From Candidatus Peribacteraceae bacterium (lineage in GTDB: Bacteria; Patescibacteriota; Gracilibacteria; Peribacterales; Peribacteraceae): a stretch of 64,000 bases of DNA. How positions within the stretch are numbered: the first letter of the stretch is position 1; every line of letters starts with the position of its first letter. Location: NCBI GenBank assembly GCA_041666245.1, contig JBAYHG010000003.1, forward strand, positions 15,977-79,976, given 5' to 3'. The notes beneath the pieces are model-generated. The model saw only the letters and a program-made list of their open reading frames with translations. It was not told the origin of the DNA and searched no databases. Shown piece by piece: positions 1-64,000 of this stretch. The position numbers were made by a program, and so were the translations under genes.

Positions 1-2141
1 CGTGTCACCGTGACGTCGTAGGAGACGGCGGGGAAAGCCGGAACGGGAACGGGGGGCTTCAGGAGCTCCGGGATAGCGAGGAGCGTCGTGAGATCCAGCG
101 TGGCGACGGCGGCGCGCGCGGGGAGATCGAAGCGCGTGGCGACTTCCGGATGCACTTCCGTGATGAAACCGACAGCCGTCTCGCCGACGAAGAGATCTGC
201 CGTGCGTCCGGGATGGCCGAACGGTGCGGTCGCGGATGCGGTGCGGACACTCGCCTGCCATCCTCCCTTTCGCAGCGCTTCCATTGCGCAATTCTTGAGC
301 TTCAGAAACGGCGCTTCCTTCAGCGATCCTCCTCTCTTGTCTGCGAGCAGGAGGCCGCACTCGAACCATTCACCCTGTGTTTTCGAGAAGACGTGCGCAC
401 ACTCGAACGTTGAAAGGACTTCCTTCACATGCGTGAGGTTCTGTGCCGCGTGCTCCAGTATCGCAGGGATCGTCGAGGTGCGGAGTCGGCCAAGTTCCTC
501 ACCGATGGGGTTCTCGACCGTGACGGTGCCTGCACTCATGCCTGCTTTCGCCAGCAATTTTTCACCGACGAGTGAGAGTGGCTGCAATTCGAAGAAGCCT
601 TCTTCCTTCAGTGCGGTTCGCAGCCGGTGCAGACGCGAGTCGCGGGCCGGAGGGACGAGAGCGCCTATGGGCATCACCGCTTCGATCGTGTCGTACCCGT
701 GGATGCGGCCGACTTCCTCAATCAGGTCATCATCAGTGTGGATGTCTTCCATGCGCCAGAGCGGCGGAGTGGCGGAAAGCGCATTCTTTTTCTCCTCCAC
801 AGCGAAGCCGAGCTTCTTCAGGATCTTCGATGCTTCCGCGAGTTCGATGGGAGCACCGAGGACACGCTGGAGGCGCGAGAGCTTCAGCGTGATCGCCTTT
901 GTTTTGTCATCCTCTCCCCAGGAGAGCGGAGCGGAGACGAGGCGGGCGCCGGGCACGAATTCCAGGAACAGCTCGACAGCCCGAAGCAGGCCTTCTTTCG
1001 CCGCGACGAACGGAACGCCCTTCTCGTAGACGGTGGCCGCGTCGGTGCGATGGCCCATGGCGATCACGGTCCTGCGGGTGTTCTGGGGATCGACAATCGC
1101 GCTGTGCAGCCAGATCTTCCTCGTCGATTCCTTCGTCGAGCCGCGCAGTCCTCCCATGATGCCGAGGAGATCAAAGATTCCTTCCGCGTCCTCCATCACG
1201 AGCGCGCCCGGCGAGAGCTCACGCTCCTGCCCGTCCAGCGTCGTGATCTTTTCGCCTTTCTTCGCTTTTCTCATGAGGACATCTCCTCTGATGTCGGCGG
1301 TATCGAAGCTGTGGAGCGGCATTCCCGTCTCCATCATCACGTAGTTCGTGATATCGATGGGCAGGTTGATGGAACGCCAGCCCGTCGCCTCCAGTCTTCG
1401 CTTCATCCAGTCCGGCGTTGTCCCGAGTCCGCTGATCTCCAGCGCCACCGCTTCGTAGCGGGGGACGAGCTTCTGCGTCTGGACTTTGATGGAGAAGGGG
1501 AACGGAGTGTCTGGAAAGGAGACACTCTTCGACGCCTTCTCCTTCCACTCTCCGAGACCGATCGCTGCGAATTCCCGCGCGAATCCTTTGTGGGAGAAGA
1601 GATCCGGCCGGTGCGTGATGGCATGGTTATCGATGCACAGCACGACGTCTCCGAGGCCCAGGTATTCCTTGAGCGGCTTGCCCACACCCTCATTTCCGTC
1701 TCCGAGATCAATGATGGAATGGCCCGTTGCATCCGGGAAGCGTGAGGCCAGATCCAGTTCCTCCGCCGCGCAGATCATTCCCTCACTCTCTTCGCCGCGG
1801 ACTTTCGCCTTCTCCAGCGTCACCATTTCAGTCCCGTGCCAGCGGACGCGTGCGCCGACGTGCGCGAGAGCCACGCGCATCCCTTCCCGCAAATTCGTCC
1901 CGCCGCAGACGACGTTCTTCTTCCCCTGATCCGTCTGCACTTCGCAGAGCGAGAGCCGGTCGGCGTTCGGATGCTTCTTCACGGAGAGGATCCTGCCCAC
2001 AACGACATGATTGAGGAGCGCACCCGCCGCTTCGACCTCGTCCACTTCAGACACTTTCGCCGTGAGGACGCGCGCGATCGTCTCCGGATCCTGTTCCTTC
2101 ATCGTGATGAAATCGGAGAGCCATTCGAGGGATATTTTCAT
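1..2141 (-). CDS. pheT: Phenylalanine--tRNA ligase beta subunit (about 713 codons; C-terminal end runs off the window start)
   Basis: Absent from the ORF track because no in-frame stop lies inside the window. My reverse-complement translation from the ATG at 2141 reads MKISLEWLSDFITMKEQDPETIARVL..GRILSVKKHPNADRLSLCEVQ..DNHAITHRPDLFSHKGFAREF..RIHGYD.. and stays open to position 1. The N-terminal tRNA-binding domain and core motifs are typical of PheT. The + strand ORFs 88..1029, 627..1745 and 1836..2387 are its antisense shadows. Confidence 0.9.
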   Translation of the reverse strand, partial: MKISLEWLSDFITMKEQDPETIARVLTAKVSEVDEVEAAGALLNHVVVGRILSVKKHPNADRLSLCEVQTDQGKKNVVCGGTNLREGMRVALAHVGARVRWHGTEMVTLEKAKVRGEESEGMICAAEELDLASRFPDATGHSIIDLGDGNEGVGKPLKEYLGLGDVVLCIDNHAITHRPDLFSHKGFAREFAAIGLGEWKEKASKSVSFPDTPFPFSIKVQTQKLVPRYEAVALEISGLGTTPDWMKRRLEATGWRSINLPIDITNYVMMETGMPLHSFDTADIRGDVLMRKAKKGEKITTLDGQERELSPGALVMEDAEGIFDLLGIMGGLRGSTKESTRKIWLHSAIVDPQNTRRTVIAMGHRTDAATVYEKGVPFVAAKEGLLRAVELFLEFVPGARLVSAPLSWGEDDKTKAITLKLSRLQRVLGAPIELAEASKILKKLGFAVEEKKNALSATPPLWRMEDIHTDDDLIEEVGRIHGYDTIEAVMPIGALVPPARDSRLHRLRTALKEEGFFELQPLSLVGEKLLAKAGMSAGTVTVENPIGEELGRLRTSTIPAILEHAAQNLTHVKEVLSTFECAHVFSKTQGEWFECGLLLADKRGGSLKEAPFLKLKNCAMEALRKGGWQASVRTASATAPFGHPGRTADLFVGETAVGFITEVHPEVATRFDLPARAAVATLDLTTLLAIPELLKPPVPVPAFPAVSYDVTVT

Positions 2142-2344
2142 GGAGAGAGTATGCAGGAAGTTCCGGAGATATTGAAGTGGAAGGAGAATGAGGTTTTGAG
2201 GGGAAACGGAACCGAAGAAGCCGGGGAAAGCACGTATGATCTCCGACGAAGAAGCGGGATTTGTCGAGCGATACCATTCCCCGTTCCTTGCGAATATTGC
2301 CGCAGATACGGTACGTTCACTGCCATCTCCTTCTCCGTTTTTCT

Positions 2345-2599
2345 ATGTTGTTTTGCAAGAAGTGTCCGCACAAGCCGATGTGCATGATCACGCACCTCGT
2401 GGTCGCCGCACTGCTCTTCCTCATGGCGGTCGCCTCACTCGTCGGCGTCGTGCTGTCGCACGTCCTCACCACGGGTGGCCTGATGTTCGGGAGCTCCAGC
2501 GGTTCGCTCTCCATCATCGCCTTCTCCGTTTCCGTCATGACTTTCATGAAGATCATGAGGGCATGCATGGGAAAGGGTGAATGCTGTAGCGGAAAGTGA
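2345..2599 (+). CDS. Small Cys-rich membrane protein (hypothetical, 84 aa from the internal ATG)
   Basis: ORF 2261..2599. The plausible start is the ATG at 2345 (MLFCKKCPHKPMCMITHLVVAALLFLMAVASLVGVVL..). It has two hydrophobic helices, CxxC at the N-terminus and CMGKGECC at the C-terminus. I recognise no family. Confidence 0.45.
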   Translation: MLFCKKCPHKPMCMITHLVVAALLFLMAVASLVGVVLSHVLTTGGLMFGSSSGSLSIIAFSVSVMTFMKIMRACMGKGECCSGK

Positions 2600-2736
2600 A
2601 AACCTACGGTTTTCCCTTTCCGGAAATCCCTTTCCCTTAGCAGTGTCGCTCCAGCGTCGGGGCCCGCCTTCGGCACCCAACGCTTCGCGACGATTGTTTC
2701 ATTGGTTTCTGTACGTTGTTTGTTTTGGCCAAGAAG

Positions 2737-3246
2737 TTACGAGATTTGTGCGAAAAGAACGACGTAGTTTTTGCCGTACACCTTCGCGCACTTGGGGCAG
2801 GTCGTGTAGGAGAAGTAGAGCTTCTTCAATTCTTTGTCCTTGTCCTTCACGTACATTCCCATCTCCCGCGCCCACTTGCCGGCGTTGTTGTACGGGCCTT
2901 CGAAGACCTTCGTCAGAAATGTGCCCGAGATCGTTGCCATCTTCGCTCCAGGAACATCTTTCGCGACATCGATGTAGATGTCGGCGCCCCACAGAGAATT
3001 CTCATCCGTCAGCATGAGTTGGTACGGCGCTTTGGCTCCCGCTCTCTCTATCAATTTCAAATTCCTGGTGATGACCTTCCCCATGTTCAGCGGGATATGC
3101 AGAAAGCTTGTCACATGATCTTTGACGAACTTCTTGTCCGTCCAACTGATTTCCTTGTCCTGCCAGGGGGCGGGATCGAAGATGTCGCAGCAGCCGGTAG
3201 GGGTCATTGGTTGATTGGGCATGCAACCGATTATACTTCTTTCCAT
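2737..3246 (-). CDS. Conserved hypothetical protein with N-terminal CC and C-terminal CPKC motifs
   Basis: 169-aa ORF with an alternative ATG at 3222 (MPNQPMTPTGCCDIFDPAPW..). The sequence is globular and protein-like (..FLHIPLNMGKVITR..GTFLTKVFEGPYNNAGKW..YTTCPKCAKVYGKNYVVLFAQ). I recall homologs of this pattern in databases with only generic annotation. Confidence 0.7.
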   Translation of the reverse strand: MERSIIGCMPNQPMTPTGCCDIFDPAPWQDKEISWTDKKFVKDHVTSFLHIPLNMGKVITRNLKLIERAGAKAPYQLMLTDENSLWGADIYIDVAKDVPGAKMATISGTFLTKVFEGPYNNAGKWAREMGMYVKDKDKELKKLYFSYTTCPKCAKVYGKNYVVLFAQIS

Positions 3247-3410
3247 TGAAGCGAAATGGAATTCCTCTGAGTTATTCTCTCTCCACCGAACTCTATGTAT
3301 GTGCCCTTCGACTCCACTTCGTTCCGCTCAGGGCATTCTAGTCCTACGTGAAATGTGGTCGGAGCTCTGAAGGAGCGGAGACCATGAGCGAGCGCCGCCA
3401 ACGCGAGTCG

Positions 3411-3502
<92 letters not shown>

Positions 3503-3549
3503 GTGGACATAGATTGTGCCATAACTTCCTCATAAGCGAAAACTCCAAA

Positions 3550-3590
3550 CCTCCCTGCCCTTTCTGCCTTTCCTTTCCTTCCTCCCCTCA
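3550..3590. repeat. Pyrimidine-rich (on +) low-complexity tract, member of the GGCAGARAGGGCAG purine-repeat family
   Basis: CCTCCCTGCCCTTTCTGCCTTTCCTTTCCTTCCTCCCC lies immediately 3' of the rpmB stop. Its reverse complement shares GGCAGAAAGGGCAG with the tracts at 7827 and 17478. Confidence 0.5.
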
Positions 3591-3800
3591 ATAAGCCGCC
3601 TTTCCCTCTGCCATCCTCTTTGCCAATGTCCGGAGGTAGCTCGTAGCCACTTTGATCGTCTTGTACTCGCCTGTCTTCGGGTCGAAGACGCGCTTCTTCT
3701 GAATGTTCGCCTTCCACGTCCTGCGGGTGTGGCGCAGCGAGTGGCTGCGGGTGTTCCCGAATGAGGTTCCTTTGCCGGTGCGGACGCATCTTCTTGCCAT
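3588..3800 (-). CDS. rpmB: 50S ribosomal protein L28
   Basis: The C-terminal 70 aa of ORF 3588..4007 read MARRCVRTGKGTSFGNTRSHSLRHTRRTWKANIQKKRVFDPKTGEYKTIKV.., the classic L28 signature. The ATG at 3800 was confirmed in the sequence. The upstream extension of the ORF crosses a repeat hairpin and is not coding. Confidence 0.9.
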   Translation of the reverse strand: MARRCVRTGKGTSFGNTRSHSLRHTRRTWKANIQKKRVFDPKTGEYKTIKVATSYLRTLAKRMAEGKAAY

Positions 3801-3851
3801 GCGGGTGCCGAGAATAGAGAAGGGCTCTTGTTCCGTCAATGTTCTTTTGTG

Positions 3852-3953
3852 GAAAAGGAAGCCGAGGAAACCGAGGAATCCGATGAAACCGAAGAGTACT
3901 GCTTTGGAAATTCCTCGGAATCTTCGGTTTCCTTGGTTTCGTCGGCTTCTTCC
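3852..3953. repeat. Long imperfect hairpin built from 9-nt periodic units (GAAACCGAG-like) in a divergent intergenic region
   Basis: The left arm is GGAAGCCGAGGAAACCGAGGAATCCGATGAAACCGAAGAG, the loop is TACTGC, and the right arm is TTTGGAAATTCCTCGGAATCTTCGGTTTCCTTGGTTTCGTCGGCTTCTTCC. Comparing the arms by hand, most positions pair, with a mismatch roughly once per 9-nt unit. Confidence 0.65.
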
Positions 3954-4000
3954 TCCAATCGGTTCCGGAAGCCCGAAAAACCGTGTACTCTGGCCGAACC

Positions 4001-4675
4001 ATGACACCTTTCCTCAACCCTACATTTCTGATCGCGATCCTGATCGCCCTCAGTGTCCACGAGGCGGCGCACGGATGGGTGGCGAACAAGCTTGGAGATC
4101 CCACGGCGGAGGCGGCGGGGCGGGTGACGCTCAATCCACTCGCGCACCTGGATCCCATGGGGACACTCCTCTTCCTCTTCGTCGGCTTCGGCTGGGGCAA
4201 GCCCGTGCCGATCAACCCGATGTACTTCCGGCAGCCCAAGCGCGACACGGCACTCGTGTCGCTCGCGGGGCCGGTGTCCAACTTCCTCGTTGCTGCACTT
4301 TCTTTTGCCCTCCTCACTGCGTTCTTCCCAAGTGTTGTTGGTTCGGCGAACTCGCTCCTCTCCTTCTCCATGAGCGGTTCTATCGCCGCGGCGTTCTTTC
4401 GTTCCGTTCTTCAGAGTCTCCTCTTCATTGACCTCGGGCTCATGGCATTCAATCTGCTGCCCATTGCCCCCCTCGACGGGTCGAAAGTCCTGCAGGCGTT
4501 CGTTCCGCTTCGTTTCGAGGAAGGCTACGAGCGCTACATGCAGTACGGTCCCTACATTCTCATCGGGCTTCTCCTCGCCGAGTCGTTCCTCGGGATTTCG
4601 CTCCTCTCGTCGTGGATCTATTCCATCATCGACGGGGCGCTGCGGATGTTTTCCTTTTTCTTCCTGCGCTCGTGA
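4001..4675 (+). CDS. Site-2 protease family (peptidase M50) membrane metalloprotease
   Basis: MTPFLNPTFLIAILIALSVHEAAHGWVANKLGDPTA..NPLAHLDPMGTL..GWGKPVPINP. It has the HExxH motif in TM1 and further TM helices. The ATG at 4001 is preferred over the GTG at 3983. Confidence 0.85.
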   Translation: MTPFLNPTFLIAILIALSVHEAAHGWVANKLGDPTAEAAGRVTLNPLAHLDPMGTLLFLFVGFGWGKPVPINPMYFRQPKRDTALVSLAGPVSNFLVAALSFALLTAFFPSVVGSANSLLSFSMSGSIAAAFFRSVLQSLLFIDLGLMAFNLLPIAPLDGSKVLQAFVPLRFEEGYERYMQYGPYILIGLLLAESFLGISLLSSWIYSIIDGALRMFSFFFLRS

Positions 4676-4708
4676 ACGCGATCTGGGCGGAGACGGTATA
4701 GTACGGAC

Positions 4709-6403
4709 ATGTCATATGTAGTCTCTTCACCACGAAGTCTTCTCGTGCGCGTCCGGCCCTTGCTCCTTCCCCTCCTCGCAGGATCACTCTTCACGCTTGT
4801 CCTGAATTCCCCGATGATCATATCGAGGATGCACGGGGATCCGGTCCTCCCTGCCATGGGCACGTCGGTGGACGAGGCGTTCTATTTTTCGCTCATCAAC
4901 AATGCCTCGCTCGGTGTCCGCAGAATGGGGAATGTCTCCCTTCTCGAGCACCGGGACAATCCCGACACCGGCTCGTACGCTCCTCTCATTCAGGGCGGAC
5001 TCAAGCGACTCTTCGGATGGGATATCGCGACGGCCGTCTGGTTCGGCGATGTGGTTTTCCCCTTCGTGACGGTCGTGCTCCTCTCACTCGCGTTTGCCTC
5101 GCTCTTTCCTTCCGCTGTCGTCGGAGCGGGAGCGGCACTCCTCGTGTCATCGATCATCGGGACGGGGTTCCTCCGTTCCATCAGTCCGCAGGTGACGCTC
5201 ATCTGGGTCGCGCTGTATCTGTGGGCGTTCCTCGGGTTTCGGCCCGGCAGGGGAGCAGCGATCTTGCGGGGGACTGCGATGGCACTCCTCTTTCTCTCAC
5301 ACTCAGTCACGTTGCCTTTTCTCCTCGGCGTCGAGGGGCTCGCTCTCCTCTTTGACCCGCGCGTGAGCGGTGCGCGGCGCAGGATCATGCTCTTCCTCCT
5401 GGCGCTCCTCCCGCTCGTTCCCGTGTTCGCGCTCAAGCTCGTCATGACCGGAAACGGTGATCCGGTAATCATCGCGGATACGTACAGACGCATGGGCATG
5501 ATTGCGAGTCACCTTCCTGCCGCACCCCTCCTCCAGATGAAGGTGCTGGCTGCGGGGATTGTTCTCCTGTTCCTTCGGCGGTTCGTTCGCGATGAGCGGA
5601 CGCCCGCGACGCTCCTTCTCATCCTTTGCGGGGCGCTCCTCCTCGCACTCAACCAATCGATCGTCCATGGCATCGACATCGTCTTCGGCCTCTACTACGA
5701 GCGCATGGCCCAGCTCGTGCTCCCGCTCGTCGGGGCGTACGTCCTCTTCCATTTTTTGCGAGGCAGATATCGCTTTGCTGCGGGGCTGATCTTCGCTGCT
5801 CTCGGACTCTCTCTCCTCACGGCGCAGGTCATCGTGACCTCCACCTCTCCTCCGAGCAGCACACAGCCGTCCGACGATCCCACAGAGATCCTGACGGCAC
5901 TGGGGCAGCTTCCCGGGGAGCGTGTCGTTCTCGCCCCGTACGAAATCGCGGATCTCGTCCCTGCGTTCACGAGGCATGCCGTCGCATTCAATCACTTCGC
6001 CCATTACCAGTATGCGGGAGACGGGGAACTGGCTCAGCGTTACCTCTTGCACGAGTCATTCTTCCCCATCTCCTCAGGTTCCCGCGATGACACATACCCG
6101 GAGATATTCAGTTATGCGGCGGGGAATATCGCTGCGCGGGAACGCACACTCTGCCGAGGCCTTTCACTCTTCATGAAGTCCGATGCCGCGTGCCGTGTCC
6201 CGATCCGAGACCGCATCGCACATCAAGAACTCCTTCCTCTTCTCGATCATCCTGCCATCGACCAGGCGGCGCTCTTCCAGGCGTTCCATGTGGACACGAT
6301 CGTCACCGATCGCCCCCTTCCTGCGTTCGCCGCGCGTATCTGTTCGCGAGCGGGCGAGGCCGGAGGATTCACGCTTTGGTCGTGCCCGCGGGTTTCCGAA
6401 TGA
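4709..6403 (+). CDS. Polytopic membrane protein with C-terminal soluble domain, GT-C-like (putative)
   Basis: 564 aa with at least 10 hydrophobic helices in the first ~370 aa. The acidic-aromatic motif VDEAFYF lies just after the first helix, as in GT-C glycosyltransferases. The C-terminal ~170 aa are soluble. The function is inferred from architecture only. Confidence 0.6.
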   Translation: MSYVVSSPRSLLVRVRPLLLPLLAGSLFTLVLNSPMIISRMHGDPVLPAMGTSVDEAFYFSLINNASLGVRRMGNVSLLEHRDNPDTGSYAPLIQGGLKRLFGWDIATAVWFGDVVFPFVTVVLLSLAFASLFPSAVVGAGAALLVSSIIGTGFLRSISPQVTLIWVALYLWAFLGFRPGRGAAILRGTAMALLFLSHSVTLPFLLGVEGLALLFDPRVSGARRRIMLFLLALLPLVPVFALKLVMTGNGDPVIIADTYRRMGMIASHLPAAPLLQMKVLAAGIVLLFLRRFVRDERTPATLLLILCGALLLALNQSIVHGIDIVFGLYYERMAQLVLPLVGAYVLFHFLRGRYRFAAGLIFAALGLSLLTAQVIVTSTSPPSSTQPSDDPTEILTALGQLPGERVVLAPYEIADLVPAFTRHAVAFNHFAHYQYAGDGELAQRYLLHESFFPISSGSRDDTYPEIFSYAAGNIAARERTLCRGLSLFMKSDAACRVPIRDRIAHQELLPLLDHPAIDQAALFQAFHVDTIVTDRPLPAFAARICSRAGEAGGFTLWSCPRVSE

Positions 6404-7232
6404 CGGCGTAGAGCGTGGCTGCTCCGTCCGCTGCCGGACGGAGACGATTCAATAGGAGATCGAGGTACTTCAGCGGGAAGAAGAGGAGAGAGAAGAATGC
6501 CATGAGGAGGCGCGAGATCGGTACGTTTCCGAAGGAGAGCAGGGTCGAGAGCCAGAAGGACGTTTGCAGGACCAGGGCAGCGGTCGGACCGCCGCGCGGA
6601 CCGCTCTGCAGGAGTTCGAAGTCTCTGCACAGTATCCGTACTCCTTCCTGCGACCATCGGTGGAAATCGTTCGGTGAGGCGTGAAAGGGGAAGAGGAAGG
6701 GGACGGCAATGTACGCGAGGCCCCCGGGTTTCAGAATGCGATGGATTTCCGTCATGATTTGCGACGGGTCCGGCACATGTTCGAGGAGGAATTCACAAAG
6801 GACGCCGTCCACGCTTGCAGAGGCGAAAGGCAGGGCAGCGGCGTCGGCAATCACGTCCACACTCGTGTAGGGAAACACGTCCACGTTCACGACCTGCTGT
6901 CCGTAACGGTGGACGCCCGAGCCGAGGCTCACCACAACCCCGTCCTTGTTCAATTGTCGAAGGAATTTCTTCGGAGTGAATTCCGTGAAGCAATCGGGGT
7001 TTGTGAGGTTGATGAGGAACACGTAGAAGTGCGGGAAGCGGCGGAGGAACGTCTTCAATGCATTCTCGATCCCGGATCGTTCCTCGTTGAGACTTTCCGT
7101 CATGTGTTGCGGAAGGAAAGAGGGGACACCGTTCTGCTGTCCAAAAAATTCACCATCCTGTGCGCGATAACCTCCTTCCACTTTCGTGAGAGGAAGGTGC
7201 GTAACGGGGTGGACGAGGAGGAGAGAGGACAT
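6369..7232 (-). CDS. Class I SAM-dependent methyltransferase
   Basis: ..VVSLGSGVHRYGQQVVNVDV..ADAAALPFASASVDGVLCEFLLEHVPDP..EIHRILKPGGLAYIAVP.. shows methyltransferase motifs I, II and post-I. The ATG at 7232 (MSSLLLVHP) is preferred. The 3' end overlaps the convergent gene 4709..6403 by about 35 nt. Confidence 0.8.
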   Translation of the reverse strand: MSSLLLVHPVTHLPLTKVEGGYRAQDGEFFGQQNGVPSFLPQHMTESLNEERSGIENALKTFLRRFPHFYVFLINLTNPDCFTEFTPKKFLRQLNKDGVVVSLGSGVHRYGQQVVNVDVFPYTSVDVIADAAALPFASASVDGVLCEFLLEHVPDPSQIMTEIHRILKPGGLAYIAVPFLFPFHASPNDFHRWSQEGVRILCRDFELLQSGPRGGPTAALVLQTSFWLSTLLSFGNVPISRLLMAFFSLLFFPLKYLDLLLNRLRPAADGAATLYAVIRKPAGTTKA

Positions 7233-7283
7233 GGTGCAGCCACGGATTTCCAATCGACTTCATTCAGGAGAAACCGAATCGAG

Positions 7284-7358
7284 TGGAGCCGCCGACGGGG
7301 ATTGAACCCGTGACCCCATCCTTACCATGGATGTGCTCTACCACTGAGCTACGGCGGC
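7284..7358 (-). tRNA. tRNA-Thr (anticodon GGT), 3' CCA encoded
   Basis: The reverse complement GCCGCCGTAGCTCAGTGGTAGAGCACATCCATGGTAAGGATGGGGTCACGGGTTCAATCCCCGTCGGCGGCTCCA folds into a cloverleaf: D arm GCTC-AGTGGTA-GAGC, anticodon stem CATCC/GGATG with loop ATGGTAA, T arm ACGGG-TTCAATC-CCCGT. Confidence 0.93.
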
Positions 7359-7415
7359 AAAAACGCCCGGCGAGTGTACGTTCTGTGGGCGCGGGGAACA
7401 AGCTCCTCCCATGGT

Positions 7416-7826
7416 TCATTGATCGCCATTCATCGTTTCTGCCCAACTCTGAGGCTTCATTCCCTCCATCGCCCGTCGGGCATTTTTCACCGCGTGGAGG
7501 CAGAGGAGGGCGCATTTGAGACGTCGCGGACCGACATTGACGTTGAGGAGCTCGAGAACAGCCTTCGGTTTCAGTGCCTCGACTTCCTTGATGGTCTTTC
7601 CGACGAGCTCGTCGGAGAGCATCGACATAGCCGCCTGCGAAATGGCGCATCCCGCACCCATCCACCCCACCTTCGTTACGATGTCATTCTTCACCTGCAG
7701 TTGAACCGTGAGGTCGTCGCCGCAGCTCGCATTGATCTCCCTTCGCTCTGCCGTCGGGTTCTTCAGGAGCGTTTTCCCGTGCGGACGCCGTGCGTGATCG
7801 AGGATATTCTCGGCGTAGAGATCCAT
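7416..7826 (-). CDS. sufU: SUF-type Fe-S cluster assembly scaffold / sulfur acceptor (SufU/IscU-like)
   Basis: MDLYAENILDHARRPHGKTLL..INASCGDDLTV..GAGCAISQAAMSML..RRLKCALLCLHAVK. All three conserved Cys motifs are present. The ATG at 7826 was confirmed. The longer track ORF (to 8078) overlaps sufS out of frame. Confidence 0.85.
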   Translation of the reverse strand: MDLYAENILDHARRPHGKTLLKNPTAERREINASCGDDLTVQLQVKNDIVTKVGWMGAGCAISQAAMSMLSDELVGKTIKEVEALKPKAVLELLNVNVGPRRLKCALLCLHAVKNARRAMEGMKPQSWAETMNGDQ

Positions 7827-7869
7827 GGAGAAGTGAGAAAGGGCAGAGAAGGCAGAGAGGGCAGGAAGG
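7827..7869. repeat. Purine-rich 9-nt periodic tract (AGAAAGGGC AGAGAAGGC AGAGAGGGC AGGAAGG)
   Basis: It fills the sufS-sufU spacer and shares the exact 21-mer AGAAAGGGCAGAGAAGGCAGA with 17478..17518. Confidence 0.6.
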
Positions 7870-7878
7870 TCCGACGGC

Positions 7879-9108
7879 TCAGGAACCGCGAAGTTTCTTG
7901 CAGATGTCGCGGATGGCGGGAGCCACGGTGCGGATTTCCTCCTCCGTGTTGTAGAGGGCGACAGAGAGACGAGTCGTTGCGAGGAGTCCGAGACGTTCAT
8001 GGAGGAGTTTGGCGCAATGATTGCCGGCGCGCAGACAGATGCCGCGTTCCCCCAGCAGGTGCGCGAGATCGTGCGCATGGACGCCGTCGACGGTGAAGAT
8101 CACGGAACCCGACCGTTCCGTAATATTCTGCGGTCCGTACATCTTCAGCCCGGACACCCCGCTCAATTCCTGCATGACGAGCGAGAGGAGGCGTGCTTCA
8201 TGCGCCTCGATGTCTTTCCAGGAATACTTCGAGAACCACTCAATGGCCGCGCCGAGGCCCACTACTTCCGCGACAGGCGGTGTGCCGCCCTCGAAGCGGG
8301 TTGGAATTTCTGCGGCGACGAAACTGTCCGAGCACACATCCTCCATCATCATGCCTCCGCCGAGGAGCGGCGGGAGTTTGTTCAGCAGATTCCCTCTCCC
8401 CCACAGAATTCCGATGCCGGTAGGACCGAAAAGCTTGTGTCCCGAGAAGGCGAGGAAATCGCATCCGAGCGTCGTGACATTCATTTCGTGGTGCGCGATG
8501 GATTGCGCGGCATCAACGAGGACGAGAGCTCCTGCGCCGTGTGCGCGTTCGATGATCGCCTCGAGCGGCGGGCGATTGCCGAGCACGTTCGACAGCGCCG
8601 TCACCGGAATGAGACGGACTGCTCCGTCCTTCAGGATCTCGTCGAGTGAGTGGAGGTCGAGATGCCCCTCCGGGTCGGTGTCGATCCATCGGATCTCGAA
8701 GCCTTTCTCCTCCCTCAGCATGAGCCACGGTACGAGATTGCTGTGATGCTCCAGGAGTGAGATGGCGATGGCATCTCCTTTCCCCCATTTCGCTGCGAGC
8801 CCGCGTGCGACGATGTTGATGCTCTCGGTGGCGTTCTTCGTGAAGATCACTTCCTCCTGGCGGGGCGCGTGGATGAACCGGGTGACCGTTGCCCGGGCGT
8901 GTTCGAATGCCTCCGTCGCCCGCTCCGCCAATGGGTGCATTCCCCGGTGCGGATTGGCATTGTCCCGCTCGTAGAAGTGCGTCATGGCATCCAGGACAAC
9001 ATGCGGTTTCTGCGTGGTTGCGGCATTGTCGAGGTACACGAGCGGATTGCCGTTCACTTGCTGATTGAGAGCGGGAAACTGGCGACGGATGGCGGGGAGA
9101 TCAAGCAT
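7879..9108 (-). CDS. sufS: Cysteine desulfurase, SufS type (class V aminotransferase)
   Basis: 409 aa: MLDLPAIRRQFPAL..VYLDNAATTQKP..YERDNANPHRGMH..FSGHKLFGPTGIGILWG..RAGNHCA... It sits directly upstream of sufU on the same strand. Confidence 0.9.
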   Translation of the reverse strand: MLDLPAIRRQFPALNQQVNGNPLVYLDNAATTQKPHVVLDAMTHFYERDNANPHRGMHPLAERATEAFEHARATVTRFIHAPRQEEVIFTKNATESINIVARGLAAKWGKGDAIAISLLEHHSNLVPWLMLREEKGFEIRWIDTDPEGHLDLHSLDEILKDGAVRLIPVTALSNVLGNRPPLEAIIERAHGAGALVLVDAAQSIAHHEMNVTTLGCDFLAFSGHKLFGPTGIGILWGRGNLLNKLPPLLGGGMMMEDVCSDSFVAAEIPTRFEGGTPPVAEVVGLGAAIEWFSKYSWKDIEAHEARLLSLVMQELSGVSGLKMYGPQNITERSGSVIFTVDGVHAHDLAHLLGERGICLRAGNHCAKLLHERLGLLATTRLSVALYNTEEEIRTVAPAIRDICKKLRGS

Positions 9109-9185
9109 CTGGAAAGCATGATAGCAGGTTGCTTTGCACGTTTTTCGTGGTTTGCCGCCAATTTTCTGCTAGGCTTCGCCACACT

Positions 9186-12011
9186 ATGCAGAAGAAAACC
9201 ATCCAGATTCTCTCCCTGATCCTCTTCGTTTGTCTCCTCCTTTGGGGGGGATTCGCGCTCCTCTCGTACCTCGGGATTCCCGTGCACGGGGTTGTCCTCC
9301 TCAATGAGGCCGCACAGAAGCAGGCGGAGACGGCATGCGCATCCGATGGGTTTTTCTGCAGAGGCCTCGCGGCGCTCCTGCCTTCCATCAGCCACTTGAT
9401 CAGTCGATCGGCACCGTTCTTCGGATACGCGTTCGTGTGCATGCTCCTCTGGCTCCTCTTCGCAGGTTGGCGTTTGCTCGTGACGGGAGAGGGCAGGGTG
9501 AGGATCTCCTGGCGGCCTATCTACTTCCCTCTTCTCTTCCTCGGTCTTGTTTGGGTGCTCTTCACCACACTCTCCGCGGGGTCCCAGGATGGCATGCCTG
9601 TGCGACAGATCGTGGAGCCGACGAGCCAGGCATACGGTTCGCTTAGCGGTAACCAGCTCCAGGCGCTCAAGACTAATTTCGATCAGCTTCAAAAGAAGGG
9701 CTGCCTCGTCGTGGCAGGCCAGGCCAGGGAGGGGATCAATGTGTACTGGATGCGCAATTCGTGCATTCAAAGTGCGTTCATGACGACCGCGTTGCCGCAG
9801 TTCCTTCTCGTGTGTGTCCTCCTTTTCGAGCTCCTCGTTCTCGGACGGTTCCTGCTCCGTCTCCTCGGAGTTCGAACGCGCACATTCGTGGAAGAGATTG
9901 CGCTCAGCGCCGGGATCGGGGCCGGAGGCTGGATCGCGTTGCTCTGGACTCTCGCTGTCGTCGGTCTCTATGTACAGCTGGCCGGCTGGCTCCTCGCCGT
10001 TCTCATTCCAATTGTCTGTTGCAAGGACGCACTCGCCTGGGCTCGTCGCTTCCTTCAGCCTTCCCCTTTCGAGTGCTCCTGGCGTTCGGTGCAGCTCTTC
10101 TTCGGCTGGCTGCTCTTCAGCTACCTCGCGCTCAATTTTCTCACGGTCATCCGCCCCTTCCCCATCGGTTGGGATGATCTGGGCAGCTACATCAATCGGC
10201 CGCGCCTGCTCGTGAGCTACGGGCACTTCATTTTCCCGATGTCGTCATTCCAGTGGGAGTACATCACGTCGGTGGGTTTCCTCCTCTTCGGTTACGACAG
10301 TCTCTTCGCAGCAACGGCCGCGATGGTCATCAATTGGACGGAAGGTCTCCTGGCGATTCTTGCAGTCTTCCTCTTCGGGCGGACGTTCCTCGGCAGCGGT
10401 CGTGGTCTGCTCTCCGCGCTCCTCTACTACACGCTTCCTATTGTCGGTCACTTCTCCTTTGCGGACATGAAGATCGACAACGCCGTGTTCATGAGCGGGG
10501 CATTGGCTGTTTTCTGCGTGTTCGTTGCGCTCTTTCCTCCCGAAGAAAGCGAGACACCTCTCCCCGAAGCGGCAGGATGGAGACGGTATCTTCCGTTGCG
10601 TTGGCAGTGGATTGTTCTCGGCGGATTGCTTGCTGGTCTCTCTTTTGGGATGAAGGCCACGGCGGCGATGGTCATCCTGGCCATCCTTGCGATGCTCCTT
10701 GGTGTTGCACATCTCTCCGCCGCGTTCGCCGGCGTCCTCTTCACGATCTATGTTTTTGTCACTCAAGGTGCTCTCAACCTCGGAGATGTAGCGACGCGAA
10801 TCGCAGGGGGGACGATGCTTGTTTCCCGGTCTTTCGTGATGGCGATTCTCGGTTTCATCATTGTGCTCCTCATGGGCTGGGCACTCCGGCGGCGACCTCT
10901 TGCAGTGGTTCGTTCCTTCGTGATGACCGCTCTCTTCCTCTGTGGCGTCGGTCTCGCCGTCGCCCCCTGGCTGCTTCACAACAATCTGCTCGCAGGCAAC
11001 GTCGTACCCCACCTCCTCCTCACGGCACCCAATAATTTCACGCCCCAAATGGACTTCCGCAACTTCGGTATCCGAGGGGCGCCGGGGCAGGACGTGCGCA
11101 CGCTCCCCGCCGAGTTGCAGCTGGATCCCAAGAACGCCGCCTGCGGTTCCACGGCCGGATCCGAGGAGCTCGACCGGTACTGGGGATTCGGCAAGGGTTG
11201 GAGCCACTACCTCACACTTCCCTGGCGCACGGTGATGAACCTCGATGCCCCCGGGTACTACGTGACGACCATGCCGGGACTCCTCATCTTCCCGCTTCTC
11301 CTCCTCCTGCCTTTCTTCTGGATGAAGCGTGGGCGTTGGTTGCGCTGGCTCTTCCTCGTCACGTCCGTCCTCATCGTCGAGTGGATGTTCCTCGCCAACG
11401 GCATTCCCTGGTACGGCATCGGCATGTTCCTCGGACTCGTCGTCGGTCTGGAGGCATTCATCGTCCATGCGCCGGATACACTCAATAAGACGCTGGCCGG
11501 AATTCTCATCGCATCCTCGCTCATGATCTGCTTCGCGATGCGTTTCTGGCAATTCGATCAGCAGCGCAACCTCCTCGAGTACCCCATGGGCAAGATCTCC
11601 GCGGACACGCTGCGGATCCGGACGATTCCCTACTACGATCAGATACGAGCATCGGTCATGGAGCGCAACACATTCATGCCTGACCGGCCGTACCTGTATC
11701 GCGTGGGGACGTTCATTCCCTACTTCATCCCGCGGAATCTGGAGGTCATTGGGATAACGGATCACCAGCTGGATGCATTCAATTGTCTGAATCAGGAACG
11801 CAACCCCGAGCTCACACTCAAGCGTCTGAAGGCGTTGGGATTCAACAGCATCGTCTTCGACACGAATACCGCGACGATCGAGCAGGACCCCAATGGCTCA
11901 CTTCACAAGAAGGTGCAGGAGTTTGCGAATTTCCTCAACACGCCCTCGCTCGGGCTGCAGATCGTCGTCAACGATCCTCCGCAGGGGGTGGCATTCATCC
12001 TCATTCCCTGA
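9186..12011 (+). CDS. Very large polytopic membrane protein with C-terminal soluble domain (putative GT-C-like glycosyltransferase)
   Basis: About 941 aa from the ATG at 9186 (MQKKTIQILSLILFVCLLLWGG). It has at least 16 hydrophobic segments and a soluble C-terminal ~130 aa. A GT2 + DUF2304-like pair lies downstream. The track start at 9129 is a TTG. The function is inferred from architecture and context only. Confidence 0.6.
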   Translation: MQKKTIQILSLILFVCLLLWGGFALLSYLGIPVHGVVLLNEAAQKQAETACASDGFFCRGLAALLPSISHLISRSAPFFGYAFVCMLLWLLFAGWRLLVTGEGRVRISWRPIYFPLLFLGLVWVLFTTLSAGSQDGMPVRQIVEPTSQAYGSLSGNQLQALKTNFDQLQKKGCLVVAGQAREGINVYWMRNSCIQSAFMTTALPQFLLVCVLLFELLVLGRFLLRLLGVRTRTFVEEIALSAGIGAGGWIALLWTLAVVGLYVQLAGWLLAVLIPIVCCKDALAWARRFLQPSPFECSWRSVQLFFGWLLFSYLALNFLTVIRPFPIGWDDLGSYINRPRLLVSYGHFIFPMSSFQWEYITSVGFLLFGYDSLFAATAAMVINWTEGLLAILAVFLFGRTFLGSGRGLLSALLYYTLPIVGHFSFADMKIDNAVFMSGALAVFCVFVALFPPEESETPLPEAAGWRRYLPLRWQWIVLGGLLAGLSFGMKATAAMVILAILAMLLGVAHLSAAFAGVLFTIYVFVTQGALNLGDVATRIAGGTMLVSRSFVMAILGFIIVLLMGWALRRRPLAVVRSFVMTALFLCGVGLAVAPWLLHNNLLAGNVVPHLLLTAPNNFTPQMDFRNFGIRGAPGQDVRTLPAELQLDPKNAACGSTAGSEELDRYWGFGKGWSHYLTLPWRTVMNLDAPGYYVTTMPGLLIFPLLLLLPFFWMKRGRWLRWLFLVTSVLIVEWMFLANGIPWYGIGMFLGLVVGLEAFIVHAPDTLNKTLAGILIASSLMICFAMRFWQFDQQRNLLEYPMGKISADTLRIRTIPYYDQIRASVMERNTFMPDRPYLYRVGTFIPYFIPRNLEVIGITDHQLDAFNCLNQERNPELTLKRLKALGFNSIVFDTNTATIEQDPNGSLHKKVQEFANFLNTPSLGLQIVVNDPPQGVAFILIP

Positions 12012-12024
12012 TCGCAGGGAAGCT

Positions 12025-12086
12025 CCAAATCCCAAGGAACCAAATCCCAAGAACGATTGGGTTTTGGGGCTTGGGGTTTGGGGTTT
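12025..12086 (+). terminator. Long hairpin of AAATCCCAAG-type units (terminator-like; no clear U-tract)
   Basis: CCAAATCCCAAGGAACCAAATCCCAAG..ACGA..TTGGGTTTTGGGGCTTGGGGTTTGGGG lies 14 nt after the stop of 9186..12011. The arms pair with G-U wobbles. It is homologous to 20827..20918. Confidence 0.5.
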
Positions 12087-12117
12087 CGATGTTCGGATTG
12101 TGCTACCCTATTTTCCA

Positions 12118-12783
12118 ATGATTATTGCGGTCATTCCGGCCTTCAACGAAGCCAAGCGCGTCGGTCCGGTTGTGGAGGGTGCGCGTCGCTTCGCGGAAGC
12201 GGTGATCGTGGTGGATGACGGATCCACGGACGAGACGGTTTCCGTGTGCGAACGGGCCGGCGCGCACGTCGTACGTCACCTGGAGAATGCGGGTGCGGGC
12301 GCCGCGACGATGACGGGACTGGAGGCGGCGAGAACGATGGGCGCGACGACGGTCATCACACTGGATGCCGATGGGCAGCATGACCCCTCCGATATCCCGC
12401 TGGTCCTCGCGCCGATCCATGAGGGGCGGGCGGACATCGTCTTTGCCAACCGGTTCGGTCAGCGCAACAACATTCCCGCGATCCGCCGCATCTTCAACAG
12501 CATCGGCAATGTGCTCACACTGCTCGCGGCGGGCATGTGGGTCAGCGACAGCCAGTGCGGATTCAAGGCCTTCGGGCCGAAGGCGCTCTCAGAAATCGAC
12601 CTGCGCATGACGGGGTTCGAATTCTGTACGGAGATCGTCCGGGAGGCGGCGGTCCGGCACTGGCGCGTCGCACAGGTGCCGACGAAAGTCATTTACTCCG
12701 AATACACTATGGCGAAAGGCCAATCCTTCGCCAATGGCGTAAAGACAGCTTTACGCATTCTCCTCCGATCGATCCTACGCTAG
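12118..12783 (+). CDS. GT2 family glycosyltransferase (polyprenyl-phosphate sugar synthase type)
   Basis: MIIAVIPAFNEAKRVGPVVEG..VIVVDDGSTDET..ITLDADGQHDP..SQCGFKAF.. shows the DxD and GT-A motifs. The ATG at 12118 was confirmed. The track ORF start at 11893 lies inside the previous gene. Confidence 0.85.
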   Translation: MIIAVIPAFNEAKRVGPVVEGARRFAEAVIVVDDGSTDETVSVCERAGAHVVRHLENAGAGAATMTGLEAARTMGATTVITLDADGQHDPSDIPLVLAPIHEGRADIVFANRFGQRNNIPAIRRIFNSIGNVLTLLAAGMWVSDSQCGFKAFGPKALSEIDLRMTGFEFCTEIVREAAVRHWRVAQVPTKVIYSEYTMAKGQSFANGVKTALRILLRSILR

Positions 12784-12792
12784 GATTCCACC

Positions 12793-13179
12793 ATGAGCCT
12801 CACGCCTTACCAGATTGCAGCCCCCCTCGTTTCGTTCATTGCATTGGTTTACGCATGGAATCTCGTGCTGCGTCAGAAGAAATCGGTGCTGGAGGCTATC
12901 TTCTGGACGCTTTTCTGGGGCGCTATCGCGCTCATTGCGCTGAAGCCGAATCTCGTTTCGTACCTCTCGACTGCCACGGGCATTGCCAACCAGGAAAATG
13001 CCGTCATCGTGACGTTCGTCGGCATCCTCTTCTTCATGGTGTTCTACCTCGTTGTGCGCCTGGAGGAGCTGGAGCAGCGGCATGCGAAGGTGGTGAGGAT
13101 TCTCGCATTGAGGGAAGCCGGATTGGAGAACGGACGGGAAGTAAAGGAAACAAAGGAAGCTAAGGAAGCTAAGGAATAA
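12793..13179 (+). CDS. Small 3-4 TM membrane protein, DUF2304-like partner of the preceding GT2
   Basis: 128 aa: MSLTPYQIAAPLVSFIALVYAWNLVLRQKK..FWGAIALIALKP..VIVTFVGILFFMVFYLVVRLEELE... The size, topology and position after a GT2 match the DUF2304 pattern as I remember it. The C-terminal KETKEAKEAKE is encoded by a 9-nt repeat. Confidence 0.6.
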   Translation: MSLTPYQIAAPLVSFIALVYAWNLVLRQKKSVLEAIFWTLFWGAIALIALKPNLVSYLSTATGIANQENAVIVTFVGILFFMVFYLVVRLEELEQRHAKVVRILALREAGLENGREVKETKEAKEAKE

Positions 13180-13213
13180 TATCCTTTGACTCCTTTGATT
13201 CTTCTGAATCCTC
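13144..13213. repeat. Imperfect hairpin of 9-nt AAGGAAGCT-type units spanning a gene junction
   Basis: The left arm is AAGGAAACAAAGGAAGCTAAGGAAGCTAAGGAA, the loop is TAATAT, and the right arm is CCTTTGACTCCTTTGATTCTTCTGAATCCTC. About two thirds of positions pair by hand alignment. Confidence 0.5.
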
Positions 13214-13233
13214 TGCTTCTTCTCTCCGAACGC

Positions 13234-14382
13234 GTGAAGACCATTCTTCTCATCAGCCCCTACTGGAAAGAGCCCCATCGCTGGATGGTGAGTTCGGTGA
13301 AGTTGGCGGAACTCTGGCGACGCCTGGGATATCGCGTGGTCGTTGCATGTATGGGGAACGCCCTCACCCCCAACCCCTCTCCCGCGGGGAGAGGGGAGCG
13401 CGTTTCCATGCAGTCGGTGTCCGATTCTCTGAAGATTTATCGTATGAAGGACATCTTTCTGAAAGACCCCTGGAACTACGGCATCGCGTTCGGGTTCTCC
13501 GGATTCGTGATGGACATTGTGAGGCAAGAGAAGCCGGATCTCATCGTCATCAACAAGCTCCTCTTCTGGACGTCGCTCTCGGCATGCAGACTCCGGCTCG
13601 CCGGGAAGAAATTCCTCCTCCTCACGGATGCGTTCGTGGGGATGACGTGGTGGCCGCGTGGACGATTGCCGAAGATCGGCGCTGCGATCTACGCGTGGAC
13701 GCTCGGATGGTTGATCCTTCTCTTCGCCGAGAAGGTCGTGACGTTCCATCCGCAGCCGCAGAAGCTTCTTTCGCGGCTTGGCATCGCGAAGAAGACGCAA
13801 GTCATTCCCACGGGTCTCGACCCCTCATTCCACGTGCCGCGCGTCCATCACCGCGATCCGCGCGTCATTGTGACGTACGTGGGGCGATTGGAATCGGTGA
13901 AGGGCGTCGATGATTTCCTCGAAGCCGTCACGCCGCTCCTCGCTCACCATCCCGAGGCGCTCATCCAGGTCGTTGGCTGGTACAAAGACGCACATCCTCT
14001 CGTTGAGCGTCACGCACATCAGGTGACGTTCACAGGCTTGCGGGAAGACGTACCGGCCATCCTTTCCGAGTCAGACATCTTCGTCCTCCCGAGCTACAGC
14101 GAGGGACTCAGCAATGCGCTCATGGAGGCGATGGCGAGCGGCTGCGCGTGCGTTGCATCCGATGTCGGCGGCAATCGTTTCCTCATTCAGAACGGTATCA
14201 CGGGCTTCCTCTTTCCGGTGGGGGATCGGGAGGCGCTGGCGGCGCATGTTCGGCGTCTCATCAATGATCCTTCGAAGAGACAAACGTTGGGAGAAGCGGC
14301 GAGGAAACGGATCGTCGAGCATTTTTCGTGGGAAGTCGTTTCAAAAATGTACGAAAATCTCTTCTCCGTATTCAACTCATGA
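13234..14382 (+). CDS. GT4 family glycosyltransferase carrying an in-frame REP-like insertion
   Basis: VKTILLISPYWKEPHRWMVSSVKLAEL..(NPSPAGRGE insert)..VTYVGRLESVKGVDDF..LPSYSEGLSNALMEAMASGCACVASDVGGN.. shows the EX7E-type GT-B C-domain motif. The GTG at 13234 is preferred over the TTG at 13186, which lies in the repeat. Confidence 0.8.
   Translation: MKTILLISPYWKEPHRWMVSSVKLAELWRRLGYRVVVACMGNALTPNPSPAGRGERVSMQSVSDSLKIYRMKDIFLKDPWNYGIAFGFSGFVMDIVRQEKPDLIVINKLLFWTSLSACRLRLAGKKFLLLTDAFVGMTWWPRGRLPKIGAAIYAWTLGWLILLFAEKVVTFHPQPQKLLSRLGIAKKTQVIPTGLDPSFHVPRVHHRDPRVIVTYVGRLESVKGVDDFLEAVTPLLAHHPEALIQVVGWYKDAHPLVERHAHQVTFTGLREDVPAILSESDIFVLPSYSEGLSNALMEAMASGCACVASDVGGNRFLIQNGITGFLFPVGDREALAAHVRRLINDPSKRQTLGEAARKRIVEHFSWEVVSKMYENLFSVFNS
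13374..13396. repeat. REP-like perfect palindrome CCCCTCTCCC-GCG-GGGAGAGGGG inside the GT4 coding sequence
   Basis: A 10-bp stem with a 3-nt loop, read directly from the sequence. It translates in frame as ..TPNPSPAGRGERV... Confidence 0.8.
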
Positions 14383-14403
14383 TTCATTCGAAGAATATCT
14401 TTT

Positions 14404-14620
14404 TTCCTTCCCCTACTTTCTCTGTCTGCCCGACAGAGAAAGTAGCAAAGAGAGCGCACCACGCGCCAAGGCTCCTCCGCCCGGCCCGGTACCTCCTCAC
14501 CGGCTCCTCCAAGGTTTCGGAGCCGTCTCGTCGGTATGTGCTGCGGCACCGGGCCTTCCCCTTCACCCCCCGTGGCGCGCGGGGCCTCGCCTGTATGTTG
14601 TTTGATGTTTGTTTTTGTAG
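14404..14620 (+). repeat. Structured intergenic repeat, copy A (full length)
   Basis: It aligns by eye with 24411..24615 and 27795..27885. It has a perfect 14-bp hairpin at 14413..14445, a second hairpin CCGGCTCC..GGAGCCG, a ~63-nt block nearly identical to copy B, and a T/G-rich tail ending at the start of the next gene. Confidence 0.8.
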
Positions 14621-14626
14621 GTGTGT

Positions 14627-15694
14627 ATGTTGAAATCTTCAATCGTCATTCTGTCGGCTTTCGTCACTCCCTTCCGCAGCGGGGCGGAGGCATGCGTGGA
14701 GGAGGTTTCGTCCCGTCTCAAGGATCGCTTCGACATCACCATCGTGACGGCGAGATTGCGTCGTGATTTGCCCGGGCGCGATGTCCTCAACGGCGTGAAT
14801 GTCGTGCGCGTCGGCATCGGATCGTCCGCTGACAAGTGGTTCTTCCCCGTGCTCGCCCCCTTCGCAGCGAAGAAGCTCCGTCCGCAGATCGTCCACGCCG
14901 TTCTCGAGTCCTACGCAGGGGCAGCGATGATGTTCTGCGGGTGCATCGTGCCCGGAGCGAAGCGGATCCTCACATGTCAGAGCACGAATACTTCCTTCCT
15001 CGTCTCCGCGATGCACAAGCTGGCGGACAGAGTGACCGTGATCAGCTCCGTGCTCGTCGAACGCGCGAAGAAATTCGGTCGGAGCGATGTTACGTTGATC
15101 CCGAACGGGATACCGTACGGCGCTATCCGCGAAGAGTGTTCGAAGACGCCGAAGGTGACAGGAAGGATCCTCTTCGTGGGCCGGCTCGAGCAGATGAAAG
15201 GCGTCGATACGCTGCTCGCTGCATTACGACTGCTGAAGGAGAAGACGGGACAGATCCCGGATCTGCACGTGATCGGCGATGGAAGCCTGCGTGGCGTTCT
15301 TGAGGCGCAGAGCCGTTCCTTCCTTTCAGAGGGCAGCTTCTACGGGTACCTCCCGCCCGCTGAAGTTCAACGCGAGATGGCCGAGGCCGAGATTTTCGTC
15401 GGACTCTCACGGTCAGAGGCGCTCGGCAATGTGTTCCTGGAGGCGCAGGCTGCGGGATGCGCGGTCGTCGGGACGAATGTCGGCGGGATACCGGATATCG
15501 TGAAGAACGGTGCCAACGGATTGCTTGTTCCCGCGGACGATCCGGCGAAGGCGAGCGTGGCGATCGAGAAGTTGCTCAAAGATTCACCGGAGAGGCTGCG
15601 GCTTTCCGAAGCGGGGATCGCGTTCGCGAAGCAGTATGACTGGCAGGGGATCGCGGAGAAGTATGCCTCCGTTTATGAAGCGTCGTTGCGGTGA
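14627..15694 (+). CDS. GT4 family glycosyltransferase
   Basis: MLKSSIVILSAFVTPFRSGAEACVEEV..ILFVGRLEQMKGVDTL..GLSRSEALGNVFLEAQAAGCAVVGTNVGGIPDIV... The ATG at 14627 is preferred over the GTG at 14621. Confidence 0.85.
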   Translation: MLKSSIVILSAFVTPFRSGAEACVEEVSSRLKDRFDITIVTARLRRDLPGRDVLNGVNVVRVGIGSSADKWFFPVLAPFAAKKLRPQIVHAVLESYAGAAMMFCGCIVPGAKRILTCQSTNTSFLVSAMHKLADRVTVISSVLVERAKKFGRSDVTLIPNGIPYGAIREECSKTPKVTGRILFVGRLEQMKGVDTLLAALRLLKEKTGQIPDLHVIGDGSLRGVLEAQSRSFLSEGSFYGYLPPAEVQREMAEAEIFVGLSRSEALGNVFLEAQAAGCAVVGTNVGGIPDIVKNGANGLLVPADDPAKASVAIEKLLKDSPERLRLSEAGIAFAKQYDWQGIAEKYASVYEASLR

Positions 15695-16404
15695 TCCCGG
15701 ACGAGTGATGAGGCTCTGTACAAACTCTCGAACGTTCCTGCGTCGATCCATTCTTTCCGCAGAATCGTCGCGGTCAGGTTCTTTCTCTCGAGGTATGCCC
15801 TGCTCACGTCCGTGATCTCGATCTCCCCGCGCGCGGACGGTTTGAGTGTCCGGATGATGTCGAAGCAATCCTTGTCGTAGACATAGCAGCCCGTAACGGC
15901 GTAGTTGGATTTCGGCTTCTTCGGTTTTTCTTCTATGGATACCACCTGAACACTTCCGTCCGTGTGTCCATCGAGCTCTGCGACACCGAAACGTTCCGGA
16001 TCGGGGACTTCTTTCAGGAACACGTGACCGCCGCTCTTGCATCGTTTGATCGTCGAAGAGAGATCGTCGAAGAAGATGTTGTCACCGAGGAGAGCACACA
16101 CCTGCTCATGATCTGCGAATTCTTCGGCAAGCCCCAATGCCTGCGCGATGCCACCGGGTTTTTCCTGCACTTTGAAGGCGAAGGTGCACCCGAAGCGCGA
16201 GCCGGATCCGAGGAATGCCGTCATCTGATCGAGGTGCTCGGGGCCCGTGATCACGGCGATGTCCTGGATCCCCGCGCTCAGGAGGATATGCAGAGGGTAG
16301 AGGATGAGCGGTTTGTCATACACAGGCAGCAGGCTCTTGTTCGTCACGTCCGTGAGGGGGCGAAGTCTGGAACCGGTGCCGCCGCAGATCAGAACTCCTT
16401 TCAT
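15673..16404 (-). CDS. rmlA: Glucose-1-phosphate thymidylyltransferase-like sugar nucleotidyltransferase (short form)
   Basis: MKGVLICGGTGSRLRPLTDVTNKSLLPVYDKPLILYPL..GGIAQAL..LGDNIF..PERFGV..EEKPKKPKSNYAVTGCYVYD... The G-x-G-T-R-L signature is present. It is divergent from rmlB. Specificity (dTDP versus other NDP) is not proven. Confidence 0.75.
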   Translation of the reverse strand: MKGVLICGGTGSRLRPLTDVTNKSLLPVYDKPLILYPLHILLSAGIQDIAVITGPEHLDQMTAFLGSGSRFGCTFAFKVQEKPGGIAQALGLAEEFADHEQVCALLGDNIFFDDLSSTIKRCKSGGHVFLKEVPDPERFGVAELDGHTDGSVQVVSIEEKPKKPKSNYAVTGCYVYDKDCFDIIRTLKPSARGEIEITDVSRAYLERKNLTATILRKEWIDAGTFESLYRASSLVRDHRNDAS

Positions 16405-16441
16405 GAGTTGGGGGTGTGACTACTATAGCTTCTTATGACAG

Positions 16442-16526
16442 AGGTGAGGAAGGTAAGGAAGGGTAGGAAGGTTTGTTTCATTGGGATTTTCTGCCGTTCC
16501 TTACGTTCCTGCCCTTCCTGCTTTCC
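16442..16526. repeat. Imperfect hairpin of 9-nt (T/G)NAGGAAGG units in a divergent promoter region
   Basis: The left arm is GAGGTGAGGAAGGTAAGGAAGGGTAGGAAGG, the loop is ~22 nt, and the right arm is CCGTTCCTTACGTTCCTGCCCTTCCTGCTTTCC. It lies between the starts of rmlA (16404, -) and rmlB (16546, +). Confidence 0.6.
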
Positions 16527-16545
16527 ATGCGCTACCATAGTCCGC

Positions 16546-17493
16546 ATGAACCTCTTGGTTACAGGTGCCGCAGGCTTCATCGGATCGCACTTCGTACTGC
16601 GGCACGTGGAGAAGTATCCGGACGATACCATCGTGGTGCTGGACAAGCTGACGTACGCGGCGGACAAGAAGCTGCTTGATCCGGTGATGAAGCGCATCCG
16701 TTTCATCGAGGGAGACATCGCGGATGTGGTCCTCGTTTCGCAGCTGATCAAGCGGTACGGCATCGAGACGATCGTGAATTTCGCAGCGGAGACGCACGTC
16801 GACCGTTCGATCAAAGACGCCGTTCCTTTCCTGCACACGAATGTCATCGGGGTGCAGGCGCTCATCGAGGTGTGCAAAGCTTTTCCGGACGTACTCCTCT
16901 TCCACATTTCCACTGATGAGGTCTACGGCGATCTGAAGGACGGGGAGCGCCCCAGGCGTCCCGAGGATCCGCTCTCACCGAGCTCGCCTTACTCCGCCAC
17001 GAAAGCGTCCGGAGATTTGTTGCTCCTTGCCGCCGTTCGCACCTTCGGCATCCACGTCCGCATCGCGCGTTGCACCAATAACTTTGGCCCGCACCAGGCA
17101 TCGGAGAAATTCATCCCGACCGTCATCCGGACCGCCATGGCCGACAAACCAGTTCCGATCTACGCGAAGGGGAAGAACAAACGAGATTGGCTCTTCGTCA
17201 CGGATCACTGCGATGCGTTGGAGATGGTGCTCCATGCCGATGGCGTTGATGGGAAGATCTTCAATATTTCCGCTGATGACGAGCAGGAGAATGTGACGGT
17301 GGCGAACATGATTCTCTCCATTCTCAAGAAGCCGGAGAGTTTGCTCTCCTTCGTTCCGGACCGTCCCGGCCACGACTGGCGCTACGCGCTCGATTCATCC
17401 CTGGTTCGCAGTATGGGATGGAAACCTTCCGTGACGTTCCGGGAGGGGCTGGAGAAGACGGTTGCTTGGTATGTTCAGAAGGCAGGGAGGTAA
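16546..17493 (+). CDS. rmlB: dTDP-glucose 4,6-dehydratase
   Basis: MNLLVTGAAGFIGSHFV..VVLDKLTYAA..FIEGDI..VNFAAETHVDRS..ISTDEVYG..SPYSATKASGDLL..RCTNNFGPHQ..EKFIP.. shows the GxxGxxG, TDEVYG and YxxxK motifs. The ATG at 16546 was confirmed. Confidence 0.9.
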   Translation: MNLLVTGAAGFIGSHFVLRHVEKYPDDTIVVLDKLTYAADKKLLDPVMKRIRFIEGDIADVVLVSQLIKRYGIETIVNFAAETHVDRSIKDAVPFLHTNVIGVQALIEVCKAFPDVLLFHISTDEVYGDLKDGERPRRPEDPLSPSSPYSATKASGDLLLLAAVRTFGIHVRIARCTNNFGPHQASEKFIPTVIRTAMADKPVPIYAKGKNKRDWLFVTDHCDALEMVLHADGVDGKIFNISADDEQENVTVANMILSILKKPESLLSFVPDRPGHDWRYALDSSLVRSMGWKPSVTFREGLEKTVAWYVQKAGR

Positions 17494-17518
17494 GAAAGGG
17501 CAGAGAAGGCAGAAAGGA
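17478..17518. repeat. Purine-rich 9-nt periodic tract overlapping the rmlB stop
   Basis: GAAGGCAGGGAGGTAAGAAAGGGCAGAGAAGGCAGAAAGGA contains the same 21-mer as 7827..7869. Confidence 0.6.
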
Positions 17519-17611
17519 TTTCCAGAGGTGCGTTATGGAATTTCGAGAGTCCCGGAGGCAAGAAAGTGCGCTATCATTGGGGGGTGAAGATTGTCTTGGC
17601 CACCCGTCTTC

Positions 17612-17650
17612 GCTCCTTCGGAGCTACGCCGGGCAGGCCGGGATAGCTCC
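17612..17650 (+). promoter_or_regulatory. Nested stem-loops in the 5' leader of the GT4 operon (REP-like sequence)
   Basis: GCTCC-TTC-GGAGC lies at 17612..17624. GGAGCTA..(CCGG-GCAGG-CCGG)..TAGCTCC lies at 17620..17650 and ends 9 nt before the ATG at 17660. Confidence 0.45.
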
Positions 17651-17659
17651 TTCTCCGTT

Positions 17660-18742
17660 ATGAAGATCATCCTTGCCACTGGGATCTATCCTCCGAGCAT
17701 CGGCGGACCGGCTACGTACGTTCGCAAGATCGCGGAAGAGCTCACGGCGATGTACGAGCAGGTGACGGTCGTCACGTTCCGGCCGTCGGGACAGGTGGCG
17801 GAAGCGCCATGGAAGATCGTGACCGTCTCGAAAGGGGGCGGGCCGCTCCTGCGATGGTGGCGTTACTCCCGGGCACTCAAGCGGGAGGCGGCGGATGCTG
17901 ATGTGGTCGAAGCGTTCTCCACCGTCAGTGCAGGCGTTCCACTCGTCCTCGCACGTCTGAAGAAGCCGAAGAAGGTCCTGCGGCTCGGCGGGGATTTCCT
18001 CTGGGAGCGCTATACGGATCTCAGGGGCAAGAAGTCATTGCGGCAGTGGTATGCGGCGCGCCCTCCGCTCCTCTGGCTCCTCGCGCGGCACCTCCGGCAG
18101 TTCGATCACATCGTCTTTTCCACGCTGTTCCAGGAGCAACTCTACCAACATGCATTCCCGCGTCTGCCGCGCCATTCCGTCATCGAGAATGCGCTGCCTG
18201 AGGGCGCGTTGACGCTCCATGCCCGGCACGATCCTCTGCGCCTGCTCTTCCTCGGTCGCTTCGTGCGATTCAAGAATCTGCGCCCTCTCCTCCATGCTGT
18301 CGCCGCTCTTCCACACGTGACACTCACGCTCCTCGGCAAGGGGCCGGTGTCGAAGGAGCTCTCGCTTCTCGCGCAGAAGCTGCACCTCAAGGGGCGTCTC
18401 ATGTTCGTGCCGCCGGTGTCGGGTGAGGAGAAAGACAAAGCCCTGCGCGAGCACGACCTGCTCGTCATCCCGTCCATCACGGAAATCAGTCCGCACGTGG
18501 CGCTGGAAGCCCGTGCAAGCGGGTTGCCGGTGCTCCTCACGGAAGAGACGGGGCTGGGGGAGGAACTTCGGAGCGGCATGGTCCTCGCTCCGCTTCGGAC
18601 GACGGAGGAGATCACGCGAGCGGTGCTCGAGATGGAGCATCGATACGAAGAGGTGGCGCAGCAGGCCGCTTCCCCGTTCCGGGAACGGCGGTGGGAGGAA
18701 GTTGCTCACGAACATCAGGCGCTGTTCCAGAGTCTGCAATGA
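17660..18742 (+). CDS. GT4 family glycosyltransferase
   Basis: MKIILATGIYPPSIGGPATYVRKIAEEL..LLFLGRFVRFKNL..IPSITEISPHVALEARASGLPVLLTEETG... The ATG at 17660 was confirmed. Confidence 0.85.
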   Translation: MKIILATGIYPPSIGGPATYVRKIAEELTAMYEQVTVVTFRPSGQVAEAPWKIVTVSKGGGPLLRWWRYSRALKREAADADVVEAFSTVSAGVPLVLARLKKPKKVLRLGGDFLWERYTDLRGKKSLRQWYAARPPLLWLLARHLRQFDHIVFSTLFQEQLYQHAFPRLPRHSVIENALPEGALTLHARHDPLRLLFLGRFVRFKNLRPLLHAVAALPHVTLTLLGKGPVSKELSLLAQKLHLKGRLMFVPPVSGEEKDKALREHDLLVIPSITEISPHVALEARASGLPVLLTEETGLGEELRSGMVLAPLRTTEEITRAVLEMEHRYEEVAQQAASPFRERRWEEVAHEHQALFQSLQ

Positions 18743-19839
18743 AACTCCTCATGATTTCCGGCGATCGTACGCTCGCAGCCGGAAGGCGCGGTGCCTTCTG
18801 GTACACACTCGAGCTCCTCCGAACGCACTTCACGCGGATCGACATCATCTGTCCGCAGACAAAGGGAGGGTTGTCCTTTCCGCAGCCATTTCCCAATGTG
18901 TTTCTCCACCCCTCTCCATGGGGACTCATGCGACAACCACTCTGGATTCTCAAGAGAGGGAAAGACATAGTTCGCCATCAACGTCCCGAGGTTATGACCG
19001 TGCATGAGTACCCGCCTTTTTTCAACGGCCTCGGCGCCTTCTTCCTCCATCGTGCCACCCATATCCCGTATGCGCTCGAGATCCATCACATCGTTGGCTC
19101 TCCCGTTTCGTCGTCTGTGTCCGAGTGGTGCGGTCGTCAGCTCTCACGGCTCTTCCTGCCGCTCGATGTACGGTCTGCGAAGCGCGTTCGTACGGTCAAT
19201 CATTCCGTCCGCGCGATGTTGCTCGCGTGGAGTGTACCGGAGGAGAAGGTCGAGGTGGTGCCGTCCCTGTACCTGGATATGCAACTCCTGCAGCCGTACC
19301 GGGATGCGCCGAAAAAGTATGACGTGGCCTTCTGCGGACGACTCGTCGCGAACAAGGGGCTCATGGGTCTCCTCCGCGCACTCGCGCTGGTACCGGATAC
19401 AACGCTCCTCGTGATCGGCGACGGTCCGCTGCGCCGGAAAGCGGAGAAACTTTCACAGCGGCTGGGTCTTCAGAGCCGTGTGACATTCGCCGGGTGGTTG
19501 CCTTCACAGAAGCAGGTGGTTTCCGCTCTCTCTTCCGCGCGCATGTTCGTGATGAATTCCCGGAGCGAGGGTGGGCCGCGCGTGGCTCTGGAAGCCATGG
19601 CGTGCGGTTTGCCTGTGATCGCGACATCCGTCGGCGTGATGCCCGAAGTCATCCGGAATGGCGAGAATGGCGTGCTCATTCCCATGCAGACGCGCGCCCT
19701 CACGGATGCCATCACGTTGCTGCGCAACGATGCCAAGCTTCGCGACAGCATGGCGCACGAGGCGGCGAAGGGCATCGAGCGTTTCGAGAGGAAGGCCGCC
19801 ATCGAGACGTACGCGCGTTTCATTTCCTCGCTCGCATGA
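18739..19839 (+). CDS. GT4/GT1 family glycosyltransferase
   Basis: MKLLMISGDRTLAAGRRGAFWYTLE..AFCGRLVANKGL..MNSRSEGGPRVALEAMACGLPVIATSVGVMPEVI... The start overlaps the previous stop (ATGA). Confidence 0.85.
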   Translation: MKLLMISGDRTLAAGRRGAFWYTLELLRTHFTRIDIICPQTKGGLSFPQPFPNVFLHPSPWGLMRQPLWILKRGKDIVRHQRPEVMTVHEYPPFFNGLGAFFLHRATHIPYALEIHHIVGSPVSSSVSEWCGRQLSRLFLPLDVRSAKRVRTVNHSVRAMLLAWSVPEEKVEVVPSLYLDMQLLQPYRDAPKKYDVAFCGRLVANKGLMGLLRALALVPDTTLLVIGDGPLRRKAEKLSQRLGLQSRVTFAGWLPSQKQVVSALSSARMFVMNSRSEGGPRVALEAMACGLPVIATSVGVMPEVIRNGENGVLIPMQTRALTDAITLLRNDAKLRDSMAHEAAKGIERFERKAAIETYARFISSLA

Positions 19840-20828
19840 GACTTCTCTTCATTACGCAGAAATTGCACGGCCAAGATTCGTTTGGGATTCATTGGGTACG
19901 GGAGTTCCGTCGGCAGGGATTCGACGTCACCGTTCTCTGTCTGGAGGATCTCGTCTCGCCGCTGGAATTTCCGGTGCTCTCTCTGGGCAAAGAGATCGGG
20001 ATCGGCAAGGTGGGGCAAGTTATCCGTTTCTTCCGTCACATCGTCACCGCGCGCTACGACCGCGTCTTCATTCACATGAGTCCCGTGTGGGGTCTGCTCG
20101 GCGCATGGTGGTGGGTGCCGTGCAGGATTCCCGTGTATTTGTGGTACACACACTACAAGAATTCGTGCTCCTTCCGCGTGACGGCGTCCTTCGCGAAGCG
20201 GCTCTTCTGCGCCACGTCCCAGAGCATGCCGACCTATGAAGGATCGCCGAAAAAAGTCGTCTGCGGCCATGGGATCGATCTCTCCGTGTGGCCCAAACGG
20301 GAGAATAAGTCAGAGGATCCGCGTTCGCTCGTCGCCGTTCATCGACTCTCCCGCTCGAAGCGCGTTGAGCTCCTGCTTCGGGCTCTCACGCTGCTCCCCG
20401 GGTACCGGCTGGATATCTTCGGGATCGCGGCGGAGCCCGATTACGTCGCGGAACTCAAAGCTCTCACGAAGGAACTCGGCCTCGACCGCCGCGCAGCTTT
20501 CCACGGAACCGTTCCCTTGCACCTGCTCCCGCAGGTTTACTCGATGCATCGCCTCATTCTCAATGAAGCGTCCGAGACCATCGACAAAACGATGCTGGAG
20601 GCCATGACGTGCGGCTGCTATCCGGTGACGACGAAGCGCAATGCTGAGGCCATCGGCATTCCATTCGCTCCGGAGGAGGACACGCCTGAAGCCATCGCAG
20701 CGTTTGTGACGGAGCATGCGGAACGATTGCCGATGAATCCCGAGGAAATGTACAACGTCGTGAAAGAGCGCCACAGTCTCGAGGGACTCGTGAGGAAGAT
20801 GGGGGAGTACATACGGTCGGGGACGTAA
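19836..20828 (+). CDS. GT1/GT4-like glycosyltransferase (divergent)
   Basis: MRLLFITQKLHGQDSFGIHWVREF..VAVHRLSRSKRVELLL..ILNEASETIDKTMLEAMTCGCYPVTT... It has a GT-B C-domain motif. The start overlaps the previous stop (ATGA). Confidence 0.7.
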   Translation: MRLLFITQKLHGQDSFGIHWVREFRRQGFDVTVLCLEDLVSPLEFPVLSLGKEIGIGKVGQVIRFFRHIVTARYDRVFIHMSPVWGLLGAWWWVPCRIPVYLWYTHYKNSCSFRVTASFAKRLFCATSQSMPTYEGSPKKVVCGHGIDLSVWPKRENKSEDPRSLVAVHRLSRSKRVELLLRALTLLPGYRLDIFGIAAEPDYVAELKALTKELGLDRRAAFHGTVPLHLLPQVYSMHRLILNEASETIDKTMLEAMTCGCYPVTTKRNAEAIGIPFAPEEDTPEAIAAFVTEHAERLPMNPEEMYNVVKERHSLEGLVRKMGEYIRSGT

Positions 20829-20918
20829 ATCCCAAGTGCCAAGGAGTCAAATCCCAAGGACGAGTTGGGGATAAGCGCTCATTTGAAAATCGATTGGGAT
20901 TTGGGGCCTTGGGATTTT
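20827..20918. terminator. Long hairpin of AAATCCCAAG-type units between convergent genes (bidirectional terminator candidate)
   Basis: The left arm is AAATCCCAAGTGCCAAGGAGTCAAATCCCAAGG and the right arm is ATTGGGATTTGGGGCCTTGGGATTTT. It uses the same unit family as 12025..12086. Confidence 0.5.
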
Positions 20919-20923
20919 AGTGC

Positions 20924-22018
20924 TTACGAGAATGCCTTCACCCCCTCGCAGATTTCCCCGATCTGTTCCTCCGTCAGTTCCGCGAACATTGGCAACGAGA
21001 GGATTTCTGTCGCGAGCTTCTCGGCATTCGGGAAGTCGCCCTTCTTCCATCCACGGAATGCGTAGGCTTTCTGCAGGTGGATCGGGATCGGGTAGTGGAT
21101 ACCGGAGGCGATCTTTCGTTCTGCCAGGAACTTCTGTAGTGCGTCCCTCTTCTCTGACCGGATGACGAAGAGGTGGTAGACCGCTGTCCGGTTCGGGGCG
21201 TCCACGATGAGTTCGACAGACCCTTCCAGTGCTTTCCTGAGGGATGCGGCGTGTTTCCTCCGTGTGTTGTTCCATGTATCCAGATGCGGGAGCTTCACGC
21301 CGAGGACCGCGCCCTGCAGCCCATCCATCCGCTCGTTCCAGCCGACCAGCTCATGCCGATACTTCTCGGGCGAGCCGTGATCCCGGAGCATCTTCGCCTT
21401 CGCGGCTACCGCGGGATCGTTCGTCGTGAGGGCGCCGGCGTCGCCGTAGGCACCCAGGTTCTTGCCGGGGTAGAAGCTGAACGCCGCACCGTCGGCGAGG
21501 CTGCCGGTTTTCTTCCCCTTGTACATCGCGCCGTGTGCCTGGCAGGCATCCTCGAAGACCTTCAGCCCGTGTTTCTTCCCAATGGCATTGATTTCATCCA
21601 TGTCGGCCGGCTGACCATAGAGGTGGACGGGGATGATCGCCTTCGTGCGCTTGGTGATCGCCGCCTCGATCTTTGACGGATCGATGAGCGCGGTGTCTTC
21701 CAGACAATCGACGAGGATGGGGGTTGCCCCCACATGCGAAATTCCCTCCGCCGTCGCGATGAACGTATTGGCCACCGTGATCACTTCGTCTCCCTGCCCG
21801 ATGCCGTTTGCCTGCAGCAGGAGAGCGATCGCCGAGGTGCCGGAGCTGAGGCCCACGCAGTGACCGGCGCCGCAGTACGCGGCGAAGGCCTTCTCAAATT
21901 CCGCGACGGCCGGTCCGAGGATGTAGGCGGAGCTGTCGAGGACGCGTTGCATCGCCGCTTCCATTTCTTTTTTAAGAGGGCGGTACTGGGCCTGCAGGTC
22001 GAGGAAGGGGGTGGGCAT
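20924..22018 (-). CDS. DegT/DnrJ/EryC1/StrS family sugar aminotransferase (copy 1)
   Basis: [78 protein letters not shown]... Confidence 0.9.
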
Positions 22019-22048
22019 AGTGGGCAGAGAATACTATCCTTCCGTCAC

Positions 22049-22585
22049 ATGGCAAATCGCGCTTTCGTCGTCCGGGGCACTTCCATCGGTTTGTCGGACA
22101 TGATGGAAAAAGACCAGCCGCTCTTCCGGAGTTGGCTTGCAAACAACGAAGAACTGCGTCGCCTGATCGATGATTCGCGCATCCCCACAGAAGAAGACCA
22201 GGCCCGATGGTTCGATCGGTGCAAGCAACCCGACAGGCGGTTCTTCTCGATTCTCACGACGGACGGAAGGCTCATCGGCAACTGCGGTCTCGTGGATATC
22301 GACCGGGAAGCGGGTACGTCGGTTCTTCGCGTCACCATCGGCGATTCGGAAGCTCTCGGAAAGGGCTACGGCACCGAGGCGGTGTCCCTCCTCCTGTGGT
22401 ACGCTTTCCACGAGCTGCCGATGCACGCCGTTTCCCTGCGAGTGCTCCTGCACAATACGCGGGCGATCCGCGCCTACGAAAAAGCGGGATTCCGTCCGAC
22501 GGGCGAAGCAAAAAGCAGCGGGGGTGAACCGGAGCTGATCATGACCATCCGGGCCGCCGACTTCTCCTCTCCGCTTCTCTCATGA
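22049..22585 (+). CDS. GNAT family N-acetyltransferase (RimJ/RimL-like)
   Basis: ..EEDQARWFD..RFFSILTTDGRLIGNCGLVDIDREAGTSVLRVTIGDSEALGKGYGTEAV..RVLLHNTRAIRAYEKAGFR... The start could be the ATG at 22049 or the downstream MMEKDQ. Confidence 0.75.
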   Translation: MANRAFVVRGTSIGLSDMMEKDQPLFRSWLANNEELRRLIDDSRIPTEEDQARWFDRCKQPDRRFFSILTTDGRLIGNCGLVDIDREAGTSVLRVTIGDSEALGKGYGTEAVSLLLWYAFHELPMHAVSLRVLLHNTRAIRAYEKAGFRPTGEAKSSGGEPELIMTIRAADFSSPLLS

Positions 22586-23562
22586 GCCTCACCCTTGTGC
22601 CCTACACCGACGATCAGGCGGGCGCCTGGGATGCCTTCGTGCGGGATTCCCGCAACGGCACGCTCTTTCACACGCAGCGGCTCCTCGGGTATCACCCGCA
22701 AGGTCGTTTCGAGGATCACTCGCTCCTCTTCCGCGACGGCTCTGCCATTCGTGCCGTGCTTCCCGGTGCGTTCAGGCGCGAGGAGGGGAAGGTGCGCTTC
22801 ATTTCTCACCCCGGCTCGACGCTGGGCGGGATGGTCCTCGCTCCCAGGGAGGGCGTGGCGACGACGATGGCCTGCCTGGATCTGCTCCTCGAACACCTGC
22901 GGAGTGAAGGAGTCTCTGCCGCGACGTTCTTTCGTCTCACGTCGTCACTCGCGCGCAGGGCTCCCTCCGATGATCAGGAGTACGCGCTGCTCCAGCATGG
23001 CTTCCGTCTCTTTCGCTATGAGCTTGGGAGCATGATTTCGCTCGACGGAGTCGGGGAGGAGGATCTCCTCGGTCTCTTCGACGTTCAGTGCCGAAACCAG
23101 GTGCGACAGGCGGAGCGTGCAGGTGTCGTCGTGCGACAGAGCGAGGATTTCGAGGCCTACTGGCCGATCCTCGAGCAGACGCTCGACGCGCGCCACGGCG
23201 TGCATCCGACGCACACCATCCCCGAAATGCGCAGGATCGTGGAGCGATGCCCGGGGGAAATCCGCTTCTACGGGGCCGAGCTTCAGGGTCGCCTCATCGC
23301 AGGTCTCATGACCATGTCGCTCACGGAGCGTTGCGAGTACGTGAAGTACATGGCGCAGGACTACAGTCATCAAAAGGCCCGGCCCATGAATCTCCTCATT
23401 GTCGCGACGCTGAAAGATTGTCTGCGTCGTGGCGTGGGAGTCCTCGATCTCGGCGTTTCCATGGATGTGAGCGGGGAGAAGATTCACCCCGGTCTCTTCG
23501 CGTTCAAGGAAGGATTCGGCGCTCACGGGGTTCGGCGTGAGAGCTTTACGATCGACCTATGA
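22582..23562 (+). CDS. FemAB-like / Acetyltransf_6-type acyltransferase (GNAT-fold duplication)
   Basis: 326 aa: MSLTLVPYTDDQAGAWDAFVRDSRNGTLFHTQRLLGYH..NQVRQAERAGVVV..IRFYGAELQGRLIAGLMTMS..YVKYMAQD..GVLDLGVS..GLFAFKEGFGA... The overall pattern resembles the FemX/FemAB-related proteins seen in exopolysaccharide loci. The assignment is by eye. Confidence 0.55.
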   Translation: MSLTLVPYTDDQAGAWDAFVRDSRNGTLFHTQRLLGYHPQGRFEDHSLLFRDGSAIRAVLPGAFRREEGKVRFISHPGSTLGGMVLAPREGVATTMACLDLLLEHLRSEGVSAATFFRLTSSLARRAPSDDQEYALLQHGFRLFRYELGSMISLDGVGEEDLLGLFDVQCRNQVRQAERAGVVVRQSEDFEAYWPILEQTLDARHGVHPTHTIPEMRRIVERCPGEIRFYGAELQGRLIAGLMTMSLTERCEYVKYMAQDYSHQKARPMNLLIVATLKDCLRRGVGVLDLGVSMDVSGEKIHPGLFAFKEGFGAHGVRRESFTIDL

Positions 23563-24374
23563 CCGCACCGCGGAGCATTCCCTGTTCGGTCCTCGTCCTC
23601 ACGCGCAACTCCGCCGCGACGATCGGGCGGTGTCTGCACAACCTCGCGCCTTTCGGCGAAATCCTCGTTCACGATGCCAACAGCACGGACGACACGCAGG
23701 CGATCGCGAAGAGCTTCGGCGCGAAGATTCTCAAGCAGGAGGACACCGATGAACCGGCGGTCCGCATCAAGAATTTCACCGATATGCGCTTCAAACAGCG
23801 TGATGCCGCCGCGTTTGACTGGGTGCTCTACCTCGATTCCGACGAAGAACTCAGCGATGGGCTGGTGGAGGAGATCGGTCGCATCCTTCCTCATGCGGAC
23901 GTGAAGACGATCGTGAAAGTGCGCAGGCTTCCTGTCATTGATGGTCGTGTGAGGAAGTACGGGTTGCGCACGCCGGAGATCGTTCCGCGCATCCACCACC
24001 GTCGGAGCGGTTGCACGTTCAAGACCGGCAAAGTCGTCCACGAAAAGTATGTCTACGACGAGTCCTTTACCGAGGTGCTCTGCAAGGAGCCACTCCTTTT
24101 CCCACTGCCCGCGTTTTCAGATCTGCTCGCGAAGGACGACGGCTACGTTGCGATGGACACTGCGAAGAGGCGAGAGGCGGGAATCCGTTTCGGCTGGTAT
24201 CTGCGCTGGGTTCTTCTCCGGGAACCGCTCCTCCTTCTGTCGCTCCTTTTCCGGATGGTGGTGCGTTTGCCTCTGTACCTGCGCCGCGACAGCGTTCCCT
24301 TCGCCTATGACTGGCGGTATGTCCGCTACCACTGGAAACTTCTCAAGGCGATGACGACGGCAATGTTTGCGTGA
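23559..24374 (+). CDS. GT2 family glycosyltransferase
   Basis: ..CSVLVLTRNSAATIGRCL..ILVHDANSTDDT..WVLYLDSDEEL.. shows the DxD motif. There is a C-terminal amphipathic/hydrophobic segment. The start overlaps the previous stop (ATGA). Confidence 0.75.
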   Translation: MTAPRSIPCSVLVLTRNSAATIGRCLHNLAPFGEILVHDANSTDDTQAIAKSFGAKILKQEDTDEPAVRIKNFTDMRFKQRDAAAFDWVLYLDSDEELSDGLVEEIGRILPHADVKTIVKVRRLPVIDGRVRKYGLRTPEIVPRIHHRRSGCTFKTGKVVHEKYVYDESFTEVLCKEPLLFPLPAFSDLLAKDDGYVAMDTAKRREAGIRFGWYLRWVLLREPLLLLSLLFRMVVRLPLYLRRDSVPFAYDWRYVRYHWKLLKAMTTAMFA

Positions 24375-24410
24375 AGGATGCCTGAGTATCGGGGATGAGA
24401 AAGAGTGTCT

Positions 24411-24615
24411 TTGTTCTTCCACCTTTTTCCATGCGAAAAAGGTGGAGCCAAAAGCGCGGGCGCTCCAAGCACCTCTCCGCCCGGCCCCGCGCCTCCTCGC
24501 CGTCTCCTTCCGGGCCGTACGGAGCCGGCTCGTCGGCGATGTGCTGCGGCACGGGGCCTTCCCCTTCACCCCCCGTGGAGCGCCACCCCTCCTGTTATTG
24601 TTCAGTGTATTTGTT
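24411..24615 (+). repeat. Structured intergenic repeat, copy B (full length) between convergent genes
   Basis: It has an 11-bp hairpin CCACCTTTTTC-CATGC-GAAAAAGGTGG at 24419..24445. It then follows the same order of blocks as copy A, including the near-identical ~63-nt block GGAGCCGGCTCGTCGGCGATGTGCTGCGGCACGGGGCCTTCCCCTTCACCCCCCGTGGAGCGC. Confidence 0.8.
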
Positions 24616-25548
24616 TTACGCGAGTATTTCCCCCTCCTTCCATCCCGTTTGGAATTCTCCGGGCGTCACGGGAACTCCATCCTGTCCCGCGAAGCCCGTG
24701 ATGGCCAGTGCGCCGTCGAGCGTCGCGACGAGGATTTCCTTGTCTGTGCATTGGATGATGGTGCCTGGTTCCAGCTGTGGCCGAAGCAGTCGCCGTTCCG
24801 TTCGTGCCACAGGAAGTGCTTGCCCCTCTCGTCCTGTTTCCGCGAATTGGAGCGGCGGGAAGGCGAAGGCGCGGATCCAGTGGAAGAGAATTTCCGTCGG
24901 ACGATGCCAATCGATGCGCCGTTTCTTGAAATCAATCGCGCGCATGCCGTAGTACGTCGCGCGATCGGGATCCTGCGGGGTGCGGGCGTTCGTTCGTGTG
25001 AGGATCGCGGGGAGCGTCTCCTCGAAGAGGATCGCCCCTTCCTCGATGCACTGTTCGAAGAGGTTGCGTGCGTTGAACGAGAGCGGGATCGGGAAGAAGC
25101 GCTGCGCGATGATGTCGCCGGTATCGATGCCATCATCGATGTAGTGGAGCGTCACGCCCATCTCCCGCTCGCCATTCAGGACCGCCCAGGCGATGGGAGA
25201 GCAGCCGCGGTAGCGGGGGAGGGGGGCGAAGTGCAGGTTGATCGTGCCATTCTTCGCTGCGGAGTGGATCGGCTGGCGGAGAATCTCGTAGTACTGGAAG
25301 GAGAAGATGAAATCGAGATGTTGCTCCCGGAGCCATTGGATGGATGCGGGAGTATTGAGCTTGTCCCGGCGAACGGGCCAGCCCAGTTCCTTCGCATGGT
25401 GAAACACCGACCCGCGCCATCCGCCCGAGCCATCATCGTCGAAATCCGGCACGACGCTGATCACATCGACTTTTCCCGCGAGGAGGTCCATGCACCGTAT
25501 GGCGATCTTCCCTTTGCCGCAGATGAGGACTCTCGGCAGCGGAGCCAT
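24616..25548 (-). CDS. Formyltransferase (Fmt/ArnA-N/sugar N-formyltransferase family)
   Basis: MAPLPRVLICGKGKIAIRC..FIFSFQYYEIL..TINLHFAPLPRYRGCSPIAWAVLNGEREMGVTLHYIDDGIDTGDII.. shows the N-LH-x-x-LP-x-x-RG and D-x-G-D signature. The ATG at 25548 was confirmed, 2 nt after the upstream stop. Confidence 0.85.
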   Translation of the reverse strand: MAPLPRVLICGKGKIAIRCMDLLAGKVDVISVVPDFDDDGSGGWRGSVFHHAKELGWPVRRDKLNTPASIQWLREQHLDFIFSFQYYEILRQPIHSAAKNGTINLHFAPLPRYRGCSPIAWAVLNGEREMGVTLHYIDDGIDTGDIIAQRFFPIPLSFNARNLFEQCIEEGAILFEETLPAILTRTNARTPQDPDRATYYGMRAIDFKKRRIDWHRPTEILFHWIRAFAFPPLQFAETGREGQALPVARTERRLLRPQLEPGTIIQCTDKEILVATLDGALAITGFAGQDGVPVTPGEFQTGWKEGEILA

Positions 25549-25550
25549 GG

Positions 25551-26567
25551 TCAGCGGGGGGATTTCCGAAGCGGGAGCACTCGTCCTCCCTCCTTCAGTG
25601 ACTGCGTCCCCGCCTCGAGGATGCGCACCATGGCGAGTCCCCGCGCGCCGCTCACAACCGGTTGTTCCTTCCCTTCGACGCACGCAAGGACGTGCTTGGC
25701 CTCGATGGCGAGCGTTTCGGCGTTCGGAAGCGCCGGGATGAGGATGTCCCCCGCACGGTACTTGGGGAAGAACGGATCGGGTTTCGTCGTGTCATGGTCC
25801 ACCCCGCTGTCGTAGAGGCGAATCTTCTCACTCGGCTCCGTGTCGTCGTAGACCACCATTGCCTTGCTGCCGCCGAGCATCGTTCTGCGCACCTTCACCG
25901 GCGAGAGCCAGCTCACGTGGACGTGGGTGGCGAATCCGGACGCGGTGGTCAGGTGCAGATGGACGTCTTCCTCCGTTTGGCCATAGTGCTTGCTGCCGTG
26001 TGCGCAGACCGTTTCGATGTCGTTCAAATCCAGGAAGGTGCTGAGGATGCTGAGGTCATGGATGGCAAGATCCCAGAGGACATTGATGTCCTTCTGGATG
26101 AGGCCGAGATTGATGCGGACCGAATCGAAGTAGAGGAGTTTCCCGAGGGAGCCGTCCTTCGCGAGATCCGCGATCTTCCGCACGGCGGGCGCGAAGACGA
26201 AGGTGTGGTCCACGAAGATCAGACGGTCCTTCTCCTTCGCGAGCGCAACCAGCTCCTCCGCCTCGGCCACCGTCGATGTCATCGGCTTCTCGATGAAGAC
26301 GTGCTTCCCGGCCTCGAGGGCTTTCTTCGCGAGCGGGAAGTGTGCGGACGTGGGTGTGGCGACGAGGATGAGGTCGAGTTTCGGGTCCTTCAGCAGATCT
26401 TCGTACGTTGATGTGAATGTGATGGCGGGGTAATGGCGACGCAGCTTCTCCAGGTTCTTCTCTGCGAGATCGCACGCCCATACCACCTCACATCCCGCTT
26501 GTGCGGTGAAGTTTCGCAGGAGGTTCGGCCCCCAGTAGCCCAAGCCGACAATGCCGATACGCACCAT
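25551..26567 (-). CDS. Gfo/Idh/MocA family NAD-dependent oxidoreductase (WbpB-like sugar dehydrogenase candidate)
   Basis: MVRIGIVGLGYWGPNLLRNF..ATPTSAHFPLAKKALEAGKHVFIEKPM..DHTFVFAPAV... Confidence 0.85.
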   Translation of the reverse strand: MVRIGIVGLGYWGPNLLRNFTAQAGCEVVWACDLAEKNLEKLRRHYPAITFTSTYEDLLKDPKLDLILVATPTSAHFPLAKKALEAGKHVFIEKPMTSTVAEAEELVALAKEKDRLIFVDHTFVFAPAVRKIADLAKDGSLGKLLYFDSVRINLGLIQKDINVLWDLAIHDLSILSTFLDLNDIETVCAHGSKHYGQTEEDVHLHLTTASGFATHVHVSWLSPVKVRRTMLGGSKAMVVYDDTEPSEKIRLYDSGVDHDTTKPDPFFPKYRAGDILIPALPNAETLAIEAKHVLACVEGKEQPVVSGARGLAMVRILEAGTQSLKEGGRVLPLRKSPR

Positions 26568-26625
26568 AAGGTCTGCTGTATGGTACAGGAAAAGCCTCTA
26601 CAATACCTCACTGTTTCCCGCAGCA

Positions 26626-27792
26626 ATGCGCATTGCCTACTGCACCAACGTCCGGCTCCCGAGCGAGCGCGCCCACGGGCACCAGATCGCGCACGTGTGC
26701 GATGCACTCGTCCGGCTCGGACACTCCGTCACGATTTTCGCACCGTTTCGACGGAATCCCGTCTCCACCGATTACACGACGTACTACGGAGCCCGACCGG
26801 AGGTGAAGCTCTGTCTCCTCGGTTCCTTCGATGCCATCAACCGCTGGTTCCTCCCCGGCGTTCTCGGTCTTTGGGTTCTCAATGTGTTGTTTCGGGGGAA
26901 TCTCCGGCGGGAGCTGACCACGGAACGGTTCGATGTCCTCTACACGCGCAGTCCGGCGTTGCTTTCCTCACTGCTCAAGACCTCCATTCCGGTCATCCTC
27001 GAATTGCATCAGCTGCCGCGGCGGGGGAGAGGGGGATTCATTTCTCTCTGCAAGCGATGTGCGATCGTCTCGTGCCTCACATCCGTCATGCGGGACGAAT
27101 TGCTCGCTGCAGGCGTTCCTCCGAACCTCGTTGTTGCGGAGGGGGATGCCGTGGACGAAGCGTGGCTCTCCACAGCCTTCGACCGGGAAGCTTCGCGGGC
27201 GAAGTGGGAGATCGAAAAGGAAAGATTCGTTCTTGGGTATGCCGGGTCGCTCTCCACGTTCGGTCTTCCGAAAGGAGCGGATCAGATCGTGCATGCAGTC
27301 GCTCTCCTCCGTCATCGGGGTGTCCCTGCAACCGCGCTCATTGCGGGAGGCCCGCCGGCTGCGGAAGCTGTTCTCCGAGAGACAGCTGATGCACTCGGAG
27401 TGGTCTCCTTCATTCGGTTCCTCGGACAACTGCCGCGCTCCGATGTTCCATCCGTTCTTGCCGCCTCGGATGTCCTCGTCTACCCGGCACCGGCATCCCG
27501 GCATCCCTACTTCCTTCGCGACACGTCGCCCCTGAAGATTTTCGAGTACATGGCCGCCTCACGTCCAATCGTTGCGGCGGACCTGCCGCCACTGCGGGAA
27601 ATTCTGCATGATTCGATGGCGCTCTTCTACACGCCGGGCAATGTCGAAACGCTCGCCGCCGCGGTCCATTCCGTTCAGAAAGATCCCTCCGGGGCCGTCC
27701 GCCGTGCCGCCGCCGCCCGCACGTTCGTTTCCGGTCGAACGTGGACGGAACGCATGCGGAGGATCTTTGCCGCTGCTAGGCTTCAATCATGA
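26626..27792 (+). CDS. GT4 family glycosyltransferase
   Basis: MRIAYCTNVRLPSERAHGHQIAHVCDAL..LGYAGSLSTFGLPKGAD..SPLKIFEYMAASRPIVAADLPPLREIL... The ATG at 26626 was confirmed. Confidence 0.8.
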   Translation: MRIAYCTNVRLPSERAHGHQIAHVCDALVRLGHSVTIFAPFRRNPVSTDYTTYYGARPEVKLCLLGSFDAINRWFLPGVLGLWVLNVLFRGNLRRELTTERFDVLYTRSPALLSSLLKTSIPVILELHQLPRRGRGGFISLCKRCAIVSCLTSVMRDELLAAGVPPNLVVAEGDAVDEAWLSTAFDREASRAKWEIEKERFVLGYAGSLSTFGLPKGADQIVHAVALLRHRGVPATALIAGGPPAAEAVLRETADALGVVSFIRFLGQLPRSDVPSVLAASDVLVYPAPASRHPYFLRDTSPLKIFEYMAASRPIVAADLPPLREILHDSMALFYTPGNVETLAAAVHSVQKDPSGAVRRAAAARTFVSGRTWTERMRRIFAAARLQS

Positions 27793-27794
27793 CA

Positions 27795-27885
27795 TTCTTC
27801 ATCCACCTTTTTCCGGCGAAAAAGGTGGAGCCAAAAGCGCCAGCCCGCCAAGCGCCCCTCCACCCGGCACCGCGCCTCCTCCCCG
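27795..27885 (+). repeat. Structured intergenic repeat, copy C (5' half only)
   Basis: It has the hairpin CCACCTTTTTC-CGGC-GAAAAAGGTGG at 27803..27828, followed by AGCCAAAAGCGC..CCAAGCGCCCCTCCACCCGGCACCGCGCCTCCTCCCC as in copy B. The 3' conserved block is absent. Confidence 0.7.
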
Positions 27886-27952
27886 GATATTTCCTGAGAC
27901 GGATGTATTCGACGTTACGCGCACGAGAGTATTGTTCCCGTCTGCTGTTTGT

Positions 27953-29038
27953 ATGAAGACCATTGTCAGCGTCTGTTCGGCACGACCCAACTTCGTGAAG
28001 CTCGCGGCCGTGCACCATGCGCTCATGGGGAGCGGGATATCGGCGAAGCACGTCATCGTCCATACCGGGCAGCACTACGATCCGCTCTTCTCCGATATCT
28101 TCTTCGAGCAGCTCTCGATTCCGACGCCGGACGTCAATCTCGGCGTGAAGGGAGGAGAACGTGCACAGGTCATTCGTGAGACGGAATGGGCGTGCGCCCG
28201 GGCGTTCGATGACATCCGACCGGACATCGTCCTCGTGTACGGCGACGTGAACGGGGCGGTGGGGGCGGCGAATGCCGCGAAACGATCGAAGATTCCCATC
28301 GGTCACGTGGAAGCGGGGTTACGTTCATTCGATCTCACGATGCCGGAGGAAGGCAACCGCATCGCCGTCGACCGGATCGCGGATCTCCTCCTCTGCAGCG
28401 AACCCTCGGGCGTGTCGAATCTGAAGAAGGAGAGGGCTCCCGGCGCCGCGCAGCTCGTCGGCAACACGATGATCGACACGCTCATCCGCATGCAGCCGCA
28501 GATCGAAGTCGCAGAGATTCCCGCGGATCTTCCGGATACGTACGCCATCGTCACTCTCCACCGACCGAGCAATACTGACGATCCGGCGATGCTCCGGCTC
28601 AATGTGGAAACGCTGACGGAACTCTCGGAACGCATTCCTCTCCTCCTGCCGCTGCACCACCGCTTCCGCGCCGCGCTCGAGCGCGAAGGGCTCCTCGCCG
28701 ATCTGGATCGCGCGGTCACGCTCCTCCCCGCGCTCGGCTATCTGCCGTTCCTCCGCCTCCTCTCCGCTTCCCGCTTCATTCTCACGGATTCCGGCGGTGT
28801 GCAGGAGGAAGCGACGTTCCTCCGCAAGCGCTGTTTCACGCTTCGCAAGAATACCGAGCGGCCGATCACGATCGAGAGTGGATCCAACATCCTCACGGAT
28901 CTGCAGAAGCTCTCCGATCGTCAGATGCTCCTTTCCGCCGCGGATACGAAGGGACAGCCGCGCATCACCGTTCCCGTGCTCTGGGACGGCAAGGCCGGAG
29001 AACGTATAGTAGAGGTCATCTCCTCTTACCTCGCATGA
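27953..29038 (+). CDS. wecB: UDP-N-acetylglucosamine 2-epimerase (non-hydrolysing) family
   Basis: MKTIVSVCSARPNFVKLAAVHHAL..HTGQHYD..VLVYGDVNGAVGAA..GHVEAGLRSFD..PEEGNRI..TDSGGVQEEA... The ATG at 27953 was confirmed. Confidence 0.85.
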   Translation: MKTIVSVCSARPNFVKLAAVHHALMGSGISAKHVIVHTGQHYDPLFSDIFFEQLSIPTPDVNLGVKGGERAQVIRETEWACARAFDDIRPDIVLVYGDVNGAVGAANAAKRSKIPIGHVEAGLRSFDLTMPEEGNRIAVDRIADLLLCSEPSGVSNLKKERAPGAAQLVGNTMIDTLIRMQPQIEVAEIPADLPDTYAIVTLHRPSNTDDPAMLRLNVETLTELSERIPLLLPLHHRFRAALEREGLLADLDRAVTLLPALGYLPFLRLLSASRFILTDSGGVQEEATFLRKRCFTLRKNTERPITIESGSNILTDLQKLSDRQMLLSAADTKGQPRITVPVLWDGKAGERIVEVISSYLA

Positions 29039-30210
29039 GAATACTGATGGTCATCGACAGTTTTTTCCCCGTCGTGGGGGGGAGCGAAACGGCGGTTCGA
29101 CGGCTCTCCGATACGCTCGTTGATCTGGGGCATACCGTGGGGGTGGCGGTTCTCTCGCGTCCGGATGCCGCAAATCCTTCGACGAAGTTCTCCTTCTGGA
29201 AGGTCCCGTCGACGCTCCTCGGCATCGATGCGAAATTCGTGGGGAAGATCGTTCATCTGCGTCGCATCATCCGGTCGTTTCGTCCCGATGTCGTCAATGT
29301 GCACTTCATGCTGGAATCGGGCTACGTCGGTGTGCGATCGGCGCGTGCAGAACATATTCCCGTGGTCCTCACCAATCGCGGACGCGGACTCTACAACGAA
29401 CCCACGAACGGAGCGGAGCGTTTGCTCTATCCGTTCTGGAACCGCGGGTCGATGCGGGCTGACGCCTTCATCGCGACGAGTCAGGAGATGGTGGATCTGG
29501 CGAAGGAGCGCTACGGCGTCGATTCCCTCGCGATCTCCAACGGCGTGGACATCGAACACTTCCATCCGTCGCGCGACGGACGTTCCGTGCGTAAGCGCTA
29601 CGCCGTTCCTTCCGGACGGCGCGTCCTCCTCTGCGTGCGGCGACTCGTTCCGAAGAACGGCATCGAGTACATCGTGCGTGCACTGCCGCTTCTTTCCCCT
29701 TCACTGGATGTGGAATTGTGGCTTGCCGCTCCGAAAAATCGTGAGTACGAGAAGCTCGTGGCGCTGGCGCTTGAACTCGGCGTGCAGGATCGTGTGCGCT
29801 TCCTCGGGAGCGTCGATCATGCCGAACTGCCGATGTACCTCGCGGCGGCCGATGTCGTCGTGCAGCCTTCCATCGCCGAGGCGCGCAGTCTCGCGTGTCT
29901 GGAGGCGATGGCGAACGGCGCCGCAGTGATCGCGACGGCGACCGGCGGGCTCAAGGAAATCATCACCCACGGTGAGAATGGTTTCCTCATCGCGCCGTTC
30001 CAGGAGAGCACGTACGCCGTCACGACGTTCTTCCAAGACGGCGTGCGCCGCGTCGCGGACGCCGTGAAGACCGTCCTGACGGACGAAGCGCTCCGCGCGA
30101 GGATGCAGAAAGGCGCGCGTGCCTACGCCGAGACGTGCAGCTGGCCGCAGATCGCCCGGCAGACGCTCGCGGTCTACGAGAAGGCCATTCAATCCCGATC
30201 CCGCTCATGA
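29035..30210 (+). CDS. GT4 family glycosyltransferase
   Basis: MRILMVIDSFFPVVGGSETAVRRLSDTL..LLCVRRLVPKNGIEY..QPSIAEARSLACLEAMANGAAVIATATGGLKEII... ATGA overlap with wecB. Confidence 0.88.
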   Translation: MRILMVIDSFFPVVGGSETAVRRLSDTLVDLGHTVGVAVLSRPDAANPSTKFSFWKVPSTLLGIDAKFVGKIVHLRRIIRSFRPDVVNVHFMLESGYVGVRSARAEHIPVVLTNRGRGLYNEPTNGAERLLYPFWNRGSMRADAFIATSQEMVDLAKERYGVDSLAISNGVDIEHFHPSRDGRSVRKRYAVPSGRRVLLCVRRLVPKNGIEYIVRALPLLSPSLDVELWLAAPKNREYEKLVALALELGVQDRVRFLGSVDHAELPMYLAAADVVVQPSIAEARSLACLEAMANGAAVIATATGGLKEIITHGENGFLIAPFQESTYAVTTFFQDGVRRVADAVKTVLTDEALRARMQKGARAYAETCSWPQIARQTLAVYEKAIQSRSRS

Positions 30211-31034
30211 GTACCGAGCCCTTCAAGGAAGTGTATCGGTCGCTCTCCGACCGCATTACCGAGAAGCGCTACCACTCCGCTTCTCCCATCCGCCGTCATG
30301 CGCACCGGACGCAGTACGAGACCATCGTGGCGCTCATTCCCGCCGGATGTTCCGTCCTCGATGCGGGGTGCGGGGAAGGGGTGCTGAGCATTCTTCTCGC
30401 GCAGAAAGGATGTCGCGTGACGGGTTTGGATTACTCCGCCCCCAATGTCGAAGCCGCGAAGGCGTATGCGCGGGAAGCCGGCGTGGAAGACAGGACAACG
30501 TTCCTCGAAGGCGATGCTGAGCATGTGCCGTTCCCCGACCGGTCTTTCGATTGGGTCGTCTCGAGTCATGTGCTGGAGCACCTTCCCGATTTTGTTCAGG
30601 GGGCCCGGGAAATTGCGAGGGTGGCGCATGCCGGCGCTGTCGTCGCAGTCCCCACGTGCCTCGGCCCCGCTTCCTGGGTGCTCCTCGGGGGGGACAAATT
30701 CTGGACGGTGTCGCGCCGGACTCCGATCGCCATCTTCATTGGACTGTTTCGAGTACTCGGAGCGTTGCTTAGAGAGGAGGAGGGTGTGGACGAGCGGTAC
30801 GAGGGGCGACATGAACTCCCACACATTTCTCGGTTCCCCTGGCGTGCAAGACGGCTCCTGGAAGAAGGGGGACTTCATGTCCGGACTCAGCGTGCGAGCT
30901 CCTTCACCCTTCCCTACGTCACTTTCCTCGTTCCGCTCTCGCGATTCCTCGAGCGGTTCGCAGGAGTACCGATCCTCCGTTCTCTCGGTCACGGCACGAC
31001 GTTCGCATGCACGTCGTCGGGGTCCGTCTCATGA
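30207..31034 (+). CDS. Class I SAM-dependent methyltransferase
   Basis: ..SVLDAGCGEGVLSILLAQKGCRVTGLDYS..LEGDAEHVPFPDRSFDWVVSSHVLEHLPD... ATGA overlap with the preceding GT4. Confidence 0.85.
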   Translation: MSTEPFKEVYRSLSDRITEKRYHSASPIRRHAHRTQYETIVALIPAGCSVLDAGCGEGVLSILLAQKGCRVTGLDYSAPNVEAAKAYAREAGVEDRTTFLEGDAEHVPFPDRSFDWVVSSHVLEHLPDFVQGAREIARVAHAGAVVAVPTCLGPASWVLLGGDKFWTVSRRTPIAIFIGLFRVLGALLREEEGVDERYEGRHELPHISRFPWRARRLLEEGGLHVRTQRASSFTLPYVTFLVPLSRFLERFAGVPILRSLGHGTTFACTSSGSVS

Positions 31035-31636
31035 GGACATCGCAGCGGTCGGATGACTTTCGCCGGAGTCCCCGCTGCGAGGACGAAGGGAGGAATGTCG
31101 CTCGTCACCATGCTCTTCGCGCCGATCACCGATCCCTTCCCGATCGTGACGCCCTTCCCCACCTGCACGTCCACGCCCAGCCACACGTCGTCCTCGATCC
31201 GGACTTCCTGCGGTTCTTTGTCCTCCAGATGCCGGCGCGGGACGGCGTCCACGGGATGGAAGCTCACGTCCGCGATGCGGCACCCCGCGCCGATCATCAC
31301 GCGCTTGCCGATGAAGACTTTCTTCTCCGCGTGAATCGCCGATCCGTTGAGACCCGCGTCATCACCGATTTCGATCACGCCCGTCTTCGTGGTGGAGAGG
31401 ACCATCCGCGGGAACGGCTGACCGAACCGGTAGATGGAACGCAGGGAATTCATCATCACGCGCTCGCCGATGATGATCTTCCCCTCGTGGCGCAGCAGGT
31501 TGGGGAAGCCATAGATTTTCGCCGAAGCAGGTACGGTGCACCCGAAGAGCCGCATCCATATTCTGCTGTAGAAGCAGAGGAGCGGTTTCTTGCGCAGCCC
31601 GACCCACCGTTTGGCGAGGCGTTGGAGGAGAGTCAT
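30989..31636 (-). CDS. Left-handed beta-helix (hexapeptide-repeat) acetyltransferase
   Basis: ..IEIGDDAGLNGSAIHAEKKVFIGKRVMIGAGCRIADV..IEDDVWLGVDVQVGKGVTIGKGSVIGAKSMVTSDIPP.. resembles the maltose/galactoside O-acetyltransferase type. Confidence 0.8.
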   Translation of the reverse strand: MTLLQRLAKRWVGLRKKPLLCFYSRIWMRLFGCTVPASAKIYGFPNLLRHEGKIIIGERVMMNSLRSIYRFGQPFPRMVLSTTKTGVIEIGDDAGLNGSAIHAEKKVFIGKRVMIGAGCRIADVSFHPVDAVPRRHLEDKEPQEVRIEDDVWLGVDVQVGKGVTIGKGSVIGAKSMVTSDIPPFVLAAGTPAKVIRPLRCPHETDPDDVHANVVP

Positions 31637-31685
31637 GAGAAGTACTCTAGGAGGAATGTGACACGAGTGCGAGTCGCAGGATCGC

Positions 31686-32996
31686 TCATGGTAGTTCGGC
31701 CGACGGAATCGTCTGGGAGCCGCCGGGCACCGGTGGTGCTCGGAGCATGAAAATGATCGAACATGCGGCGTACGAGAGACGCAGAAGTCCGCGTGCGAGG
31801 ATGGCGCCGATGAGCCCGTAGGTCGGGATGAGTGTGAGGAGAGAGATGAGGAAGACGGCGGTGGAGATCCAGCGCGTCCACTGGAGTGCCCGGATCATGG
31901 CTTGTGCCTCCAGGTATTGTGTGAGGATGCCGCTGGGCAATGTGACGAGCGTCAGGGCGGCGATCCGCGTGAGCCACACCGCTTCCGGGTAGTTGGGGAA
32001 GAGGAGCGCGAAGATCCACGGTGCGAGCAGGATGTATCCGATGATGCCCGTGAAGAAGAGGAGTGTCGCACGCAACGTGACGAAGAGGAGTCGCCGACGG
32101 CGTTCCGGAGAATCCGCTCCTCTCGATTGCACGGCGAAGAGGACCGGCAGGAGTTCCTTGGCCAAAACTTTCGATTGCTCGGGCAGGAGGATGGCAACGG
32201 AGAATACCGCGAGCTGATTGAGTCCGAAGAGGGCGGAGATCATGAGTTTGTCCACATACCAGGACAGCGAGATGGGCAGATTGGCGAGTGTGAGTTGCAG
32301 GCCGTAGCGCAGGATGGGTTTCACGGAAACGGCCGGGGATGGACGCAAGACAAGGGGGCGGCTGAAATTGAGAGACACGAGGGCGGGGAAGGCCATCGTG
32401 ACGGCTATGAGAAGTGCGGGAGAGGGATAGATGAGCAGGATGAGGAGGGCCGCCAGCACGATGGCTGCGTTGGAGATCACGTTGGCCTTCAGTGCGTAGC
32501 TGAACCGCTCCATCCCCACCGTGATGCTCGCGAAGATGGTTCCGGCGGCCTGTGAGACGGGGAAGAGGAGGGCGGCCAGGAGGAAGAGAGGCCAGAGCGC
32601 CTGTCGTTCCGCCGGGAGGAACGGAATGGCAGCGAGGAGGAGGATGGAGCCGACGATAGCGGCGAGGAATTGCACGCGTGCCACGGGCAGAATCGCCTCC
32701 CGCTCGCCGCGGGCCACTGCCCGGCTGAGTGCGTTCGTGATGCCCGGCAACCCGAAAGCCCCCACGGCTCCGACAGCGCTGAGGATGAACTGGTACTGTC
32801 CGTAGAGTTCCCGCGGGAAGAGACGTGCGACGAGGTATCCCGTGACGATGCCGCGCAGCACTGCCGTGGCGTACCCGGTGCTCACGAAGACAGCATTCTT
32901 CGCGAAGAAGCGGATGTCCGTACCAAGGAGACGGTGTGCCAGGGCGAGCGCGTGCCGATAGAGGGTATGGAGGAAGTGCATCAAGATGGCGGGCAC
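31686..32996 (-). CDS. wzx: Wzx-like polysaccharide flippase (MOP superfamily)
   Basis: 436 aa, about 12-14 TM helices, with an N-terminus ..FAKNAVFVSTGYATAVLRGIVTGYLVARLFPRELYGQYQFILS.. typical of polysaccharide biosynthesis (Wzx) proteins. The start is the GTG at 32996 or the ATG at 32981. The overlapping 605-aa ORF 31633..33450 is in another frame and was rejected. Confidence 0.7.
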   Translation of the reverse strand: MPAILMHFLHTLYRHALALAHRLLGTDIRFFAKNAVFVSTGYATAVLRGIVTGYLVARLFPRELYGQYQFILSAVGAVGAFGLPGITNALSRAVARGEREAILPVARVQFLAAIVGSILLLAAIPFLPAERQALWPLFLLAALLFPVSQAAGTIFASITVGMERFSYALKANVISNAAIVLAALLILLIYPSPALLIAVTMAFPALVSLNFSRPLVLRPSPAVSVKPILRYGLQLTLANLPISLSWYVDKLMISALFGLNQLAVFSVAILLPEQSKVLAKELLPVLFAVQSRGADSPERRRRLLFVTLRATLLFFTGIIGYILLAPWIFALLFPNYPEAVWLTRIAALTLVTLPSGILTQYLEAQAMIRALQWTRWISTAVFLISLLTLIPTYGLIGAILARGLLRLSYAACSIIFMLRAPPVPGGSQTIPSAELP

Positions 32997-33154
32997 GGCA
33001 CAGGGAAGGCCGGGAGCCGCGCAGGGAGAGTATACTGAAGAATGCGGGAGCCAACCGGAAAGTGTCCAAAACCGCCGGGAAAGCGATAATGTGTGGAAAT
33101 GGGAATTTTAAGCCGGCTCCGTGTCCTGTGTGCCTTCTGCTATGATCGGTGCTC

Positions 33155-33817
33155 ATGCGGTCCCTCGTCATTCTCGGCACCGGCGGGCAGAGTATCGATA
33201 TTCTCGATACCGTCCTGGAGCTGAATCGCATCGAACCTGTGTACGAGGTGCTTGGTTTCCTGGATGACGACGTTTCTCTCCACGGGTCTTCTGTCTTCAA
33301 CGTACCTGTGTTGGGTTCTCTGCAGCATGCAAAGGAGATGAATGCCGATGTGTTGTTCGTGAATGGTATCGGCAGTCCGGCGACGTTTTTCCGGAAAGCG
33401 GAAATCATCAGCGGCCTCGGCCTCCCCCGCGAGCGCTTTGCGACGATCATTCACCCGACAGCGTCGGTGTCCCGTCTGAGCAAAATCGGGAGCGGGACCG
33501 TTGTCCTGCAGCATGCGACCGTCGCGGCGCAAGCCGACGTGGGTGACCATGTCATGATCCTGCCTGGTGTGGTCATCTCCCATCACGATGTCATCGGGGA
33601 TTACTGCACGATTGCGGGAGGAGTGAACATCTCCGGGAGGGTGAAGATCTCATCGTCGGTCTACATCGGCACGAACGCTTGTATTCGTGAGGATGTCACC
33701 ATTGGTTCCGGCTCACTCATCGGAATGGGGGCTGTTGTCCGGCACGATGTTTCGGAGGGGCAGATCGTTGCCGGCAATCCTGCAGTCATTCTCCCTTCTC
33801 CGCGCCTTCCATCATGA
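33155..33817 (+). CDS. PglD/NeuD family sugar N/O-acetyltransferase (LbH)
   Basis: MRSLVILGTGGQSIDILDTV..VLGFLDDD..VNGIGSP..IHPTASVSRLSKIGSGTVVLQHATVAAQADVGDHVMILPGVVISHHDVIGDYCTIAGGVNISGRVKI... It has an N-terminal Rossmann-like subdomain plus hexapeptide repeats. Confidence 0.85.
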   Translation: MRSLVILGTGGQSIDILDTVLELNRIEPVYEVLGFLDDDVSLHGSSVFNVPVLGSLQHAKEMNADVLFVNGIGSPATFFRKAEIISGLGLPRERFATIIHPTASVSRLSKIGSGTVVLQHATVAAQADVGDHVMILPGVVISHHDVIGDYCTIAGGVNISGRVKISSSVYIGTNACIREDVTIGSGSLIGMGAVVRHDVSEGQIVAGNPAVILPSPRLPS

Positions 33818-34734
33818 CTCCCGTTCTCTCCATCGTCGTCCCTGTTCACAACGAAGCGGAAAGTCTCCCGGAGCTCCTCCGTCGCATCGACGCCTCTGTC
33901 CGTGCGGGGTTTCCGGAGTACGAGGTTATCCTCGTTGACGACGGGAGCACTGATGAAAGCTGGTCGGTGATCCGGAATGCAGCGAGTCACCATTCCTCGG
34001 TGAGAGGCATCCGTCTCAGCAGGAATATGGGAGAGCACATCGCTGTTTCCGCCGGACTGGACGCCGCTTCCGGGGAGCGCGTAGTTCTCATGGATGCGGA
34101 CCTGCAGGATCTGCCTGAGCACATTCCCGTTCTCGCCGCCGAACTCGGGCATGGGTATGACATGGTCTATGCCATCCGCAAACATCGGCAGCATGGCGTG
34201 CTCAAGCGCTGGACGTCGTCGTTCTTCTGGATGCTCCTGCGTCGCCTCACAGGTCTCGACATCCCTCCGGATCAGGCGACGCTGCGCATCATGACGAAGC
34301 GATTTCGCGACGCACTCGTCAGCCTTCCCGAGTCGAATCGGTTCATCTACGGCCTCACGGCGGTCATCGGATTCCCTCAGAAGGGGGTGGAGCTCGAGCA
34401 CGGGAAGCGTTTCGCCGGTCGGAGCAACTACAATCCCATGAAACTCCTCCTCCTCGCGGCGACCGGTGTTACGGCGCTCTCGAGCTTCCCCCTCCGCCTC
34501 GCATTCTTCGTCGGTCTTTTCCTCACCGCCACTTCTTCCATATTTGCGGTGGAGATCCTCGTGCAGAAGCTCGTCTTCAATTCGGTGAGCGAAGGATGGA
34601 CGTCCCTCATGGTCGCGATCATCTTCATGGGGGGAGTGCAGATGACCATGATCGGCATTCTCGGCGTGTACATGGGCAAGAATTACATGGAGTCCAAACA
34701 TCGTCCGCTCTATTTCATTTCCGATCGCACCTGA
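33814..34734 (+). CDS. ArnC/GtrB-type polyprenyl-phosphate (amino)sugar transferase (GT2 with two C-terminal TM helices)
   Basis: MTPVLSIVVPVHNEAESLPELLRRI..YEVILVDDGSTDES..RNMGEHIAVSAGL..LMDADLQDLPEHIP..plus two C-terminal TM helices and ..GILGVYMGKNYMESKHRPLYF. By eye it is collinear with E. coli ArnC ([21 protein letters not shown]..). Confidence 0.85.
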   Translation: MTPVLSIVVPVHNEAESLPELLRRIDASVRAGFPEYEVILVDDGSTDESWSVIRNAASHHSSVRGIRLSRNMGEHIAVSAGLDAASGERVVLMDADLQDLPEHIPVLAAELGHGYDMVYAIRKHRQHGVLKRWTSSFFWMLLRRLTGLDIPPDQATLRIMTKRFRDALVSLPESNRFIYGLTAVIGFPQKGVELEHGKRFAGRSNYNPMKLLLLAATGVTALSSFPLRLAFFVGLFLTATSSIFAVEILVQKLVFNSVSEGWTSLMVAIIFMGGVQMTMIGILGVYMGKNYMESKHRPLYFISDRT

Positions 34735-34735
34735 T

Positions 34736-35731
34736 ATGGATCTCGCAGGGAAGCACATCGTCGTCACGGGCGGAGCCGGGTTCATCGGCTCGCACCTCGT
34801 AGACGGTCTCCTCGCCGCGGGAGCGTCCGTCCGTGTCATCGACGATTTCTCCACCGGGACGCGCGAGAATCTCCGCGAAGCGGCCGCCCATCCCCGCTGC
34901 GAGATCGTCGAGGCCGACGTGTGTGACCGCTTGAGGATGATGGAGCTCACGAAGGGGATTGACGTCATCTACCACCTGGCCATCCAGTGCCTCCGCGTTT
35001 CGCTCGCTGATCCCTGGAGCAACCACCGCGTGAATGCGGAAGGGACGCTTTCCATGCTCGATGCCGCACGCACGAACGGTGTCAGGAAGTTCGTCTACGT
35101 CTCCTCCTCGGAGATCTACGGTACGGCCACCGTCGTCCCCATGACCGAGGAGCATCCGAAGGAGCCCATCACGGTGTACGGGGCTTCCAAGCTCGCGGGG
35201 GAGCTCTACACCAATGCCTATCACCGCACGTACGGCCTCCGGACCACGGTCATCCGCCCGTTCAATACCTACGGCCCCCGTGAGCATCACCTCGGCAAGA
35301 GCGCGGAGGTGATCCCGCGTTTCTACACGCTCATCACGCACAACCGTCCCATCACCGTGTTCGGCGACGGGTCGCAGACGCGTGATTTCACGTATGTCGC
35401 GGACACGGCGCGCGGCATGATCGCCGTCGGCGCATCGGATGCTCTCGATGGGGAGACCATCAACATCGCGCGCGGAGAAGAGGTGTCTGTTCTCGCCATT
35501 GCGGAGAAGCTGGCGGTACTCCTCGGGAAGAAACTCCAAGTCCGTCACCTCCCGGAGCGGCCGGGCGACGTGATGCGTCACTGGGCTTCGAACGCGAAAG
35601 CGAAAGAGAAGCTGGGGTTCGTCGCGGTGACGGACATCGACGAAGGGCTGCGCCGGTACGTCGACTGGTGCGCGAAGAGCGGCATCGACTGGGACAGCGT
35701 CGCAGCGTCATTTCCCGAAACCAACTGGTAG
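34736..35731 (+). CDS. NAD-dependent epimerase/dehydratase (extended SDR)
   Basis: GKHIVVTGGAGFIGSHLV..VIDDFSTGTRENL..VYVSSSEIYG..YGASKLAGE..RPFNTYGPRE..GDGSQTRDFTYVADT... Confidence 0.85.
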   Translation: MDLAGKHIVVTGGAGFIGSHLVDGLLAAGASVRVIDDFSTGTRENLREAAAHPRCEIVEADVCDRLRMMELTKGIDVIYHLAIQCLRVSLADPWSNHRVNAEGTLSMLDAARTNGVRKFVYVSSSEIYGTATVVPMTEEHPKEPITVYGASKLAGELYTNAYHRTYGLRTTVIRPFNTYGPREHHLGKSAEVIPRFYTLITHNRPITVFGDGSQTRDFTYVADTARGMIAVGASDALDGETINIARGEEVSVLAIAEKLAVLLGKKLQVRHLPERPGDVMRHWASNAKAKEKLGFVAVTDIDEGLRRYVDWCAKSGIDWDSVAASFPETNW

Positions 35732-35733
35732 CC

Positions 35734-36450
35734 ATGAGAACCTTCTGCTTCACGGTTGATACGGAGTGGTCCCCGCCGGAGGCGATGGCCGATCTGCAGG
35801 CGCTGTTCGACGCTGCGGGTGTGCCCGTCACGTTCTTCTGCACCGATGATGTTCCTGCGATCACCGGGAAGCGGCACGAGATCGCCCTGCACCCCAACAT
35901 TCATTCGCTCGACGAGGCATCGGCGAAGATTGAAGCACTCAAACGGCACTATCCCTCCGCCCGCGGTATCCGCACGCACACGCTCTTCATGAGTTCGCGG
36001 CTGAATGCCGTCTTCCATGCGCAGGGACTCTCGTACCAATCCAATGCCTACACGGGGGAACCGATGCAGAGCGCCGTGGATTTCGGGGAAGGGGTCAAAA
36101 GCCTCCCCATTTTCTACATGGATCACGTCAATCTCACGAATCCCTCGATCAATCCCGCGTTCACACTCGACGCCTTCGATCTCACGCGCGACGGGGCGTA
36201 CATCTTCGACTTCCATCCGGTGATTTCTTACGTCAATTGCCACAGTCTTGCGCAGTACAGTGAGGCCAAGCTCTGCTACCATGATGCCGTGGAGCTCCGC
36301 TCACTCCGGCGTCCCGGCCAGCGGGGCACGCGCGATCTCCTCGTCGATTTGCTGGCCTACGTCCGTGACGAGAAGATCCCCACGCTCACCTGCTTCGATC
36401 TCCTCTCCCGCCATGCAAAAGATTCCTCTCACGAAGCCGCTTCTCGGTGA
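35734..36450 (+). CDS. Polysaccharide deacetylase-like protein (weak; ArnD/NodB-superfamily candidate)
   Basis: MRTFCFTVDTEWSPPEAMADLQALFDAAGVPVTFFCT..HEIALHPN..IRTHTLF... A D-T-E metal-site-like motif is present. The 3' end overlaps the next gene by 38 nt. Confidence 0.5.
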   Translation: MRTFCFTVDTEWSPPEAMADLQALFDAAGVPVTFFCTDDVPAITGKRHEIALHPNIHSLDEASAKIEALKRHYPSARGIRTHTLFMSSRLNAVFHAQGLSYQSNAYTGEPMQSAVDFGEGVKSLPIFYMDHVNLTNPSINPAFTLDAFDLTRDGAYIFDFHPVISYVNCHSLAQYSEAKLCYHDAVELRSLRRPGQRGTRDLLVDLLAYVRDEKIPTLTCFDLLSRHAKDSSHEAASR

Positions 36451-37534
36451 TGAAGAGACTGCACTCGTTTCCGAGGTGCTCTCATCGGGCTGGCTGACGC
36501 AGGGGGCGAAAGTCCGGGAATTTGAGCAGGCGGTTGCCGCCTCCACCGGGGCGAAGGAGGGGATCGCAACCACCAGCTGCACAACATCACTCTTCTCCTC
36601 CCTGAAGTTGCTCGGAATCGGGCCGGGTGACGAGGTCATCGTCCCGTCGCTCTCCTTCATCGCGTCGGCCAATTGCATCGTGCATGCCGGAGCGACGCCG
36701 GTGTTCTGCGAAGTGGAGGAGGACACCTACAACATCGATCCATCCCATATCGAGCCGCTCATCACGTCGCGCACGAAAGCGATCCTTCCCGTGCACCAGC
36801 TCGGGATTCCGTGCGACATTGACGCGATCTATGCGCTCGCCCGCTCGCATCGTCTCGCAGTTGTGGAAGATGCGGCCTGCGCCATCGGTTCGTCATACAA
36901 AGGTCGAAAGATCGGATCGGGGGGGATCGTGTGTTTCAGCTTCCATCCGCGCAAACTGATCTCCACCGGGGAAGGCGGCATGATCATGACGGACGATCCA
37001 GCGTTCGCCGTCCGCGCACGTCAATTCCGAGCCCACGGCATGAGCGCGGACGATCTCAAGCGTCACGCGGCCGGCACCGTCACCATCGAGGAGTATCCGG
37101 AGGTCGGGTACAACTTCCGCATGACCGACATCCAGGCGGCGCTTGGCATCGTTCAGATGCAGCGACTGCCTTCGATTTTGCACCGGAGGACGGAACTACG
37201 CCGCGTTTTCGATGCCGCGCTCGGTTCCATCTCCTGGCTGCGGCTTCCACGCATTCCATCCGAATCGGAGTGGAACGTGCAGTCCTACATTGTGCGGCTG
37301 CTGCCCGGAGCGCCGCTCGATCAGCGGACCCTCATGCAGGCTCTTCTGGACAAAGGGATCGCGAGCAGACGCGGGCTCATGGCGTCACATCTGGAATCGT
37401 GTTACCGGCATGCGGCCGCGGCGCTTCCGGTCACCGAAGAACTGACGACGCACACCATCCTCCTTCCGTTCTACCCGCAGATGACGGAGACGGAGACGGA
37501 CCGGGTACTGGATGTCGTCCACTCGTTCGCATGA
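36413..37534 (+). CDS. DegT/DnrJ/EryC1/StrS family sugar aminotransferase (copy 2)
   Basis: MQKIPLTKPLLGDEETALVSEVLSSGWLTQGAKVREFEQAVA..VIVPSLSFIASAN..FSFHPRKLISTGEGGMI..GYNFRMTDIQAALG... Confidence 0.9.
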   Translation: MQKIPLTKPLLGDEETALVSEVLSSGWLTQGAKVREFEQAVAASTGAKEGIATTSCTTSLFSSLKLLGIGPGDEVIVPSLSFIASANCIVHAGATPVFCEVEEDTYNIDPSHIEPLITSRTKAILPVHQLGIPCDIDAIYALARSHRLAVVEDAACAIGSSYKGRKIGSGGIVCFSFHPRKLISTGEGGMIMTDDPAFAVRARQFRAHGMSADDLKRHAAGTVTIEEYPEVGYNFRMTDIQAALGIVQMQRLPSILHRRTELRRVFDAALGSISWLRLPRIPSESEWNVQSYIVRLLPGAPLDQRTLMQALLDKGIASRRGLMASHLESCYRHAAAALPVTEELTTHTILLPFYPQMTETETDRVLDVVHSFA

Positions 37535-38268
37535 AGGATACGGCGTACGCACTATCGGCGGCCGTGGAGTCGCGGCATTGGTGGTACCAGGGGCGGGCGG
37601 CGATTCTTTCATCGCTCCTGCAACGGTTCCTGCCACCTTCCGCTTCCGTCCCGCGGATCCTCGATATCGGTTGCGGAACCGGAAACGACCTGCAGTTCCT
37701 CTCGCGCTTCGGGGGCGTCACGGGGCTCGATTTCCACGAGAGCGCCGTCGCCGCCTGCAGGGGATTGGGATTCGATGTCGTTCAGGGTGATGCCACCGCC
37801 CTCCCGTTTCCCGACCGGTCTTTCGATGTGGTCTGTTCCCTCGATGTTCTCAATGGCATCCGGGAAGACGGCGTCGCCGTGGCTGAGGCAATGAGAGTGC
37901 TTCGTCCAGGCGGAATCTTCCTCGTCACCGCGGGGGCAGGTCCATTGCTCTGGGGGAAAACCGATGTGCTTTCGCAGCACTGCCGGCGGTATCGCCGTCG
38001 AGAGTTTCTTGCTCTGCTGGGGGGAGAAGGGCGGACGATTCTTTTCCGCTCGCACTTCAATACCTTCCTCTTCCCGCTCGCGTTCCTCGCGCGCATGGCC
38101 GAACGGCTGTATCCGTCCCACAGCGATCAGATCCCAGGTCTCTCTGTTCCCCCGTTTCCGTTCAACGGGATGCTCCGGACGATCTTCGCTTCCGAACGGG
38201 TCCCGCTTCGTTTCTTCCCTCTGCCCTTCGGGGTTTCCATCGTGGCAATCGTGAAGAAAGAGAGGTAG
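37531..38268 (+). CDS. Class I SAM-dependent methyltransferase
   Basis: ..HWWYQGRAAIL..RILDIGCGTGNDLQFL..GDATALPFPDRSFDVVCSLDVL..LRPGGIFLV... ATGA overlap with the aminotransferase. Confidence 0.85.
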   Translation: MKDTAYALSAAVESRHWWYQGRAAILSSLLQRFLPPSASVPRILDIGCGTGNDLQFLSRFGGVTGLDFHESAVAACRGLGFDVVQGDATALPFPDRSFDVVCSLDVLNGIREDGVAVAEAMRVLRPGGIFLVTAGAGPLLWGKTDVLSQHCRRYRRREFLALLGGEGRTILFRSHFNTFLFPLAFLARMAERLYPSHSDQIPGLSVPPFPFNGMLRTIFASERVPLRFFPLPFGVSIVAIVKKER

Positions 38269-38315
38269 GGGGGCTCATGCTATGCGGCTGCGGATGTCTC
38301 TGATAATCTGCAGCT

Positions 38316-38732
38316 ATGGAGCAAATTGTCCCTGTCCGGAAGGGCTCCGTGACTTATGCCCTCTTCTTTCGAGGCCGCCCGGCGGCGCCCGGCGGCGTGC
38401 GTTTCCTCACGGAACCGTTCGATGAGTTTCAGACGGGGGTGATGGAGAGACCGGCGGGAAGTCGCGTGAAGCCGCATACGCATCCCCGTTTCGACAGGAC
38501 GGTGAAGGGGATGAGTGAATTCCTCTATGTGGAGAAGGGGTCGATCCGTGTGACAGTATTCGATGAGGAGTGGAAGGCGCTCCGGGAGGAGACACTTGAA
38601 CCGGGGGATTTCCTCCTCTTCTTCCGTGGCGGTCATGGCATCGATGTTCTCACCGATTGCCGCATGATCGAAGTGAAGCAGGGGCCCTTCGTGGGCGATG
38701 CCACAGTGAAGTTCTTCCCTCCGGAGTCATGA
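38316..38732 (+). CDS. Cupin-fold protein (WbuC-like / possible NDP-ketosugar isomerase or epimerase)
   Basis: 138 aa: ..GSRVKPHTHPRFDRTVKGMSEFLYVEKGSIRVTVFDEE..LEPGDFLLFFRGGHGIDVL.. shows the two-motif cupin pattern (H-x-H ... G-x-H). Confidence 0.6.
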   Translation: MEQIVPVRKGSVTYALFFRGRPAAPGGVRFLTEPFDEFQTGVMERPAGSRVKPHTHPRFDRTVKGMSEFLYVEKGSIRVTVFDEEWKALREETLEPGDFLLFFRGGHGIDVLTDCRMIEVKQGPFVGDATVKFFPPES

Positions 38733-39841
38733 AGGTTCCCGTGAACATGCCGGTCATTTCTCCGGAAGCGAAGGCTGCCGTTCTCGAAGCGCTGGAGAGC
38801 GGGTGGATTTCCTCTGCCGGTCCGGCTGTCACACGTTTTGAGCAGGAGTTCGCGCGCTGCGTGGGCATGCAGCACGGCATTGCGGTTATGAACGGGACGG
38901 CGGCCCTGCACCTCGCTCTCGCCAGTCTCGGCATCGGTCGGGGGGATGAAGTCATCGTTCCCGATTTCACGATGATCGCGACGGTGACGGCGGTGCTCTA
39001 CACCGGAGCCCAACCCGTCTTCGTCGATGTTGAGCGCGAGACCTTCGCCATGGATCCGGCGCTCCTGGAGGCCGCCATCACTCCGCGAACCAAGGCGATC
39101 CTCCCCGTGCACCTCTTCGGGCACAGCGCCGATATGGATCCGATTCTGGCGATCGCGAAAGCCCACGGTCTCGCGGTCATCGAGGATGCGGCCGAAGTGC
39201 ACGGTGCCACGTACCGCGGAAAGAAGTGCGGGTCGATGGGGATCGCCAATTGCTTCAGCTTCTACGCCAATAAAATCATCACGACGGGGGAGGGGGGGAT
39301 GGTGGTCACTGACGATGCGGCGATCGCCGAACACGCCCGACGCCTGCGCGATCTCGCTCACAGTCCCGGGCGACGGTTCTGGCACACCGAGCTGGGATTC
39401 AACTACCGCATGACGAATTTGCAGGCGGCTGTCGGACTCGGTGAACTTTCCCATCTCGATGATTATGTCGAAAAGAAGCAGTGGATGGCGAAGCGGTACG
39501 CGGAGGAGGTATCGGGGATTCCCGGTTTGCGTCTTCCCGTGACCAAGAGCTACGCCACGAACGTCTACTGGATGTACGCGGTCCTCGTGGAGGATGAGCT
39601 GGGGATGACGAGAGACGCATTGCGGGCACGTCTCCTGGAGCGCGGCGTGGATACGCGCGACTTCTTCTACCCGTGCCACAGTCAGCCCTTCCTCAAGGAC
39701 CATCCCCAGGCGACGGGCTCCTTCCCCGTCAGCGAAGATGTCGCGCAGCGAGGATTCTACCTTCCATCGGGGCTCGCTCTGACGGAGGAGCAGCTGCTCT
39801 ATACATGCGAAGCTCTCCGGTCGGTCATCAGGGGCAGGTAG
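38729..39841 (+). CDS. DegT/DnrJ/EryC1/StrS family sugar aminotransferase (copy 3)
   Basis: MKVPVNMPVISPEAKAAVLEALESGWISSAGPAVTRFEQEFA..VIVPDFTMIATV..FSFYANKIITTGEGGMV..GFNYRMTNLQAAVG... ATGA overlap with the cupin gene. Confidence 0.9.
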   Translation: MKVPVNMPVISPEAKAAVLEALESGWISSAGPAVTRFEQEFARCVGMQHGIAVMNGTAALHLALASLGIGRGDEVIVPDFTMIATVTAVLYTGAQPVFVDVERETFAMDPALLEAAITPRTKAILPVHLFGHSADMDPILAIAKAHGLAVIEDAAEVHGATYRGKKCGSMGIANCFSFYANKIITTGEGGMVVTDDAAIAEHARRLRDLAHSPGRRFWHTELGFNYRMTNLQAAVGLGELSHLDDYVEKKQWMAKRYAEEVSGIPGLRLPVTKSYATNVYWMYAVLVEDELGMTRDALRARLLERGVDTRDFFYPCHSQPFLKDHPQATGSFPVSEDVAQRGFYLPSGLALTEEQLLYTCEALRSVIRGR

Positions 39842-39896
39842 AGTTGTTCTGTCTGACAGTTCCTGTAGACTCCCGCTGCTTGTTTCGAGCGTTTCT

Positions 39897-40625
39897 ATGG
39901 TTCTCACGAACGCCAGTGTTTCTGTTGTGCTTCCTTCCTACAACGAAAGGGAGAGCATCGGCGAAGCCGTCTCGAGGATCGTCGGCGCGTTGGGAGATAC
40001 CCTGAAAGAAATCATCATCGTGGATGACAACAGTCCTGACCGCACGTGGGAGGTGGTGGAGTCACTCGGCGAACCGCGTTGCCGTGTCATTCGCCGGATG
40101 GACAAGCGGGGCTTGGCTTCGGCACTCGCGGACGGGACACGTGCCGCAATAGGCGACATCATCGTATGGCTGGATTGCGATTTGGGAATCCCGCCGGAGG
40201 ACATTCTGAAACTCGTGGAGAAGCTGGATACATACGATGTCGCCGTCGGCTCACGGTACGTGCCCGGTGGGATGGATACGAGACCGGCGTGGAGGGCGTT
40301 CCTCAGTCTGGTGTTCAACTGCTACACCAGGATCGTCCTCTGGAAGCGTTTCTGGGACTGGACATCCGGGTTTGCCGCGGCACGCCGGAATGTCCTTGAG
40401 CGCATCCCTCTCTCCGAGCAGGGGTTCGGCGAGTATTTCGTGGAGTGGGTGTACCGGTGCCTGCGAAGCGGCGTGCGCATCATAGAAGTTCCCTATCGGT
40501 ACGGGCTGCGCAAGAACGGTACGTCGAAAACTGATGGCAATCTGTGGGTGTTCCTGAGGCTCAGCGTGCGCTATGCGCTGCGGGTCCTTGCTGTTAGGAT
40601 GGGGGGCGGTTCACATCATGCATGA
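39897..40625 (+). CDS. Dpm1-like GT2 (polyprenol-phosphate mannose/hexose synthase type)
   Basis: VSVVLPSYNERESIGEAV..IIIVDDNSPDRTWEVV..RMDKRGLASALADG..WLDCDLG..GSRYVPGG..SGFAAARR... Confidence 0.85.
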   Translation: MVLTNASVSVVLPSYNERESIGEAVSRIVGALGDTLKEIIIVDDNSPDRTWEVVESLGEPRCRVIRRMDKRGLASALADGTRAAIGDIIVWLDCDLGIPPEDILKLVEKLDTYDVAVGSRYVPGGMDTRPAWRAFLSLVFNCYTRIVLWKRFWDWTSGFAAARRNVLERIPLSEQGFGEYFVEWVYRCLRSGVRIIEVPYRYGLRKNGTSKTDGNLWVFLRLSVRYALRVLAVRMGGGSHHA

Positions 40626-41884
40626 TTCCTCCAGCCTCAACCCGTCCGGCTCCTCCCACGAAGACCATTTCGCGATGCAGAGTGTGTGGCAGCACGGAGA
40701 TCGAATCGCTCTACTCCCTCGGTGATCTGTACGTATCCGATTTCGTCCCGGATCCGCAGCAGGGGGTGCGCGCTCCTCTGGAGATGGTCATGTGCGGGGG
40801 GTGCTCCCTCGTGCAACTGCGCCATTCTGCACCCCAGGAGCTTCTCTACAGTCGGTTCTACTGGTACCGCTCGGGCGTAACCGACACCATGCGCAAAGCG
40901 CTTCGGGACATCACGGAGGACATCGAGCGGCGCGTACCTCTCGTGGCGGGAGACATCGTCTTGGATATCGGATCGAATGACGGGACGATGCTGCGCACAT
41001 TCGCGGTGCCTGGACTCGTGAAAGTGGGTGTGGAGCCGGCATCCAACCTTGCCGAGGAGGGCCGGCAGGGACTCGAGTACTTCATCAACGATTTCTGGAA
41101 CTATGAACAGTACAAGAAGATCGTTCCGAAGAAGGCCAAGGTCATCACGGCGATCGGCATGTTCTACGACATGGACGATCCCAATCAATTCATCCGCGAC
41201 GCGGCCTCCGCGCTGGAGGAGGACGGGGTCTTCGTCGCACAGCTCATGTGTCTCAAGAACATGCTCGACACGAACGACGTGGGAAACATCTGCCACGAGC
41301 ATCTGGAGTACTATTCCCTCTCTGCGTTGGAGTTCCTGTTCGAGAAGAACGGCTTCACGCTCATCGATATCGACCACAACGAAGTGAATGGGGGGAGTTA
41401 CCGCGTGTATGCGGGGCTCACGGGGGGACGGCCTCCCGCGATGCCGGGGGCGGCGGAGCGTCTCGCACGGTACCGTGCCGAGGAGAAGGGGCTGACATCC
41501 AAGAACGTTCACAAGGAATTCTTCGCGAGGATCGAGGAAAACAAAAGGAAATGCGTCGAGTTCATTCGCGGGGAGGTATCGAAAGGCAAACGGGTGTGGG
41601 TGTACGGCGCCTCCACGAAGGGCAACACCATCCTGCAGTACTACGGGCTTGACCACACCCTCATCGAGTGCGCTTCGGAGCGTAGCCCGCAGAAGTGGGG
41701 GAAATTCACGGTGGGAACCGGCATTCCCATTGTCTCGGAGGAAGATGCGCGCGCGGCCAGGCCTGATTACTTCCTGGTCCTGCCCTACGCGTTTTTCAAC
41801 GAGTTCTACCGTCGTGAGGAGTCCTGGAGGAAGAGCGGTGGAACGTTCATCGTTCCCCTCCCGGAATTCCGGATTGTTCCATGA
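40622..41884 (+). CDS. NDP-sugar C-methyltransferase (TylCIII/TcaB9-like: Zn-ribbon + SAM-MT + C-terminal C-MT domain)
   Basis: ..CRVCGSTEIESLYSLGDLYVSDF..MVMCGGCSLVQL..YWYRSGVTDTMRKAL..VLDIGSNDGTML..CHEHLEYYSL..GGSYRVYA..VWVYGASTKGNTILQY..FLVLPYAFFNEF... The four-Cys N-terminal domain and the whole domain order match sugar 3-C-methyltransferases as I know them. Confidence 0.75.
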   Translation: MIPPASTRPAPPTKTISRCRVCGSTEIESLYSLGDLYVSDFVPDPQQGVRAPLEMVMCGGCSLVQLRHSAPQELLYSRFYWYRSGVTDTMRKALRDITEDIERRVPLVAGDIVLDIGSNDGTMLRTFAVPGLVKVGVEPASNLAEEGRQGLEYFINDFWNYEQYKKIVPKKAKVITAIGMFYDMDDPNQFIRDAASALEEDGVFVAQLMCLKNMLDTNDVGNICHEHLEYYSLSALEFLFEKNGFTLIDIDHNEVNGGSYRVYAGLTGGRPPAMPGAAERLARYRAEEKGLTSKNVHKEFFARIEENKRKCVEFIRGEVSKGKRVWVYGASTKGNTILQYYGLDHTLIECASERSPQKWGKFTVGTGIPIVSEEDARAARPDYFLVLPYAFFNEFYRREESWRKSGGTFIVPLPEFRIVP

Positions 41885-42861
41885 AGAAGAAAGCTCTCAT
41901 CCTCGGCGTGACCGGCCAGGACGGCAGCTACCTCACCGAGCTCCTCCTGGAGAAAGGATACGAGGTGCATGGTCTCATCCGACGTTCGGCGACGGGGAAC
42001 ACGAAAAACATCGAGCACCTCCTTGACCGTATCACGCTCCATCGCGGCGATTTGGCCGATACGACGTCCCTCTACCGCACGATCCAGAGCGTCAGTCCCA
42101 GCGAGATCTACAACGAGGCTGATCAGGACCATGCGGGCTGGAGCTACGATCTGGTGGATTACGCGTCCGACATCACGGGGAGCGCACCCGGCCGCATTCT
42201 GGAGATCATCCGGCAGCTCGATCCGACCATCCGGTTCTTCCAGCCTCTCACGTCCAACATGTTCGGCCTCGCGGAAGGGGTCACGCAGAATGAGCAGACT
42301 CCGCTCCGTCCCCAGAGTCCGTACGCCTGCGCCAAGGTGTATGCGCTCATGCTGACCCGTTACTATCGCGAGGTACACAAGATGTTCGCGTCCACGGCGA
42401 TCTTCTTCAACCATGAGTCTCCGCGACGGACCGAGTCGTACGTCACCCGCAAAATCACGAAGGCGGCCGTGCGGATTTCCCTCGGGCTTCAGAAGAAACT
42501 CCGTCTCGGTGACGTGAGTGCCCGGATCGATTTCGGGTTTGCCGGAGAGTACATGGAGGCGGCGTGGCACATCCTGCAGCTCGACCGACCGGATGATTTC
42601 GTCATCGGGACGGGAGAGGCGCATTCGGTTCAGGAGTTTGCGGAAGAAGCTTTCACGCAATTGGGTCTGAAGGCCTCGGACTACATTGAGATCGATCCGT
42701 CGCTCCTCCGCCCGGGGAAGACGAGCGCGCTCATCGCCGACTATGCCAAAGCGAAGAAGGCATTTGGGTACGAGCCCAAGGTGAAATTCCGGGATCTCAT
42801 TAAGATCATGATTCAGCACGATCTAGAGATCGAGAAACGTCAGATGGGACAGCAGAAGTAG
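41881..42861 (+). CDS. Divergent GDP-mannose 4,6-dehydratase paralog (catalytic Glu position is Asn)
   Basis: [75 protein letters not shown]... It is Gmd-like throughout, but has TSN where gmd at 45141 has SSE. ATGA overlap with the C-methyltransferase. Confidence 0.75.
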   Translation: MKKKALILGVTGQDGSYLTELLLEKGYEVHGLIRRSATGNTKNIEHLLDRITLHRGDLADTTSLYRTIQSVSPSEIYNEADQDHAGWSYDLVDYASDITGSAPGRILEIIRQLDPTIRFFQPLTSNMFGLAEGVTQNEQTPLRPQSPYACAKVYALMLTRYYREVHKMFASTAIFFNHESPRRTESYVTRKITKAAVRISLGLQKKLRLGDVSARIDFGFAGEYMEAAWHILQLDRPDDFVIGTGEAHSVQEFAEEAFTQLGLKASDYIEIDPSLLRPGKTSALIADYAKAKKAFGYEPKVKFRDLIKIMIQHDLEIEKRQMGQQK

Positions 42862-42867
42862 TGCGGA

Positions 42868-43683
42868 TTACTCGTGTTTCGCTTCGGCGTGAGTGTCTTG
42901 CCAATGGCGCATCATCTCTTCTTCCATTCTTCTGCGGATGAAAGCAGGCAGCTGATCCGGCGCGGTGAGAACAATCCCTTTCTCCTTCAACCAACCACAA
43001 ATCATTGCTTCCACCCTCTCCGCCACGAGTCGTTCGGCGTCCCAGTACTTCATGCCGAGGCGCTGACACCGCACGGGATCGTCATTCAGATCCCCCCGCC
43101 TCGCCTCCGTTCGCGCGATGCGCTCCAATGGCGGCACGATTTCTCCATCGAGGAAGATGCCATCGATGTAGTACTGAAGGAGTTCTTCCTGCGGGATGTT
43201 CATGAGCTTCTGATCAATGCCTTCGCCCGTAGTTCTTTCGAAAATCCGATAGAAAAATTCCTCATTCGTGGCAACACGCAGTGCACCGGTCGGATCTGTT
43301 TCCTGATGCATTGACTCCAATGTTGTCGTGAGTCCGCCCTGTTCTTCAGCCGTGAAATCATCCGGCTTTCGTTGCATGTGTTTCTCCGCGTCGTGGATGA
43401 GGGCAAATTTTTCCATCCTCTCACGCTGTGCAACCGGCAATTCCAACGCCTGTCCCACGACATGCATCGCCACGGCTTGTCCGGCCTGATGTTTGACGAC
43501 ATTGTTCCAGCCTTCCCAGCGCTCTCCCACCCGGCGAGGACGTTTTCCAAGCTTCGCCTTACGGAGGAGAAGTGTCATTTCCTCTCGGTGTGCATTGCGG
43601 ACGAAGTCGAGCCAGTAGCGCAGGCGGATTTGAATCTGCCTCTCCGGATCTCTGTCGGCCGTTTGGCTCTGTTGTACTTCCAT
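42868..43683 (-). CDS. HD-domain-like hypothetical protein
   Basis: 271 aa: ..NNVVKHQAGQAVAMHVVGQ..MEKFALIHDAEKH.. shows the H...HD pattern. It is visibly less GC-rich than its neighbours and is the only minus-strand gene in a long plus-strand run. Confidence 0.55.
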   Translation of the reverse strand: MEVQQSQTADRDPERQIQIRLRYWLDFVRNAHREEMTLLLRKAKLGKRPRRVGERWEGWNNVVKHQAGQAVAMHVVGQALELPVAQRERMEKFALIHDAEKHMQRKPDDFTAEEQGGLTTTLESMHQETDPTGALRVATNEEFFYRIFERTTGEGIDQKLMNIPQEELLQYYIDGIFLDGEIVPPLERIARTEARRGDLNDDPVRCQRLGMKYWDAERLVAERVEAMICGWLKEKGIVLTAPDQLPAFIRRRMEEEMMRHWQDTHAEAKHE

Positions 43684-43685
43684 GT

Positions 43686-43724
43686 TTGTATATTACAATA
43701 ATTCCGATATTAAGCAATTATTGC
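43686..43724. promoter_or_regulatory. AT-rich divergent promoter region with two short palindromes
   Basis: TTGTA-TAT-TACAA lies at 43686..43698 and GCAAT-T-ATTGC at 43714..43724. Both sit within the most AT-rich stretch of the window, between divergent starts at 43683 (-) and 43833 (+). Confidence 0.35.
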
Positions 43725-43832
43725 GATACTCGATCGTCCGCGCGGCTCCCCGCTCCGGCGGTATCTAAATGTCATCGACACCCCCTATGGGATGCCATAG
43801 ACTCGCTGCACCCTATTTTTCCGATACTTTCC

Positions 43833-44702
43833 ATGCAGAAAAAAGGAACAATCTTCTTCGTCAGGCTGCGCCGCGCGCTCGCCCCCTCTTTGCGTTTCAT
43901 CCTCGAACACTGCGGGCCGTTGCGGTTCTTGGGCGTGACGCTGATGTCCTGGTACCTGAAGCCCGTCGTCCAGTGGGACGGTCACACGGTTTCCGTGGAC
44001 CCGACGGATTTCGGAGTGACGTTCGAGCTGGAATCGACGGGGGAGTACGAGGCGACGACCATGTCGCTCTGCAAGAAGCTGTTGCAGCCGGGAATGGTCT
44101 TCGTGGATGTCGGAGCCAATATCGGACTCTTCACGTTGATGGCGGCACGACAGGTTGGGCCGGCAGGACATGTGTATTCCTTCGAGCCGGGTGCGGCCAA
44201 TTGCGTTCTCCTGAGGAAGAACGTGGAGCAGAACGGGTACCACAACGTGACGCCCGTCCAGAAGGCGGTGACCGACCGCAGCGGATCCGCCATCCTGCAC
44301 CAGTCCGGTTTCAACAAGGCCGATCACCGTACGTACCACGTGTCGAAAGGGCGCAAGCAGGTCGCGATCGAATGTGTCTCTTTGGACGAGTACTTCCCGC
44401 CTGATGCACGCATCGACGTGATCAAGATGGACATCGAAGGAGCGGAAGGAGCGGCTCTTCGCGGTATGCAGCGCATCCTGCGTTCCCCGCATCCTCCGAA
44501 GCTCGTCATGGAATGCTGGCCGCCCATGCTCGTCAAAGCGGGGACGGATCCACTCCGGCTCCTGCAGTCACTGGAGGAGATGGGGTTTGCTCTCTCTCTG
44601 ATCGACGATGCTGCTGATGTCGTCACACCGCTCGATGCCGCCTCCATTCTGAAGATCTGCGAGGAACATGACGTCGGAAACGTTCTCTGCGTCCGTCGCT
44701 GA
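43833..44702 (+). CDS. FkbM family methyltransferase
   Basis: ..GMVFVDVGANIGLFTLMAARQVGPAGHVYSFEPGAANCVLLRKNVEQNGYHNVTPVQKAV..IDVIKMDIEGAEGAALRGM... The ATG at 43833 (MQKKGTIF) is preferred over the track start at 43572. Confidence 0.85.
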   Translation: MQKKGTIFFVRLRRALAPSLRFILEHCGPLRFLGVTLMSWYLKPVVQWDGHTVSVDPTDFGVTFELESTGEYEATTMSLCKKLLQPGMVFVDVGANIGLFTLMAARQVGPAGHVYSFEPGAANCVLLRKNVEQNGYHNVTPVQKAVTDRSGSAILHQSGFNKADHRTYHVSKGRKQVAIECVSLDEYFPPDARIDVIKMDIEGAEGAALRGMQRILRSPHPPKLVMECWPPMLVKAGTDPLRLLQSLEEMGFALSLIDDAADVVTPLDAASILKICEEHDVGNVLCVRR

Positions 44703-45103
44703 TGACGCATGATTCCTCCATGCCCCGGCTGAGGGTTCCGGTCATACAGTTCACCCAGTTCCTCCTGAGTGGCGGGGCGGCGGCGGTCCTTGCCATTGCC
44801 GTCTATGCTCTGCTTCTGCAAGCCGGCCTGTGGTACGTCTACGCTTCCGTGTGCAGCGACGGTGTGGGTCTCCTCACTCAGTTCTTCCTGAACAAGTATC
44901 TGGTCTTCCGGAAACGGGAACGCATGATTCCCCATGCTGTCCGTTACGCTGTCGTTCAGGCGGGGAATACGATCTTTCAGGCGGCTTTGGTCTATGTGTT
45001 CGTGGAATTCGCCGGCGTCGACAAAATCCTCGCGCGGATCCTCTCCATCGGCGTTTTTGTTCCCGTGAATTTCCTCCTCTACAAGTTCTTTGTGTACGTG
45101 TGA
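44702..45103 (+). CDS. GtrA family membrane protein (lipid-linked sugar translocation candidate)
   Basis: ..VIQFTQFLLSGGAAAVLAIAVYALL..FFLNKYLVFRKRE..VPVNFLLYKFFVYV. It has four TM helices and the GtrA-type NKY-x-VF motif. Confidence 0.8.
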   Translation: MTHDSSMPRLRVPVIQFTQFLLSGGAAAVLAIAVYALLLQAGLWYVYASVCSDGVGLLTQFFLNKYLVFRKRERMIPHAVRYAVVQAGNTIFQAALVYVFVEFAGVDKILARILSIGVFVPVNFLLYKFFVYV

Positions 45104-45140
45104 TAAGTCTCCTTCACTCTGCTAGAGTACGTAGCATTGT

Positions 45141-46187
45141 ATGGCCGCCAAACGCGCTTTGATCACGGGCATTACCGGACAGGACGGTTCCTACCTCGCG
45201 GAATTCTTGCTGGGGAAGGGGTACGAAGTGCACGGTGTCACCCGCCGGGCATCCACCTTCAACCGGGGACGCATCGATCATTTGTTCGTCGATGCCTTCC
45301 ACGCCAGTCCTCCAATCTTCCTCCACTACGGTGATTTGGGAGACAGTAGTTCCCTCACCAGAGTGTTGGCGGTTTCGAAGCCCGATGAAATCTACAATCT
45401 CGCCGCACAGAGCCATGTGGGTATCAGTTTCGACACACCGGAGTACACGGGGGACGTGACGGGGCTTGGGATCACCCGCCTCCTCGAGGCGCTCCGGACG
45501 AGCGGTCTGCCCGCCAAGTTCTATCAGGCGAGTTCCAGCGAGCTTTTCGGGAAGATTTCGACGCCGACGCAGAACGAAGAGACGCCCTTCTATCCACGCA
45601 GTCCGTACGCCTGTGCCAAGGCGTATGCCTATTATTTTTGCCGCAATTACCGGGAGAGCTACGGCATGTACGCAGTCAACGGGATCCTCTTCAATCACGA
45701 ATCGCCCCGACGGGGGGAAAATTTCGTCACGCGTAAAATCACCATGTCTCTCGCCCTCATTCTCGCGGGGAGGCAGAACTGCCTCTACCTGGGAAATATG
45801 GAAGCCCGCCGCGACTGGGGCTACGCGAAGGAGTACGTGGAAGGCATGTGGCTCATGCTTCAGCAGCCGAACCCCGAGGACTATGTGCTGGCTACCGGCC
45901 AGACACATTCCGTGCGCGAGTTTCTGGAACTGTGCCTGCAGTACGCCAATATTCCCTTTGAACGTGAGGGGACCGGGAAAGATGAAGTCTATCGTGACAA
46001 GAGGACGGGCAAGATCATCGTTGCGGTCGATCCTTACTACTACCGTCCTGCGGAAGTGGATGAGTTGCGCGGCGATCCTTCGAAGGCGGAGAAAAAGCTC
46101 GGATGGAAAGCGAAGACGACGCTTCCAGAACTTGTAGCTCTTCTCATGGAAGCCGACTACTCTGCGGCAGTCTCACGTACCCACTGA
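45141..46187 (+). CDS. gmd: GDP-mannose 4,6-dehydratase
   Basis: [107 protein letters not shown].. is collinear with canonical Gmd. Confidence 0.92.
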
Positions 46188-46221
46188 TTCCTCACTCGAC
46201 GGGAGCTCTGCTCCTTCCCTC

Positions 46222-48672
46222 ATGCGCGTTCGCCGTTTGCCAGATTGGCAGGTATTCCTTGGTACTCATACCCTTTTCGTCGCACTGGCGCTCGTGCCGT
46301 TTCTTTCCGGTGCCTGCCTGTATTCCGCAATGGGCATTTGGCATTCGTACCCCTTCTTCGAGCTCTTCTCGTTTCACAACCTTCTCTCCGGCGAAGTCTT
46401 CATGAATCGGCTGGGTATGAATGGATTTCCTTCCTTCGTCCCTGTCGGCTTCTCCCTCCATCCGCTCACCTATGTCTTCAATACTTTCCTGCCGCCCTTC
46501 ACCGATTTGCACTGGTTCGTCTTCACGATCATGGCTGCGGGTGGTGTGCTCTGTTCTCTCCTCCTCCGTCGTCTGGGCATTTCCAGGTTGGGGGCGATGG
46601 TCGGAGGAGCCTGCTACGTGACGGGGAGCTGGTGGCTGACGACCACGCTGGATTATGCCCCTTCCATGACCATGCTCCCGCTGATTCCCATGGTCCTCCT
46701 GCAGAGTCGCACGCGTCCCGTCCTCGCGACGTTCTGGGGTGCGCTCCTCTCCGGATACATCTGGTTCGGCGTGAATGCGCAGATGTCGCTCATGATATTC
46801 ACCGCATTTGGTGTCGGAGCCCTTGCTCTGGCGATGCGTGAATCCGTACGAGGCTGGCGCGCTGCACTGCGCCCGGTCGTCGTCCTCTTCCTGAGTCTTG
46901 CTGCGGGCACCCTTCTCGGGATTCCCAAGGTCATTCCCTCGCTGGTCTACGGCAGTCTCTCCTGGCGAGCCGGAGGGCTCTCTCTTGCAGAGGCGGGGGC
47001 GGGCGGGCTCCGTCCGCTCACAGCCGTAACCTATCTCTTTCCTTACATCAGCTTCCCATTCCTGAATTTCGGCTGTGATTTGCTCCAAGTGTACATCGGA
47101 GCGTTCGGATTCATGTTCCTGCTTGTTGGTTTTTGGATAGCCTTCTCCCGTCGTTCGAACGGTGCCGTGTCAGGTCTCGTTTCCTTACGGTGGTGGGTCG
47201 TTGCCTACGTTGTAGTTCTTGCTTTCGCGTTCTATCGATCGCCTCTTGTCGCTCTCCTGCACTCATTTCCACCCTTCTCGTTCTTCCGCGGTCCGGGGCG
47301 ATGGACAATACTCAGCAGCTTCGTTGCCGCACCGATCATCGGGATGGCGTTTGACGCTCTCGTACAGGGAAGAGTGGAACGCATGCGACGGGTGTTCGCG
47401 CTGCTCTTCGGAGTCGTTGCCGCGTTCATCAGCATCGCGTTCGCGGTGGTTCAACTGTCGTTGCAGTTCTTCTCCGGGGCGCTGATCACCATTTTCCAGC
47501 GCTACTTTGCTTACTTTCATTCCTCGCTGCATCTGGGGCCGCCCCTCTCCTACTACGAGACGTTCGTCGAACGGAGGATTCATGAGTTCGCCCTCTCCCC
47601 CATTTTCCTGCAGCCGCGCACGTTCTTTCCGTTCATCTCCATCGTGATTCTGGCTGTCGTCCTGCAGGATCGCGTGTGGGAGAAGGCCCGTCACAGAGCC
47701 GTGTTGCTCGTGACATGCAGCCTCCTGACGTCCGCCCTCACTCTCATTTGGTTTGATCGTCCTTTTCCAAGAAATGCTCTTCCGAAAGGAAACCCAGTGG
47801 AAGTGTTCTTGCAGGGGCATCCGGGAACTGTCCTCGATGTCTTCTCGAACGGCACGGCCGCGGAGCTCGCCCCAGGGTATCGTTTTTCGAAAGGGGATGA
47901 GCTCGTCTGGACGTTCGTTCATCACGTTCCAAATACCAATCTTCTCTCCGGCATCCATATGCTGGATTACTTCGACAACCTCGCATCGCGGCGTCCGTCC
48001 GCTCTCGCATCGTGGGTCGGGGCTGCAACCCTGCCCACGCCGTCCGCTTACCAACTCGTTGCATTCCCCGGGACCACGGCAGACAAGATCAGGGAGTTCG
48101 GTCGCCGGAAGGATGTTCTCGATATGCAGGGCGTGCGCTACCTCACGAGCTCTTTCTCTCTGAACGGTGCCTCCCTGCGCAACGTCTTCGAAACCCGTGT
48201 GACATCCGCGAATATTCCACTGTACATATACGAGAATCCCGCTGCACGGCCGAGTGTGTACTTCGCCGACAGTGTCGAGACGATGGCGGAAGACGAGAGC
48301 GAAGCACTGGAGCGTATTTTCCATGAACAGTGGCACGGGAGACGATCTCTCCTCGAGTGTGAGCCTGCCTGTTCGCTGCAAACTTCCAGCGGGAGGGGGG
48401 AGATAGAGACGGTTGAAGATCGTCCGCAATTCCTCACACTTCAGACACAGGCCGCAGAGCCGCAGTGGCTCGTGGTGACGATTCCCCGGCTTCCCGGATG
48501 GGAGGTTCGGATTGATGGTGAAGTGGCGAATTCCGTCTATGCCAATGCCGCCTTCTTCGGCATCCCGGTTCCTGCAGGTTCACACACCGTGACGCTTCGA
48601 TATTCCGTTCCCTTGCTCCTGAAAGAAGGCGTGGCGCGTCTCCTCACGGGTGGATACAACGATGTGTTCTAG
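46222..48672 (+). CDS. YfhO-like large membrane protein (GT-C-fold glycosyltransferase candidate)
   Basis: 816 aa. About 13 TM helices are followed by a soluble region, a late TM helix, and a C-terminus ..VVTIPRLPGWEVRIDGEVANSVYANAAFFGIPVPAGSHTVTLRYS.. that resembles the YfhO C-terminal signature. Confidence 0.7.
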   Translation: MRVRRLPDWQVFLGTHTLFVALALVPFLSGACLYSAMGIWHSYPFFELFSFHNLLSGEVFMNRLGMNGFPSFVPVGFSLHPLTYVFNTFLPPFTDLHWFVFTIMAAGGVLCSLLLRRLGISRLGAMVGGACYVTGSWWLTTTLDYAPSMTMLPLIPMVLLQSRTRPVLATFWGALLSGYIWFGVNAQMSLMIFTAFGVGALALAMRESVRGWRAALRPVVVLFLSLAAGTLLGIPKVIPSLVYGSLSWRAGGLSLAEAGAGGLRPLTAVTYLFPYISFPFLNFGCDLLQVYIGAFGFMFLLVGFWIAFSRRSNGAVSGLVSLRWWVVAYVVVLAFAFYRSPLVALLHSFPPFSFFRGPGRWTILSSFVAAPIIGMAFDALVQGRVERMRRVFALLFGVVAAFISIAFAVVQLSLQFFSGALITIFQRYFAYFHSSLHLGPPLSYYETFVERRIHEFALSPIFLQPRTFFPFISIVILAVVLQDRVWEKARHRAVLLVTCSLLTSALTLIWFDRPFPRNALPKGNPVEVFLQGHPGTVLDVFSNGTAAELAPGYRFSKGDELVWTFVHHVPNTNLLSGIHMLDYFDNLASRRPSALASWVGAATLPTPSAYQLVAFPGTTADKIREFGRRKDVLDMQGVRYLTSSFSLNGASLRNVFETRVTSANIPLYIYENPAARPSVYFADSVETMAEDESEALERIFHEQWHGRRSLLECEPACSLQTSSGRGEIETVEDRPQFLTLQTQAAEPQWLVVTIPRLPGWEVRIDGEVANSVYANAAFFGIPVPAGSHTVTLRYSVPLLLKEGVARLLTGGYNDVF

Positions 48673-48683
48673 GGAGTCAGCGT

Positions 48684-49454
48684 TCACCGAACCGTCCCAG
48701 AACCTCTCCAGCTCACGCCTTTGTATGGTGTGATAGAGATGTTCGTGAACTGCGACGGATCGAGCCATCGGGTGATCCGCTCCTTCGTGATGAAGTGTGT
48801 CTGCGGGGCGTTGAGCTTGTCGAACACATTGAGAAGATTCCTCCGGTAGCCGAGTTTGCGCCAGTTTTGGAAGTACTCGTAGAAGGGGAGGAAGGGCAAT
48901 GGCAGGAGGTAGAGCGTGTAGATCGGGAGATAGAGAAGGGTTGTCAGGATGTGGGCGAGAACAAGATTCACGTTCCGCGGTAGGCGCAGGAGGATGAGTC
49001 GTTTCAGCCACTCCAGGAGTGTGCGGTTGAGGAAGTTTCCTTCCTTCGAGTAGACCCAGACGATCACGCGGCCACCCGGCGCACAGTGGCGTGCGATATT
49101 CGCGAATGTCCGGTCCGGATCGTCGGTGTGGTGAAGCACGCCGATGCAGTAGACGATGTCGAACTTCCTCTGGAGATCCATTTCCGCCAGATCCGCCTCG
49201 ACCAGCCGGACATTGGGCAGATTCGCGGTGCTCGTAGCGGCGCAGCTGACCGCGTTCAGATCCACTCCCGTGACCGAACGGGCAACCGGTGCCGTGAAGG
49301 TGATGTGCTGGCCACCGCCGCAGCCGCAATCGAGGACGTCTTTTCCACGGAAATCCTCCAGCGTGTTCGGTGCGATCCAGTCGGCGAAGAGCCAACGATT
49401 GTCGTCGAAGAACGTTTGCCACTGCCAAGCCCACTGGGGATGCTTCTTCTGCAT
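48684..49454 (-). CDS. Class I SAM-dependent methyltransferase
   Basis: This is only the C-terminal 256 aa of track ORF 48684..50759: MQKKHPQWAWQWQTFF..DVLDCGCGGGQHITF..VEADLAEMDLQRKFDIVYCIGVLHHTDDP..CAPGGRVIVWVY... The upstream two thirds of that ORF are antisense to the asnB-like gene. Confidence 0.8.
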   Translation of the reverse strand: MQKKHPQWAWQWQTFFDDNRWLFADWIAPNTLEDFRGKDVLDCGCGGGQHITFTAPVARSVTGVDLNAVSCAATSTANLPNVRLVEADLAEMDLQRKFDIVYCIGVLHHTDDPDRTFANIARHCAPGGRVIVWVYSKEGNFLNRTLLEWLKRLILLRLPRNVNLVLAHILTTLLYLPIYTLYLLPLPFLPFYEYFQNWRKLGYRRNLLNVFDKLNAPQTHFITKERITRWLDPSQFTNISITPYKGVSWRGSGTVR

Positions 49455-49499
49455 GGAGGAAGCGTACGTGAAAGAGCCGCGTTCTGGTAGTCTCTCCGT

Positions 49500-51377
49500 A
49501 TGTGTGGGATTGCCGGCATCATCCGATTGAATGGCGAAACCGCTGATCAGGGGCATATCGACCGCCTGACGGACGCCTTGAGCCACCGCGGTCCGGACAG
49601 TCGGGGGACGTTCATCCATGGGAACGCCGGTCTCGGATTTCGACGACTCTCCATCCTCGATCTCACGCCGGCCGGGAATCAACCGATGGTCTCGGATGAC
49701 GGACAAACCGTCGTGGTGTTCAACGGGGAGATCTACAATTTCGCGCAGGAGCGCGCCGCGTTGGAATCGAGAGGACATCGCTTCCGTTCCCGTGGTGATA
49801 CCGAGGTGCTCCTGCACCTGTATGCAGAGTACGGGGAAGCGTGCCTGGAACACCTGCGCGGCATGTTCGCCTTCGCCATCCTCGATCTGAAGCGGGGCAC
49901 GCTCTTCCTCGCGCGGGATCGGGTGGGCAAGAAGCCGCTCAAGTTCTTCGCGACACCGACGCTCTTCGCCTTCGCCTCGGAGCTCAAGGCGCTGCGGACG
50001 TTGCCGGAGTGTCCCCGGGAGGTCGATGAGGAAGCTATGCATCACTTCCTGACGATGATGTACCTGCCTGCCCCCCTCACGGGATTCCGCGGCATCGAGA
50101 AGCTCCCCGCCGCACACGCGATGCGCGTCGATCTTCGCACAGGGGAGCGGAAGATGTGGCGCTACTGGGAGCTTTCCTATGAGCCGGATGACGGCCCCGC
50201 TCTCGCCGAATGGCAGGAGCGGATCAGGAAGACATTCGACGAGAGTGTCCGCTTGCGGATGGTGGCGGATGTTCCCGTGGGGGCGTTCCTCTCCGGCGGC
50301 GTGGATTCGGCGGCCGTCGTCGCGTCGATGAGCGGACTCTCCGATCGCCCCATCAAGACCTTCTCCATCGGGTCCGAGCACGAGAAGATGAATGAGCTGC
50401 CGGGCGCGGCAGTCATCGCGAAGAAATTTGGGACCGACCACCATCCGATCATGGTCGAGCCGGATATCGTCCGCCTGCTTCCGGAGCTCGTCGCGACGTA
50501 CGAGGAGCCCTACGCCGATCCGTCCTCCATTCCCACGTACCTCATTGCCCGGGAGTCCCGCAGGAATGTTACGGTGGCGCTGAACGGCGACGGCGGGGAC
50601 GAGAATTTCGCCGGCTACATCCGCTATCCCATCCTCCGCTTCTCGGAACGGTGGCATCAGTTGCCCTCCTGGATGCACGCGCTCGTCTCCGGCGGGACGG
50701 ATCTCTTCCATCGGCTGCGCAACGACACGTTCAGCTACCGTGTGCGGCGTTTCCAGCATTCGATCGGATTGCCGTTTCCGCGGCGCTACCTGCAGTACCT
50801 CAGTTTCTTCACCGAAGAAGAGAAGCAGGCGCTCTACAAGGACACGTTCCCGTCATTCCCCCGGACGGATGCATGGTACGAAGCGAAGACGGAGCATGCA
50901 CGGAGCCGGGGAGCCGACCTCGTCTCCCGTGCCCAGTCGATGGATCTGGAAACCTACCTCGCCGATGATCTCCTCCCGAAAGTCGATCTGGGATCGATGG
51001 CGCACGGCCTCGAGGCGCGTTCCCCCTTCCTCGATCACGCGCTCCTGGAACTCACGGCGCGCATCCCCGTTCGTCACAAGGTCCACGGGCGGGTGGGGAA
51101 GTGGATCCTGAAGGACATGCTCCGGAACACGCTCCCCACCGAAACGCTCTGGGAGAAGAAGCGGGGGTTCCGCCTCCCGCTCGATCTCTGGTTCAGGGGA
51201 GAACTCAGTGGTTTCGTTTCCGATCGTCTCCTCACCGGATCCCCGGCCTTCTGGCGTTTCTTCGACCGCGGCCGGATGGAGCGGTTTCTCGTCTCGTACA
51301 GAGGTTCCAGCGTCGATTATTCAGACCACGTCTGGGCGTTGCTCTGGTTAGAGGAATGGCTGCGGAGCAGCGTGTGA
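49500..51377 (+). CDS. Asparagine synthase (glutamine-hydrolysing) family amidotransferase (WbpS-like context)
   Basis: MCGIAGIIRLNG..HRGPDS..FNGEIYNF..GDTEVLLHLY..VPVGAFLSGGVDSAAV.. shows the N-terminal nucleophile Cys2 and the SGGxDS PP-loop. Confidence 0.9.
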   Translation: MCGIAGIIRLNGETADQGHIDRLTDALSHRGPDSRGTFIHGNAGLGFRRLSILDLTPAGNQPMVSDDGQTVVVFNGEIYNFAQERAALESRGHRFRSRGDTEVLLHLYAEYGEACLEHLRGMFAFAILDLKRGTLFLARDRVGKKPLKFFATPTLFAFASELKALRTLPECPREVDEEAMHHFLTMMYLPAPLTGFRGIEKLPAAHAMRVDLRTGERKMWRYWELSYEPDDGPALAEWQERIRKTFDESVRLRMVADVPVGAFLSGGVDSAAVVASMSGLSDRPIKTFSIGSEHEKMNELPGAAVIAKKFGTDHHPIMVEPDIVRLLPELVATYEEPYADPSSIPTYLIARESRRNVTVALNGDGGDENFAGYIRYPILRFSERWHQLPSWMHALVSGGTDLFHRLRNDTFSYRVRRFQHSIGLPFPRRYLQYLSFFTEEEKQALYKDTFPSFPRTDAWYEAKTEHARSRGADLVSRAQSMDLETYLADDLLPKVDLGSMAHGLEARSPFLDHALLELTARIPVRHKVHGRVGKWILKDMLRNTLPTETLWEKKRGFRLPLDLWFRGELSGFVSDRLLTGSPAFWRFFDRGRMERFLVSYRGSSVDYSDHVWALLWLEEWLRSSV

Positions 51378-51520
51378 GGGCCACCTAGCGGTGTCCCTCC
51401 CACGAACCCACCCTTCCCTTTGTTGTGTCCTCAGGCGCAGGACCCACGAGACCCGCGCCTTCGGACTGTTATTTCAATTCGTCTGTTGCCGCTGTTGTTG
51501 TGTATTGTATATGCGTGGTC

Positions 51521-52792
51521 ATGAACTCTCATCGCAAGTGGCGCGCAGGAATCCTCGTTGCGTCTCTCCTCATCTTCGGCGCGCTGACGGTGTACCAGCT
51601 TCTGCAGCCTGCCGGGCGGACATTTTCCAGCGACAGCGCCAGCTATGACGCGGGTGCGGTCAATTTGGTGCACTCCCTCACCTACTCGCTCGACGGCACG
51701 ACGCCGACGATGGAGCGGGAGCCGGGGTACAGCGGTTTCCTCGCTCTCCTCTACGGTCTCTCAAGCGATCATAACCGGTTCGTCATCTTCGTCGGGCAGT
51801 ACCTGCTCTTCCTTCTTTCACTCGGTCTCCTGCTGGCGGAGCTGCGGCATCGCATGTCCGAGCGTGTCCTCCTCCTCACGGCGGGGTTCCTTCTCCTCTT
51901 CCCATCACTCTTTCATGCTCATTTGAGCGTCATGCGGGAGAGTCTTCTCGCATCACTCTTCCTCCTCCTCGCGACTGCGATGCTCTCGCTCATCCGCAAG
52001 CCCCGGAGAAACGCCGCACTTGCGCTGGGCTTTCTCTCTGCTGCGATCATCCTCACGGGACTCCCGTTCCTGTTCCTGCCGTTCCTCCTCGCGGGATTTC
52101 TCCTCATGCAGCGCGTGTCGTGGCGGTATCTCCTGCCGCTCCTCCTCATCCCCTTCGTCTGCGTGGGCTTGTGGGGGATCCGCAACCGGGTGGAATTCGG
52201 CCGATTCGCGTTTGGAGGGGATTTCCGCACCACGGCGATGCTCTACGTGCGGGCGGAGCAGGCTGAGAAGGTGCATGGAGTGGAGGCATTCCGGTGCCTC
52301 TGGTCGGAGTACGTCTCACGTGATTGGACGGGACGGTCATCGGCCTGTTCTTTCAACGGTCTCGTGAACACGAAGTGGCCGGGGCGCGTCCCCACGGCAC
52401 AGGATCCGGAGATCCGTCGTGAGAGCATCGCGACGATCCTCCGGGATTTCCCCAATTACCTCTGGTTCTCGGTCTTCGAAATCCTCGAATACCACGTTCC
52501 CTACGTGGACGGCTGGGGACATCTGTACAACATCGCCGTCACGGTCGCACAGCTCTTGCTCTACGTCGGCTGCGCCGTCGCCCTGTTCCGATGGGAGAAG
52601 TGGGGGACCGTGGAATGGCTCTGTACGCTGCTTGCAGCCTATTCTCTCGGTATCTACATCCTCACCGATGCCACGCCCCGCTACCACGTGCCGCTCCTCG
52701 GGGCCTATGCGATCCTCGCCGCGACGGGGTACAATACCCTTCTGACCCGTTTCCATGAACGCCGTCTCCGTCATCATCCCGGCTTACAATGA
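51521..52792 (+). CDS. GT-C-like (ArnT/PMT_2-type) polytopic membrane glycosyltransferase candidate
   Basis: MNSHRKWRAGILVASLLIFGALTVYQLL..SSDSASYDAGAVNL..EREPGYSGFLALLYGL... It has about 11 TM helices. The acidic-aromatic motif lies after TM1. The 3' end overlaps the next GT2 by 38 nt. Confidence 0.65.
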   Translation: MNSHRKWRAGILVASLLIFGALTVYQLLQPAGRTFSSDSASYDAGAVNLVHSLTYSLDGTTPTMEREPGYSGFLALLYGLSSDHNRFVIFVGQYLLFLLSLGLLLAELRHRMSERVLLLTAGFLLLFPSLFHAHLSVMRESLLASLFLLLATAMLSLIRKPRRNAALALGFLSAAIILTGLPFLFLPFLLAGFLLMQRVSWRYLLPLLLIPFVCVGLWGIRNRVEFGRFAFGGDFRTTAMLYVRAEQAEKVHGVEAFRCLWSEYVSRDWTGRSSACSFNGLVNTKWPGRVPTAQDPEIRRESIATILRDFPNYLWFSVFEILEYHVPYVDGWGHLYNIAVTVAQLLLYVGCAVALFRWEKWGTVEWLCTLLAAYSLGIYILTDATPRYHVPLLGAYAILAATGYNTLLTRFHERRLRHHPGLQ

Positions 52793-53582
52793 AGAGGGAG
52801 CCATCGGCTCCGTCATCGAACGTCTGCGCAGGGTCGTCCCCGGCGCGGAGATCATCGTGGTGGATGACGGCAGCGCGGACGGCACGGCCGCCGCCGCAGA
52901 AGCGACCGGGGCGCAGGTTATCCGTCGTCCCGGCAACGGCGGGTACGGACGGAGCATCAAGGACGGGGTGAACGTCGCGACGAACGACACCATCGTCATC
53001 ACGGATGCGGACGGTACCTATCCCGTCGAAGAGATTCCTGCGCTGCTAGAGAAGAAGAAGGCGGGGTTCGACATGGTCGTGGGTGCGCGGCAGGGGAAAT
53101 TTTACCGCGGGTCTTTGCTCAAGAGAGCCGCCCGCTTCTGCCTCAAGCTCATCGTGGAATTCGCCACGGGCCGCCGCATTCCGGATGTGAATTCCGGCCT
53201 GCGCGTTTTCTCGAAGGCAGTCGTTTCGCCGCTCTTCCCGGATATCTGCGAGGGATTCAGTTTCTCGACGACGATCACGCTCCTCCACCACCTCACACAC
53301 CGGTCCGTGGCGTACGTTCCTGTTGCCTATGAGCGGCGCACGGGCTCATCCAAGGTCAGTCATCTCCATGACACGCTGCGCACGCTCCAGTACATCACGG
53401 AGTGCCTCATCCACTACAACCCGCTCAAGCTCACGATCCTCCTCTGTGCTGTCGTGTTCCTCGTGGGGGCTGTCACGTCCTTCTGGTTCGGTCCCTATGC
53501 AGTCCTTGAAGCATTCCTCTTCACGGCCCTCGTCTTTGCGCTCGGGTGCGTCATGGAGGGCAACAGGAAACCTCGCAGATGA
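52755..53582 (+). CDS. GT2 glycosyltransferase with C-terminal TM helices (polyprenyl-phosphate sugar synthase type)
   Basis: MNAVSVIIPAYNEEGAIGSVIERL..IIVVDDGSADGT..ITDADGTYP..SGLRVF..plus the C-terminal hydrophobic LKLTILLCAVVFLVGAVTSFWFGPYAVLEAFLFTALVFALGCV. Confidence 0.85.
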   Translation: MNAVSVIIPAYNEEGAIGSVIERLRRVVPGAEIIVVDDGSADGTAAAAEATGAQVIRRPGNGGYGRSIKDGVNVATNDTIVITDADGTYPVEEIPALLEKKKAGFDMVVGARQGKFYRGSLLKRAARFCLKLIVEFATGRRIPDVNSGLRVFSKAVVSPLFPDICEGFSFSTTITLLHHLTHRSVAYVPVAYERRTGSSKVSHLHDTLRTLQYITECLIHYNPLKLTILLCAVVFLVGAVTSFWFGPYAVLEAFLFTALVFALGCVMEGNRKPRR

Positions 53583-53609
53583 GACGCGGGATGTTGAGTG
53601 TGGGTCCTC

Positions 53610-54680
53610 TTACACGTAGACCAGAAACTTGTAGAAGAAGAAATTCCAGGACACGACCACGCCGATTCCGATGACTTTCGCCCACATGGGACCGATGCTC
53701 AAGTGGTCCACGAGGACGTAGACGATGAGTATCTGGGCGAGGATGTTCCACACCGTCAGGATGCCGTAGCGAAATGCGTGGTGAAAGAACCGCTCTTTCT
53801 TCCGGAAGACGAGGTACTTGTGCAGGAGGAAGGCGGAGACGATGCCGACGATCGCGGAGGTCGGTGTCGCGACGAGGTAATGGACTCCGAGGATGAGGAG
53901 GAGCTTGTACGACAGGAGTTCCAGTGCCGCGGCCGTGCCACCACTCGCGAGGTAGCGGAGGAATTGTGTGATCAAGTGCCGGTGCGTGCGAAGGAACGAC
54001 CGTTCGCGAACACAGATGAGAAGTCCCGTGAGGCATCCTTTCCATGCGTCGGCGAAGCGGATTTTCTTGCCTTCTTCCAGTGAGCGCGGGTGGTAGGTGA
54101 TCGGCACTTCGTGCATGGTGATCCCCCGTGCGAGCGGGTAGCAGCAGAGCTCGGCCTCCAGCTCGAACCCGCGCGCCGTGAGCGGCAGAGAGCGCAGGAG
54201 GTCTGTGGGGAAGAGTTTGTAGCAGGTGTAGGAGTCTGTGAGGCGGGACGCGAAGAGGAGGTTGAGGATTCCCGTCACGAACTTGTTGCCGAGGAGATAG
54301 CGCCGGTAGAGGTTGGGATTGGGACGGAGGAAGCGGGAGCCGAGAACCACGCTTCCGGGGTTCTGTTCCGCGAGCGTGAGGAGGGAGAGGATCTCACGGG
54401 GATCGTACTCAAGGTCGGCATCCTGAATGGCCGTGAAAGCCCCCGTTGCCTGTGTGATGCCGAGGCGGACTGCCGATCCTTTTCCACCATTCTCCTTCGT
54501 GAGAACCAGATCTTCAGGTCGTGCGTTTCCGTGGAGGAGAGCGAGGGAGCCGTCCTTCGAGCCGTCATCGACGTAAATGATCTGCGCTTCGGGGCATGCA
54601 TCCATGAGTTCCCGCATGGCGGCGAGGAGGGTCCGTTCCTCGTTGTAGACCGGCATGATGATGGAGAGGCGCGGGGGCAT
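53610..54680 (-). CDS. GT2 glycosyltransferase fused to a C-terminal GtrA domain
   Basis: MPPRLSIIMPVYNEERTL..IIYVDDGSKDGS..IQDADLEYDP..then ..ITQFLRYLASGGTAAALELLSY..FLLHKYLVFRKKE..VVSWNFFFYKFLVYV. The C-terminal ~130 aa parallel the free-standing GtrA at 44702. Confidence 0.85.
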   Translation of the reverse strand: MPPRLSIIMPVYNEERTLLAAMRELMDACPEAQIIYVDDGSKDGSLALLHGNARPEDLVLTKENGGKGSAVRLGITQATGAFTAIQDADLEYDPREILSLLTLAEQNPGSVVLGSRFLRPNPNLYRRYLLGNKFVTGILNLLFASRLTDSYTCYKLFPTDLLRSLPLTARGFELEAELCCYPLARGITMHEVPITYHPRSLEEGKKIRFADAWKGCLTGLLICVRERSFLRTHRHLITQFLRYLASGGTAAALELLSYKLLLILGVHYLVATPTSAIVGIVSAFLLHKYLVFRKKERFFHHAFRYGILTVWNILAQILIVYVLVDHLSIGPMWAKVIGIGVVVSWNFFFYKFLVYV

Positions 54681-55852
54681 CAGAGGATGATGAAGGGATG
54701 GACCGAGGTGGCAAGTGCAAGCGCCCCACCGAGGCCGAGCAGCAGCACAGCCGCGGCGAAGTACTTCGCAGGCAGCGTGTCACGTGTCGCTGCATGAAGC
54801 AAGATCGCGGGGTACACAGGCGTGATGACCCTTCCGATGGAGGTGATGGAGCCCCAGATGACGATTGGCATCATCGTCATGAGGGCGAGGAAGGTGAACG
54901 CGGCGAGCGGGAGGAAGGTTCGTTGCCGCTTACGGATCATTTCATCGAGGCTCCAGAGGAGTGCCGGAAGGACGAAGAGGAGCGCGAGAGGGATGGAGGT
55001 GAGTGTCAGACGGTTATACCCGTAGGTTCCCGCGAGGAGCGGTACGACCGCTCCGAAGGGGAAGGTGAATTTCGCAGTGCTCCAAAGGAAGGGGATCGAA
55101 CCGAAGATGCCGAAGATCACGCCGTGCCACGCAAGGAAGGCGCCTGCGGGGATGAAGAGGAGGAGAGCCTCGTGCCACTGTTTCTTCCATAGTGAATACA
55201 GGAAGAGAAGACCGACGACGAGGATATTCACTTCGCGCGTCAGGACGAGGAGTGAGAGGAGGAACAAATCGAAGGCATGGAGATGTGATCGTTTCCTATA
55301 TCGGAGAAGGAGCGCCGTCAGAAGGAAGATCGTCAGCGGTTCGGCGAGGGAGAAGTGCAGGCCGATGAGTGCGGCGGGGGAGAGAGCAAGAGCAAGGGCG
55401 TATGGCCACCAGCGTCTGTTCGTTTCGATGATCAGCGTCGCGGTCCCGAGCAGGCACAGGAATTGGATGAGGAGGAAGCTCCACGGCAGAAGAGCGTCCT
55501 GTCCGAGCGCAAAGGTGAATGCGAGGACTGGCAGGAGGATCCGCTGCCAGGCATAAGGGCCGGGGAGCCGCTGTCGCACCGCTTCCCATTGTCCGGTCAT
55601 CACGAGAGGGAGGGTCCGGGCGAGCTGGTAGTACTGCGCGCCGTCGTAGGCGGGGACCGAAAGGACGACGAATCCGGAAGGCGGGACGTGGTTCTCCGCG
55701 AGTGGTGTATCCAGATGGAAGAGCGCCGAGACATTGCCGTTGTACGGCAGGAGCGTCAGAGTAAGGAGACTCGCGAGGATGAAGGCGAGAAGCAGGATCG
55801 GCCAGTGTTTGCGGATCTTAGCGCGCATCAGATGCAGGAGCGTGCGCGACAT
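54680..55852 (-). CDS. Polytopic membrane protein (about 12 TM; glycopolymer polymerase/GT-C-like candidate)
   Basis: MSRTLLHLMRAKIRKHWPILLLAFILASLL..VPAYDGAQYYQLAR..then continuous TM helices. The stop shares 1 nt with the start of the GT2-GtrA gene. Alternative starts lie at 55888, 55852 and 55828. Confidence 0.6.
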   Translation of the reverse strand: MSRTLLHLMRAKIRKHWPILLLAFILASLLTLTLLPYNGNVSALFHLDTPLAENHVPPSGFVVLSVPAYDGAQYYQLARTLPLVMTGQWEAVRQRLPGPYAWQRILLPVLAFTFALGQDALLPWSFLLIQFLCLLGTATLIIETNRRWWPYALALALSPAALIGLHFSLAEPLTIFLLTALLLRYRKRSHLHAFDLFLLSLLVLTREVNILVVGLLFLYSLWKKQWHEALLLFIPAGAFLAWHGVIFGIFGSIPFLWSTAKFTFPFGAVVPLLAGTYGYNRLTLTSIPLALLFVLPALLWSLDEMIRKRQRTFLPLAAFTFLALMTMMPIVIWGSITSIGRVITPVYPAILLHAATRDTLPAKYFAAAVLLLGLGGALALATSVHPFIIL

Positions 55853-56555
55853 CCATGAAGGCTTCCTCCACTGTCGCTTTCCGCGCAATGACGCACAGAT
55901 GGCTGCCGGTGTGCGGGAAGAGAAGGAGCAGGAGACGAGTGAGGATGCCGCGGGCTTTCGATGTCGCGCCGATGTTTTCGATCACGAAACCATGTGTCTC
56001 GAGGAGTTGCCGGAGCATCGCAGGCGTGTAGAAGATCTTGTGTTGCGGTTGGAGCAGTACCTGCCCTTTCTCTCTCAATTCGGAGAAGGCGTTCCTTGCC
56101 TCATGGAAGGACAACGTGCGGTTGTCACCCATGGAACTTTCGCGGCGGAAGAGGAAACCCATGATAGTGCCGATGCGGTATGGATTGGGCGTGTCGAGCA
56201 GGAGGAGACCTCCCGGTTTCAGGATGCGCCGGCATTCCCGGATCATCATCGAAGGCGTCCACGTGTGTTCGATGATCTCTCCCGCGTAGACCGTATCGAA
56301 TGAACCGTTCTCAAACGGCGCATGTTCCAGATCGCCGACGACCTGATTCGGCAAGGCAAGTTTCCGCGTCAGGCCTTCGTTGGAGTCGAGGCCCACGTAC
56401 GTGCCGCCTTCCGCTTCCACCGCCCGCCTCAATCTCTCATTGGTCGACTCGCCGTCACCGAGATTTCCGGCATCCAGAAGCCGTATCGGTTTCTTCGGAA
56501 GCGACTCCAACACGAACCCGAGACGGCCGGGGTACGATCGAAAGGTGAAGCGCAT
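55818..56555 (-). CDS. Class I SAM-dependent methyltransferase
   Basis: ..IRLLDAGNLGDGES..YVGLDSN..DLEHAPFENGSFDTVYAGEIIEHTWTP..LKPGGLLLLDTPN... Confidence 0.8.
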   Translation of the reverse strand: MRFTFRSYPGRLGFVLESLPKKPIRLLDAGNLGDGESTNERLRRAVEAEGGTYVGLDSNEGLTRKLALPNQVVGDLEHAPFENGSFDTVYAGEIIEHTWTPSMMIRECRRILKPGGLLLLDTPNPYRIGTIMGFLFRRESSMGDNRTLSFHEARNAFSELREKGQVLLQPQHKIFYTPAMLRQLLETHGFVIENIGATSKARGILTRLLLLLFPHTGSHLCVIARKATVEEAFMDVAHAPASDAR

Positions 56556-56560
56556 GGGGA

Positions 56561-57835
56561 TCAGAGCGTAAGGTACGAGGCTCCCGTGGTCGAGACGACA
56601 GCAGGGTCGATGACACCCTTCAGGTCAAAGAGAATACCGTCCGGGGAAAGCGCCTTCAGCAACCCCTTTGCTCCCAAGGTGACGTACGGTGTGTGCGTGA
56701 CGAGCAGAACGATGGCGTCGTAGGGGCCACGTTCCAAGGTTCCCGGCCTGAAGCCGAGTTTCGAAATTGCCTCTTCGGGAAGAAACGGGTCGTGCGCTTC
56801 CACGGCGAAACCGCGCTTCATCAGGTGTTTCACCACATCCTGCGCCTTGCTGTTCCTGGTGTCGGGAATGTCCTCTTTGAACGTGAGGCCGAGGACGAGG
56901 ATGCGCGCATTCTTCTTCCCACCCAACGCCGCAGCCACGCGTTCCGCCACATACCCGCTCATGCCGTCGTTGGTCGATCGCCCGGCCGTGATCACGTGCG
57001 TCGTCATGCCGAGCTGCTTCGCTTTCTCCACGAGGTAGTACGGATCCACGCCGATACAGTGGCCGCCGACGAGGCCGGGAGAAAACTTGAGGAAGTTCCA
57101 CTTCGTGCCCGCCGCCGCCAGTACATCCTTCGTCGAGATGCCGATCTTTCCGCAGAGCATCGCGATCTCATTCATGAAGGCGATATTGATGTCGCGCTGC
57201 GCGTTCTCGATGGCTTTGGCCATCTCCGCCACTTTGAGCGACGGTGCGCGATGCACGCCCGCCACGATCACTGATCCGTAGAGATCCATGAGCGCATCCG
57301 TGGTCTTCTCGTCCTGCCCGGACACGATCTTCCGGATCTTTGTGACCGTGTGCTCCTTGTCGCCGGGGTTGATCCGTTCCGGCGAGTAGCCGAGAGTGAA
57401 ATCCTTTCCGCATTTCATTCCTGAATGTTTCTCGAGGATGGGACCGCAGAGCTCCTCCGTGACGCCGGGGTAGACGGTCGATTCGTAGACGACGATGGCG
57501 CTCTTCTTCAGGTTCTTCCCGACGGTTTCCGAAGCCTGGAAAAGAATCGTCATGTCGGGGTTGTTCTCTTCATCAATGGGTGTCGGGAGAGCCATGATGA
57601 CCACGTCACCGTTCTTGATGATCGCGGGGTCTGTCGAGAACTCGATCTTCGCCTCTCCCAATTGTGTTTCGCTCAATTCCAGCGTTGAGTCCTTGCCCGC
57701 CTTCAATTCCTCCACGCGCCGCTTCGAGATGTCATACCCGAAGACAGGATGCCCCTTCTTCGCGAAGGCGTGCGCGAGCGGGAGGCCCACGTAGCCGAGT
57801 CCCACGACGCAGATCGAACAACGGTCGGTATCCAT
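56561..57835 (-). CDS. Nucleotide-sugar 6-dehydrogenase (TviB/WbpO/WbpA-like UDP-N-acetylhexosamine dehydrogenase family)
   Basis: ..ICVVGLGYVGLPLAHAFAKKGHPVFGYDISKRRVEELKAGKD..ALPTPID..YESTVYPGVTEE..GYSPERINPGD..GGHCIGVDPYYL..LGLTFKEDIPDTRNS... Confidence 0.88.
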   Translation of the reverse strand: MDTDRCSICVVGLGYVGLPLAHAFAKKGHPVFGYDISKRRVEELKAGKDSTLELSETQLGEAKIEFSTDPAIIKNGDVVIMALPTPIDEENNPDMTILFQASETVGKNLKKSAIVVYESTVYPGVTEELCGPILEKHSGMKCGKDFTLGYSPERINPGDKEHTVTKIRKIVSGQDEKTTDALMDLYGSVIVAGVHRAPSLKVAEMAKAIENAQRDINIAFMNEIAMLCGKIGISTKDVLAAAGTKWNFLKFSPGLVGGHCIGVDPYYLVEKAKQLGMTTHVITAGRSTNDGMSGYVAERVAAALGGKKNARILVLGLTFKEDIPDTRNSKAQDVVKHLMKRGFAVEAHDPFLPEEAISKLGFRPGTLERGPYDAIVLLVTHTPYVTLGAKGLLKALSPDGILFDLKGVIDPAVVSTTGASYLTL

Positions 57836-57895
57836 GTGGGCATTCTACGGCAGGGGGTGCCGCCTGCAAGGGAGATGCGCTGCAGTTGGAATGTG

Positions 57896-59383
57896 ATGTA
57901 CCATGCCTTCATGCAGTCGGAAGCAGCGTCTTCTTGCGATGTCCTCATTCTCGGCGGGGGTCCCGCGGGCATGGCCGCGGCCATGGAGCTCGTGCGCGCG
58001 GGCCGGCATCCGTTGATCGTGGAGAAGGATGCACAGGTGGGAGGTCTCGCGCAGACCCTGCGCTTCGAGCAGCCGGAGGGCACGTACCTCACGGACATCG
58101 GCCCGCACCGCTTCTTCAGCAAGAACAAGTATCTGTACGATTTCATCGGGGATCTTCTCGGAGAGGAGTGGCGGAAGATCCCGCGACACACCCGTTTCTT
58201 CGTGGACGGAAAGTTCTACCACTACCCGGTGCGCCTCGGACAGGTCCTGCGCAACGTCGGTCCCTTGAACGCTTTTCACGCGATGTGGGATTACCTGCTC
58301 GCCCGCCTCTTCCCCCGCGAAATCCGCACGTTTGAGGACCATTCGATCAACACCTTCGGTCGCTGGCTGGCCGCGTTCAACATGCTCAACTACACTGAGA
58401 AGATCTGGGGGATTCCATGCAACCAGATCAGCGTGGACTGGGCGACACAGCGCATCGCAGACCTCAGCATCTGGTCCATCCTAAAGAAAGCTCTCTTCCG
58501 CGGACAGCAGGGTCCGAAGACGCTCACCGATTCCTTCTACTACCCCTCGCTGGGGAGCGGGCTCATCTACCGGAGGATCCGCGAACGGGTCGAGGAACGC
58601 GGCGGGGAGGTCCGTACGAGTGCGCAGCCCGTTGCCATCCATTGGGAGGGGCGGCGCGTGACGAGCGTGGAGGTTTCATCCGCGGGGGGCACACAGGCCT
58701 TCTCCCCGCAGGCGGTCGTTCATTCCGTTCCGCTCACGCAGACGGTACACCTCTTCCATCCGTCTCCACCGGCGGAGGTGATGGAAGCCGCCTCCGCACT
58801 CCGATTTCGCTCGCAGGTGTACCTCTTCCTCACGGTGAACCGCGAACGCATCGGACCGGACAACTGGGTGTATTTTCCGGATCTGGAAGTCCCCTTCGGT
58901 CGCATGAGCGAGATGAAGAATTTCAGCGAGCGCATGTGTCCGACCGGAAGGACGTCACTCTTCATCGAATTCTTCTGCTTCGAGGGGGATGACATCTGGA
59001 AGGCTTCGAAGGAGGAACTCTTCGAACGATCCATGCCCTGGCTGGAGCGACTTGGCTTCCTTCGTCGGGAAGAAGTGACGAGCATGCACCACCTGCGGCG
59101 GGCGAATTCATACCCTCTCTACGATCTGTCCTACCACGGGCACGTGCAGACCGTACTCAGGTGGCTGGACGGGTTCGAGAATTTCTACGCAGTGGGGCGT
59201 CCCGGTCGTTTCCGTTATACCAACCAGGATCACTCGCAGGAGATGGGCATCCTCGCGGCGCAGAGTATCCTCGACGGGCGCCGCCGGGATCTGGATCAGG
59301 TCGGTGCGGAGGATGAGTACTTCGAAAGAGGCTTTGTTCCTGAGCAGTACAAGCGTGTCATGGTGAGCGCAGTCGAACCATAG
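57896..59383 (+). CDS. FAD-dependent oxidoreductase (amine-oxidase/PPOX-like fold)
   Basis: ..CDVLILGGGPAGMAAAMELVRAGRHPLIVEKDAQVGGLA..YPSLGSGLIY..GRPGRFRYTNQDHS... It has an N-terminal GxGxxG dinucleotide fold. The start could be the ATG at 57896 or at 57911. Confidence 0.75.
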   Translation: MYHAFMQSEAASSCDVLILGGGPAGMAAAMELVRAGRHPLIVEKDAQVGGLAQTLRFEQPEGTYLTDIGPHRFFSKNKYLYDFIGDLLGEEWRKIPRHTRFFVDGKFYHYPVRLGQVLRNVGPLNAFHAMWDYLLARLFPREIRTFEDHSINTFGRWLAAFNMLNYTEKIWGIPCNQISVDWATQRIADLSIWSILKKALFRGQQGPKTLTDSFYYPSLGSGLIYRRIRERVEERGGEVRTSAQPVAIHWEGRRVTSVEVSSAGGTQAFSPQAVVHSVPLTQTVHLFHPSPPAEVMEAASALRFRSQVYLFLTVNRERIGPDNWVYFPDLEVPFGRMSEMKNFSERMCPTGRTSLFIEFFCFEGDDIWKASKEELFERSMPWLERLGFLRREEVTSMHHLRRANSYPLYDLSYHGHVQTVLRWLDGFENFYAVGRPGRFRYTNQDHSQEMGILAAQSILDGRRRDLDQVGAEDEYFERGFVPEQYKRVMVSAVEP

Positions 59384-59414
59384 ACACGCGGATGTTCCCC
59401 TTTGACGGAGCCTG

Positions 59415-59441
59415 CCCTGAGCAAAGTCGAAGGGCTCAGGG
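59415..59441. terminator. REP-like hairpin between convergent genes (bidirectional terminator candidate)
   Basis: CCCTGAGC-AAAGTCGAAGG-GCTCAGGG has an 8-bp perfect stem, read directly from the sequence. It lies between the stops at 59383 (+) and 59459 (-). Confidence 0.5.
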
Positions 59442-59458
59442 TGACACCGCTTCGAAAA

Positions 59459-60367
59459 TCATGTGTGCTTCAGATACCACGCGACCGCTTTCTCCATGCC
59501 TTCGCGGAACGGCGTTTTCGGATCGAATCCGAGCTCCTTGCGTGCCTTGGTGATGTCCGCCACGTAGTGTGTCACTTCGCCGGTGCGCGGCGGCGCGAAG
59601 GAGACGCTCGAGGAGCTCTTCGTGAGTTCCTTCACGATCTCGGCGCATGAAACGAGAGTGGAACCGCTGCCGAAGGCGAGATTGAACGTTTCCCCCTTAA
59701 TAGTGTCGAACCGTTCGAGTACCTGGATGATGCCGGAAACGGTGTCGTCGATGTACGTGAAATCCAGGAGTTTCCCCTTCCCGAAGATGACGAGCGGTTC
59801 GTTCTTGCGCGCCTGCCGGATGAAGAGCGGCACCACGCGGTCCGAGACGTCGTACGCGCCGTAGACATTGGAAAAACGGAGGATGACCGGTGTCAGGCCG
59901 TAGCATTTCTCGTAGGACGTTACGAGCGCTTCCCCGCCCAGCTTGCTCGCGGTGTAGGGGCTCTCGCAGTTCTCCACGCGCACGAGGTCCTCGGTGCAGC
60001 GTTCCGTCTTGATGTTGCCGTAGCACTCGCGTGAGGAGGCGAAGACGAAGCGGGGGATCTTGTGCAACCGGCAAAATTCCAGGGTGCGGAAGAGCATGAC
60101 GAAATTATCGAGCGCCCGGGCTGGTTCTTTCACCAGTTCATACACCCGTGCGTTCGCCGCCAGGTGCACGACCATTTCCACGTCATGTGGGAGAGCGTCG
60201 AAGACCTTCTCATCGCGCAGATCGGCGATCAACGTGCGTTTGTTGACCGAGGGATTCCACTGATTCGGAACGAGATCGGCGCCCACGACATCGTGCCCCT
60301 CCTCGAGGAGGCGCTCGCAGAGCCGTGTGCCGATGGTGCCGGAGGAACCGGTGACCAGGAGTCGCAT
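59459..60367 (-). CDS. NAD-dependent epimerase/dehydratase (extended SDR)
   Basis: MRLLVTGSSGTIGTRLCERLLEEGHDVVGADL..VHLAANARV..FASSRECYG..SPYTASKLGGE..RFSNVYG... Confidence 0.85.
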   Translation of the reverse strand: MRLLVTGSSGTIGTRLCERLLEEGHDVVGADLVPNQWNPSVNKRTLIADLRDEKVFDALPHDVEMVVHLAANARVYELVKEPARALDNFVMLFRTLEFCRLHKIPRFVFASSRECYGNIKTERCTEDLVRVENCESPYTASKLGGEALVTSYEKCYGLTPVILRFSNVYGAYDVSDRVVPLFIRQARKNEPLVIFGKGKLLDFTYIDDTVSGIIQVLERFDTIKGETFNLAFGSGSTLVSCAEIVKELTKSSSSVSFAPPRTGEVTHYVADITKARKELGFDPKTPFREGMEKAVAWYLKHT

Positions 60368-60428
60368 GCGAGAGACAGTCTGCCTGCAAATCGTGTTTCG
60401 GGCCAGTGGCGAAGATGTTGTTGGTGGG

Positions 60429-60791
60429 CTAGCTTGCCGGTTGCTCGTTGCTGGCTCCCGAAGCGGCCCCTCCTGCCTCCGTTTCTGGCGGCCGCCCGCG
60501 TCGCAAGGTCACGCGAACTCTTGCCTGTGCAATGGATGAGAAGTCTCCGAGTTGACCCATAATGCCGGAGAGAATGGTTTCGAGGGGTTGTGTCATTTCC
60601 GGCGGAACGGTCACGATCAACCGCGCATCTCCCACTGCAACTGACACGCCCATTTCCTGTAGAGCCTGAACAGTATCTTTTCTGACTTGGAGTACTTCAA
60701 GAAGGTCGTTTCGTCTGGTGACGACCCCCCGTGATGCTCCGGTGTTTATGCAGGATGAAAGTTCGTCGTCTGTCCCTACAGTATCGCTCAT
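60429..60791 (-). CDS. Hypothetical 120-aa protein with atypical codon usage
   Basis: ORF upstream of, and co-oriented with, the SDR gene. It uses many A/T-ending codons (gat act gta aca ctt tca ata aga caa att), unlike its neighbours. I recognise no motif, so it may not be coding. Confidence 0.35.
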   Translation of the reverse strand: MSDTVGTDDELSSCINTGASRGVVTRRNDLLEVLQVRKDTVQALQEMGVSVAVGDARLIVTVPPEMTQPLETILSGIMGQLGDFSSIAQARVRVTLRRGRPPETEAGGAASGASNEQPAS

Positions 60792-60872
60792 GACATGACT
60801 CTAGGATGTCACCATGTCTTGTCAACAATATTCCTATACCCGTCTCGGCGCGGGCTGCGGTATGCTGCAAGC

Positions 60873-61583
60873 GTGCTTTCGCTCATCCTTCCCACCTATA
60901 ACGAGGCCGGTAATATCAAAGCAATCGTCGAACGGCTGCAGAAGATCCTTGCGGGAATCCCGCACGAGATCATCGTCGTCGATGATGATTCGCCGGACGG
61001 GACGTGGAAGATCGTGGAGGCATTGTCGGCGCATGATACGTCGATTCATTCTCTCCGCCGTGTCGGGCGACGCGGCCTTTCATCAGCGGTCGTTGAGGGG
61101 TTTGGCATGGCGCACGGGACGGTTCTGGCCGTGGCGGATGCGGATGGGCAGCACGACTACACGATCCTCCCCGCTCTCTACCAGGCCGTGGTTGCCAATG
61201 CGGGTCTCGCCATTGGGTCGCGGTACGTGGAAGGGGGGAGCACGGGAAATTGGAACGAGAGTCGCAGGCTTCTCTCCCGGCTCGCGACATGGCTTACCCT
61301 TTCGCTCTGCCGCGTGCATGTTGCCGATCCCATGAGCGGATTCTTCGCCATCTCGCGGCAGACATTCGAGAGCATTCGTTCCCAACTCCGTCCACGCGGT
61401 TTCAAAATTCTCTTCGAGATTCTCCTGCATGTACGGAGTGATACGGCGGTTACGGAGGCCCCCTACACATTCGGCGTACGGAAAACGGGAGAGAGCAAAA
61501 TGACTTTTCACGTAGAGCTCGCGTTCCTCTTCATGCTCTTTTCGGCGGCATTTCACCGCATTTTCACACGATCCTCTCTGTGA
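60873..61583 (+). CDS. Dpm1-like GT2 (polyprenol-phosphate mannose/hexose synthase type)
   Basis: VLSLILPTYNEAGNIKAIVERL..IIVVDDDSPDGTWKIV..RRVGRRGLSSAVVEG..VADADGQHD..GSRYVEGG..SGFFAISR... The GTG at 60873 is preferred because the ATG at 60795 would leave no spacer to the divergent ORF at 60791. The start is uncertain. Confidence 0.8.
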   Translation: MLSLILPTYNEAGNIKAIVERLQKILAGIPHEIIVVDDDSPDGTWKIVEALSAHDTSIHSLRRVGRRGLSSAVVEGFGMAHGTVLAVADADGQHDYTILPALYQAVVANAGLAIGSRYVEGGSTGNWNESRRLLSRLATWLTLSLCRVHVADPMSGFFAISRQTFESIRSQLRPRGFKILFEILLHVRSDTAVTEAPYTFGVRKTGESKMTFHVELAFLFMLFSAAFHRIFTRSSL

Positions 61584-61885
61584 CCTCTTCCCGGACGCCG
61601 GCGCTCCTCTTCTGTCTGTTGTTCACGATCATCGCGGCGCCACTCCTGCTCCGTGCGTGGGCGATTCGACCGCTCTTCTTCGATGCCGCTGTCCGGTCAC
61701 AGACGCAGGTCGCGCTCTCGCAGGTCGCGCAGTCCCGCGGCTGGATCCTCTCCGACATTTCGCTTCGTTCCGTCACCGCTGATTCGCTGACTCTCGTTCA
61801 TCGCGAACACCGGCGCGTTCCCTCTGACGCCGCTTGTCTCATGGTGAAGCTCTCCACCTTCGAAGTCTCCCCATGCGAAAGCTGA
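61580..61885 (+). CDS. Small N-terminally anchored protein between the GT2 and the GT-C-like gene
   Basis: 101 aa with a GTG start overlapping the GT2 stop (GTGA): MTSSRTPALLFCLLFTIIAAPLLLRAW.. is followed by a soluble ~70 aa. Its end overlaps the next start by 13 nt. Confidence 0.5.
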   Translation: MTSSRTPALLFCLLFTIIAAPLLLRAWAIRPLFFDAAVRSQTQVALSQVAQSRGWILSDISLRSVTADSLTLVHREHRRVPSDAACLMVKLSTFEVSPCES

Positions 61886-63063
61886 CGCTCATCGCCGTGC
61901 TCGAAGCCTATGCCCTGTTCCTCGCATGGGTGCAGTCGCTGCATGGCGTTCTCACGGACGAGGCGAAGTACCTGCTGAATATTCCGTATCCCCACCCGCC
62001 GCTCATCCGATCCATTCTCTCCCTCACGACGGCGTTGTCCGTGCAGGAAATGCTCTGGCGCATCGTCTTCGCGTCACTCCTCGTGCAGGCGGTGTGGATC
62101 GTGTGGGAGATCGGGCGCGGGCTCTCGGGCGAGCAACGCTTCGTCCTCGGCGGGTCATGGCTCCTCTCCGCCGCACTCGTCCTGCAGGCAGGCACCATCA
62201 TGATGGCCCCCCTGACAGCGCTCGAAGGATTGGTGTTCGTTGCGCTGTATGTCGCAGCGGAAACGACATCCCGAAGCCGGATTCCACGATCGCCATTCCT
62301 CATCGGGGTCCTCTGGCTCGCGTCGCTCTTCACGGCGTTCCAGGCCGTCCTCTACCTGCCGCTCGTCTTCGCCATGTTCCGGAAGATGAGGGTTTCCGTG
62401 ATGGAGATGATCATCTACATCATCGGTCCCATGGTCCTCGCCGCCCTCTTCGCTCTCGCGGAGCCCCTCATTCTCGCGAGCTTCGTGAATGTCGGAACGA
62501 AGGATGTAGATGTATCCGCTTTGGGAAGGACGATCAATCTCTTCCGCGCCTGGAGCATTGGCGGGAGCGTGTTGCTCGGGCTCCTCGGAACGGCCGGCAT
62601 ACTCCTCGAGCGGCGGTGGGCGCTCCTTGGAAGCCTCCTTCTCGTCTGTGCGTACGTCTTCCTCTCATTCCATTTCTACTACGCGATTCTCTTCCTGCCG
62701 CTCTTCATCGGCGGGATGCCGGCATTCTTCCATCATCTCTGGAAGAAACCTGCGCCGCTCATTTTCCCGCTCATCTTCATCACGGGCATCATCCTCGCAC
62801 TCTTCCCGCTGAAGCTCTCGCCGTCTCCGGCACGTGCCGTTGCCCGTTCACTCCCCGTCTCCGGCACCGGGGTCCTGCTCATCAATGGTTCCTTCGGCCA
62901 TGAGTGGCAGTACGAGAGCCCCGTGCCCGTGCGGCGGTTTCAGCAGTCACTCCTCCCGGATGCGGAGGCGGTTGTGTGTCTGACACCATGCGAGGAAATG
63001 ACGAGGGTCGATGGCTGGAAGACGCTCGCCGGTCAATCGGTGGAGGTGTGGGTGAGGAAGTAA
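61873..63063 (+). CDS. GT-C-like (PMT_2/ArnT-type) polytopic membrane glycosyltransferase candidate
   Basis: MRKLTLIAVLEAYALFLAWVQSLHGVLTDEAKYLLNIPYPHPPL... The DE-x-x-Y motif follows TM1. There are about 10 TM helices and a C-terminal soluble ~90 aa. Confidence 0.7.
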   Translation: MRKLTLIAVLEAYALFLAWVQSLHGVLTDEAKYLLNIPYPHPPLIRSILSLTTALSVQEMLWRIVFASLLVQAVWIVWEIGRGLSGEQRFVLGGSWLLSAALVLQAGTIMMAPLTALEGLVFVALYVAAETTSRSRIPRSPFLIGVLWLASLFTAFQAVLYLPLVFAMFRKMRVSVMEMIIYIIGPMVLAALFALAEPLILASFVNVGTKDVDVSALGRTINLFRAWSIGGSVLLGLLGTAGILLERRWALLGSLLLVCAYVFLSFHFYYAILFLPLFIGGMPAFFHHLWKKPAPLIFPLIFITGIILALFPLKLSPSPARAVARSLPVSGTGVLLINGSFGHEWQYESPVPVRRFQQSLLPDAEAVVCLTPCEEMTRVDGWKTLAGQSVEVWVRK

Positions 63064-63066
63064 CTG

Positions 63067-63273
63067 TTATGCTGTTCGGCTGATGCCCATGACATTCGAT
63101 ACGCTCTGCCGGGTGCGTTGCGTACGACCGTGGACTCCTTCACCGTGAGGAGTTTCGAATCCCAATGCATTGATGGTCGTGAGCATTTCCTCACCGGTCA
63201 TGAATCGTCTCCTGTGACGAGGATCGGCGTAATCGACCGCCAACACTGTCTCTTTCCCTTCCGGATTACACAT
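63067..63273 (-). pseudogene. Possible gene remnant (methyltransferase-C-terminus-like 68-aa ORF)
   Basis: ..ETVLAVDYADPRHRRRFMTGEEMLTTINALGFE.. resembles the F-T-x-E-E-L..GF tail common in class I methyltransferases. It lies 30 nt downstream of the epimerase stop in a lower-GC spacer. This call is very tentative. Confidence 0.2.
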
Positions 63274-63303
63274 AGTTGTATGGTACTTCTATTCTGATGG
63301 CGG

Positions 63304-64000
63304 TCAAATTCCGAGATACTCCCGATACCAGCTCACGAAGCGTGGCACGCCATCTTTGATGTTGGTCTTTGGCTCGTAGCCGAGCATCTTCTTCGCCTTC
63401 GAGATATCCGCGGACGTCACGCGGACGTCGCCGGGCTGCATGGGGAGGAATTCCTTCTTCGCCTCTTTCCCGCAGGACGTTTCCACCATCTTCACATAGT
63501 CCATCAGTTCCTCCTTGCGTCCGCAGCCGAGGTTGAACACCTCCTCGTCGAAATTTTTGTCGATGGAGGCAAGGATTCCTGTGACGATGTCGTCGACGTA
63601 CGTGAAGTCGCGCTGCATCTTGCCTTCGCCGAAGATCTGGAGCGGTTTGCCGTGCAGCAGCGCGTCCGTGAAGAGGAAGAGCGCCATGTCCGGTCTGCCC
63701 CACGGGCCGTAGACCGTGAAGAAGCGCAGGCCCGTCACCTTCATGCCGTACAGGCGGTGGAACGTGTGTGCCATGAGTTCATTGTCCTTCTTGTTCATGC
63801 CATAGAGAGAGATCTGATCGTCGGTGCGGTCCGTTTCCGAGGCGGGAAGCTTCGTATTGCCGCCGTAGACGGAGCTCGAGGAGGCGTAAATCAAGCCGGG
63901 AATCTTCTGGAGACGTACCTCATCGAGAACGTTGAAGAAGCCGCGGATATTGATATCGACGTACTCAGCGGGATGTTCGAAGGCGTAGCGGACACCTGCG
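63304..64000 (-). CDS. NAD-dependent epimerase (UDP-glucuronate 4-epimerase-like extended SDR); N-terminus beyond the window end
   Basis: The track ORF starts at a TTG (63894), but the frame stays open to 64000: ..AGVRYAFEHPAEYVDINIRGFFNVLDEVRLQKIPGLIYASSSSVYG..YGMNKKDNELM..RFFTVYGPWGRPDMA..GEGKMQRDFTYVDDIV... Confidence 0.85.
   Translation of the reverse strand, partial: AGVRYAFEHPAEYVDINIRGFFNVLDEVRLQKIPGLIYASSSSVYGGNTKLPASETDRTDDQISLYGMNKKDNELMAHTFHRLYGMKVTGLRFFTVYGPWGRPDMALFLFTDALLHGKPLQIFGEGKMQRDFTYVDDIVTGILASIDKNFDEEVFNLGCGRKEELMDYVKMVETSCGKEAKKEFLPMQPGDVRVTSADISKAKKMLGYEPKTNIKDGVPRFVSWYREYLGI

Follow-up and report, generated by a model that had tools for sequence, protein, structure and literature searches.

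How many times over can a single gene cluster equip a bacterium to decorate its surface with sugars? The question is raised by a candidate main cell-envelope glycan locus of ~57 kb, about 5-5.5% of the ~1.03-Mb contig/genome of a groundwater bacterium with a tiny genome. The source of the contig, not given to the sequence-only reading made earlier, is Candidatus Peribacteraceae (Peregrinibacteria, CPR). That reading had proposed about five modules of a lipid-phosphate-sugar synthase, a flippase and a GT-C transferase next to a Wzx-type pathway. The features of the window, i.e. the whole analysed stretch of 64,000 nucleotides, are listed in Table 1. The locus extends ~2 kb beyond the window end and continues there, after the truncated SDR epimerase gene, with a UDP-sugar dehydrogenase.

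Table 1 Features of the window. Genes in 20924..31636, a tailoring block with two more GT4 genes, were assigned via Pfam/NCBIfam, and those in 34736..39841 (+) via Pfam
Position	Strand	Feature	Basis or remark
4709..6403	+	564-aa polytopic membrane protein, candidate GT-C, outside main locus	8 predicted TM segments
9186..12011	+	941-aa GT-C glycosyltransferase, PMT_2/GT39-like, extra N-terminal membrane region	orthologues and profile
12118..12783	+	GT2, PpgS/GacI-like polyprenyl-phosphate sugar synthase	no TM segment
12793..13179	+	DUF2304 small membrane protein, GacJ/Rv3632-like	Pfam DUF2304 60.5 bits; 3 TM segments
13186, 14621, 17591, 18691, about 19836 (in 13186..20828)		five GT4 glycosyltransferases	Pfam
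15673-16404	-	RmlA-like nucleotidyltransferase	Pfam
16435-17493		4,6-dehydratase-like SDR	Pfam
20924-22018	-	DegT	
ending at 22585		GNAT	
22582-23562		FemAB-like acyltransferase	
23559-24374		atypical GT2	
24616-25683	-	ArnA-N-like formyltransferase	
25551-26567	-	GFO/IDH oxidoreductase	
26551-27792		GT4	
ending at 29038		UDP-GlcNAc 2-epimerase	
29035-30210		GT4	
30135-31034		methyltransferase	
30989-31636	-	hexapeptide acyltransferase	
31686..32996	-	MOP-family (Wzx/Polysacc_synt) flippase	Pfam Polysacc_synt 53.7 bits (cutoff 28.2); multi-TM
33149..33817	+	NeuD/PglD-type sugar N-acetyltransferase	NCBIfam TIGR03570 183.8 bits (cutoff 160.8); Pfam PglD_N and Hexapep
33814..34734	+	GT2, ArnC/PgfS/GtrB-type polyprenyl-phosphate sugar synthase	2 C-terminal TM segments
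34736-35731	+	SDR epimerase/dehydratase	
35668-36450	+	WbmS-like	
ending at 37534	+	DegT	
ending at 38268	+	methyltransferase	
38316-38732	+	cupin	
38657-39841	+	DegT	
39897..40625	+	GT2, Dpm1/DPMS-type polyprenyl-phosphate sugar synthase	no TM segment
40622-41884		C-methyltransferase	Pfam
41881-42861		GDP-Man-dehydratase-like SDR	Pfam
42868-43683	-	271-aa protein without assigned family	
43572-44702		FkbM methyltransferase	Pfam
44702..45103	+	free-standing GtrA-family protein, candidate lipid-P-sugar flippase	Pfam GtrA_DPMS_TM 80.5 bits
45141..46187	+	GDP-mannose 4,6-dehydratase (gmd)	Pfam GDP_Man_Dehyd 468 bits
46222..48672	+	816-aa YfhO-family membrane protein, candidate GT-C	10 or more TM segments; Pfam YfhO
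48684-49454	-	SAM methyltransferase	
49500-51377	+	AsnB-type amidotransferase	
51521..52792	+	423-aa GT-C glycosyltransferase, PMT_2-like family	family profile evidence
52755..53582	+	GT2, ArnC/AglJ-type polyprenyl-phosphate sugar synthase	2 C-terminal TM segments
53610..54680	-	GT2-GtrA fusion, archaeal DPMS-like architecture	Pfam GT2 and GtrA_DPMS_TM
54680..55828	-	382-aa GT-C-like membrane protein, AZOBR_p60025-related family	fold and profile match
55818-56555	-	methyltransferase	
56561-57835	-	UDP-sugar dehydrogenase	
57911-59383	+	FAD oxidoreductase related to UDP-galactopyranose mutase	
59459-60367	-	SDR epimerase	
60873..61583	+	GT2, Dpm1/DPMS-type polyprenyl-phosphate sugar synthase	no TM segment here
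61580..61885	+	conserved 101-aa single-TM ORF between GT2 and GT-C genes	
61873..63063	+	396-aa GT-C glycosyltransferase	AF2 and Foldseek
63304..64000	-	SDR epimerase	cut by window end

All six GT2 genes reported earlier as Dpm1/ArnC/GtrB-type were found in place and passed Pfam Glycos_transf_2 (84-116 bits, cutoff 23.3); position 53610, given as a start, is where a gene on the minus strand stops. The six proteins have the motifs PxxNE, VDDxSxD and D(A/C)D in common. Their best NCBIfam matches were PpgS, PgfS, ArnC, AglJ and Dol-P-hexose transferase, and each of the five compared with the PDB matched DPMS or ArnC best (E 4.6e-9 to 1.2e-49). None matched processive or soluble synthases better than polyprenyl-phosphate sugar synthases; the best scores were to characterised polyprenyl-phosphate glycosyltransferases in every case. 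The assignment of these paralogues to the Dpm1/ArnC/GtrB/GacI class, as candidate polyprenyl-phosphate sugar synthases, thus largely holds, while donor sugars are not assignable because no GT2 reached an NCBIfam equivalog cutoff. As to membrane context, two GT2s carry C-terminal TM segments, one is GtrA-fused and one has a DUF2304 partner; in this genome, the proteins at 39897 and 60873 lack a membrane anchor. The GT2 at 33814, which contains a DADLQD motif, aligned over its full length with the NCBIfam models PgfS (200 bits) and ArnC (193 bits). The one at 52755 matched ArnC (PDB 9bhc, E 1.3e-22, residues 3-239) and AglJ (NCBIfam, 122 bits), and the GtrA fusion matched DPMS best (5mlz, 4.3e-14); no GtrA domain is present in the orthologues of the fusion from the related loci L004 and L005 (62-69% identical).

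The GT2s without predicted TM segments (12118, 39897 and 60873) might instead be ordinary Leloir enzymes extending a lipid-PP-oligosaccharide in a classical Wzx-dependent pathway, their adjacency to membrane proteins being a by-product of glycan genes packed in one island. The absence of TM segments, the unreached equivalog cutoffs and the presence of a Wzx-like gene with many GT4 genes would fit such a role. We nevertheless consider it quite unlikely, given that two of these enzymes match Pyrococcus DPMS throughout the catalytic domain and on into the segment before the membrane domain (39897: P. furiosus 5mlz, PDB phmmer, E 2e-40, residues 5-221 on 22-241; 60873: 5mlz, E 1.2e-49, residues 2-214), that the orthologue of 60873 in L004 (55% identical) bears a C-terminal GtrA domain, and that GT-C pairings are kept in rearranged genomes. 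In NCBIfam, 39897 matched AglJ, Dol-P-hexose transferase and ArnC best. Moreover, TM-less Dpm1-class enzymes are well known, among them human DPM1, the catalytic domain of mycobacterial Ppm1, and PpgS. The third enzyme, 12118, aligned with PpgS over its full length (NCBIfam, 175 bits, below the equivalog cutoff of 370), had ArnC and DPMS as best PDB matches, and has an orthologue with the same neighbours in L007. It is followed by a DUF2304 gene, an arrangement which also argues against a Leloir enzyme and is that of PpgS/Rv3632 and GacI/GacJ. GacJ and Rv3632 are DUF2304 proteins which stimulate GacI and PpgS, respectively (bioRxiv 10.1101/180810); by analogy, the 12793 protein is a candidate activator of the adjoining GT2.

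Hydropathy analysis confirmed the six large polytopic membrane proteins (8-18 predicted TM segments), which start at 4709, 9186, 46222, 51521, 54680 (minus strand) and 61873 and are mutually unrelated at sequence level. The start positions of 9186, 51521 and 61873 were in line with their orthologues. The motifs VDEAFYF, LTDEAKYL and SSDSASYD indeed follow directly after TM1, and two more proteins contain an equivalent invariant motif (YDGAQYY in 54680, WDDLGSY in 9186), so that an acidic motif at this place is conserved in five of the six. D29/E30 were invariant in 56 sequences of the 61873 family, and conservation of D38/Y42 was 90% or more across 64 sequences of the 51521 family. Likeness to transporters was seen in none of the six.

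The 61873 family was absent from Pfam, NCBIfam and PDB sequence searches; it has 450 homologues, and all named ones belong to Peregrinibacteria or Patescibacteria. Its AF2 model (pLDDT 94.6, pTM 0.92) found only GT-C proteins among the best 27 Foldseek matches in the PDB, including ALG12 (E 4e-6) and ArnT (TMq 0.67), and a GT-C fold is predicted with confidence. For 9186 and 51521 the own PMT_2 matches lay below the cutoff (20.5 and 19.4 bits), but orthologues and profile matches identify both as PMT_2-like GT-Cs. About half of the full-length orthologues of 9186 (50-58% identical) carry PF13231, and several are named 'glycosyltransferase family 39' by NCBI. Its family A5 aligned with the PMT_2-like family A3 over 347 columns (hhalign, probability 95.9%, E 5.6e-9), with the invariant WDDLGSY on the DAxxY motif. 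The 51521 protein has 594 representative homologues; among 64 family members 40 matched PMT_2 (best 7.5e-17), three PMT and three Alg9-like.

The evidence for a GT-C fold was moderate for 54680. The protein scored 103 bits against NCBIfam NF046093 (cutoff 150); its model (pLDDT 92.7) had ArnT as top Foldseek match (5f15, E 3.5e-3, TMq 0.50), and its profile matched the PMT_2-like family (hhalign, probability 88%, E 2.9e-6). The match of 46222 to Pfam YfhO (41.7 bits, cutoff 28.5) covered residues 731-799 only, ~70 residues in the C-terminal soluble part; the C-terminal region also weakly matched PgfM1/PgfM2 (NCBIfam), and no PDB or profile match was obtained. The 4709 protein, with SVDEAFYF after TM1, had no match in Pfam, NCBIfam or the PDB. 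The single relative found, in L006 (44% identity), lies directly 3' of a DegT-GT2 fusion, and the two-sequence profile aligned its DE motif with family A3 (hhalign, probability 61%, E 8e-5), which is only suggestive of a GT-C.

Some of these proteins, especially 54680, 4709 and 46222, could be polymerases, ligases or scaffolds sharing a distant multi-helix architecture. In favour of this, the NCBIfam family matched by 54680 is described by NCBI only as a 'cell surface glycopolymer formation protein', the structural matches of 54680 have weak Foldseek E-values, no significant family match was obtained for 4709 or for the TM part of 46222, and no Wzy or ligase was otherwise found in the window. 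Yet GT-C enzymes made up all of the best 21 structural matches of 54680, none of which was a Wzy, WaaL, SEDS or transporter protein, its invariant Y61, D62 and G63 align with the catalytic DAxxY of the PMT_2-like family, and it always adjoins a Dpm1-like GT2, which makes this alternative unlikely. The earlier count of six GT-C-like proteins stands for 61873, 54680, 9186 and 51521, for 46222 through the YfhO part only, and for 4709 as a suggestion; the locus encodes four, probably five or six, GT-C enzymes.

The adjacencies described before proved real: four GT2/GT-C pairs (9186-12118, 51521-52755, 53610-54680 and 60873-61873) and the GtrA-gmd-YfhO cluster (44702-48672). The GT2s at 33814 and 39897 have no adjoining GT-C. 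The four pairings are kept as orthologous neighbours in sister Peribacteraceae genomes despite local rearrangement, as for the orthologues of 51521 and 52755 in L005, and much of the gene order is conserved in three other genomes of the family. This recurrence in rearranged genomes is more than chance, and the conserved synteny supports a functional pairing of GT2 and GT-C genes. The block 55818..60367 also lies between two such pairs in L004, and 13186..20828 has the same gene order in L007. The small ORF at 61580 was called in three assemblies and is 43% identical to L004 9705-10013 (E 7e-24).

Pfam recovered both GtrA domains noticed earlier, one free and one fused (residues 242-354, 75.4 bits), which are 44% identical. 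Of the proposed Wzx pathway, a single MOP-family flippase was found; in L004 and L005 a Polysacc_synt gene adjoins GT2/GT-C pairs. The window contains no initiating phosphoglycosyltransferase, polymerase (Wzy), ligase or LCP transferase, which leaves backbone pathway and acceptor out of view. Lipid-monophosphate sugars are also among the substrates of MOP-family flippases (GacK, AglR), and the protein at 31686 could equally serve to flip them. Candidate flippases number only three for six synthases.

The extensive tailoring capacity was borne out, with three DegT aminotransferases, a formyltransferase, four acetyltransferases, a C-methyltransferase, AsnB and several SAM/FkbM-type methyltransferases. 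The encoded cytoplasmic enzymes for unusual activated sugars also include 4,6-dehydratases, UDP-sugar dehydrogenases and acyl transferases. Seven GT4 genes and a seventh, atypical GT2 are present; the long ORFs 24367-25815(+) and 31633-33450(-) were rejected as spurious.

In the proposed mechanism, a lipid-linked glycan backbone would be built by GT4 enzymes on the cytoplasmic side, and each GT2 would transfer a single sugar to polyprenyl phosphate in the inner leaflet, in one case with the help of the GacJ-type partner. The lipid-P-sugars would be flipped by the GtrA-family proteins and/or the MOP/Wzx-like protein, and each GT-C would hand its sugar to an extracytoplasmic acceptor, possibly a glycopolymer of the wall or anchored in the membrane, an S-layer protein or some other protein at the surface. 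Precedents are the GacI/J/K/L system (10.1101/180810) and three-component systems in general (PMC11127046).

A different possibility is that the modules are protein-glycosylation systems (PMT/Pgf/AglS-like) which do not decorate a polysaccharide: the GT-Cs would O- or N-glycosylate S-layer, pilin or the large cysteine-rich surface proteins of Peribacteria, with lipid-P-sugars used directly and no polymer backbone from this locus. The PMT_2/GT39-like families of 9186 and 51521 are compatible with it, as are the best score of 33814, to PgfS, and the weak one of 46222, to PgfM1/M2 (both from the adhesin-glycosylation system of S. mutans), and the best scores of several GT2s, to archaeal AglJ, an enzyme of S-layer N-glycosylation. 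Cys-rich secreted proteins are encoded within L006, and genes for S-layer and large extracellular proteins are present in Peribacteria (PMC4736985). However, the seven GT4 genes and the MOP flippase of this conserved locus speak for the synthesis of an oligo- or polysaccharide as well, PMT_2 is broad and includes ArnT-like lipid and glycan modifiers, and the window shows no evident gene for an acceptor protein. We therefore regard exclusive protein glycosylation as possible but doubtful.

The synthase/flippase/GT-C proposal as a whole, with this cluster as the main envelope-sugar locus of Candidatus Peribacteraceae, is in our view likely. A known three-part mechanism for decorating the surface on the outer side of the membrane appears to be encoded four to six times in one cluster. 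The earlier claim of an unprecedented module density was overstated, since the arabinogalactan cluster of mycobacteria is comparably dense in GT-Cs. The mechanism is already known; unusual are its multiplicity and the six different synthases, which set the locus apart from the arabinogalactan cluster. Several unrecognised enzyme families take part. A large investment of Peribacteria in isoprenoids and envelope sugars is known (PMC4736985). As three sister genomes share the GT2/GT-C pairings and much of the gene order, the locus is, judged by synteny, a conserved family-wide feature of the lineage and not an oddity of one organism.

All six GT2 genes passed the Pfam model Glycos_transf_2 (84-116 bits), and an alignment of their products revealed conserved D(A/C)D, VDDxSxD and PxxNE motifs, as in a GT-A GT2 domain with a DxD motif of the DAD type. 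For each of the six, the best NCBIfam models were characterised polyprenyl-phosphate glycosyltransferases (see table). A comparison with PDB sequences covered five of the enzymes (12118, 39897, 52755, 53610 and 60873), and DPMS or ArnC was always the top match: the whole catalytic domains of 60873 and 39897 aligned with Pyrococcus DPMS (5mlz; E 1.2e-49 and 2e-40), followed by 52755 with ArnC (E 1.3e-22), 53610 with DPMS (E 4.3e-14) and 12118 with both ArnC and DPMS (E about 5e-9). A closer affiliation with processive (PgaC, NodC, the chondroitin and heparosan synthases) or soluble GT2s (SpsA, GpgS) was contradicted, as these always ranked far lower. As the sequence-only reading had proposed, the six GT2s are by class polyprenyl-phosphate glycosyltransferases of the Dpm1/GtrB/ArnC/GacI subclass with a predicted function in sugar transfer. 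Orthology to a specific characterised enzyme, which would assign a donor sugar, was not found; the donor sugars cannot be named because no NCBIfam equivalog cutoff was reached (best 200 bits versus 500). In an all-versus-all BLASTP comparison the GT2s were old paralogues with 25-35% identity to one another.

Two C-terminal TM segments are present in both 33814 and 52755, like in GtrB and ArnC, and the GtrA domain fused to 53610 is reminiscent of archaeal DPMS. A DUF2304 gene lies directly downstream of 12118, an arrangement kept in L007, one of four homologous loci (L004 to L007) from other Peribacteraceae or Peribacteria. No TM segments, GtrA domain or small membrane partner were observed for 39897 and 60873 in this genome; the orthologue of 60873 in L004 is fused to GtrA.

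Features of the glycan locus (window positions) and of homologous loci in sister genomes (prefixed L004 to L007); GT2 genes are named by start
Feature	Position	Strand	Annotation
Left boundary	ending 9108		Housekeeping genes: pheT, a tRNA, M50 peptidase, NifU, SufS
tRNA-Ser(GGA)	3413-3502	-	
tRNA-Thr(GGT)	7284-7358	-	Between the 4709/methyltransferase pair and NifU-SufS
GT2 12118	from 12118		NCBIfam PpgS 175 bits, full length
DUF2304 gene	12793-13179		60.5 bits
Atypical seventh GT2	23559-24374		
Formyltransferase	24616-25683	-	
MOP flippase	31686-32996	-	Polysacc_synt, 53.7 bits (cutoff 28.2)
Acetyltransferase	33149-33817	+	
GT2 33814	from 33814		NCBIfam PgfS 200 / ArnC 193 bits, full length
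GT2 39897	from 39897		NCBIfam AglJ 64 / Dol-P-hexose transferase 60 bits
Soluble protein	42868-43683	-	271 aa; no Pfam or NCBIfam match
Free GtrA	44702		
SAM methyltransferase	48684-49454	-	256 aa; between the YfhO and AsnB genes
GT2 52755	from 52755		NCBIfam AglJ 122 bits
GT2 53610	53610-54680	-	NCBIfam AglJ 79 bits; fused GtrA
FAD oxidoreductase	57911-59383	+	NCBIfam PRK07208 'hypothetical protein', 420 bits, above cutoff
GT2 60873	from 60873		NCBIfam PgfS 56 / AglJ 51 bits
Small ORF	61580-61885	+	101 aa, one N-terminal TM segment
Membrane protein 61873	61873-63063		
Right boundary	after an epimerase and a UDP-sugar dehydrogenase, ~2 kb past the window end		Housekeeping genes: PfkB, AdoHcyase, PolX, RF1
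Free GtrA	L004:4183-4608		Near the 53610 orthologue
GT2-GtrA fusion	L004:8617-9708		55% identical to 60873
UbiA-HAD fusion	L005:6888-9944		
DegT-GT2 fusion	L006:1033-2970		Pfam 287 and 81.5 bits
4709 homologue	L006:2974-4662		
Giant protein and small Cys-rich secreted proteins	L007:1-5825 and L006:6097-7227		Giant protein >3,500 aa, weak LVIVD and Peptidase_S74 hits; Cys-rich proteins beside glycan genes
Additional GT-C	L007:20134-21522		462 aa, PMT_2

The six large membrane proteins possess 8-18 predicted TM segments, and the acidic motifs quoted in the sequence-only reading were located after TM1. A D/E motif at this position is invariant or near-invariant in 61873, 54680, 51521, 9186 and 4709; none was identified after TM1 of 46222. 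All-versus-all BLASTP showed the six to be mutually non-paralogous, and each was therefore tested separately. The module recurs in its logic and is not a product of recent duplication. Sequence searches of the proteins or their profiles against the PDB yielded nothing useful, and their own Pfam GT-C hits (PMT_2, PMT, Alg9-like) were below cutoff or absent; only fold and profile-profile comparison worked. Aligned with the PMT_2-like family of 51521, hhalign assigned probabilities of 95.9% to 9186 (over 347 columns), 88% to 54680, 61% to 4709, 30% to 61873 and about 1% to 46222.

Structure comparison with Foldseek against the PDB covered the predicted models of 61873 and 54680. A hypothetical protein from a Candidatus Peribacteraceae MAG, encoded on ENA contig ERZ27249449 k141_181977, shares 100% identity with the product of 61873, which has 450 homologues, none with a Pfam domain; among the matches listed, all source-named ones come from Peregrinibacteria or Patescibacteria. 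Its family has no match in Pfam, NCBIfam or among PDB sequences. The AlphaFold model, built from a 56-sequence alignment (pLDDT 94.6), retrieved exclusively GT-C enzymes as its best 27 matches (ALG12, ALG9, AftD, ArnT, STT3, PMT, Emb, DPY19, PIG-U; best E 4e-6, TMq up to 0.67), and D29/E30 are invariant. The model of 54680 (pLDDT 92.7) also had only GT-C proteins as its best 21 matches, all weak (ArnT, E 3.5e-3, TMq 0.50). This protein matched the NCBIfam family AZOBR_p60025 'cell surface glycopolymer formation' below threshold, had no Pfam or PDB sequence match, and its invariant YDGAQYY aligned with DAxxY of the 51521 family; a literature search for AZOBR_p60025 found nothing. A transporter fold was rejected for both proteins, as MFS, GPCR-like and other transporter matches appeared only at Foldseek probabilities <0.15.

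An exhaustive search with 51521 yielded 594 representative relatives, and in a sample of 64 the domain PMT_2 was present in 40 (best 7.5e-17), PMT in three and Alg9-like in three. About half of the full-length orthologues of 9186 (50-58% identical) carry PF13231, and several are named GT39 by NCBI. The match of 46222 to Pfam YfhO (PF09586; 41.7 bits, cutoff 28.5) comprises residues 731-799 only, corresponding to model positions 761-828 of 835; its TM region remained unmatched in hhalign against the PMT_2-like family and in a search against PDB sequences. Metagenome scans for homologues of 4709 and 46222 found none, so both proteins are poorly profiled. A single relative of 4709 was present among GTDB representative genomes, hhalign against the 61873 family gave nothing, and the alignment with the 51521 family at the DE motif is no more than suggestive of a GT-C. 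No GT2 gene adjoins 4709 in the window. In L006, from a sister Peribacteria genome, a 4709 homologue is encoded directly downstream of a fusion between a DegT aminotransferase and a Dpm1-like GT2, a layout like ArnB-ArnC-ArnT. The start of the 61873 gene is overlapped by a conserved small ORF absent from the sequence-only list; it is 43% identical to an ORF at the equivalent position in L004, and in L005 a 100-aa ORF precedes a PMT_2 GT-C. It may encode a small accessory subunit.

Gene order was read in three sister Peribacteraceae genomes (L004, L005 and L007), with orthology checked by BLAST. L007 matches the window in the order SufS, 9186 orthologue, GT2, DUF2304, GT4, GT4, RmlA(-), SDR, GT4, GT4, and contains an additional GT-C, inserted after or among the GT4 genes, that is absent at that place in the window; even close relatives thus differ in how many GT-C modules they have. 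L004 encodes a MOP flippase, a GT2, the 54680 orthologue, a methyltransferase, a free GtrA and a UDP-sugar dehydrogenase, followed by a FAD oxidoreductase, an SDR, a GT2-GtrA fusion, a 102-aa ORF and the 61873 orthologue. Its first GT2 is 69% identical to the catalytic domain of 53610 and is devoid of GtrA. In L005, the orthologues of 54680 and 53610 are adjacent, and the 52755 orthologue adjoins that of 51521, with a MOP flippase next in order. The partnership of each GT2 orthogroup with its GT-C orthogroup is thus kept in altered surroundings, and the pairings seen in the window recur in relatives. GtrA is fused to different GT2 orthogroups, to 53610 in the window and to the 60873 orthologue in L004, where the 53610 orthologue instead has a free GtrA in its vicinity. 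The stable GT2/GT-C pairing and the movement of the GtrA domain between GT2 partners argue for a functional coupling of synthase, flippase and GT-C.

The two GtrA_DPMS_TM domains (PF04138; 80.5 and 75.4 bits, cutoff 26.1) were confirmed, one free-standing and one fused to 53610. Flipping of lipid-phosphate sugars by GtrA has not been directly demonstrated even for the prototypes (PMC11127046). Proteins of the MOP type are further candidates: a Wzx-like protein is the proposed flippase of the lipid-monophosphate sugar in the Gac system (10.1101/180810), and a MATE-family protein takes this role in Citrobacter (PMC11127046). The Wzx-type pathway postulated from the sequence corresponds to one MOP-family Polysacc_synt protein; Bac_transf, Glycos_transf_4 (MraY/WecA), Wzy_C, O-antigen ligase and Wzz were found neither in any window ORF nor in the 10 kb downstream. 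The missing initiating phosphoglycosyltransferase, Wzy polymerase, chain-length regulator or ligase may be encoded at another site of the genome.

Housekeeping genes on both sides limit the locus to 9186 to about 65973, i.e. 56.8 kb or 5.5% of the 1,029,054-bp ENA contig (ERZ27249449 k141_181977) used as percentage base. The GC content of the window is fairly even (~0.60, range 0.54-0.63). A foreign island or a misassembly was rejected, as the locus has a GC content mostly of 0.58-0.63, which falls no lower than 0.564 (at 42-44 kb), and shares its gene order with sister genomes. Gene calling was based on long ORFs whose GC distribution over the codon positions was as expected, and about 60 window proteins were annotated with Pfam and NCBIfam. 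The sugar-tailoring genes were present as described: three DegT aminotransferases, an ArnA-N-like formyltransferase (149 bits), NeuD/PglD-type, hexapeptide, GNAT and FemAB-like acyltransferases, one C-methyltransferase and several SAM or FkbM-type methyltransferases, AsnB, a 2-epimerase, two UDP-sugar dehydrogenases, gmd and several SDRs. Additions to the earlier list are seven GT4 genes, the atypical seventh GT2, the DUF2304 gene and the 256-aa SAM methyltransferase, hidden within a long shadow ORF (48684-50759) whose remainder is antisense to asnB. The ORFs 24367-25815(+), 31633-33450(-) and 3328-4371(-) were rejected as genes: their translations are Arg/Pro-rich nonsense devoid of TM segments and Pfam hits. 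The real genes behind such false ORFs encode the formyltransferase, the MOP flippase and the acetyltransferase. Exact-sequence look-ups of gmd and of the 382-aa form of 54680 had no match because gene starts differ. The FAD oxidoreductase is distantly related to UDP-galactopyranose mutase and may make a furanose or keto-sugar donor; in the window and in L004 it is conserved between the two GT2/GT-C pairs, alongside an SDR and a UDP-sugar dehydrogenase.

Three-component glycosylation is a widely distributed and well-documented scheme (PMC11127046). The module 9186/12118/12793 mirrors GacL/GacI/GacJ and Rv3779/PpgS/Rv3632. In Streptococcus pyogenes, GacI/GacJ/GacK/GacL provides the group A carbohydrate with its GlcNAc side chain: the GT2 forms Und-P-sugar, the adjacent DUF2304 protein activates it and the sugar is transferred on the outer side of the membrane by a GT-C; the DUF2304 proteins GacJ and Rv3632 bind GacI and PpgS, respectively, and enhance their activity (10.1101/180810). 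The window module has the same content of GT-C, GT2 and DUF2304, but its PMT_2-like GT-C is 941 aa long and possesses an additional membrane region at the N-terminus, the window's only MOP flippase is 20 kb away and the acceptor polymer is not a known rhamnan. PpgS (Rv3631) of Mycobacterium tuberculosis shares the DUF2304 partner and an acceptor-side GT-C and is the best NCBIfam match of 12118, which is not its orthologue since 175 bits fall short of the 370 required for an equivalog. The GT-C gene of M. tuberculosis is located at another genomic site, away from PpgS/Rv3632.

Other window modules mirror ArnC/ArnT, DPMS/AglS and CsbB/YfhO. The ArnA/ArnB/ArnC/ArnT pathway for lipid A aminoarabinose is resembled by a DegT aminotransferase and the ArnA-N-like formyltransferase, the ArnC-like GT2s 33814 (193 bits) and 52755 (PDB ArnC, ~1e-22), the ArnT-like GT-C folds and the DegT-GT2 fusion adjoining the 4709 homologue in L006. 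In contrast to that pathway, these presumably monoderm CPR cells have no lipid A, no ArnD or ArnE/F was identified in the window and all window scores are well under equivalog cutoffs. The Pyrococcus furiosus DPMS is matched by 39897 and 60873 and has the domain architecture of the GT2-GtrA fusion. The archaeal Agl system comprises the synthases AglJ/AglD, the flippase AglR and the GT-C AglS; AglR is a Wzx-like flippase for Dol-P-sugar. Unlike in Pyrococcus and Agl, the host is bacterial and the carrier is therefore presumably a bacterial polyprenol; an AglB/PglB oligosaccharyltransferase is absent from the window. The logic of GtrA/GtrB/GtrV (Shigella), CsbB/GtcA/YfhO (Bacillus, Listeria) and PgfS/PgfM1/PgfM2 (Streptococcus mutans) is also three-component, GtrA- and YfhO-family proteins are present in the window, PgfS is the best model for 33814 and PgfM1/M2 match 46222 weakly. 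Those systems have one synthase each, whereas the window locus has six together with five or six GT-C families, and the YfhO match of 46222 is confined to the C-terminal 70 residues.

The sequence-only reading knew of no characterised locus with such a module density. For the density of GT-C genes alone, the mycobacterial arabinogalactan cluster (Rv3779-Rv3809c) is a precedent; in it, numerous GT-C genes are grouped with those of a GtrA-like or MATE/MOP flippase and of a lipid-P-sugar synthase. The Citrobacter GT136 three-component pentofuranose systems have the same kind of grouping (PMC11127046). Both differ in their UbiA-type phosphoribosyl synthase and essentially one donor from the window with its six Dpm1-type GT2s. 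A UbiA-HAD fusion, like polyprenyl-phosphoribose synthase plus phosphatase, was observed only in sister genome L005, beside a NUDIX gene and an unannotated multi-TM protein of 539 aa; the set resembles a three-component module of the pentofuranose type and is absent from the window.

The three-component-module model is the best supported. Four to six extracytoplasmic glycosylation modules would operate alongside a cytoplasmic GT4-based assembly line, in line with the earlier estimate of about five. Each would consist of a Dpm1/ArnC/GacI-type synthase, a GtrA or MOP protein as presumed flippase and a GT-C transferase, the classes and conserved pairings being observed and the carrier, sugars and acceptors putative. 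Possible acceptors or adhesins are the giant and Cys-rich proteins of L007 and L006. The mechanism itself is not new; new are the fold-level identification of GT-C families absent from Pfam and the six distinct synthases within one conserved locus of a 1-Mb genome. A literature search found no paper describing such modules in CPR bacteria; Peribacteria were already noted for heavy investment in envelope sugars and isoprenoids (PMC4736985). It is a tentative and rather doubtful extension that Peribacteraceae, perhaps Peregrinibacteria generally, possess a lineage-specific multi-donor apparatus with at least six lipid-phosphate sugars and at least three database-unrecognised GT-C families (61873, 54680, 4709), producing an unusually complex surface glycoconjugate needed for attachment or envelope integrity. 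If true, these ultra-small, probably host-dependent cells would be a source of new CAZy GT-C families and would exceed all genomes known to us in their density of lipid-P-sugar synthases.

The envelopes of CPR/Patescibacteria are almost uncharacterised and the organisms largely uncultured. Fold-level annotation is gained here for families labelled 'hypothetical' in hundreds of metagenomic genomes, and the GtrA domains moving between GT2 partners and the DegT-GT2 fusion are natural experiments that support synthase-flippase-GT-C coupling. That a 1-Mb genome invests about 5.5% of its DNA in a single conserved glycan locus indicates a central role of surface glycans in the biology of this organism, and they may serve host attachment, phage evasion or envelope stability.

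What the first reader, a model, noticed from the sequence alone, without database searches (positions are those of the whole stretch)
14404..14620. Structured ~200-nt intergenic repeat family (copy A) whose first hairpin keeps its structure but not its sequence
There are three same-orientation copies, at 14404..14620, 24411..24615 and 27795..27885. They share an order of blocks: a T/C-rich lead-in, a perfect hairpin, AGC(C)AAA(A)G(A)GCGC, a GC-rich tract (..CTCCGCCCGGCCC..), and a second hairpin (CCGnCTCC / GGAGCCG). Copies A and B then share a ~63-nt block with only about five differences by eye (GGAGCCG.CTCGTCGG..ATGTGCTGCGGCAC.GGGCCTTCCCCTTCACCCCCCGTGG.GCGC), followed by a T/G-rich tail. 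Hairpin 1 is 14 bp in A (CTACTTTCTCTGTC/GACAGAGAAAGTAG) but 11 bp of unrelated sequence in B and C (CCACCTTTTTC/GAAAAAGGTGG), at the same position. That is the signature of selection on structure. No U-tract follows it, so it is not a canonical terminator. The substitutions between copies do not look codon-like. I recognise no Rfam family or IS end.
Basis: seen in the sequence. Interest (0 to 1): 0.7.

Follow-up and report, generated by a model that had tools for sequence, protein, structure and literature searches.

The report
Structured mobile intergenic repeat of Peribacteria
The three look-alike intergenic stretches are real copies of a previously undescribed, roughly 190-base, five-helix folded repeat that is scattered through the small genomes of Peribacteria (candidate phyla radiation bacteria), moves between sites over evolutionary time, and always points the same way relative to DNA replication; its function and its means of copying are not yet known.

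Summary
Copies A (14404-14626) and B (24411-24619) are full-length. Copy C (27795-27886) is a truncated 5' half. No further copy lies in the window.

The family is not in Rfam 15, the plasmid or phage collections, or IMG/VR. Twenty-three distinct full copies, plus short and truncated forms, occur only in Peribacteraceae/Peregrinibacteria genomes and metagenomes.

The shared architecture is a Y-tract, hairpin P1, an A-rich linker, a long-range helix P2 enclosing P5a/P5b, hairpin P3 and a variable hairpin P4. Invariant C-rich joining strands separate the helices, and many copies end in a T/G-rich tail.

- **Structure:** 94.8% of helix cells pair and 21 of 37 pairs show double-sided changes.
- **No cis role:** orientation relative to neighbouring genes is random, and I found no conserved promoter or terminator. 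G-U is not favoured over A-C.
- **Replication bias:** orientation follows the T>A/G>C strand in 16 of 19 independent loci.
- **Mobility:** sites filled in some species are empty in others that carry the family elsewhere. Paralogues within one genome reach 94% identity, and assemblies break at copies.

Best reading (0.45): a non-autonomous, replication-oriented mobile repeat whose fold is needed for copying. The main rival is a functional structured RNA.

The parts
14404..14412 (+). Copy A: T/C-rich lead-in (TTCCTTCCC). Similarity between paralogues starts only 4-8 nt before P1.
14413..14445 (+). Copy A: hairpin P1, type 3 (CTACTTTCTCTGTC / loop TGCCC / GACAGAGAAAGTAG; 14 bp). The same P1 occurs in L044.
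14446..14459 (+). Copy A: purine-rich linker CAAAGAGAGCGCAC.
14460..14467 (+). Copy A: P2 5' strand (CACGCGCC). It pairs with 14574-14581.
14468..14482 (+). Copy A: conserved unpaired strand J2/5 (AAGGCTCCTCCGCCC).
14483..14493 (+). Copy A: P5a 5' strand GGCCCGG (pairs with 14549-14555) followed by P5b 5' strand TACC (pairs with 14533-14536).
14501..14525 (+). Copy A: hairpin P3 (CGGCTCC / loop TCCAAGGTTTC / GGAGCCG). It is flanked by the conserved strands TCCTCAC (14494-14500) and TCTCGTC (14526-14532).
14537..14549 (+). Copy A: short variable hairpin P4 (GTGC TGCG GCAC). P4 differs in sequence and length in every lineage.
14549..14555 (+). Copy A: P5a 3' strand CCGGGCC.
14556..14573 (+). Copy A: conserved unpaired strand J5/2 (TTCCCCTTCACCCCCCGT), the most invariant block of the family.
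14574..14591 (+). Copy A: P2 3' strand GGCGCGCG followed by the 3' end of the core, GGGCCTCGCC.
14592..14626 (+). Copy A: T/G-rich tail, running up to the ATG (14627) of the next glycosyltransferase gene.
24411..24592 (+). Copy B, full core. P1 is type 1 (24419-24429 / 24435-24445). P2 is GGCGCTCC (24459-24466) paired with GGAGCGCC (24577-24584). The core ends in ACCCCTCC. It lies between convergent genes: GT2 (stop at 24374) and a formyltransferase on the - strand (stop at 24616).
24593..24619 (+). Copy B: T/G-rich tail.
27795..27886 (+). Copy C, truncated 5' half. It keeps the lead-in, P1 (27803-27813 / 27818-27828), the linker, a degenerate P2 5' strand, J2/5, the P5 5' strand and TCCTCCCCGG. 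Everything from P3 onward is missing. It starts 3 nt after the stop codon (27790-27792) of a GT4 gene.

Best explanation
The three stretches belong to a Peribacteria-specific family of non-autonomous, mobile (or copy-converting) intergenic repeats. I call the family here a five-helix, C-rich, replication-oriented repeat.

The unit is about 190 nt, plus a T/G-rich tail in the Peribacter-type genomes. It folds as a single strand into P1 followed by a P2-closed domain containing P5a, P5b, P3 and P4.

My inference is that this fold, together with the invariant C-rich joining strands, is what an unidentified host or element enzyme recognises when the unit is copied or recombined, and that this happens on DNA exposed as a single strand at the replication fork. 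That would explain three things:
- helices are kept by strictly Watson-Crick compensation;
- orientation is locked to the replication strand and not to genes;
- copies appear, disappear, truncate, nest and homogenise within a genome.

In this window the copies are passengers in the spacers of a large glycan-synthesis cluster. At most they add transcript-end or insulator structure.

Shown: family membership, the fold, the orientation bias, insertion polymorphism and concerted evolution. Inferred: the single-stranded DNA intermediate, the enzyme, and any effect on neighbouring genes.
For: - **Restricted multi-copy family.** 16 genome loci and about 10 metagenome loci, all from Peribacteraceae/Peregrinibacteria. 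There are at least 6 copies in MAG STF1_123, 3 in this 64-kb window, 3 within 1.7 kb in L044 and 2 within 4.2 kb in Ca. P. riflensis (L069/L084).
- **Insertion polymorphism, SDR|ACD spacer.** Filled in L003, L069/L084, L054 and L088. Empty (85-110 nt) in L085, L089 and L091. Occupied by a different palindrome in L090.
- **Insertion polymorphism, tRNA-methyltransferase|SPOUT spacer.** 318 nt with a copy in L084. Only 23-30 nt and empty in L085, L089 and L090. The genomes with empty sites carry the family elsewhere: L023, and L006/L015.
- **Within-genome copying or homogenisation.** Paralogues are 94% identical in STF1_123. L003 is closer to its paralogue L029 (89%) than to its orthologues (78-87%) and shares P3 and P4 with it. 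Two subfamilies only 69% identical coexist in the window's genome.
- **Decay products.** Truncated copy C; short forms lacking P5/P3/P4 (L044); orphan half-P1 arms directly upstream of full copies (L044, L015); a remnant 3' part in L088; secondary insertions of a small palindrome inside copies.
- **Assembly breaks.** Assemblies break at copies. The L082 contig runs exactly from inside A to inside B.
- **No gene-linked orientation.** All four gene-orientation configurations occur. No conserved promoter lies in the repeated unit, and no promoter-like site was found. At SDR|ACD the copy sits between two divergent promoters.
- **Replication-linked orientation.** Copies on one contig always share orientation (7 of 7 agreements). 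The given strand lies on the T>A (mostly also G>C) strand in 20 of 23 loci, or 16 of 19 independent loci (one-sided binomial 0.002). Gene-strand bias does not explain this: 74.7 kb against 66.5 kb outside the window.
- **Wobble.** G-U (19) is no commoner than A-C (15) in helices.
Against: - No transposase, integrase or reverse transcriptase lies next to any copy whose neighbours were annotated.
- There are no terminal inverted repeats and no recognisable target-site duplication.
- The most conserved parts are unpaired strands, and the fold is an elaborate three-way junction. That is more typical of a functional RNA than of a transposase substrate.
- At orthologous sites the core (78-87% identity) is far better kept than the flanking spacer (52-68%) and about as well as the flanking genes (73-82%). 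This means either purifying selection at each site or frequent gene conversion.
- The identification of the T>A/G>C strand with the leading strand is inferred from general knowledge. It was not checked against a mapped origin.
Confidence: 0.45

Rival explanations
1. It is a functional structured non-coding RNA class that happens to be multi-copy. It could be a trans-acting small RNA or protein-sponge RNA whose C-rich loops (CCUCCU, CCCCUUCACCCCCC) bind a protein or G-rich/Shine-Dalgarno-like targets. Alternatively it could be a cis-acting transcript-end or insulator element (P1 plus C-rich Rho-loading loops plus a U/G-rich tail). Its co-orientation with replication would then reflect high expression.
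For: - Covariation is strong in five helices: 94.8% of cells paired, 21 of 37 pairs with double-sided changes, 0 of 500 shuffles reach the observed values, and slid controls pair at 38-51%.
- Unpaired strands are invariant across genera, and a variable-length P4 sits at a fixed position.
- The core is conserved above the flanking spacer at orthologous sites.
- Ten copies begin within about 0-60 nt of the stop codon of a co-oriented upstream gene.
- Highly expressed RNA genes are typically co-oriented with replication (general knowledge).
Against: - No conserved promoter or terminator belongs to the unit.
- About half the copies are antisense to, or upstream of the promoters of, their neighbours.
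- G-U is not enriched over A-C.
- Truncated and short copies persist.
- Sites are gained and lost between species.
- There is no Rfam relative.
Confidence: 0.27
2. It is a DNA-level site used by the cell: a folded single-strand or cruciform recognised in a polar, replication-linked process. Candidates are a recombination site that bounds exchangeable gene modules or cassettes, a priming or fork-related signal, or a chromosome-organising site.
For: - Orientation is locked to the replication strand.
- Helices are strictly Watson-Crick.
- Arrangements look like cassettes. In L044 the order is element-gene-element-gene-element with one small gene per interval. In the window, A, B and C delimit 10-kb and 3.4-kb blocks of a variable glycan cluster. 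In L088 two extra genes sit where relatives have a copy.
Against: - No integrase or recombinase was found in the window or beside the copies.
- The ends lack attC-type core sites.
- No case was found of the same module in different contexts. L083 is co-linear with the window.
- Copy density, at tens per genome, is too low for a general replication signal.
Confidence: 0.13
3. It is an RNA-mediated retro-element: a SINE-like or ribozyme-like mobile RNA. The + strand RNA with its U/G-rich 3' tail would be reverse-transcribed into the lagging-strand template at forks, as shown for retrotransposition of group II introns.
For: - The fold is RNA-like, and the 3' tail is a simple sequence whose composition is kept but whose sequence is not. 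The tail arrives with the element, since it is absent from empty sites.
- The replication-strand bias is in the sense reported for group II intron retrotransposition (general knowledge).
Against: - No reverse transcriptase gene was seen in any annotated neighbourhood.
- There is no group II intron domain V/VI match in Rfam.
- The tail is missing in several genomes whose copies are nevertheless young (STF1_123).
- G-U is not enriched.
Confidence: 0.07

Closest known systems
Pneumococcal BOX elements and enterobacterial ERIC/IRU elements (structured interspersed intergenic repeats)
   Same: Size of 100-250 nt. Tens of copies or more. Strictly intergenic, in either orientation to genes. Modular, with outer pairing segments enclosing optional inner modules (compare the L044 short forms). 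A stable predicted fold and no coding capacity. No adjacent transposase.
   Different: No sequence similarity. This fold is a three-way junction with invariant C-rich single strands, not a simple long imperfect palindrome. Orientation is tied to the replication strand. The host range is a CPR lineage with genomes of about 1-1.4 Mb.
IS200/IS605-derived PATEs and REP/RAYT elements (single-strand DNA, HUH/Y1-transposase substrates)
   Same: A hairpin at the very left end. No terminal inverted repeats or obvious target duplication. A constant short T-rich sequence immediately 5' of the left hairpin. An orientation bias of the kind expected for transposition into the lagging-strand template. Watson-Crick-only helices.
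   Different: No TnpA or RAYT gene was found here. The whole 190 nt, not just two subterminal hairpins, is conserved and structured. No defined right-end hairpin sits next to the 3' boundary.
Integron attC sites and chromosomal cassette arrays (for example Vibrio VCRs)
   Same: Structure is conserved more than sequence in one arm. Copies are co-oriented between genes. Folded single-strand substrates with replication-strand effects. The L044 array looks cassette-like.
   Different: There are no R''/R' core sites (RYYYAAC / GTTRRRY). The fold is not a single bulged hairpin. Long blocks of sequence are invariant. No IntI gene was found, and the genes between copies are in both orientations.
Orphan structured RNA motifs found by comparative genomics (Breaker/Weinberg-type candidate ncRNAs)
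   Same: A GC-rich intergenic motif with multi-helix covariation and conserved junction nucleotides, of unknown function and restricted to one lineage.
   Different: Many copies per genome with presence/absence polymorphism. No consistent gene association, promoter or terminator. No G-U enrichment.

Membership tests
Any Rfam 15 family | Covariance-model score at or above the gathering threshold | tested here: not met
   Only two tRNAs in the window reach the gathering threshold. The best hits over copies A and L001 at E<=10 are 9.7-15.4 bits, against thresholds of 35-91.
Intrinsic (Rho-independent) terminator | A GC-rich hairpin immediately followed by a U-tract | tested here: not met
   P1 is followed by AGCCAAAA or CAAAGAG on the + strand and by GGAAAAGAA on the - strand. 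The consensus scan finds only marginal sites, at the rate seen in shuffles. The T/G-rich tail lies more than 130 nt after P1 and 8-10 nt after P2.
Riboswitch / 5' leader | A consistent position upstream of, and co-oriented with, genes of a regulon | tested here: not met
   About half the copies face the 3' end of the next gene or are antisense to both neighbours. Copy B lies between convergent genes.
Independent sRNA gene | Its own promoter and terminator conserved with the unit | tested here: not met
   Similarity between paralogues starts 4-8 nt before P1, the upstream sequences are unrelated, and no promoter-like site was found. Transcription itself could not be tested.
MITE | Terminal inverted repeats | tested here: not met
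   The ends are (T)TTTCCACC... and ...CCACCCCTCC. They are not reverse complements.
MITE | Target-site duplication | tested here: inconclusive
   Filled and empty sites are too diverged to define the junctions.
MITE | Short, non-coding, multi-copy, with presence/absence at orthologous sites | tested here: met
IS200/IS605 PATE or REP/RAYT | Subterminal hairpins at both ends | tested here: inconclusive
   P1 sits at the left end. No hairpin is adjacent to the 3' boundary, except that P2 acts as a hairpin in the short forms.
IS200/IS605 PATE or REP/RAYT | Orientation bias with replication | tested here: met
   16 of 19 independent loci, and 7 of 7 same-contig agreements.
IS200/IS605 PATE or REP/RAYT | A cognate Y1/HUH transposase gene in the genome | not tested
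   Only neighbourhoods were annotated, and none has such a domain. Whole genomes were not available.
Integron attC | Inverse core and core sites (RYYYAAC ... GTTRRRY) at the ends of a single bulged hairpin of 57-141 nt | tested here: not met
   By inspection of the alignments. The fold is branched.
Integron attC | An associated IntI integrase | tested here: not met
   No integrase domain in any ORF scanned in the window or loci. Genome-wide absence was not tested.
Group II intron or derivative | Domain V/VI catalytic core | tested here: not met
   No Intron_gpII match even at E<=10. The unit is only about 190 nt.
TnpB/IscB omega-RNA | Overlaps or abuts a tnpB/iscB gene | tested here: not met
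   The neighbours are glycosyltransferases, a formyltransferase, an epimerase, SDR, ACD, methyltransferases and the like.
BOX/ERIC-type structured interspersed repeat (a descriptive class) | Intergenic, multi-copy, non-coding, with a stable conserved fold, modular variants and no adjacent mobility gene | tested here: met
   There is no sequence relationship to BOX or ERIC: nothing in Rfam and no match to copy A in the plasmid collection.

The most novel reading that the evidence does not exclude
The element is the substrate, or the RNA/DNA component, of a mobility or recombination system not yet described. It would operate in CPR bacteria on folded single strands at the replication fork, without a recognisable transposase. 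Alternatively, it is a new catalytic or protein-recruiting ncRNA class that propagates itself. The invariant C-rich junction strands would then be the active or recognition site.
Probability: 0.15. Interest if true: 0.85.

Novelty: new variant of a known kind. Interest (0 to 1): 0.6.

Why it matters
Candidate phyla radiation bacteria have tiny genomes with short spacers and are thought to carry few mobile elements and few known non-coding RNAs. A 190-nt element that is kept in tens of copies is therefore either an unusually successful selfish element with an unknown copying mechanism or an unrecognised functional nucleic acid. It is conserved across genera with textbook covariation, and it is oriented with replication rather than with genes.

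In practice it breaks metagenome assemblies and inflates 'intergenic' length in these genomes. The model built here could be used to flag copies. It also gives a concrete, testable case for asking whether structural covariation in a repeat reflects RNA function or single-strand DNA recognition.

Tried and rejected
- **Rfam:** gathering thresholds on the whole window, and E<=10 on two copies. Nothing.
- **BLAST:** plasmid (copy A) and phage (the L001 copy) collections, distant mode. No match.
- **IMG/VR:** two pattern scans, with the covariance model run on the 9 hits. No copy.
- **Coding reading:** frames differ between copies because of indels, and P4 length is not a multiple of 3. Rejected.
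- **Terminator or promoter reading:** consensus scans give nothing above the shuffle rate.
- **Strand assignment from wobble pairs:** G-U 19 against A-C 15, so uninformative.
- **Strand assignment from folding energy:** the G-rich complement always folds better (mean -91.0 against -76.3 kcal/mol). That is expected from composition alone, so I did not use it.
- **Conserved partner gene:** the neighbours are ordinary metabolic and envelope genes.
- **Target-site duplication:** I looked at filled against empty sites. The junctions are too diverged.
- **Extra divergent copies:** the covariance model search over 30 sources found only reverse-strand echoes of the palindromic P1 and two weak, probably spurious hits (L086 13834-13918; L024 521-696).
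- **Literature:** nothing describes the element. The Ca. Peribacter riflensis genome paper (PMC4736985) mentions only origin-proximal short repeats and one assembly-relevant direct repeat.
- **One failed look-up:** window:40622-41884 is not on record, probably because the start codon was called differently.
Full report

Yes.

- A 28-nt degenerate pattern common to them (CTCCRCCCGGCNCNGNNCCTCCTCNCCG) matches only these three places in 64 kb, even with 3 mismatches allowed. None is expected in shuffles.
- A and B share an identical 25-nt block, and B and C share an identical 23-nt block. The repeat finder recovers the same pairs.
- Hairpin 1 is 14 bp in A and 11 bp of different sequence in B and C, at the same position. 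It dominates the predicted fold of each copy.
- Copy C is only a 5' half. A profile built from the family matches it over positions 9-106 of 215, and it stops where the second hairpin should begin.
- Neither an exhaustive nhmmer run nor the covariance model finds any further copy in the window.

**2. Where the window comes from, and what surrounds the copies.**

The protein after copy A is encoded identically on a 1.03-Mb contig of an ENA groundwater assembly (ERZ27249449 k141_181977). The window lies at about 144.4-208.4 kb of that contig.

Pfam annotation shows that roughly 12-62 kb of the window is one very large glycan-synthesis cluster. It contains GT2 and GT4 glycosyltransferases, DegT aminotransferases, epimerases/dehydratases, acetyl- and formyltransferases, a flippase, YfhO and asparagine synthase. 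No ORF scanned has a transposase, integrase or reverse-transcriptase domain.

- Copy A fills the 245-nt spacer between two co-directional GT4 genes.
- Copy B fills the spacer between a GT2 gene and a convergent formyltransferase gene.
- Copy C starts 3 nt after the stop codon of a GT4 gene and precedes a UDP-GlcNAc 2-epimerase-like gene.
- A short-read contig of the same strain (L082) begins inside A and ends inside B. That is the classic signature of a repeat that breaks assemblies.

**3. The family outside the window.**

Scanning one genome per GTDB species with the 28-nt pattern gave 29 loci. Sixteen are in Candidatus Peribacteraceae/Peregrinibacteria MAGs and carry the whole architecture. 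The other 13 (Nocardioides, Longimicrobiales and others) are chance matches inside genes, with nothing else in common.

The metagenome scan added copies on Peribacteria-like contigs, including two copies 4.2 kb apart on a 1,248,112-bp contig. That length matches the published Ca. Peribacter riflensis genomes (1,248,071 +/- 217 bp; PMC4736985).

In all I collected 23 distinct full copies, plus truncated and short forms. Rfam has no relative, even at E<=10. The plasmid and phage collections and IMG/VR have none either. Two literature searches found no description.

**4. Anatomy.**

The consensus runs as follows:

- a short T-rich lead-in;
- P1, a pyrimidine-arm/purine-arm hairpin;
- an A-rich linker (AGCCAAAACGC);
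- the 5' strand of P2 (GGCGCGCC);
- J2/5 (AAnnCCCCTCCGCCC);
- the 5' strands of P5a (GGCCCYG) and P5b (TGCC);
- TCCTCGC;
- hairpin P3 (CGGCTCC, loop TCCAAGGnTTC, GGAGCCG);
- TCTCGTC;
- the P5b 3' strand (GGCA);
- P4, a hairpin whose sequence and length differ in every lineage and which is nearly absent in some;
- the P5a 3' strand (CRGGGCC);
- J5/2 (TTCCCCTTCACCCCCCGT);
- the P2 3' strand;
- ACCCCTCC.

P1 comes in at least three sequence types:

| Type | 5' arm | Seen in |
|---|---|---|
| 1 | CCACCTTTGTC | most copies; B and C carry the close variant CCACCTTTTTC |
| 2 | C(T)CTTTCTTT(T)GTC | L021, L023, L025, L044 short forms |
| 3 | CTACTTTCTCTGTC | copy A and L044; L058 has a close variant |

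In the Peribacter-type genomes, including this window, a 35-75-nt T/G-rich, A/C-poor tail follows the core. Its composition is conserved, but its sequence cannot be aligned between paralogues.

RNAalifold independently predicts P1, P2, P5 and P3, with 23 of 42 pairs showing compensatory changes.

I then counted pairs on my explicit 37-pair structure over the 23 copies:

| Measure | Observed | Control |
|---|---|---|
| Cells forming a standard pair | 94.8% | 84.8 +/- 0.6% in column shuffles; 0 of 500 reach the observed value |
| Pairs with changes on both sides | 21 of 37 (72 cells) | shuffles average 10.3 pairs and 15.9 cells |
| Pairing when the 3' partner is slid by 1-3 columns | - | 38-51% |

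Every helix has pairs with double-sided changes. For example, P2 is GGCGCGCC/GGCGCGCC in most copies, CCGCCGCC/GGCGGCGG in four, GGCGCTCC/GGAGCGCC in copy B and GGCGCGTC/GACGCGCC in L015. The fold is therefore real and under selection somewhere in the family's history.

**5. What it is not.**

- **Not coding.** Indels shift the frames between copies, and P4 length is arbitrary.
- **Not an intrinsic terminator.** P1 has a T-rich 5' flank and an A-rich 3' flank on both strands, which is the reverse of a terminator. Scans find nothing beyond the shuffle rate.
- **Not a gene-linked cis-regulator.** Among independent loci the upstream gene is co-oriented in about 10 and opposed in about 7-10. The downstream gene is co-oriented in about 8 and opposed in about 7-10. 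All four configurations occur.
- **Not obviously an autonomous sRNA gene.** Similarity between paralogues begins only 4-8 nt before P1, and the upstream sequences are unrelated. At the SDR|ACD locus the copy sits between two divergent promoters. The ACD and SPOUT genes carry TACAAT or TAGAAT 6-8 nt before the ATG, which is a leaderless-type arrangement, so the copy lies upstream of those promoters and not inside those transcripts.

**6. Evidence that it moves or is copied.**

I fetched the ACD (acetate-CoA ligase, ADP-forming) neighbourhood from a graded series of relatives.

| Site | Filled | Empty or other |
|---|---|---|
| SDR\|ACD spacer | L003, L069/L084, L054, L088 | empty (85-110 nt) in L085, L089, L091; a different long palindrome in L090 |
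| tRNA-U5-methyltransferase\|SPOUT spacer | L084 and L069 (318 nt with a copy) | 23-30 nt and empty in L085, L089, L090; remnant 3' part with GT-rich tail plus two extra genes in L088 |

Two of the genomes with empty sites demonstrably carry the family elsewhere. The CG1_02_54_53 lineage has L023, and MEGAHIT-group-1.70 has L006 and L015.

Within genomes, copies are homogenised or recently duplicated:

- Three STF1_123 copies are 94-95% identical.
- L003 shares its P3 and P4 with its paralogue L029, 80 kb away (89% identity), and not with its orthologues (78-87%).
- Two subfamilies only 69% identical (the A type and the B/C type) coexist in the window's genome. A's nearest relative is a copy in another metagenome (L044, 84%).

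Decay and rearrangement products are common:

- the truncated copy C;
- two short forms in L044 that keep P1, P2, the C-rich J5/2 and the tail but lack P5/P3/P4;
- orphan 5' halves of a type-2 P1 immediately upstream of full copies in L044 and L015;
- insertions of a small REP-like palindrome inside copies in L008 and L015, and of related CCTGCC...GGCAGG palindromes inside L021 and L025.

**7. Orientation follows replication, not transcription.**

Whenever two or more copies lie on one contig they have the same orientation. This holds for the window (3 copies), L044 (3), L069 (2), L005/L019 (5.7 kb apart) and L003/L029 (80 kb apart). That is 7 agreements out of 7, p about 0.008.

With the element masked, its given strand lies on the strand with T>A in 20 of 23 loci and with G>C in 20 of 23. 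Counting orthologous loci once gives 16 of 19, one-sided binomial 0.002.

Gene orientation does not explain this. Outside the window, predicted coding bases are 74.7 kb on the element's strand against 66.5 kb on the other. In many loci, genes on both strands show the same sign of AT skew in fixed coordinates. The window itself has T>A along its whole length.

By general knowledge, an excess of G and T marks the leading strand. The element's pyrimidine-rich strand would then have the polarity of the leading strand, which means it lies on the lagging-strand template. I could not check this against a mapped origin.

**8. Which nucleic acid folds?**

Non-Watson-Crick cells are rare. G-U (19) is no commoner than A-C (15). 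After removing a doubtful terminal pair and misaligned P1 variants, A-C is if anything commoner.

A structure selected only in an RNA of one strand would normally tolerate G-U but not A-C. The symmetry here is what one expects for DNA hairpins, for use of both strands, or for wholesale swapping of helices between copies by conversion. Folding energies favour the G-rich complement, but composition alone predicts that. The strand and the chemistry remain open.

**9. Selection or conversion?**

In the orthologous trio L003/L069/L054:

| Region | Identity |
|---|---|
| Element core | 78-87% |
| Adjacent spacer, upstream | 52-68% |
| Adjacent spacer, downstream (tail) | 54-61% |
| Flanking genes | 73-82% |

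P3 and P4 differ between these orthologues by fully compensated changes.

So either each copy is under purifying selection, or copies are repeatedly overwritten from a conserved pool. The paralogue-sharing of P3 and P4 shows that the second process does occur. It does not exclude the first.

**10. Synthesis.**

The best-supported explanation is a lineage-specific, non-autonomous mobile or self-homogenising repeat. Its single-strand fold and invariant C-rich junction strands would be the recognition features for copying, and copying would be coupled to replication (confidence 0.45).

It works like the structured interspersed repeats of other bacteria (BOX, ERIC). In its strand bias, left-end hairpin and lack of inverted repeats it resembles single-strand-DNA elements of the IS200/IS605-PATE or REP type. 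It fails or cannot be tested on the defining features of each of those families, so I do not file it under any of them.

The main rival is a genuine structured ncRNA class that happens to be multi-copy (0.27). A polar DNA site or cassette boundary (0.13) and an RNA-mediated retro-element (0.07) are not excluded.

**11. Verdict.**

The family is new to the databases available here.

It is a new variant of a known kind, namely structured interspersed repeats. Three features are unusual: a five-helix junction with conserved C-rich strands, replication-locked orientation, and occurrence in a CPR lineage. Interest is 0.6. A whole-genome orientation census and strand-specific transcript mapping would decide between the readings.

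Noticed in passing
window 17608-17628 (- strand); also L008 ~343-370 and ~499-533, and L015 (inside copies of the main element): A small REP-like palindromic repeat (CCTGCC..CGTAGCTCCGAAGGAGCGAAG..) occurs in a spacer of the window. It has inserted inside copies of the main element in other genomes. Related CCTGCC...GGCAGG palindromes sit in the P3 loop of L025 and before the P2 3' strand of L021.
   Followed up: partly
window 12024-12090 and 20828-20920: Two long intergenic hairpins built from CCAAATCCCAAGG / CCTTGGGGTTTGG units. This is a second palindromic spacer repeat family within the glycan cluster.
   Followed up: no
window 7830-7869, 16441-16530, 17478-17517: Purine-rich repeats (GAGGTAAGAAAGGGCAGAGAAGG...). 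At 16441-16530 the repeat is paired with a pyrimidine-rich inverted arm, which forms another spacer hairpin family.
   Followed up: no
L090 ~4575-4675; L088 ~5645-5700: Another palindromic element (GCCTCACYCCCTTAYCCCCCTCTCC ... GGAGAGGGGGAAGGGGGGTGAGGC). In L090 it occupies exactly the SDR|ACD spacer where related genomes carry the main element, which suggests a shared insertion hot spot.
   Followed up: partly
L003 ~1370-1400, L084 ~5735-5762, L085 ~9985-10000: The ACD and SPOUT genes have a TACAAT or TAGAAT box 6-8 nt before the ATG, and ACD also has a conserved TGGAAT box 17 nt upstream of it. This looks like leaderless transcription in Peribacteria.
   Followed up: no
L044 5980-7710 (- strand): An array of short form, gene, full copy, gene, short form within 1.7 kb. 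Each interval holds one small opposite-strand gene: a putative secreted protein and a TspO-like membrane protein. The arrangement looks cassette-like.
   Followed up: partly
L084 5444-5510: Just upstream of the copy inserted between the tRNA methyltransferase and SPOUT genes lies a 25-nt stretch (GGTGAGTTTGCTGCAGAGGAAGTAG). It resembles the 3' coding end of the methyltransferase gene of the empty-site relative L085 (19 of 25). The current L084 gene end encodes the same peptide (EAVSLLQRK) with different codons. This may be a footprint of the insertion event.
   Followed up: no
window ~12000-62000: A glycan/envelope polysaccharide gene cluster of 50 kb or more (many GT2/GT4, three DegT aminotransferases, several 4,6-dehydratases/epimerases, C-methyltransferase, FkbM methyltransferase, flippase, YfhO, Asn synthase). 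It is very large for a genome of about 1-1.2 Mb.
   Followed up: partly
window 3416-3502 (-) and 7287-7358 (-): Two tRNA genes, the only Rfam matches in the window.
   Followed up: no
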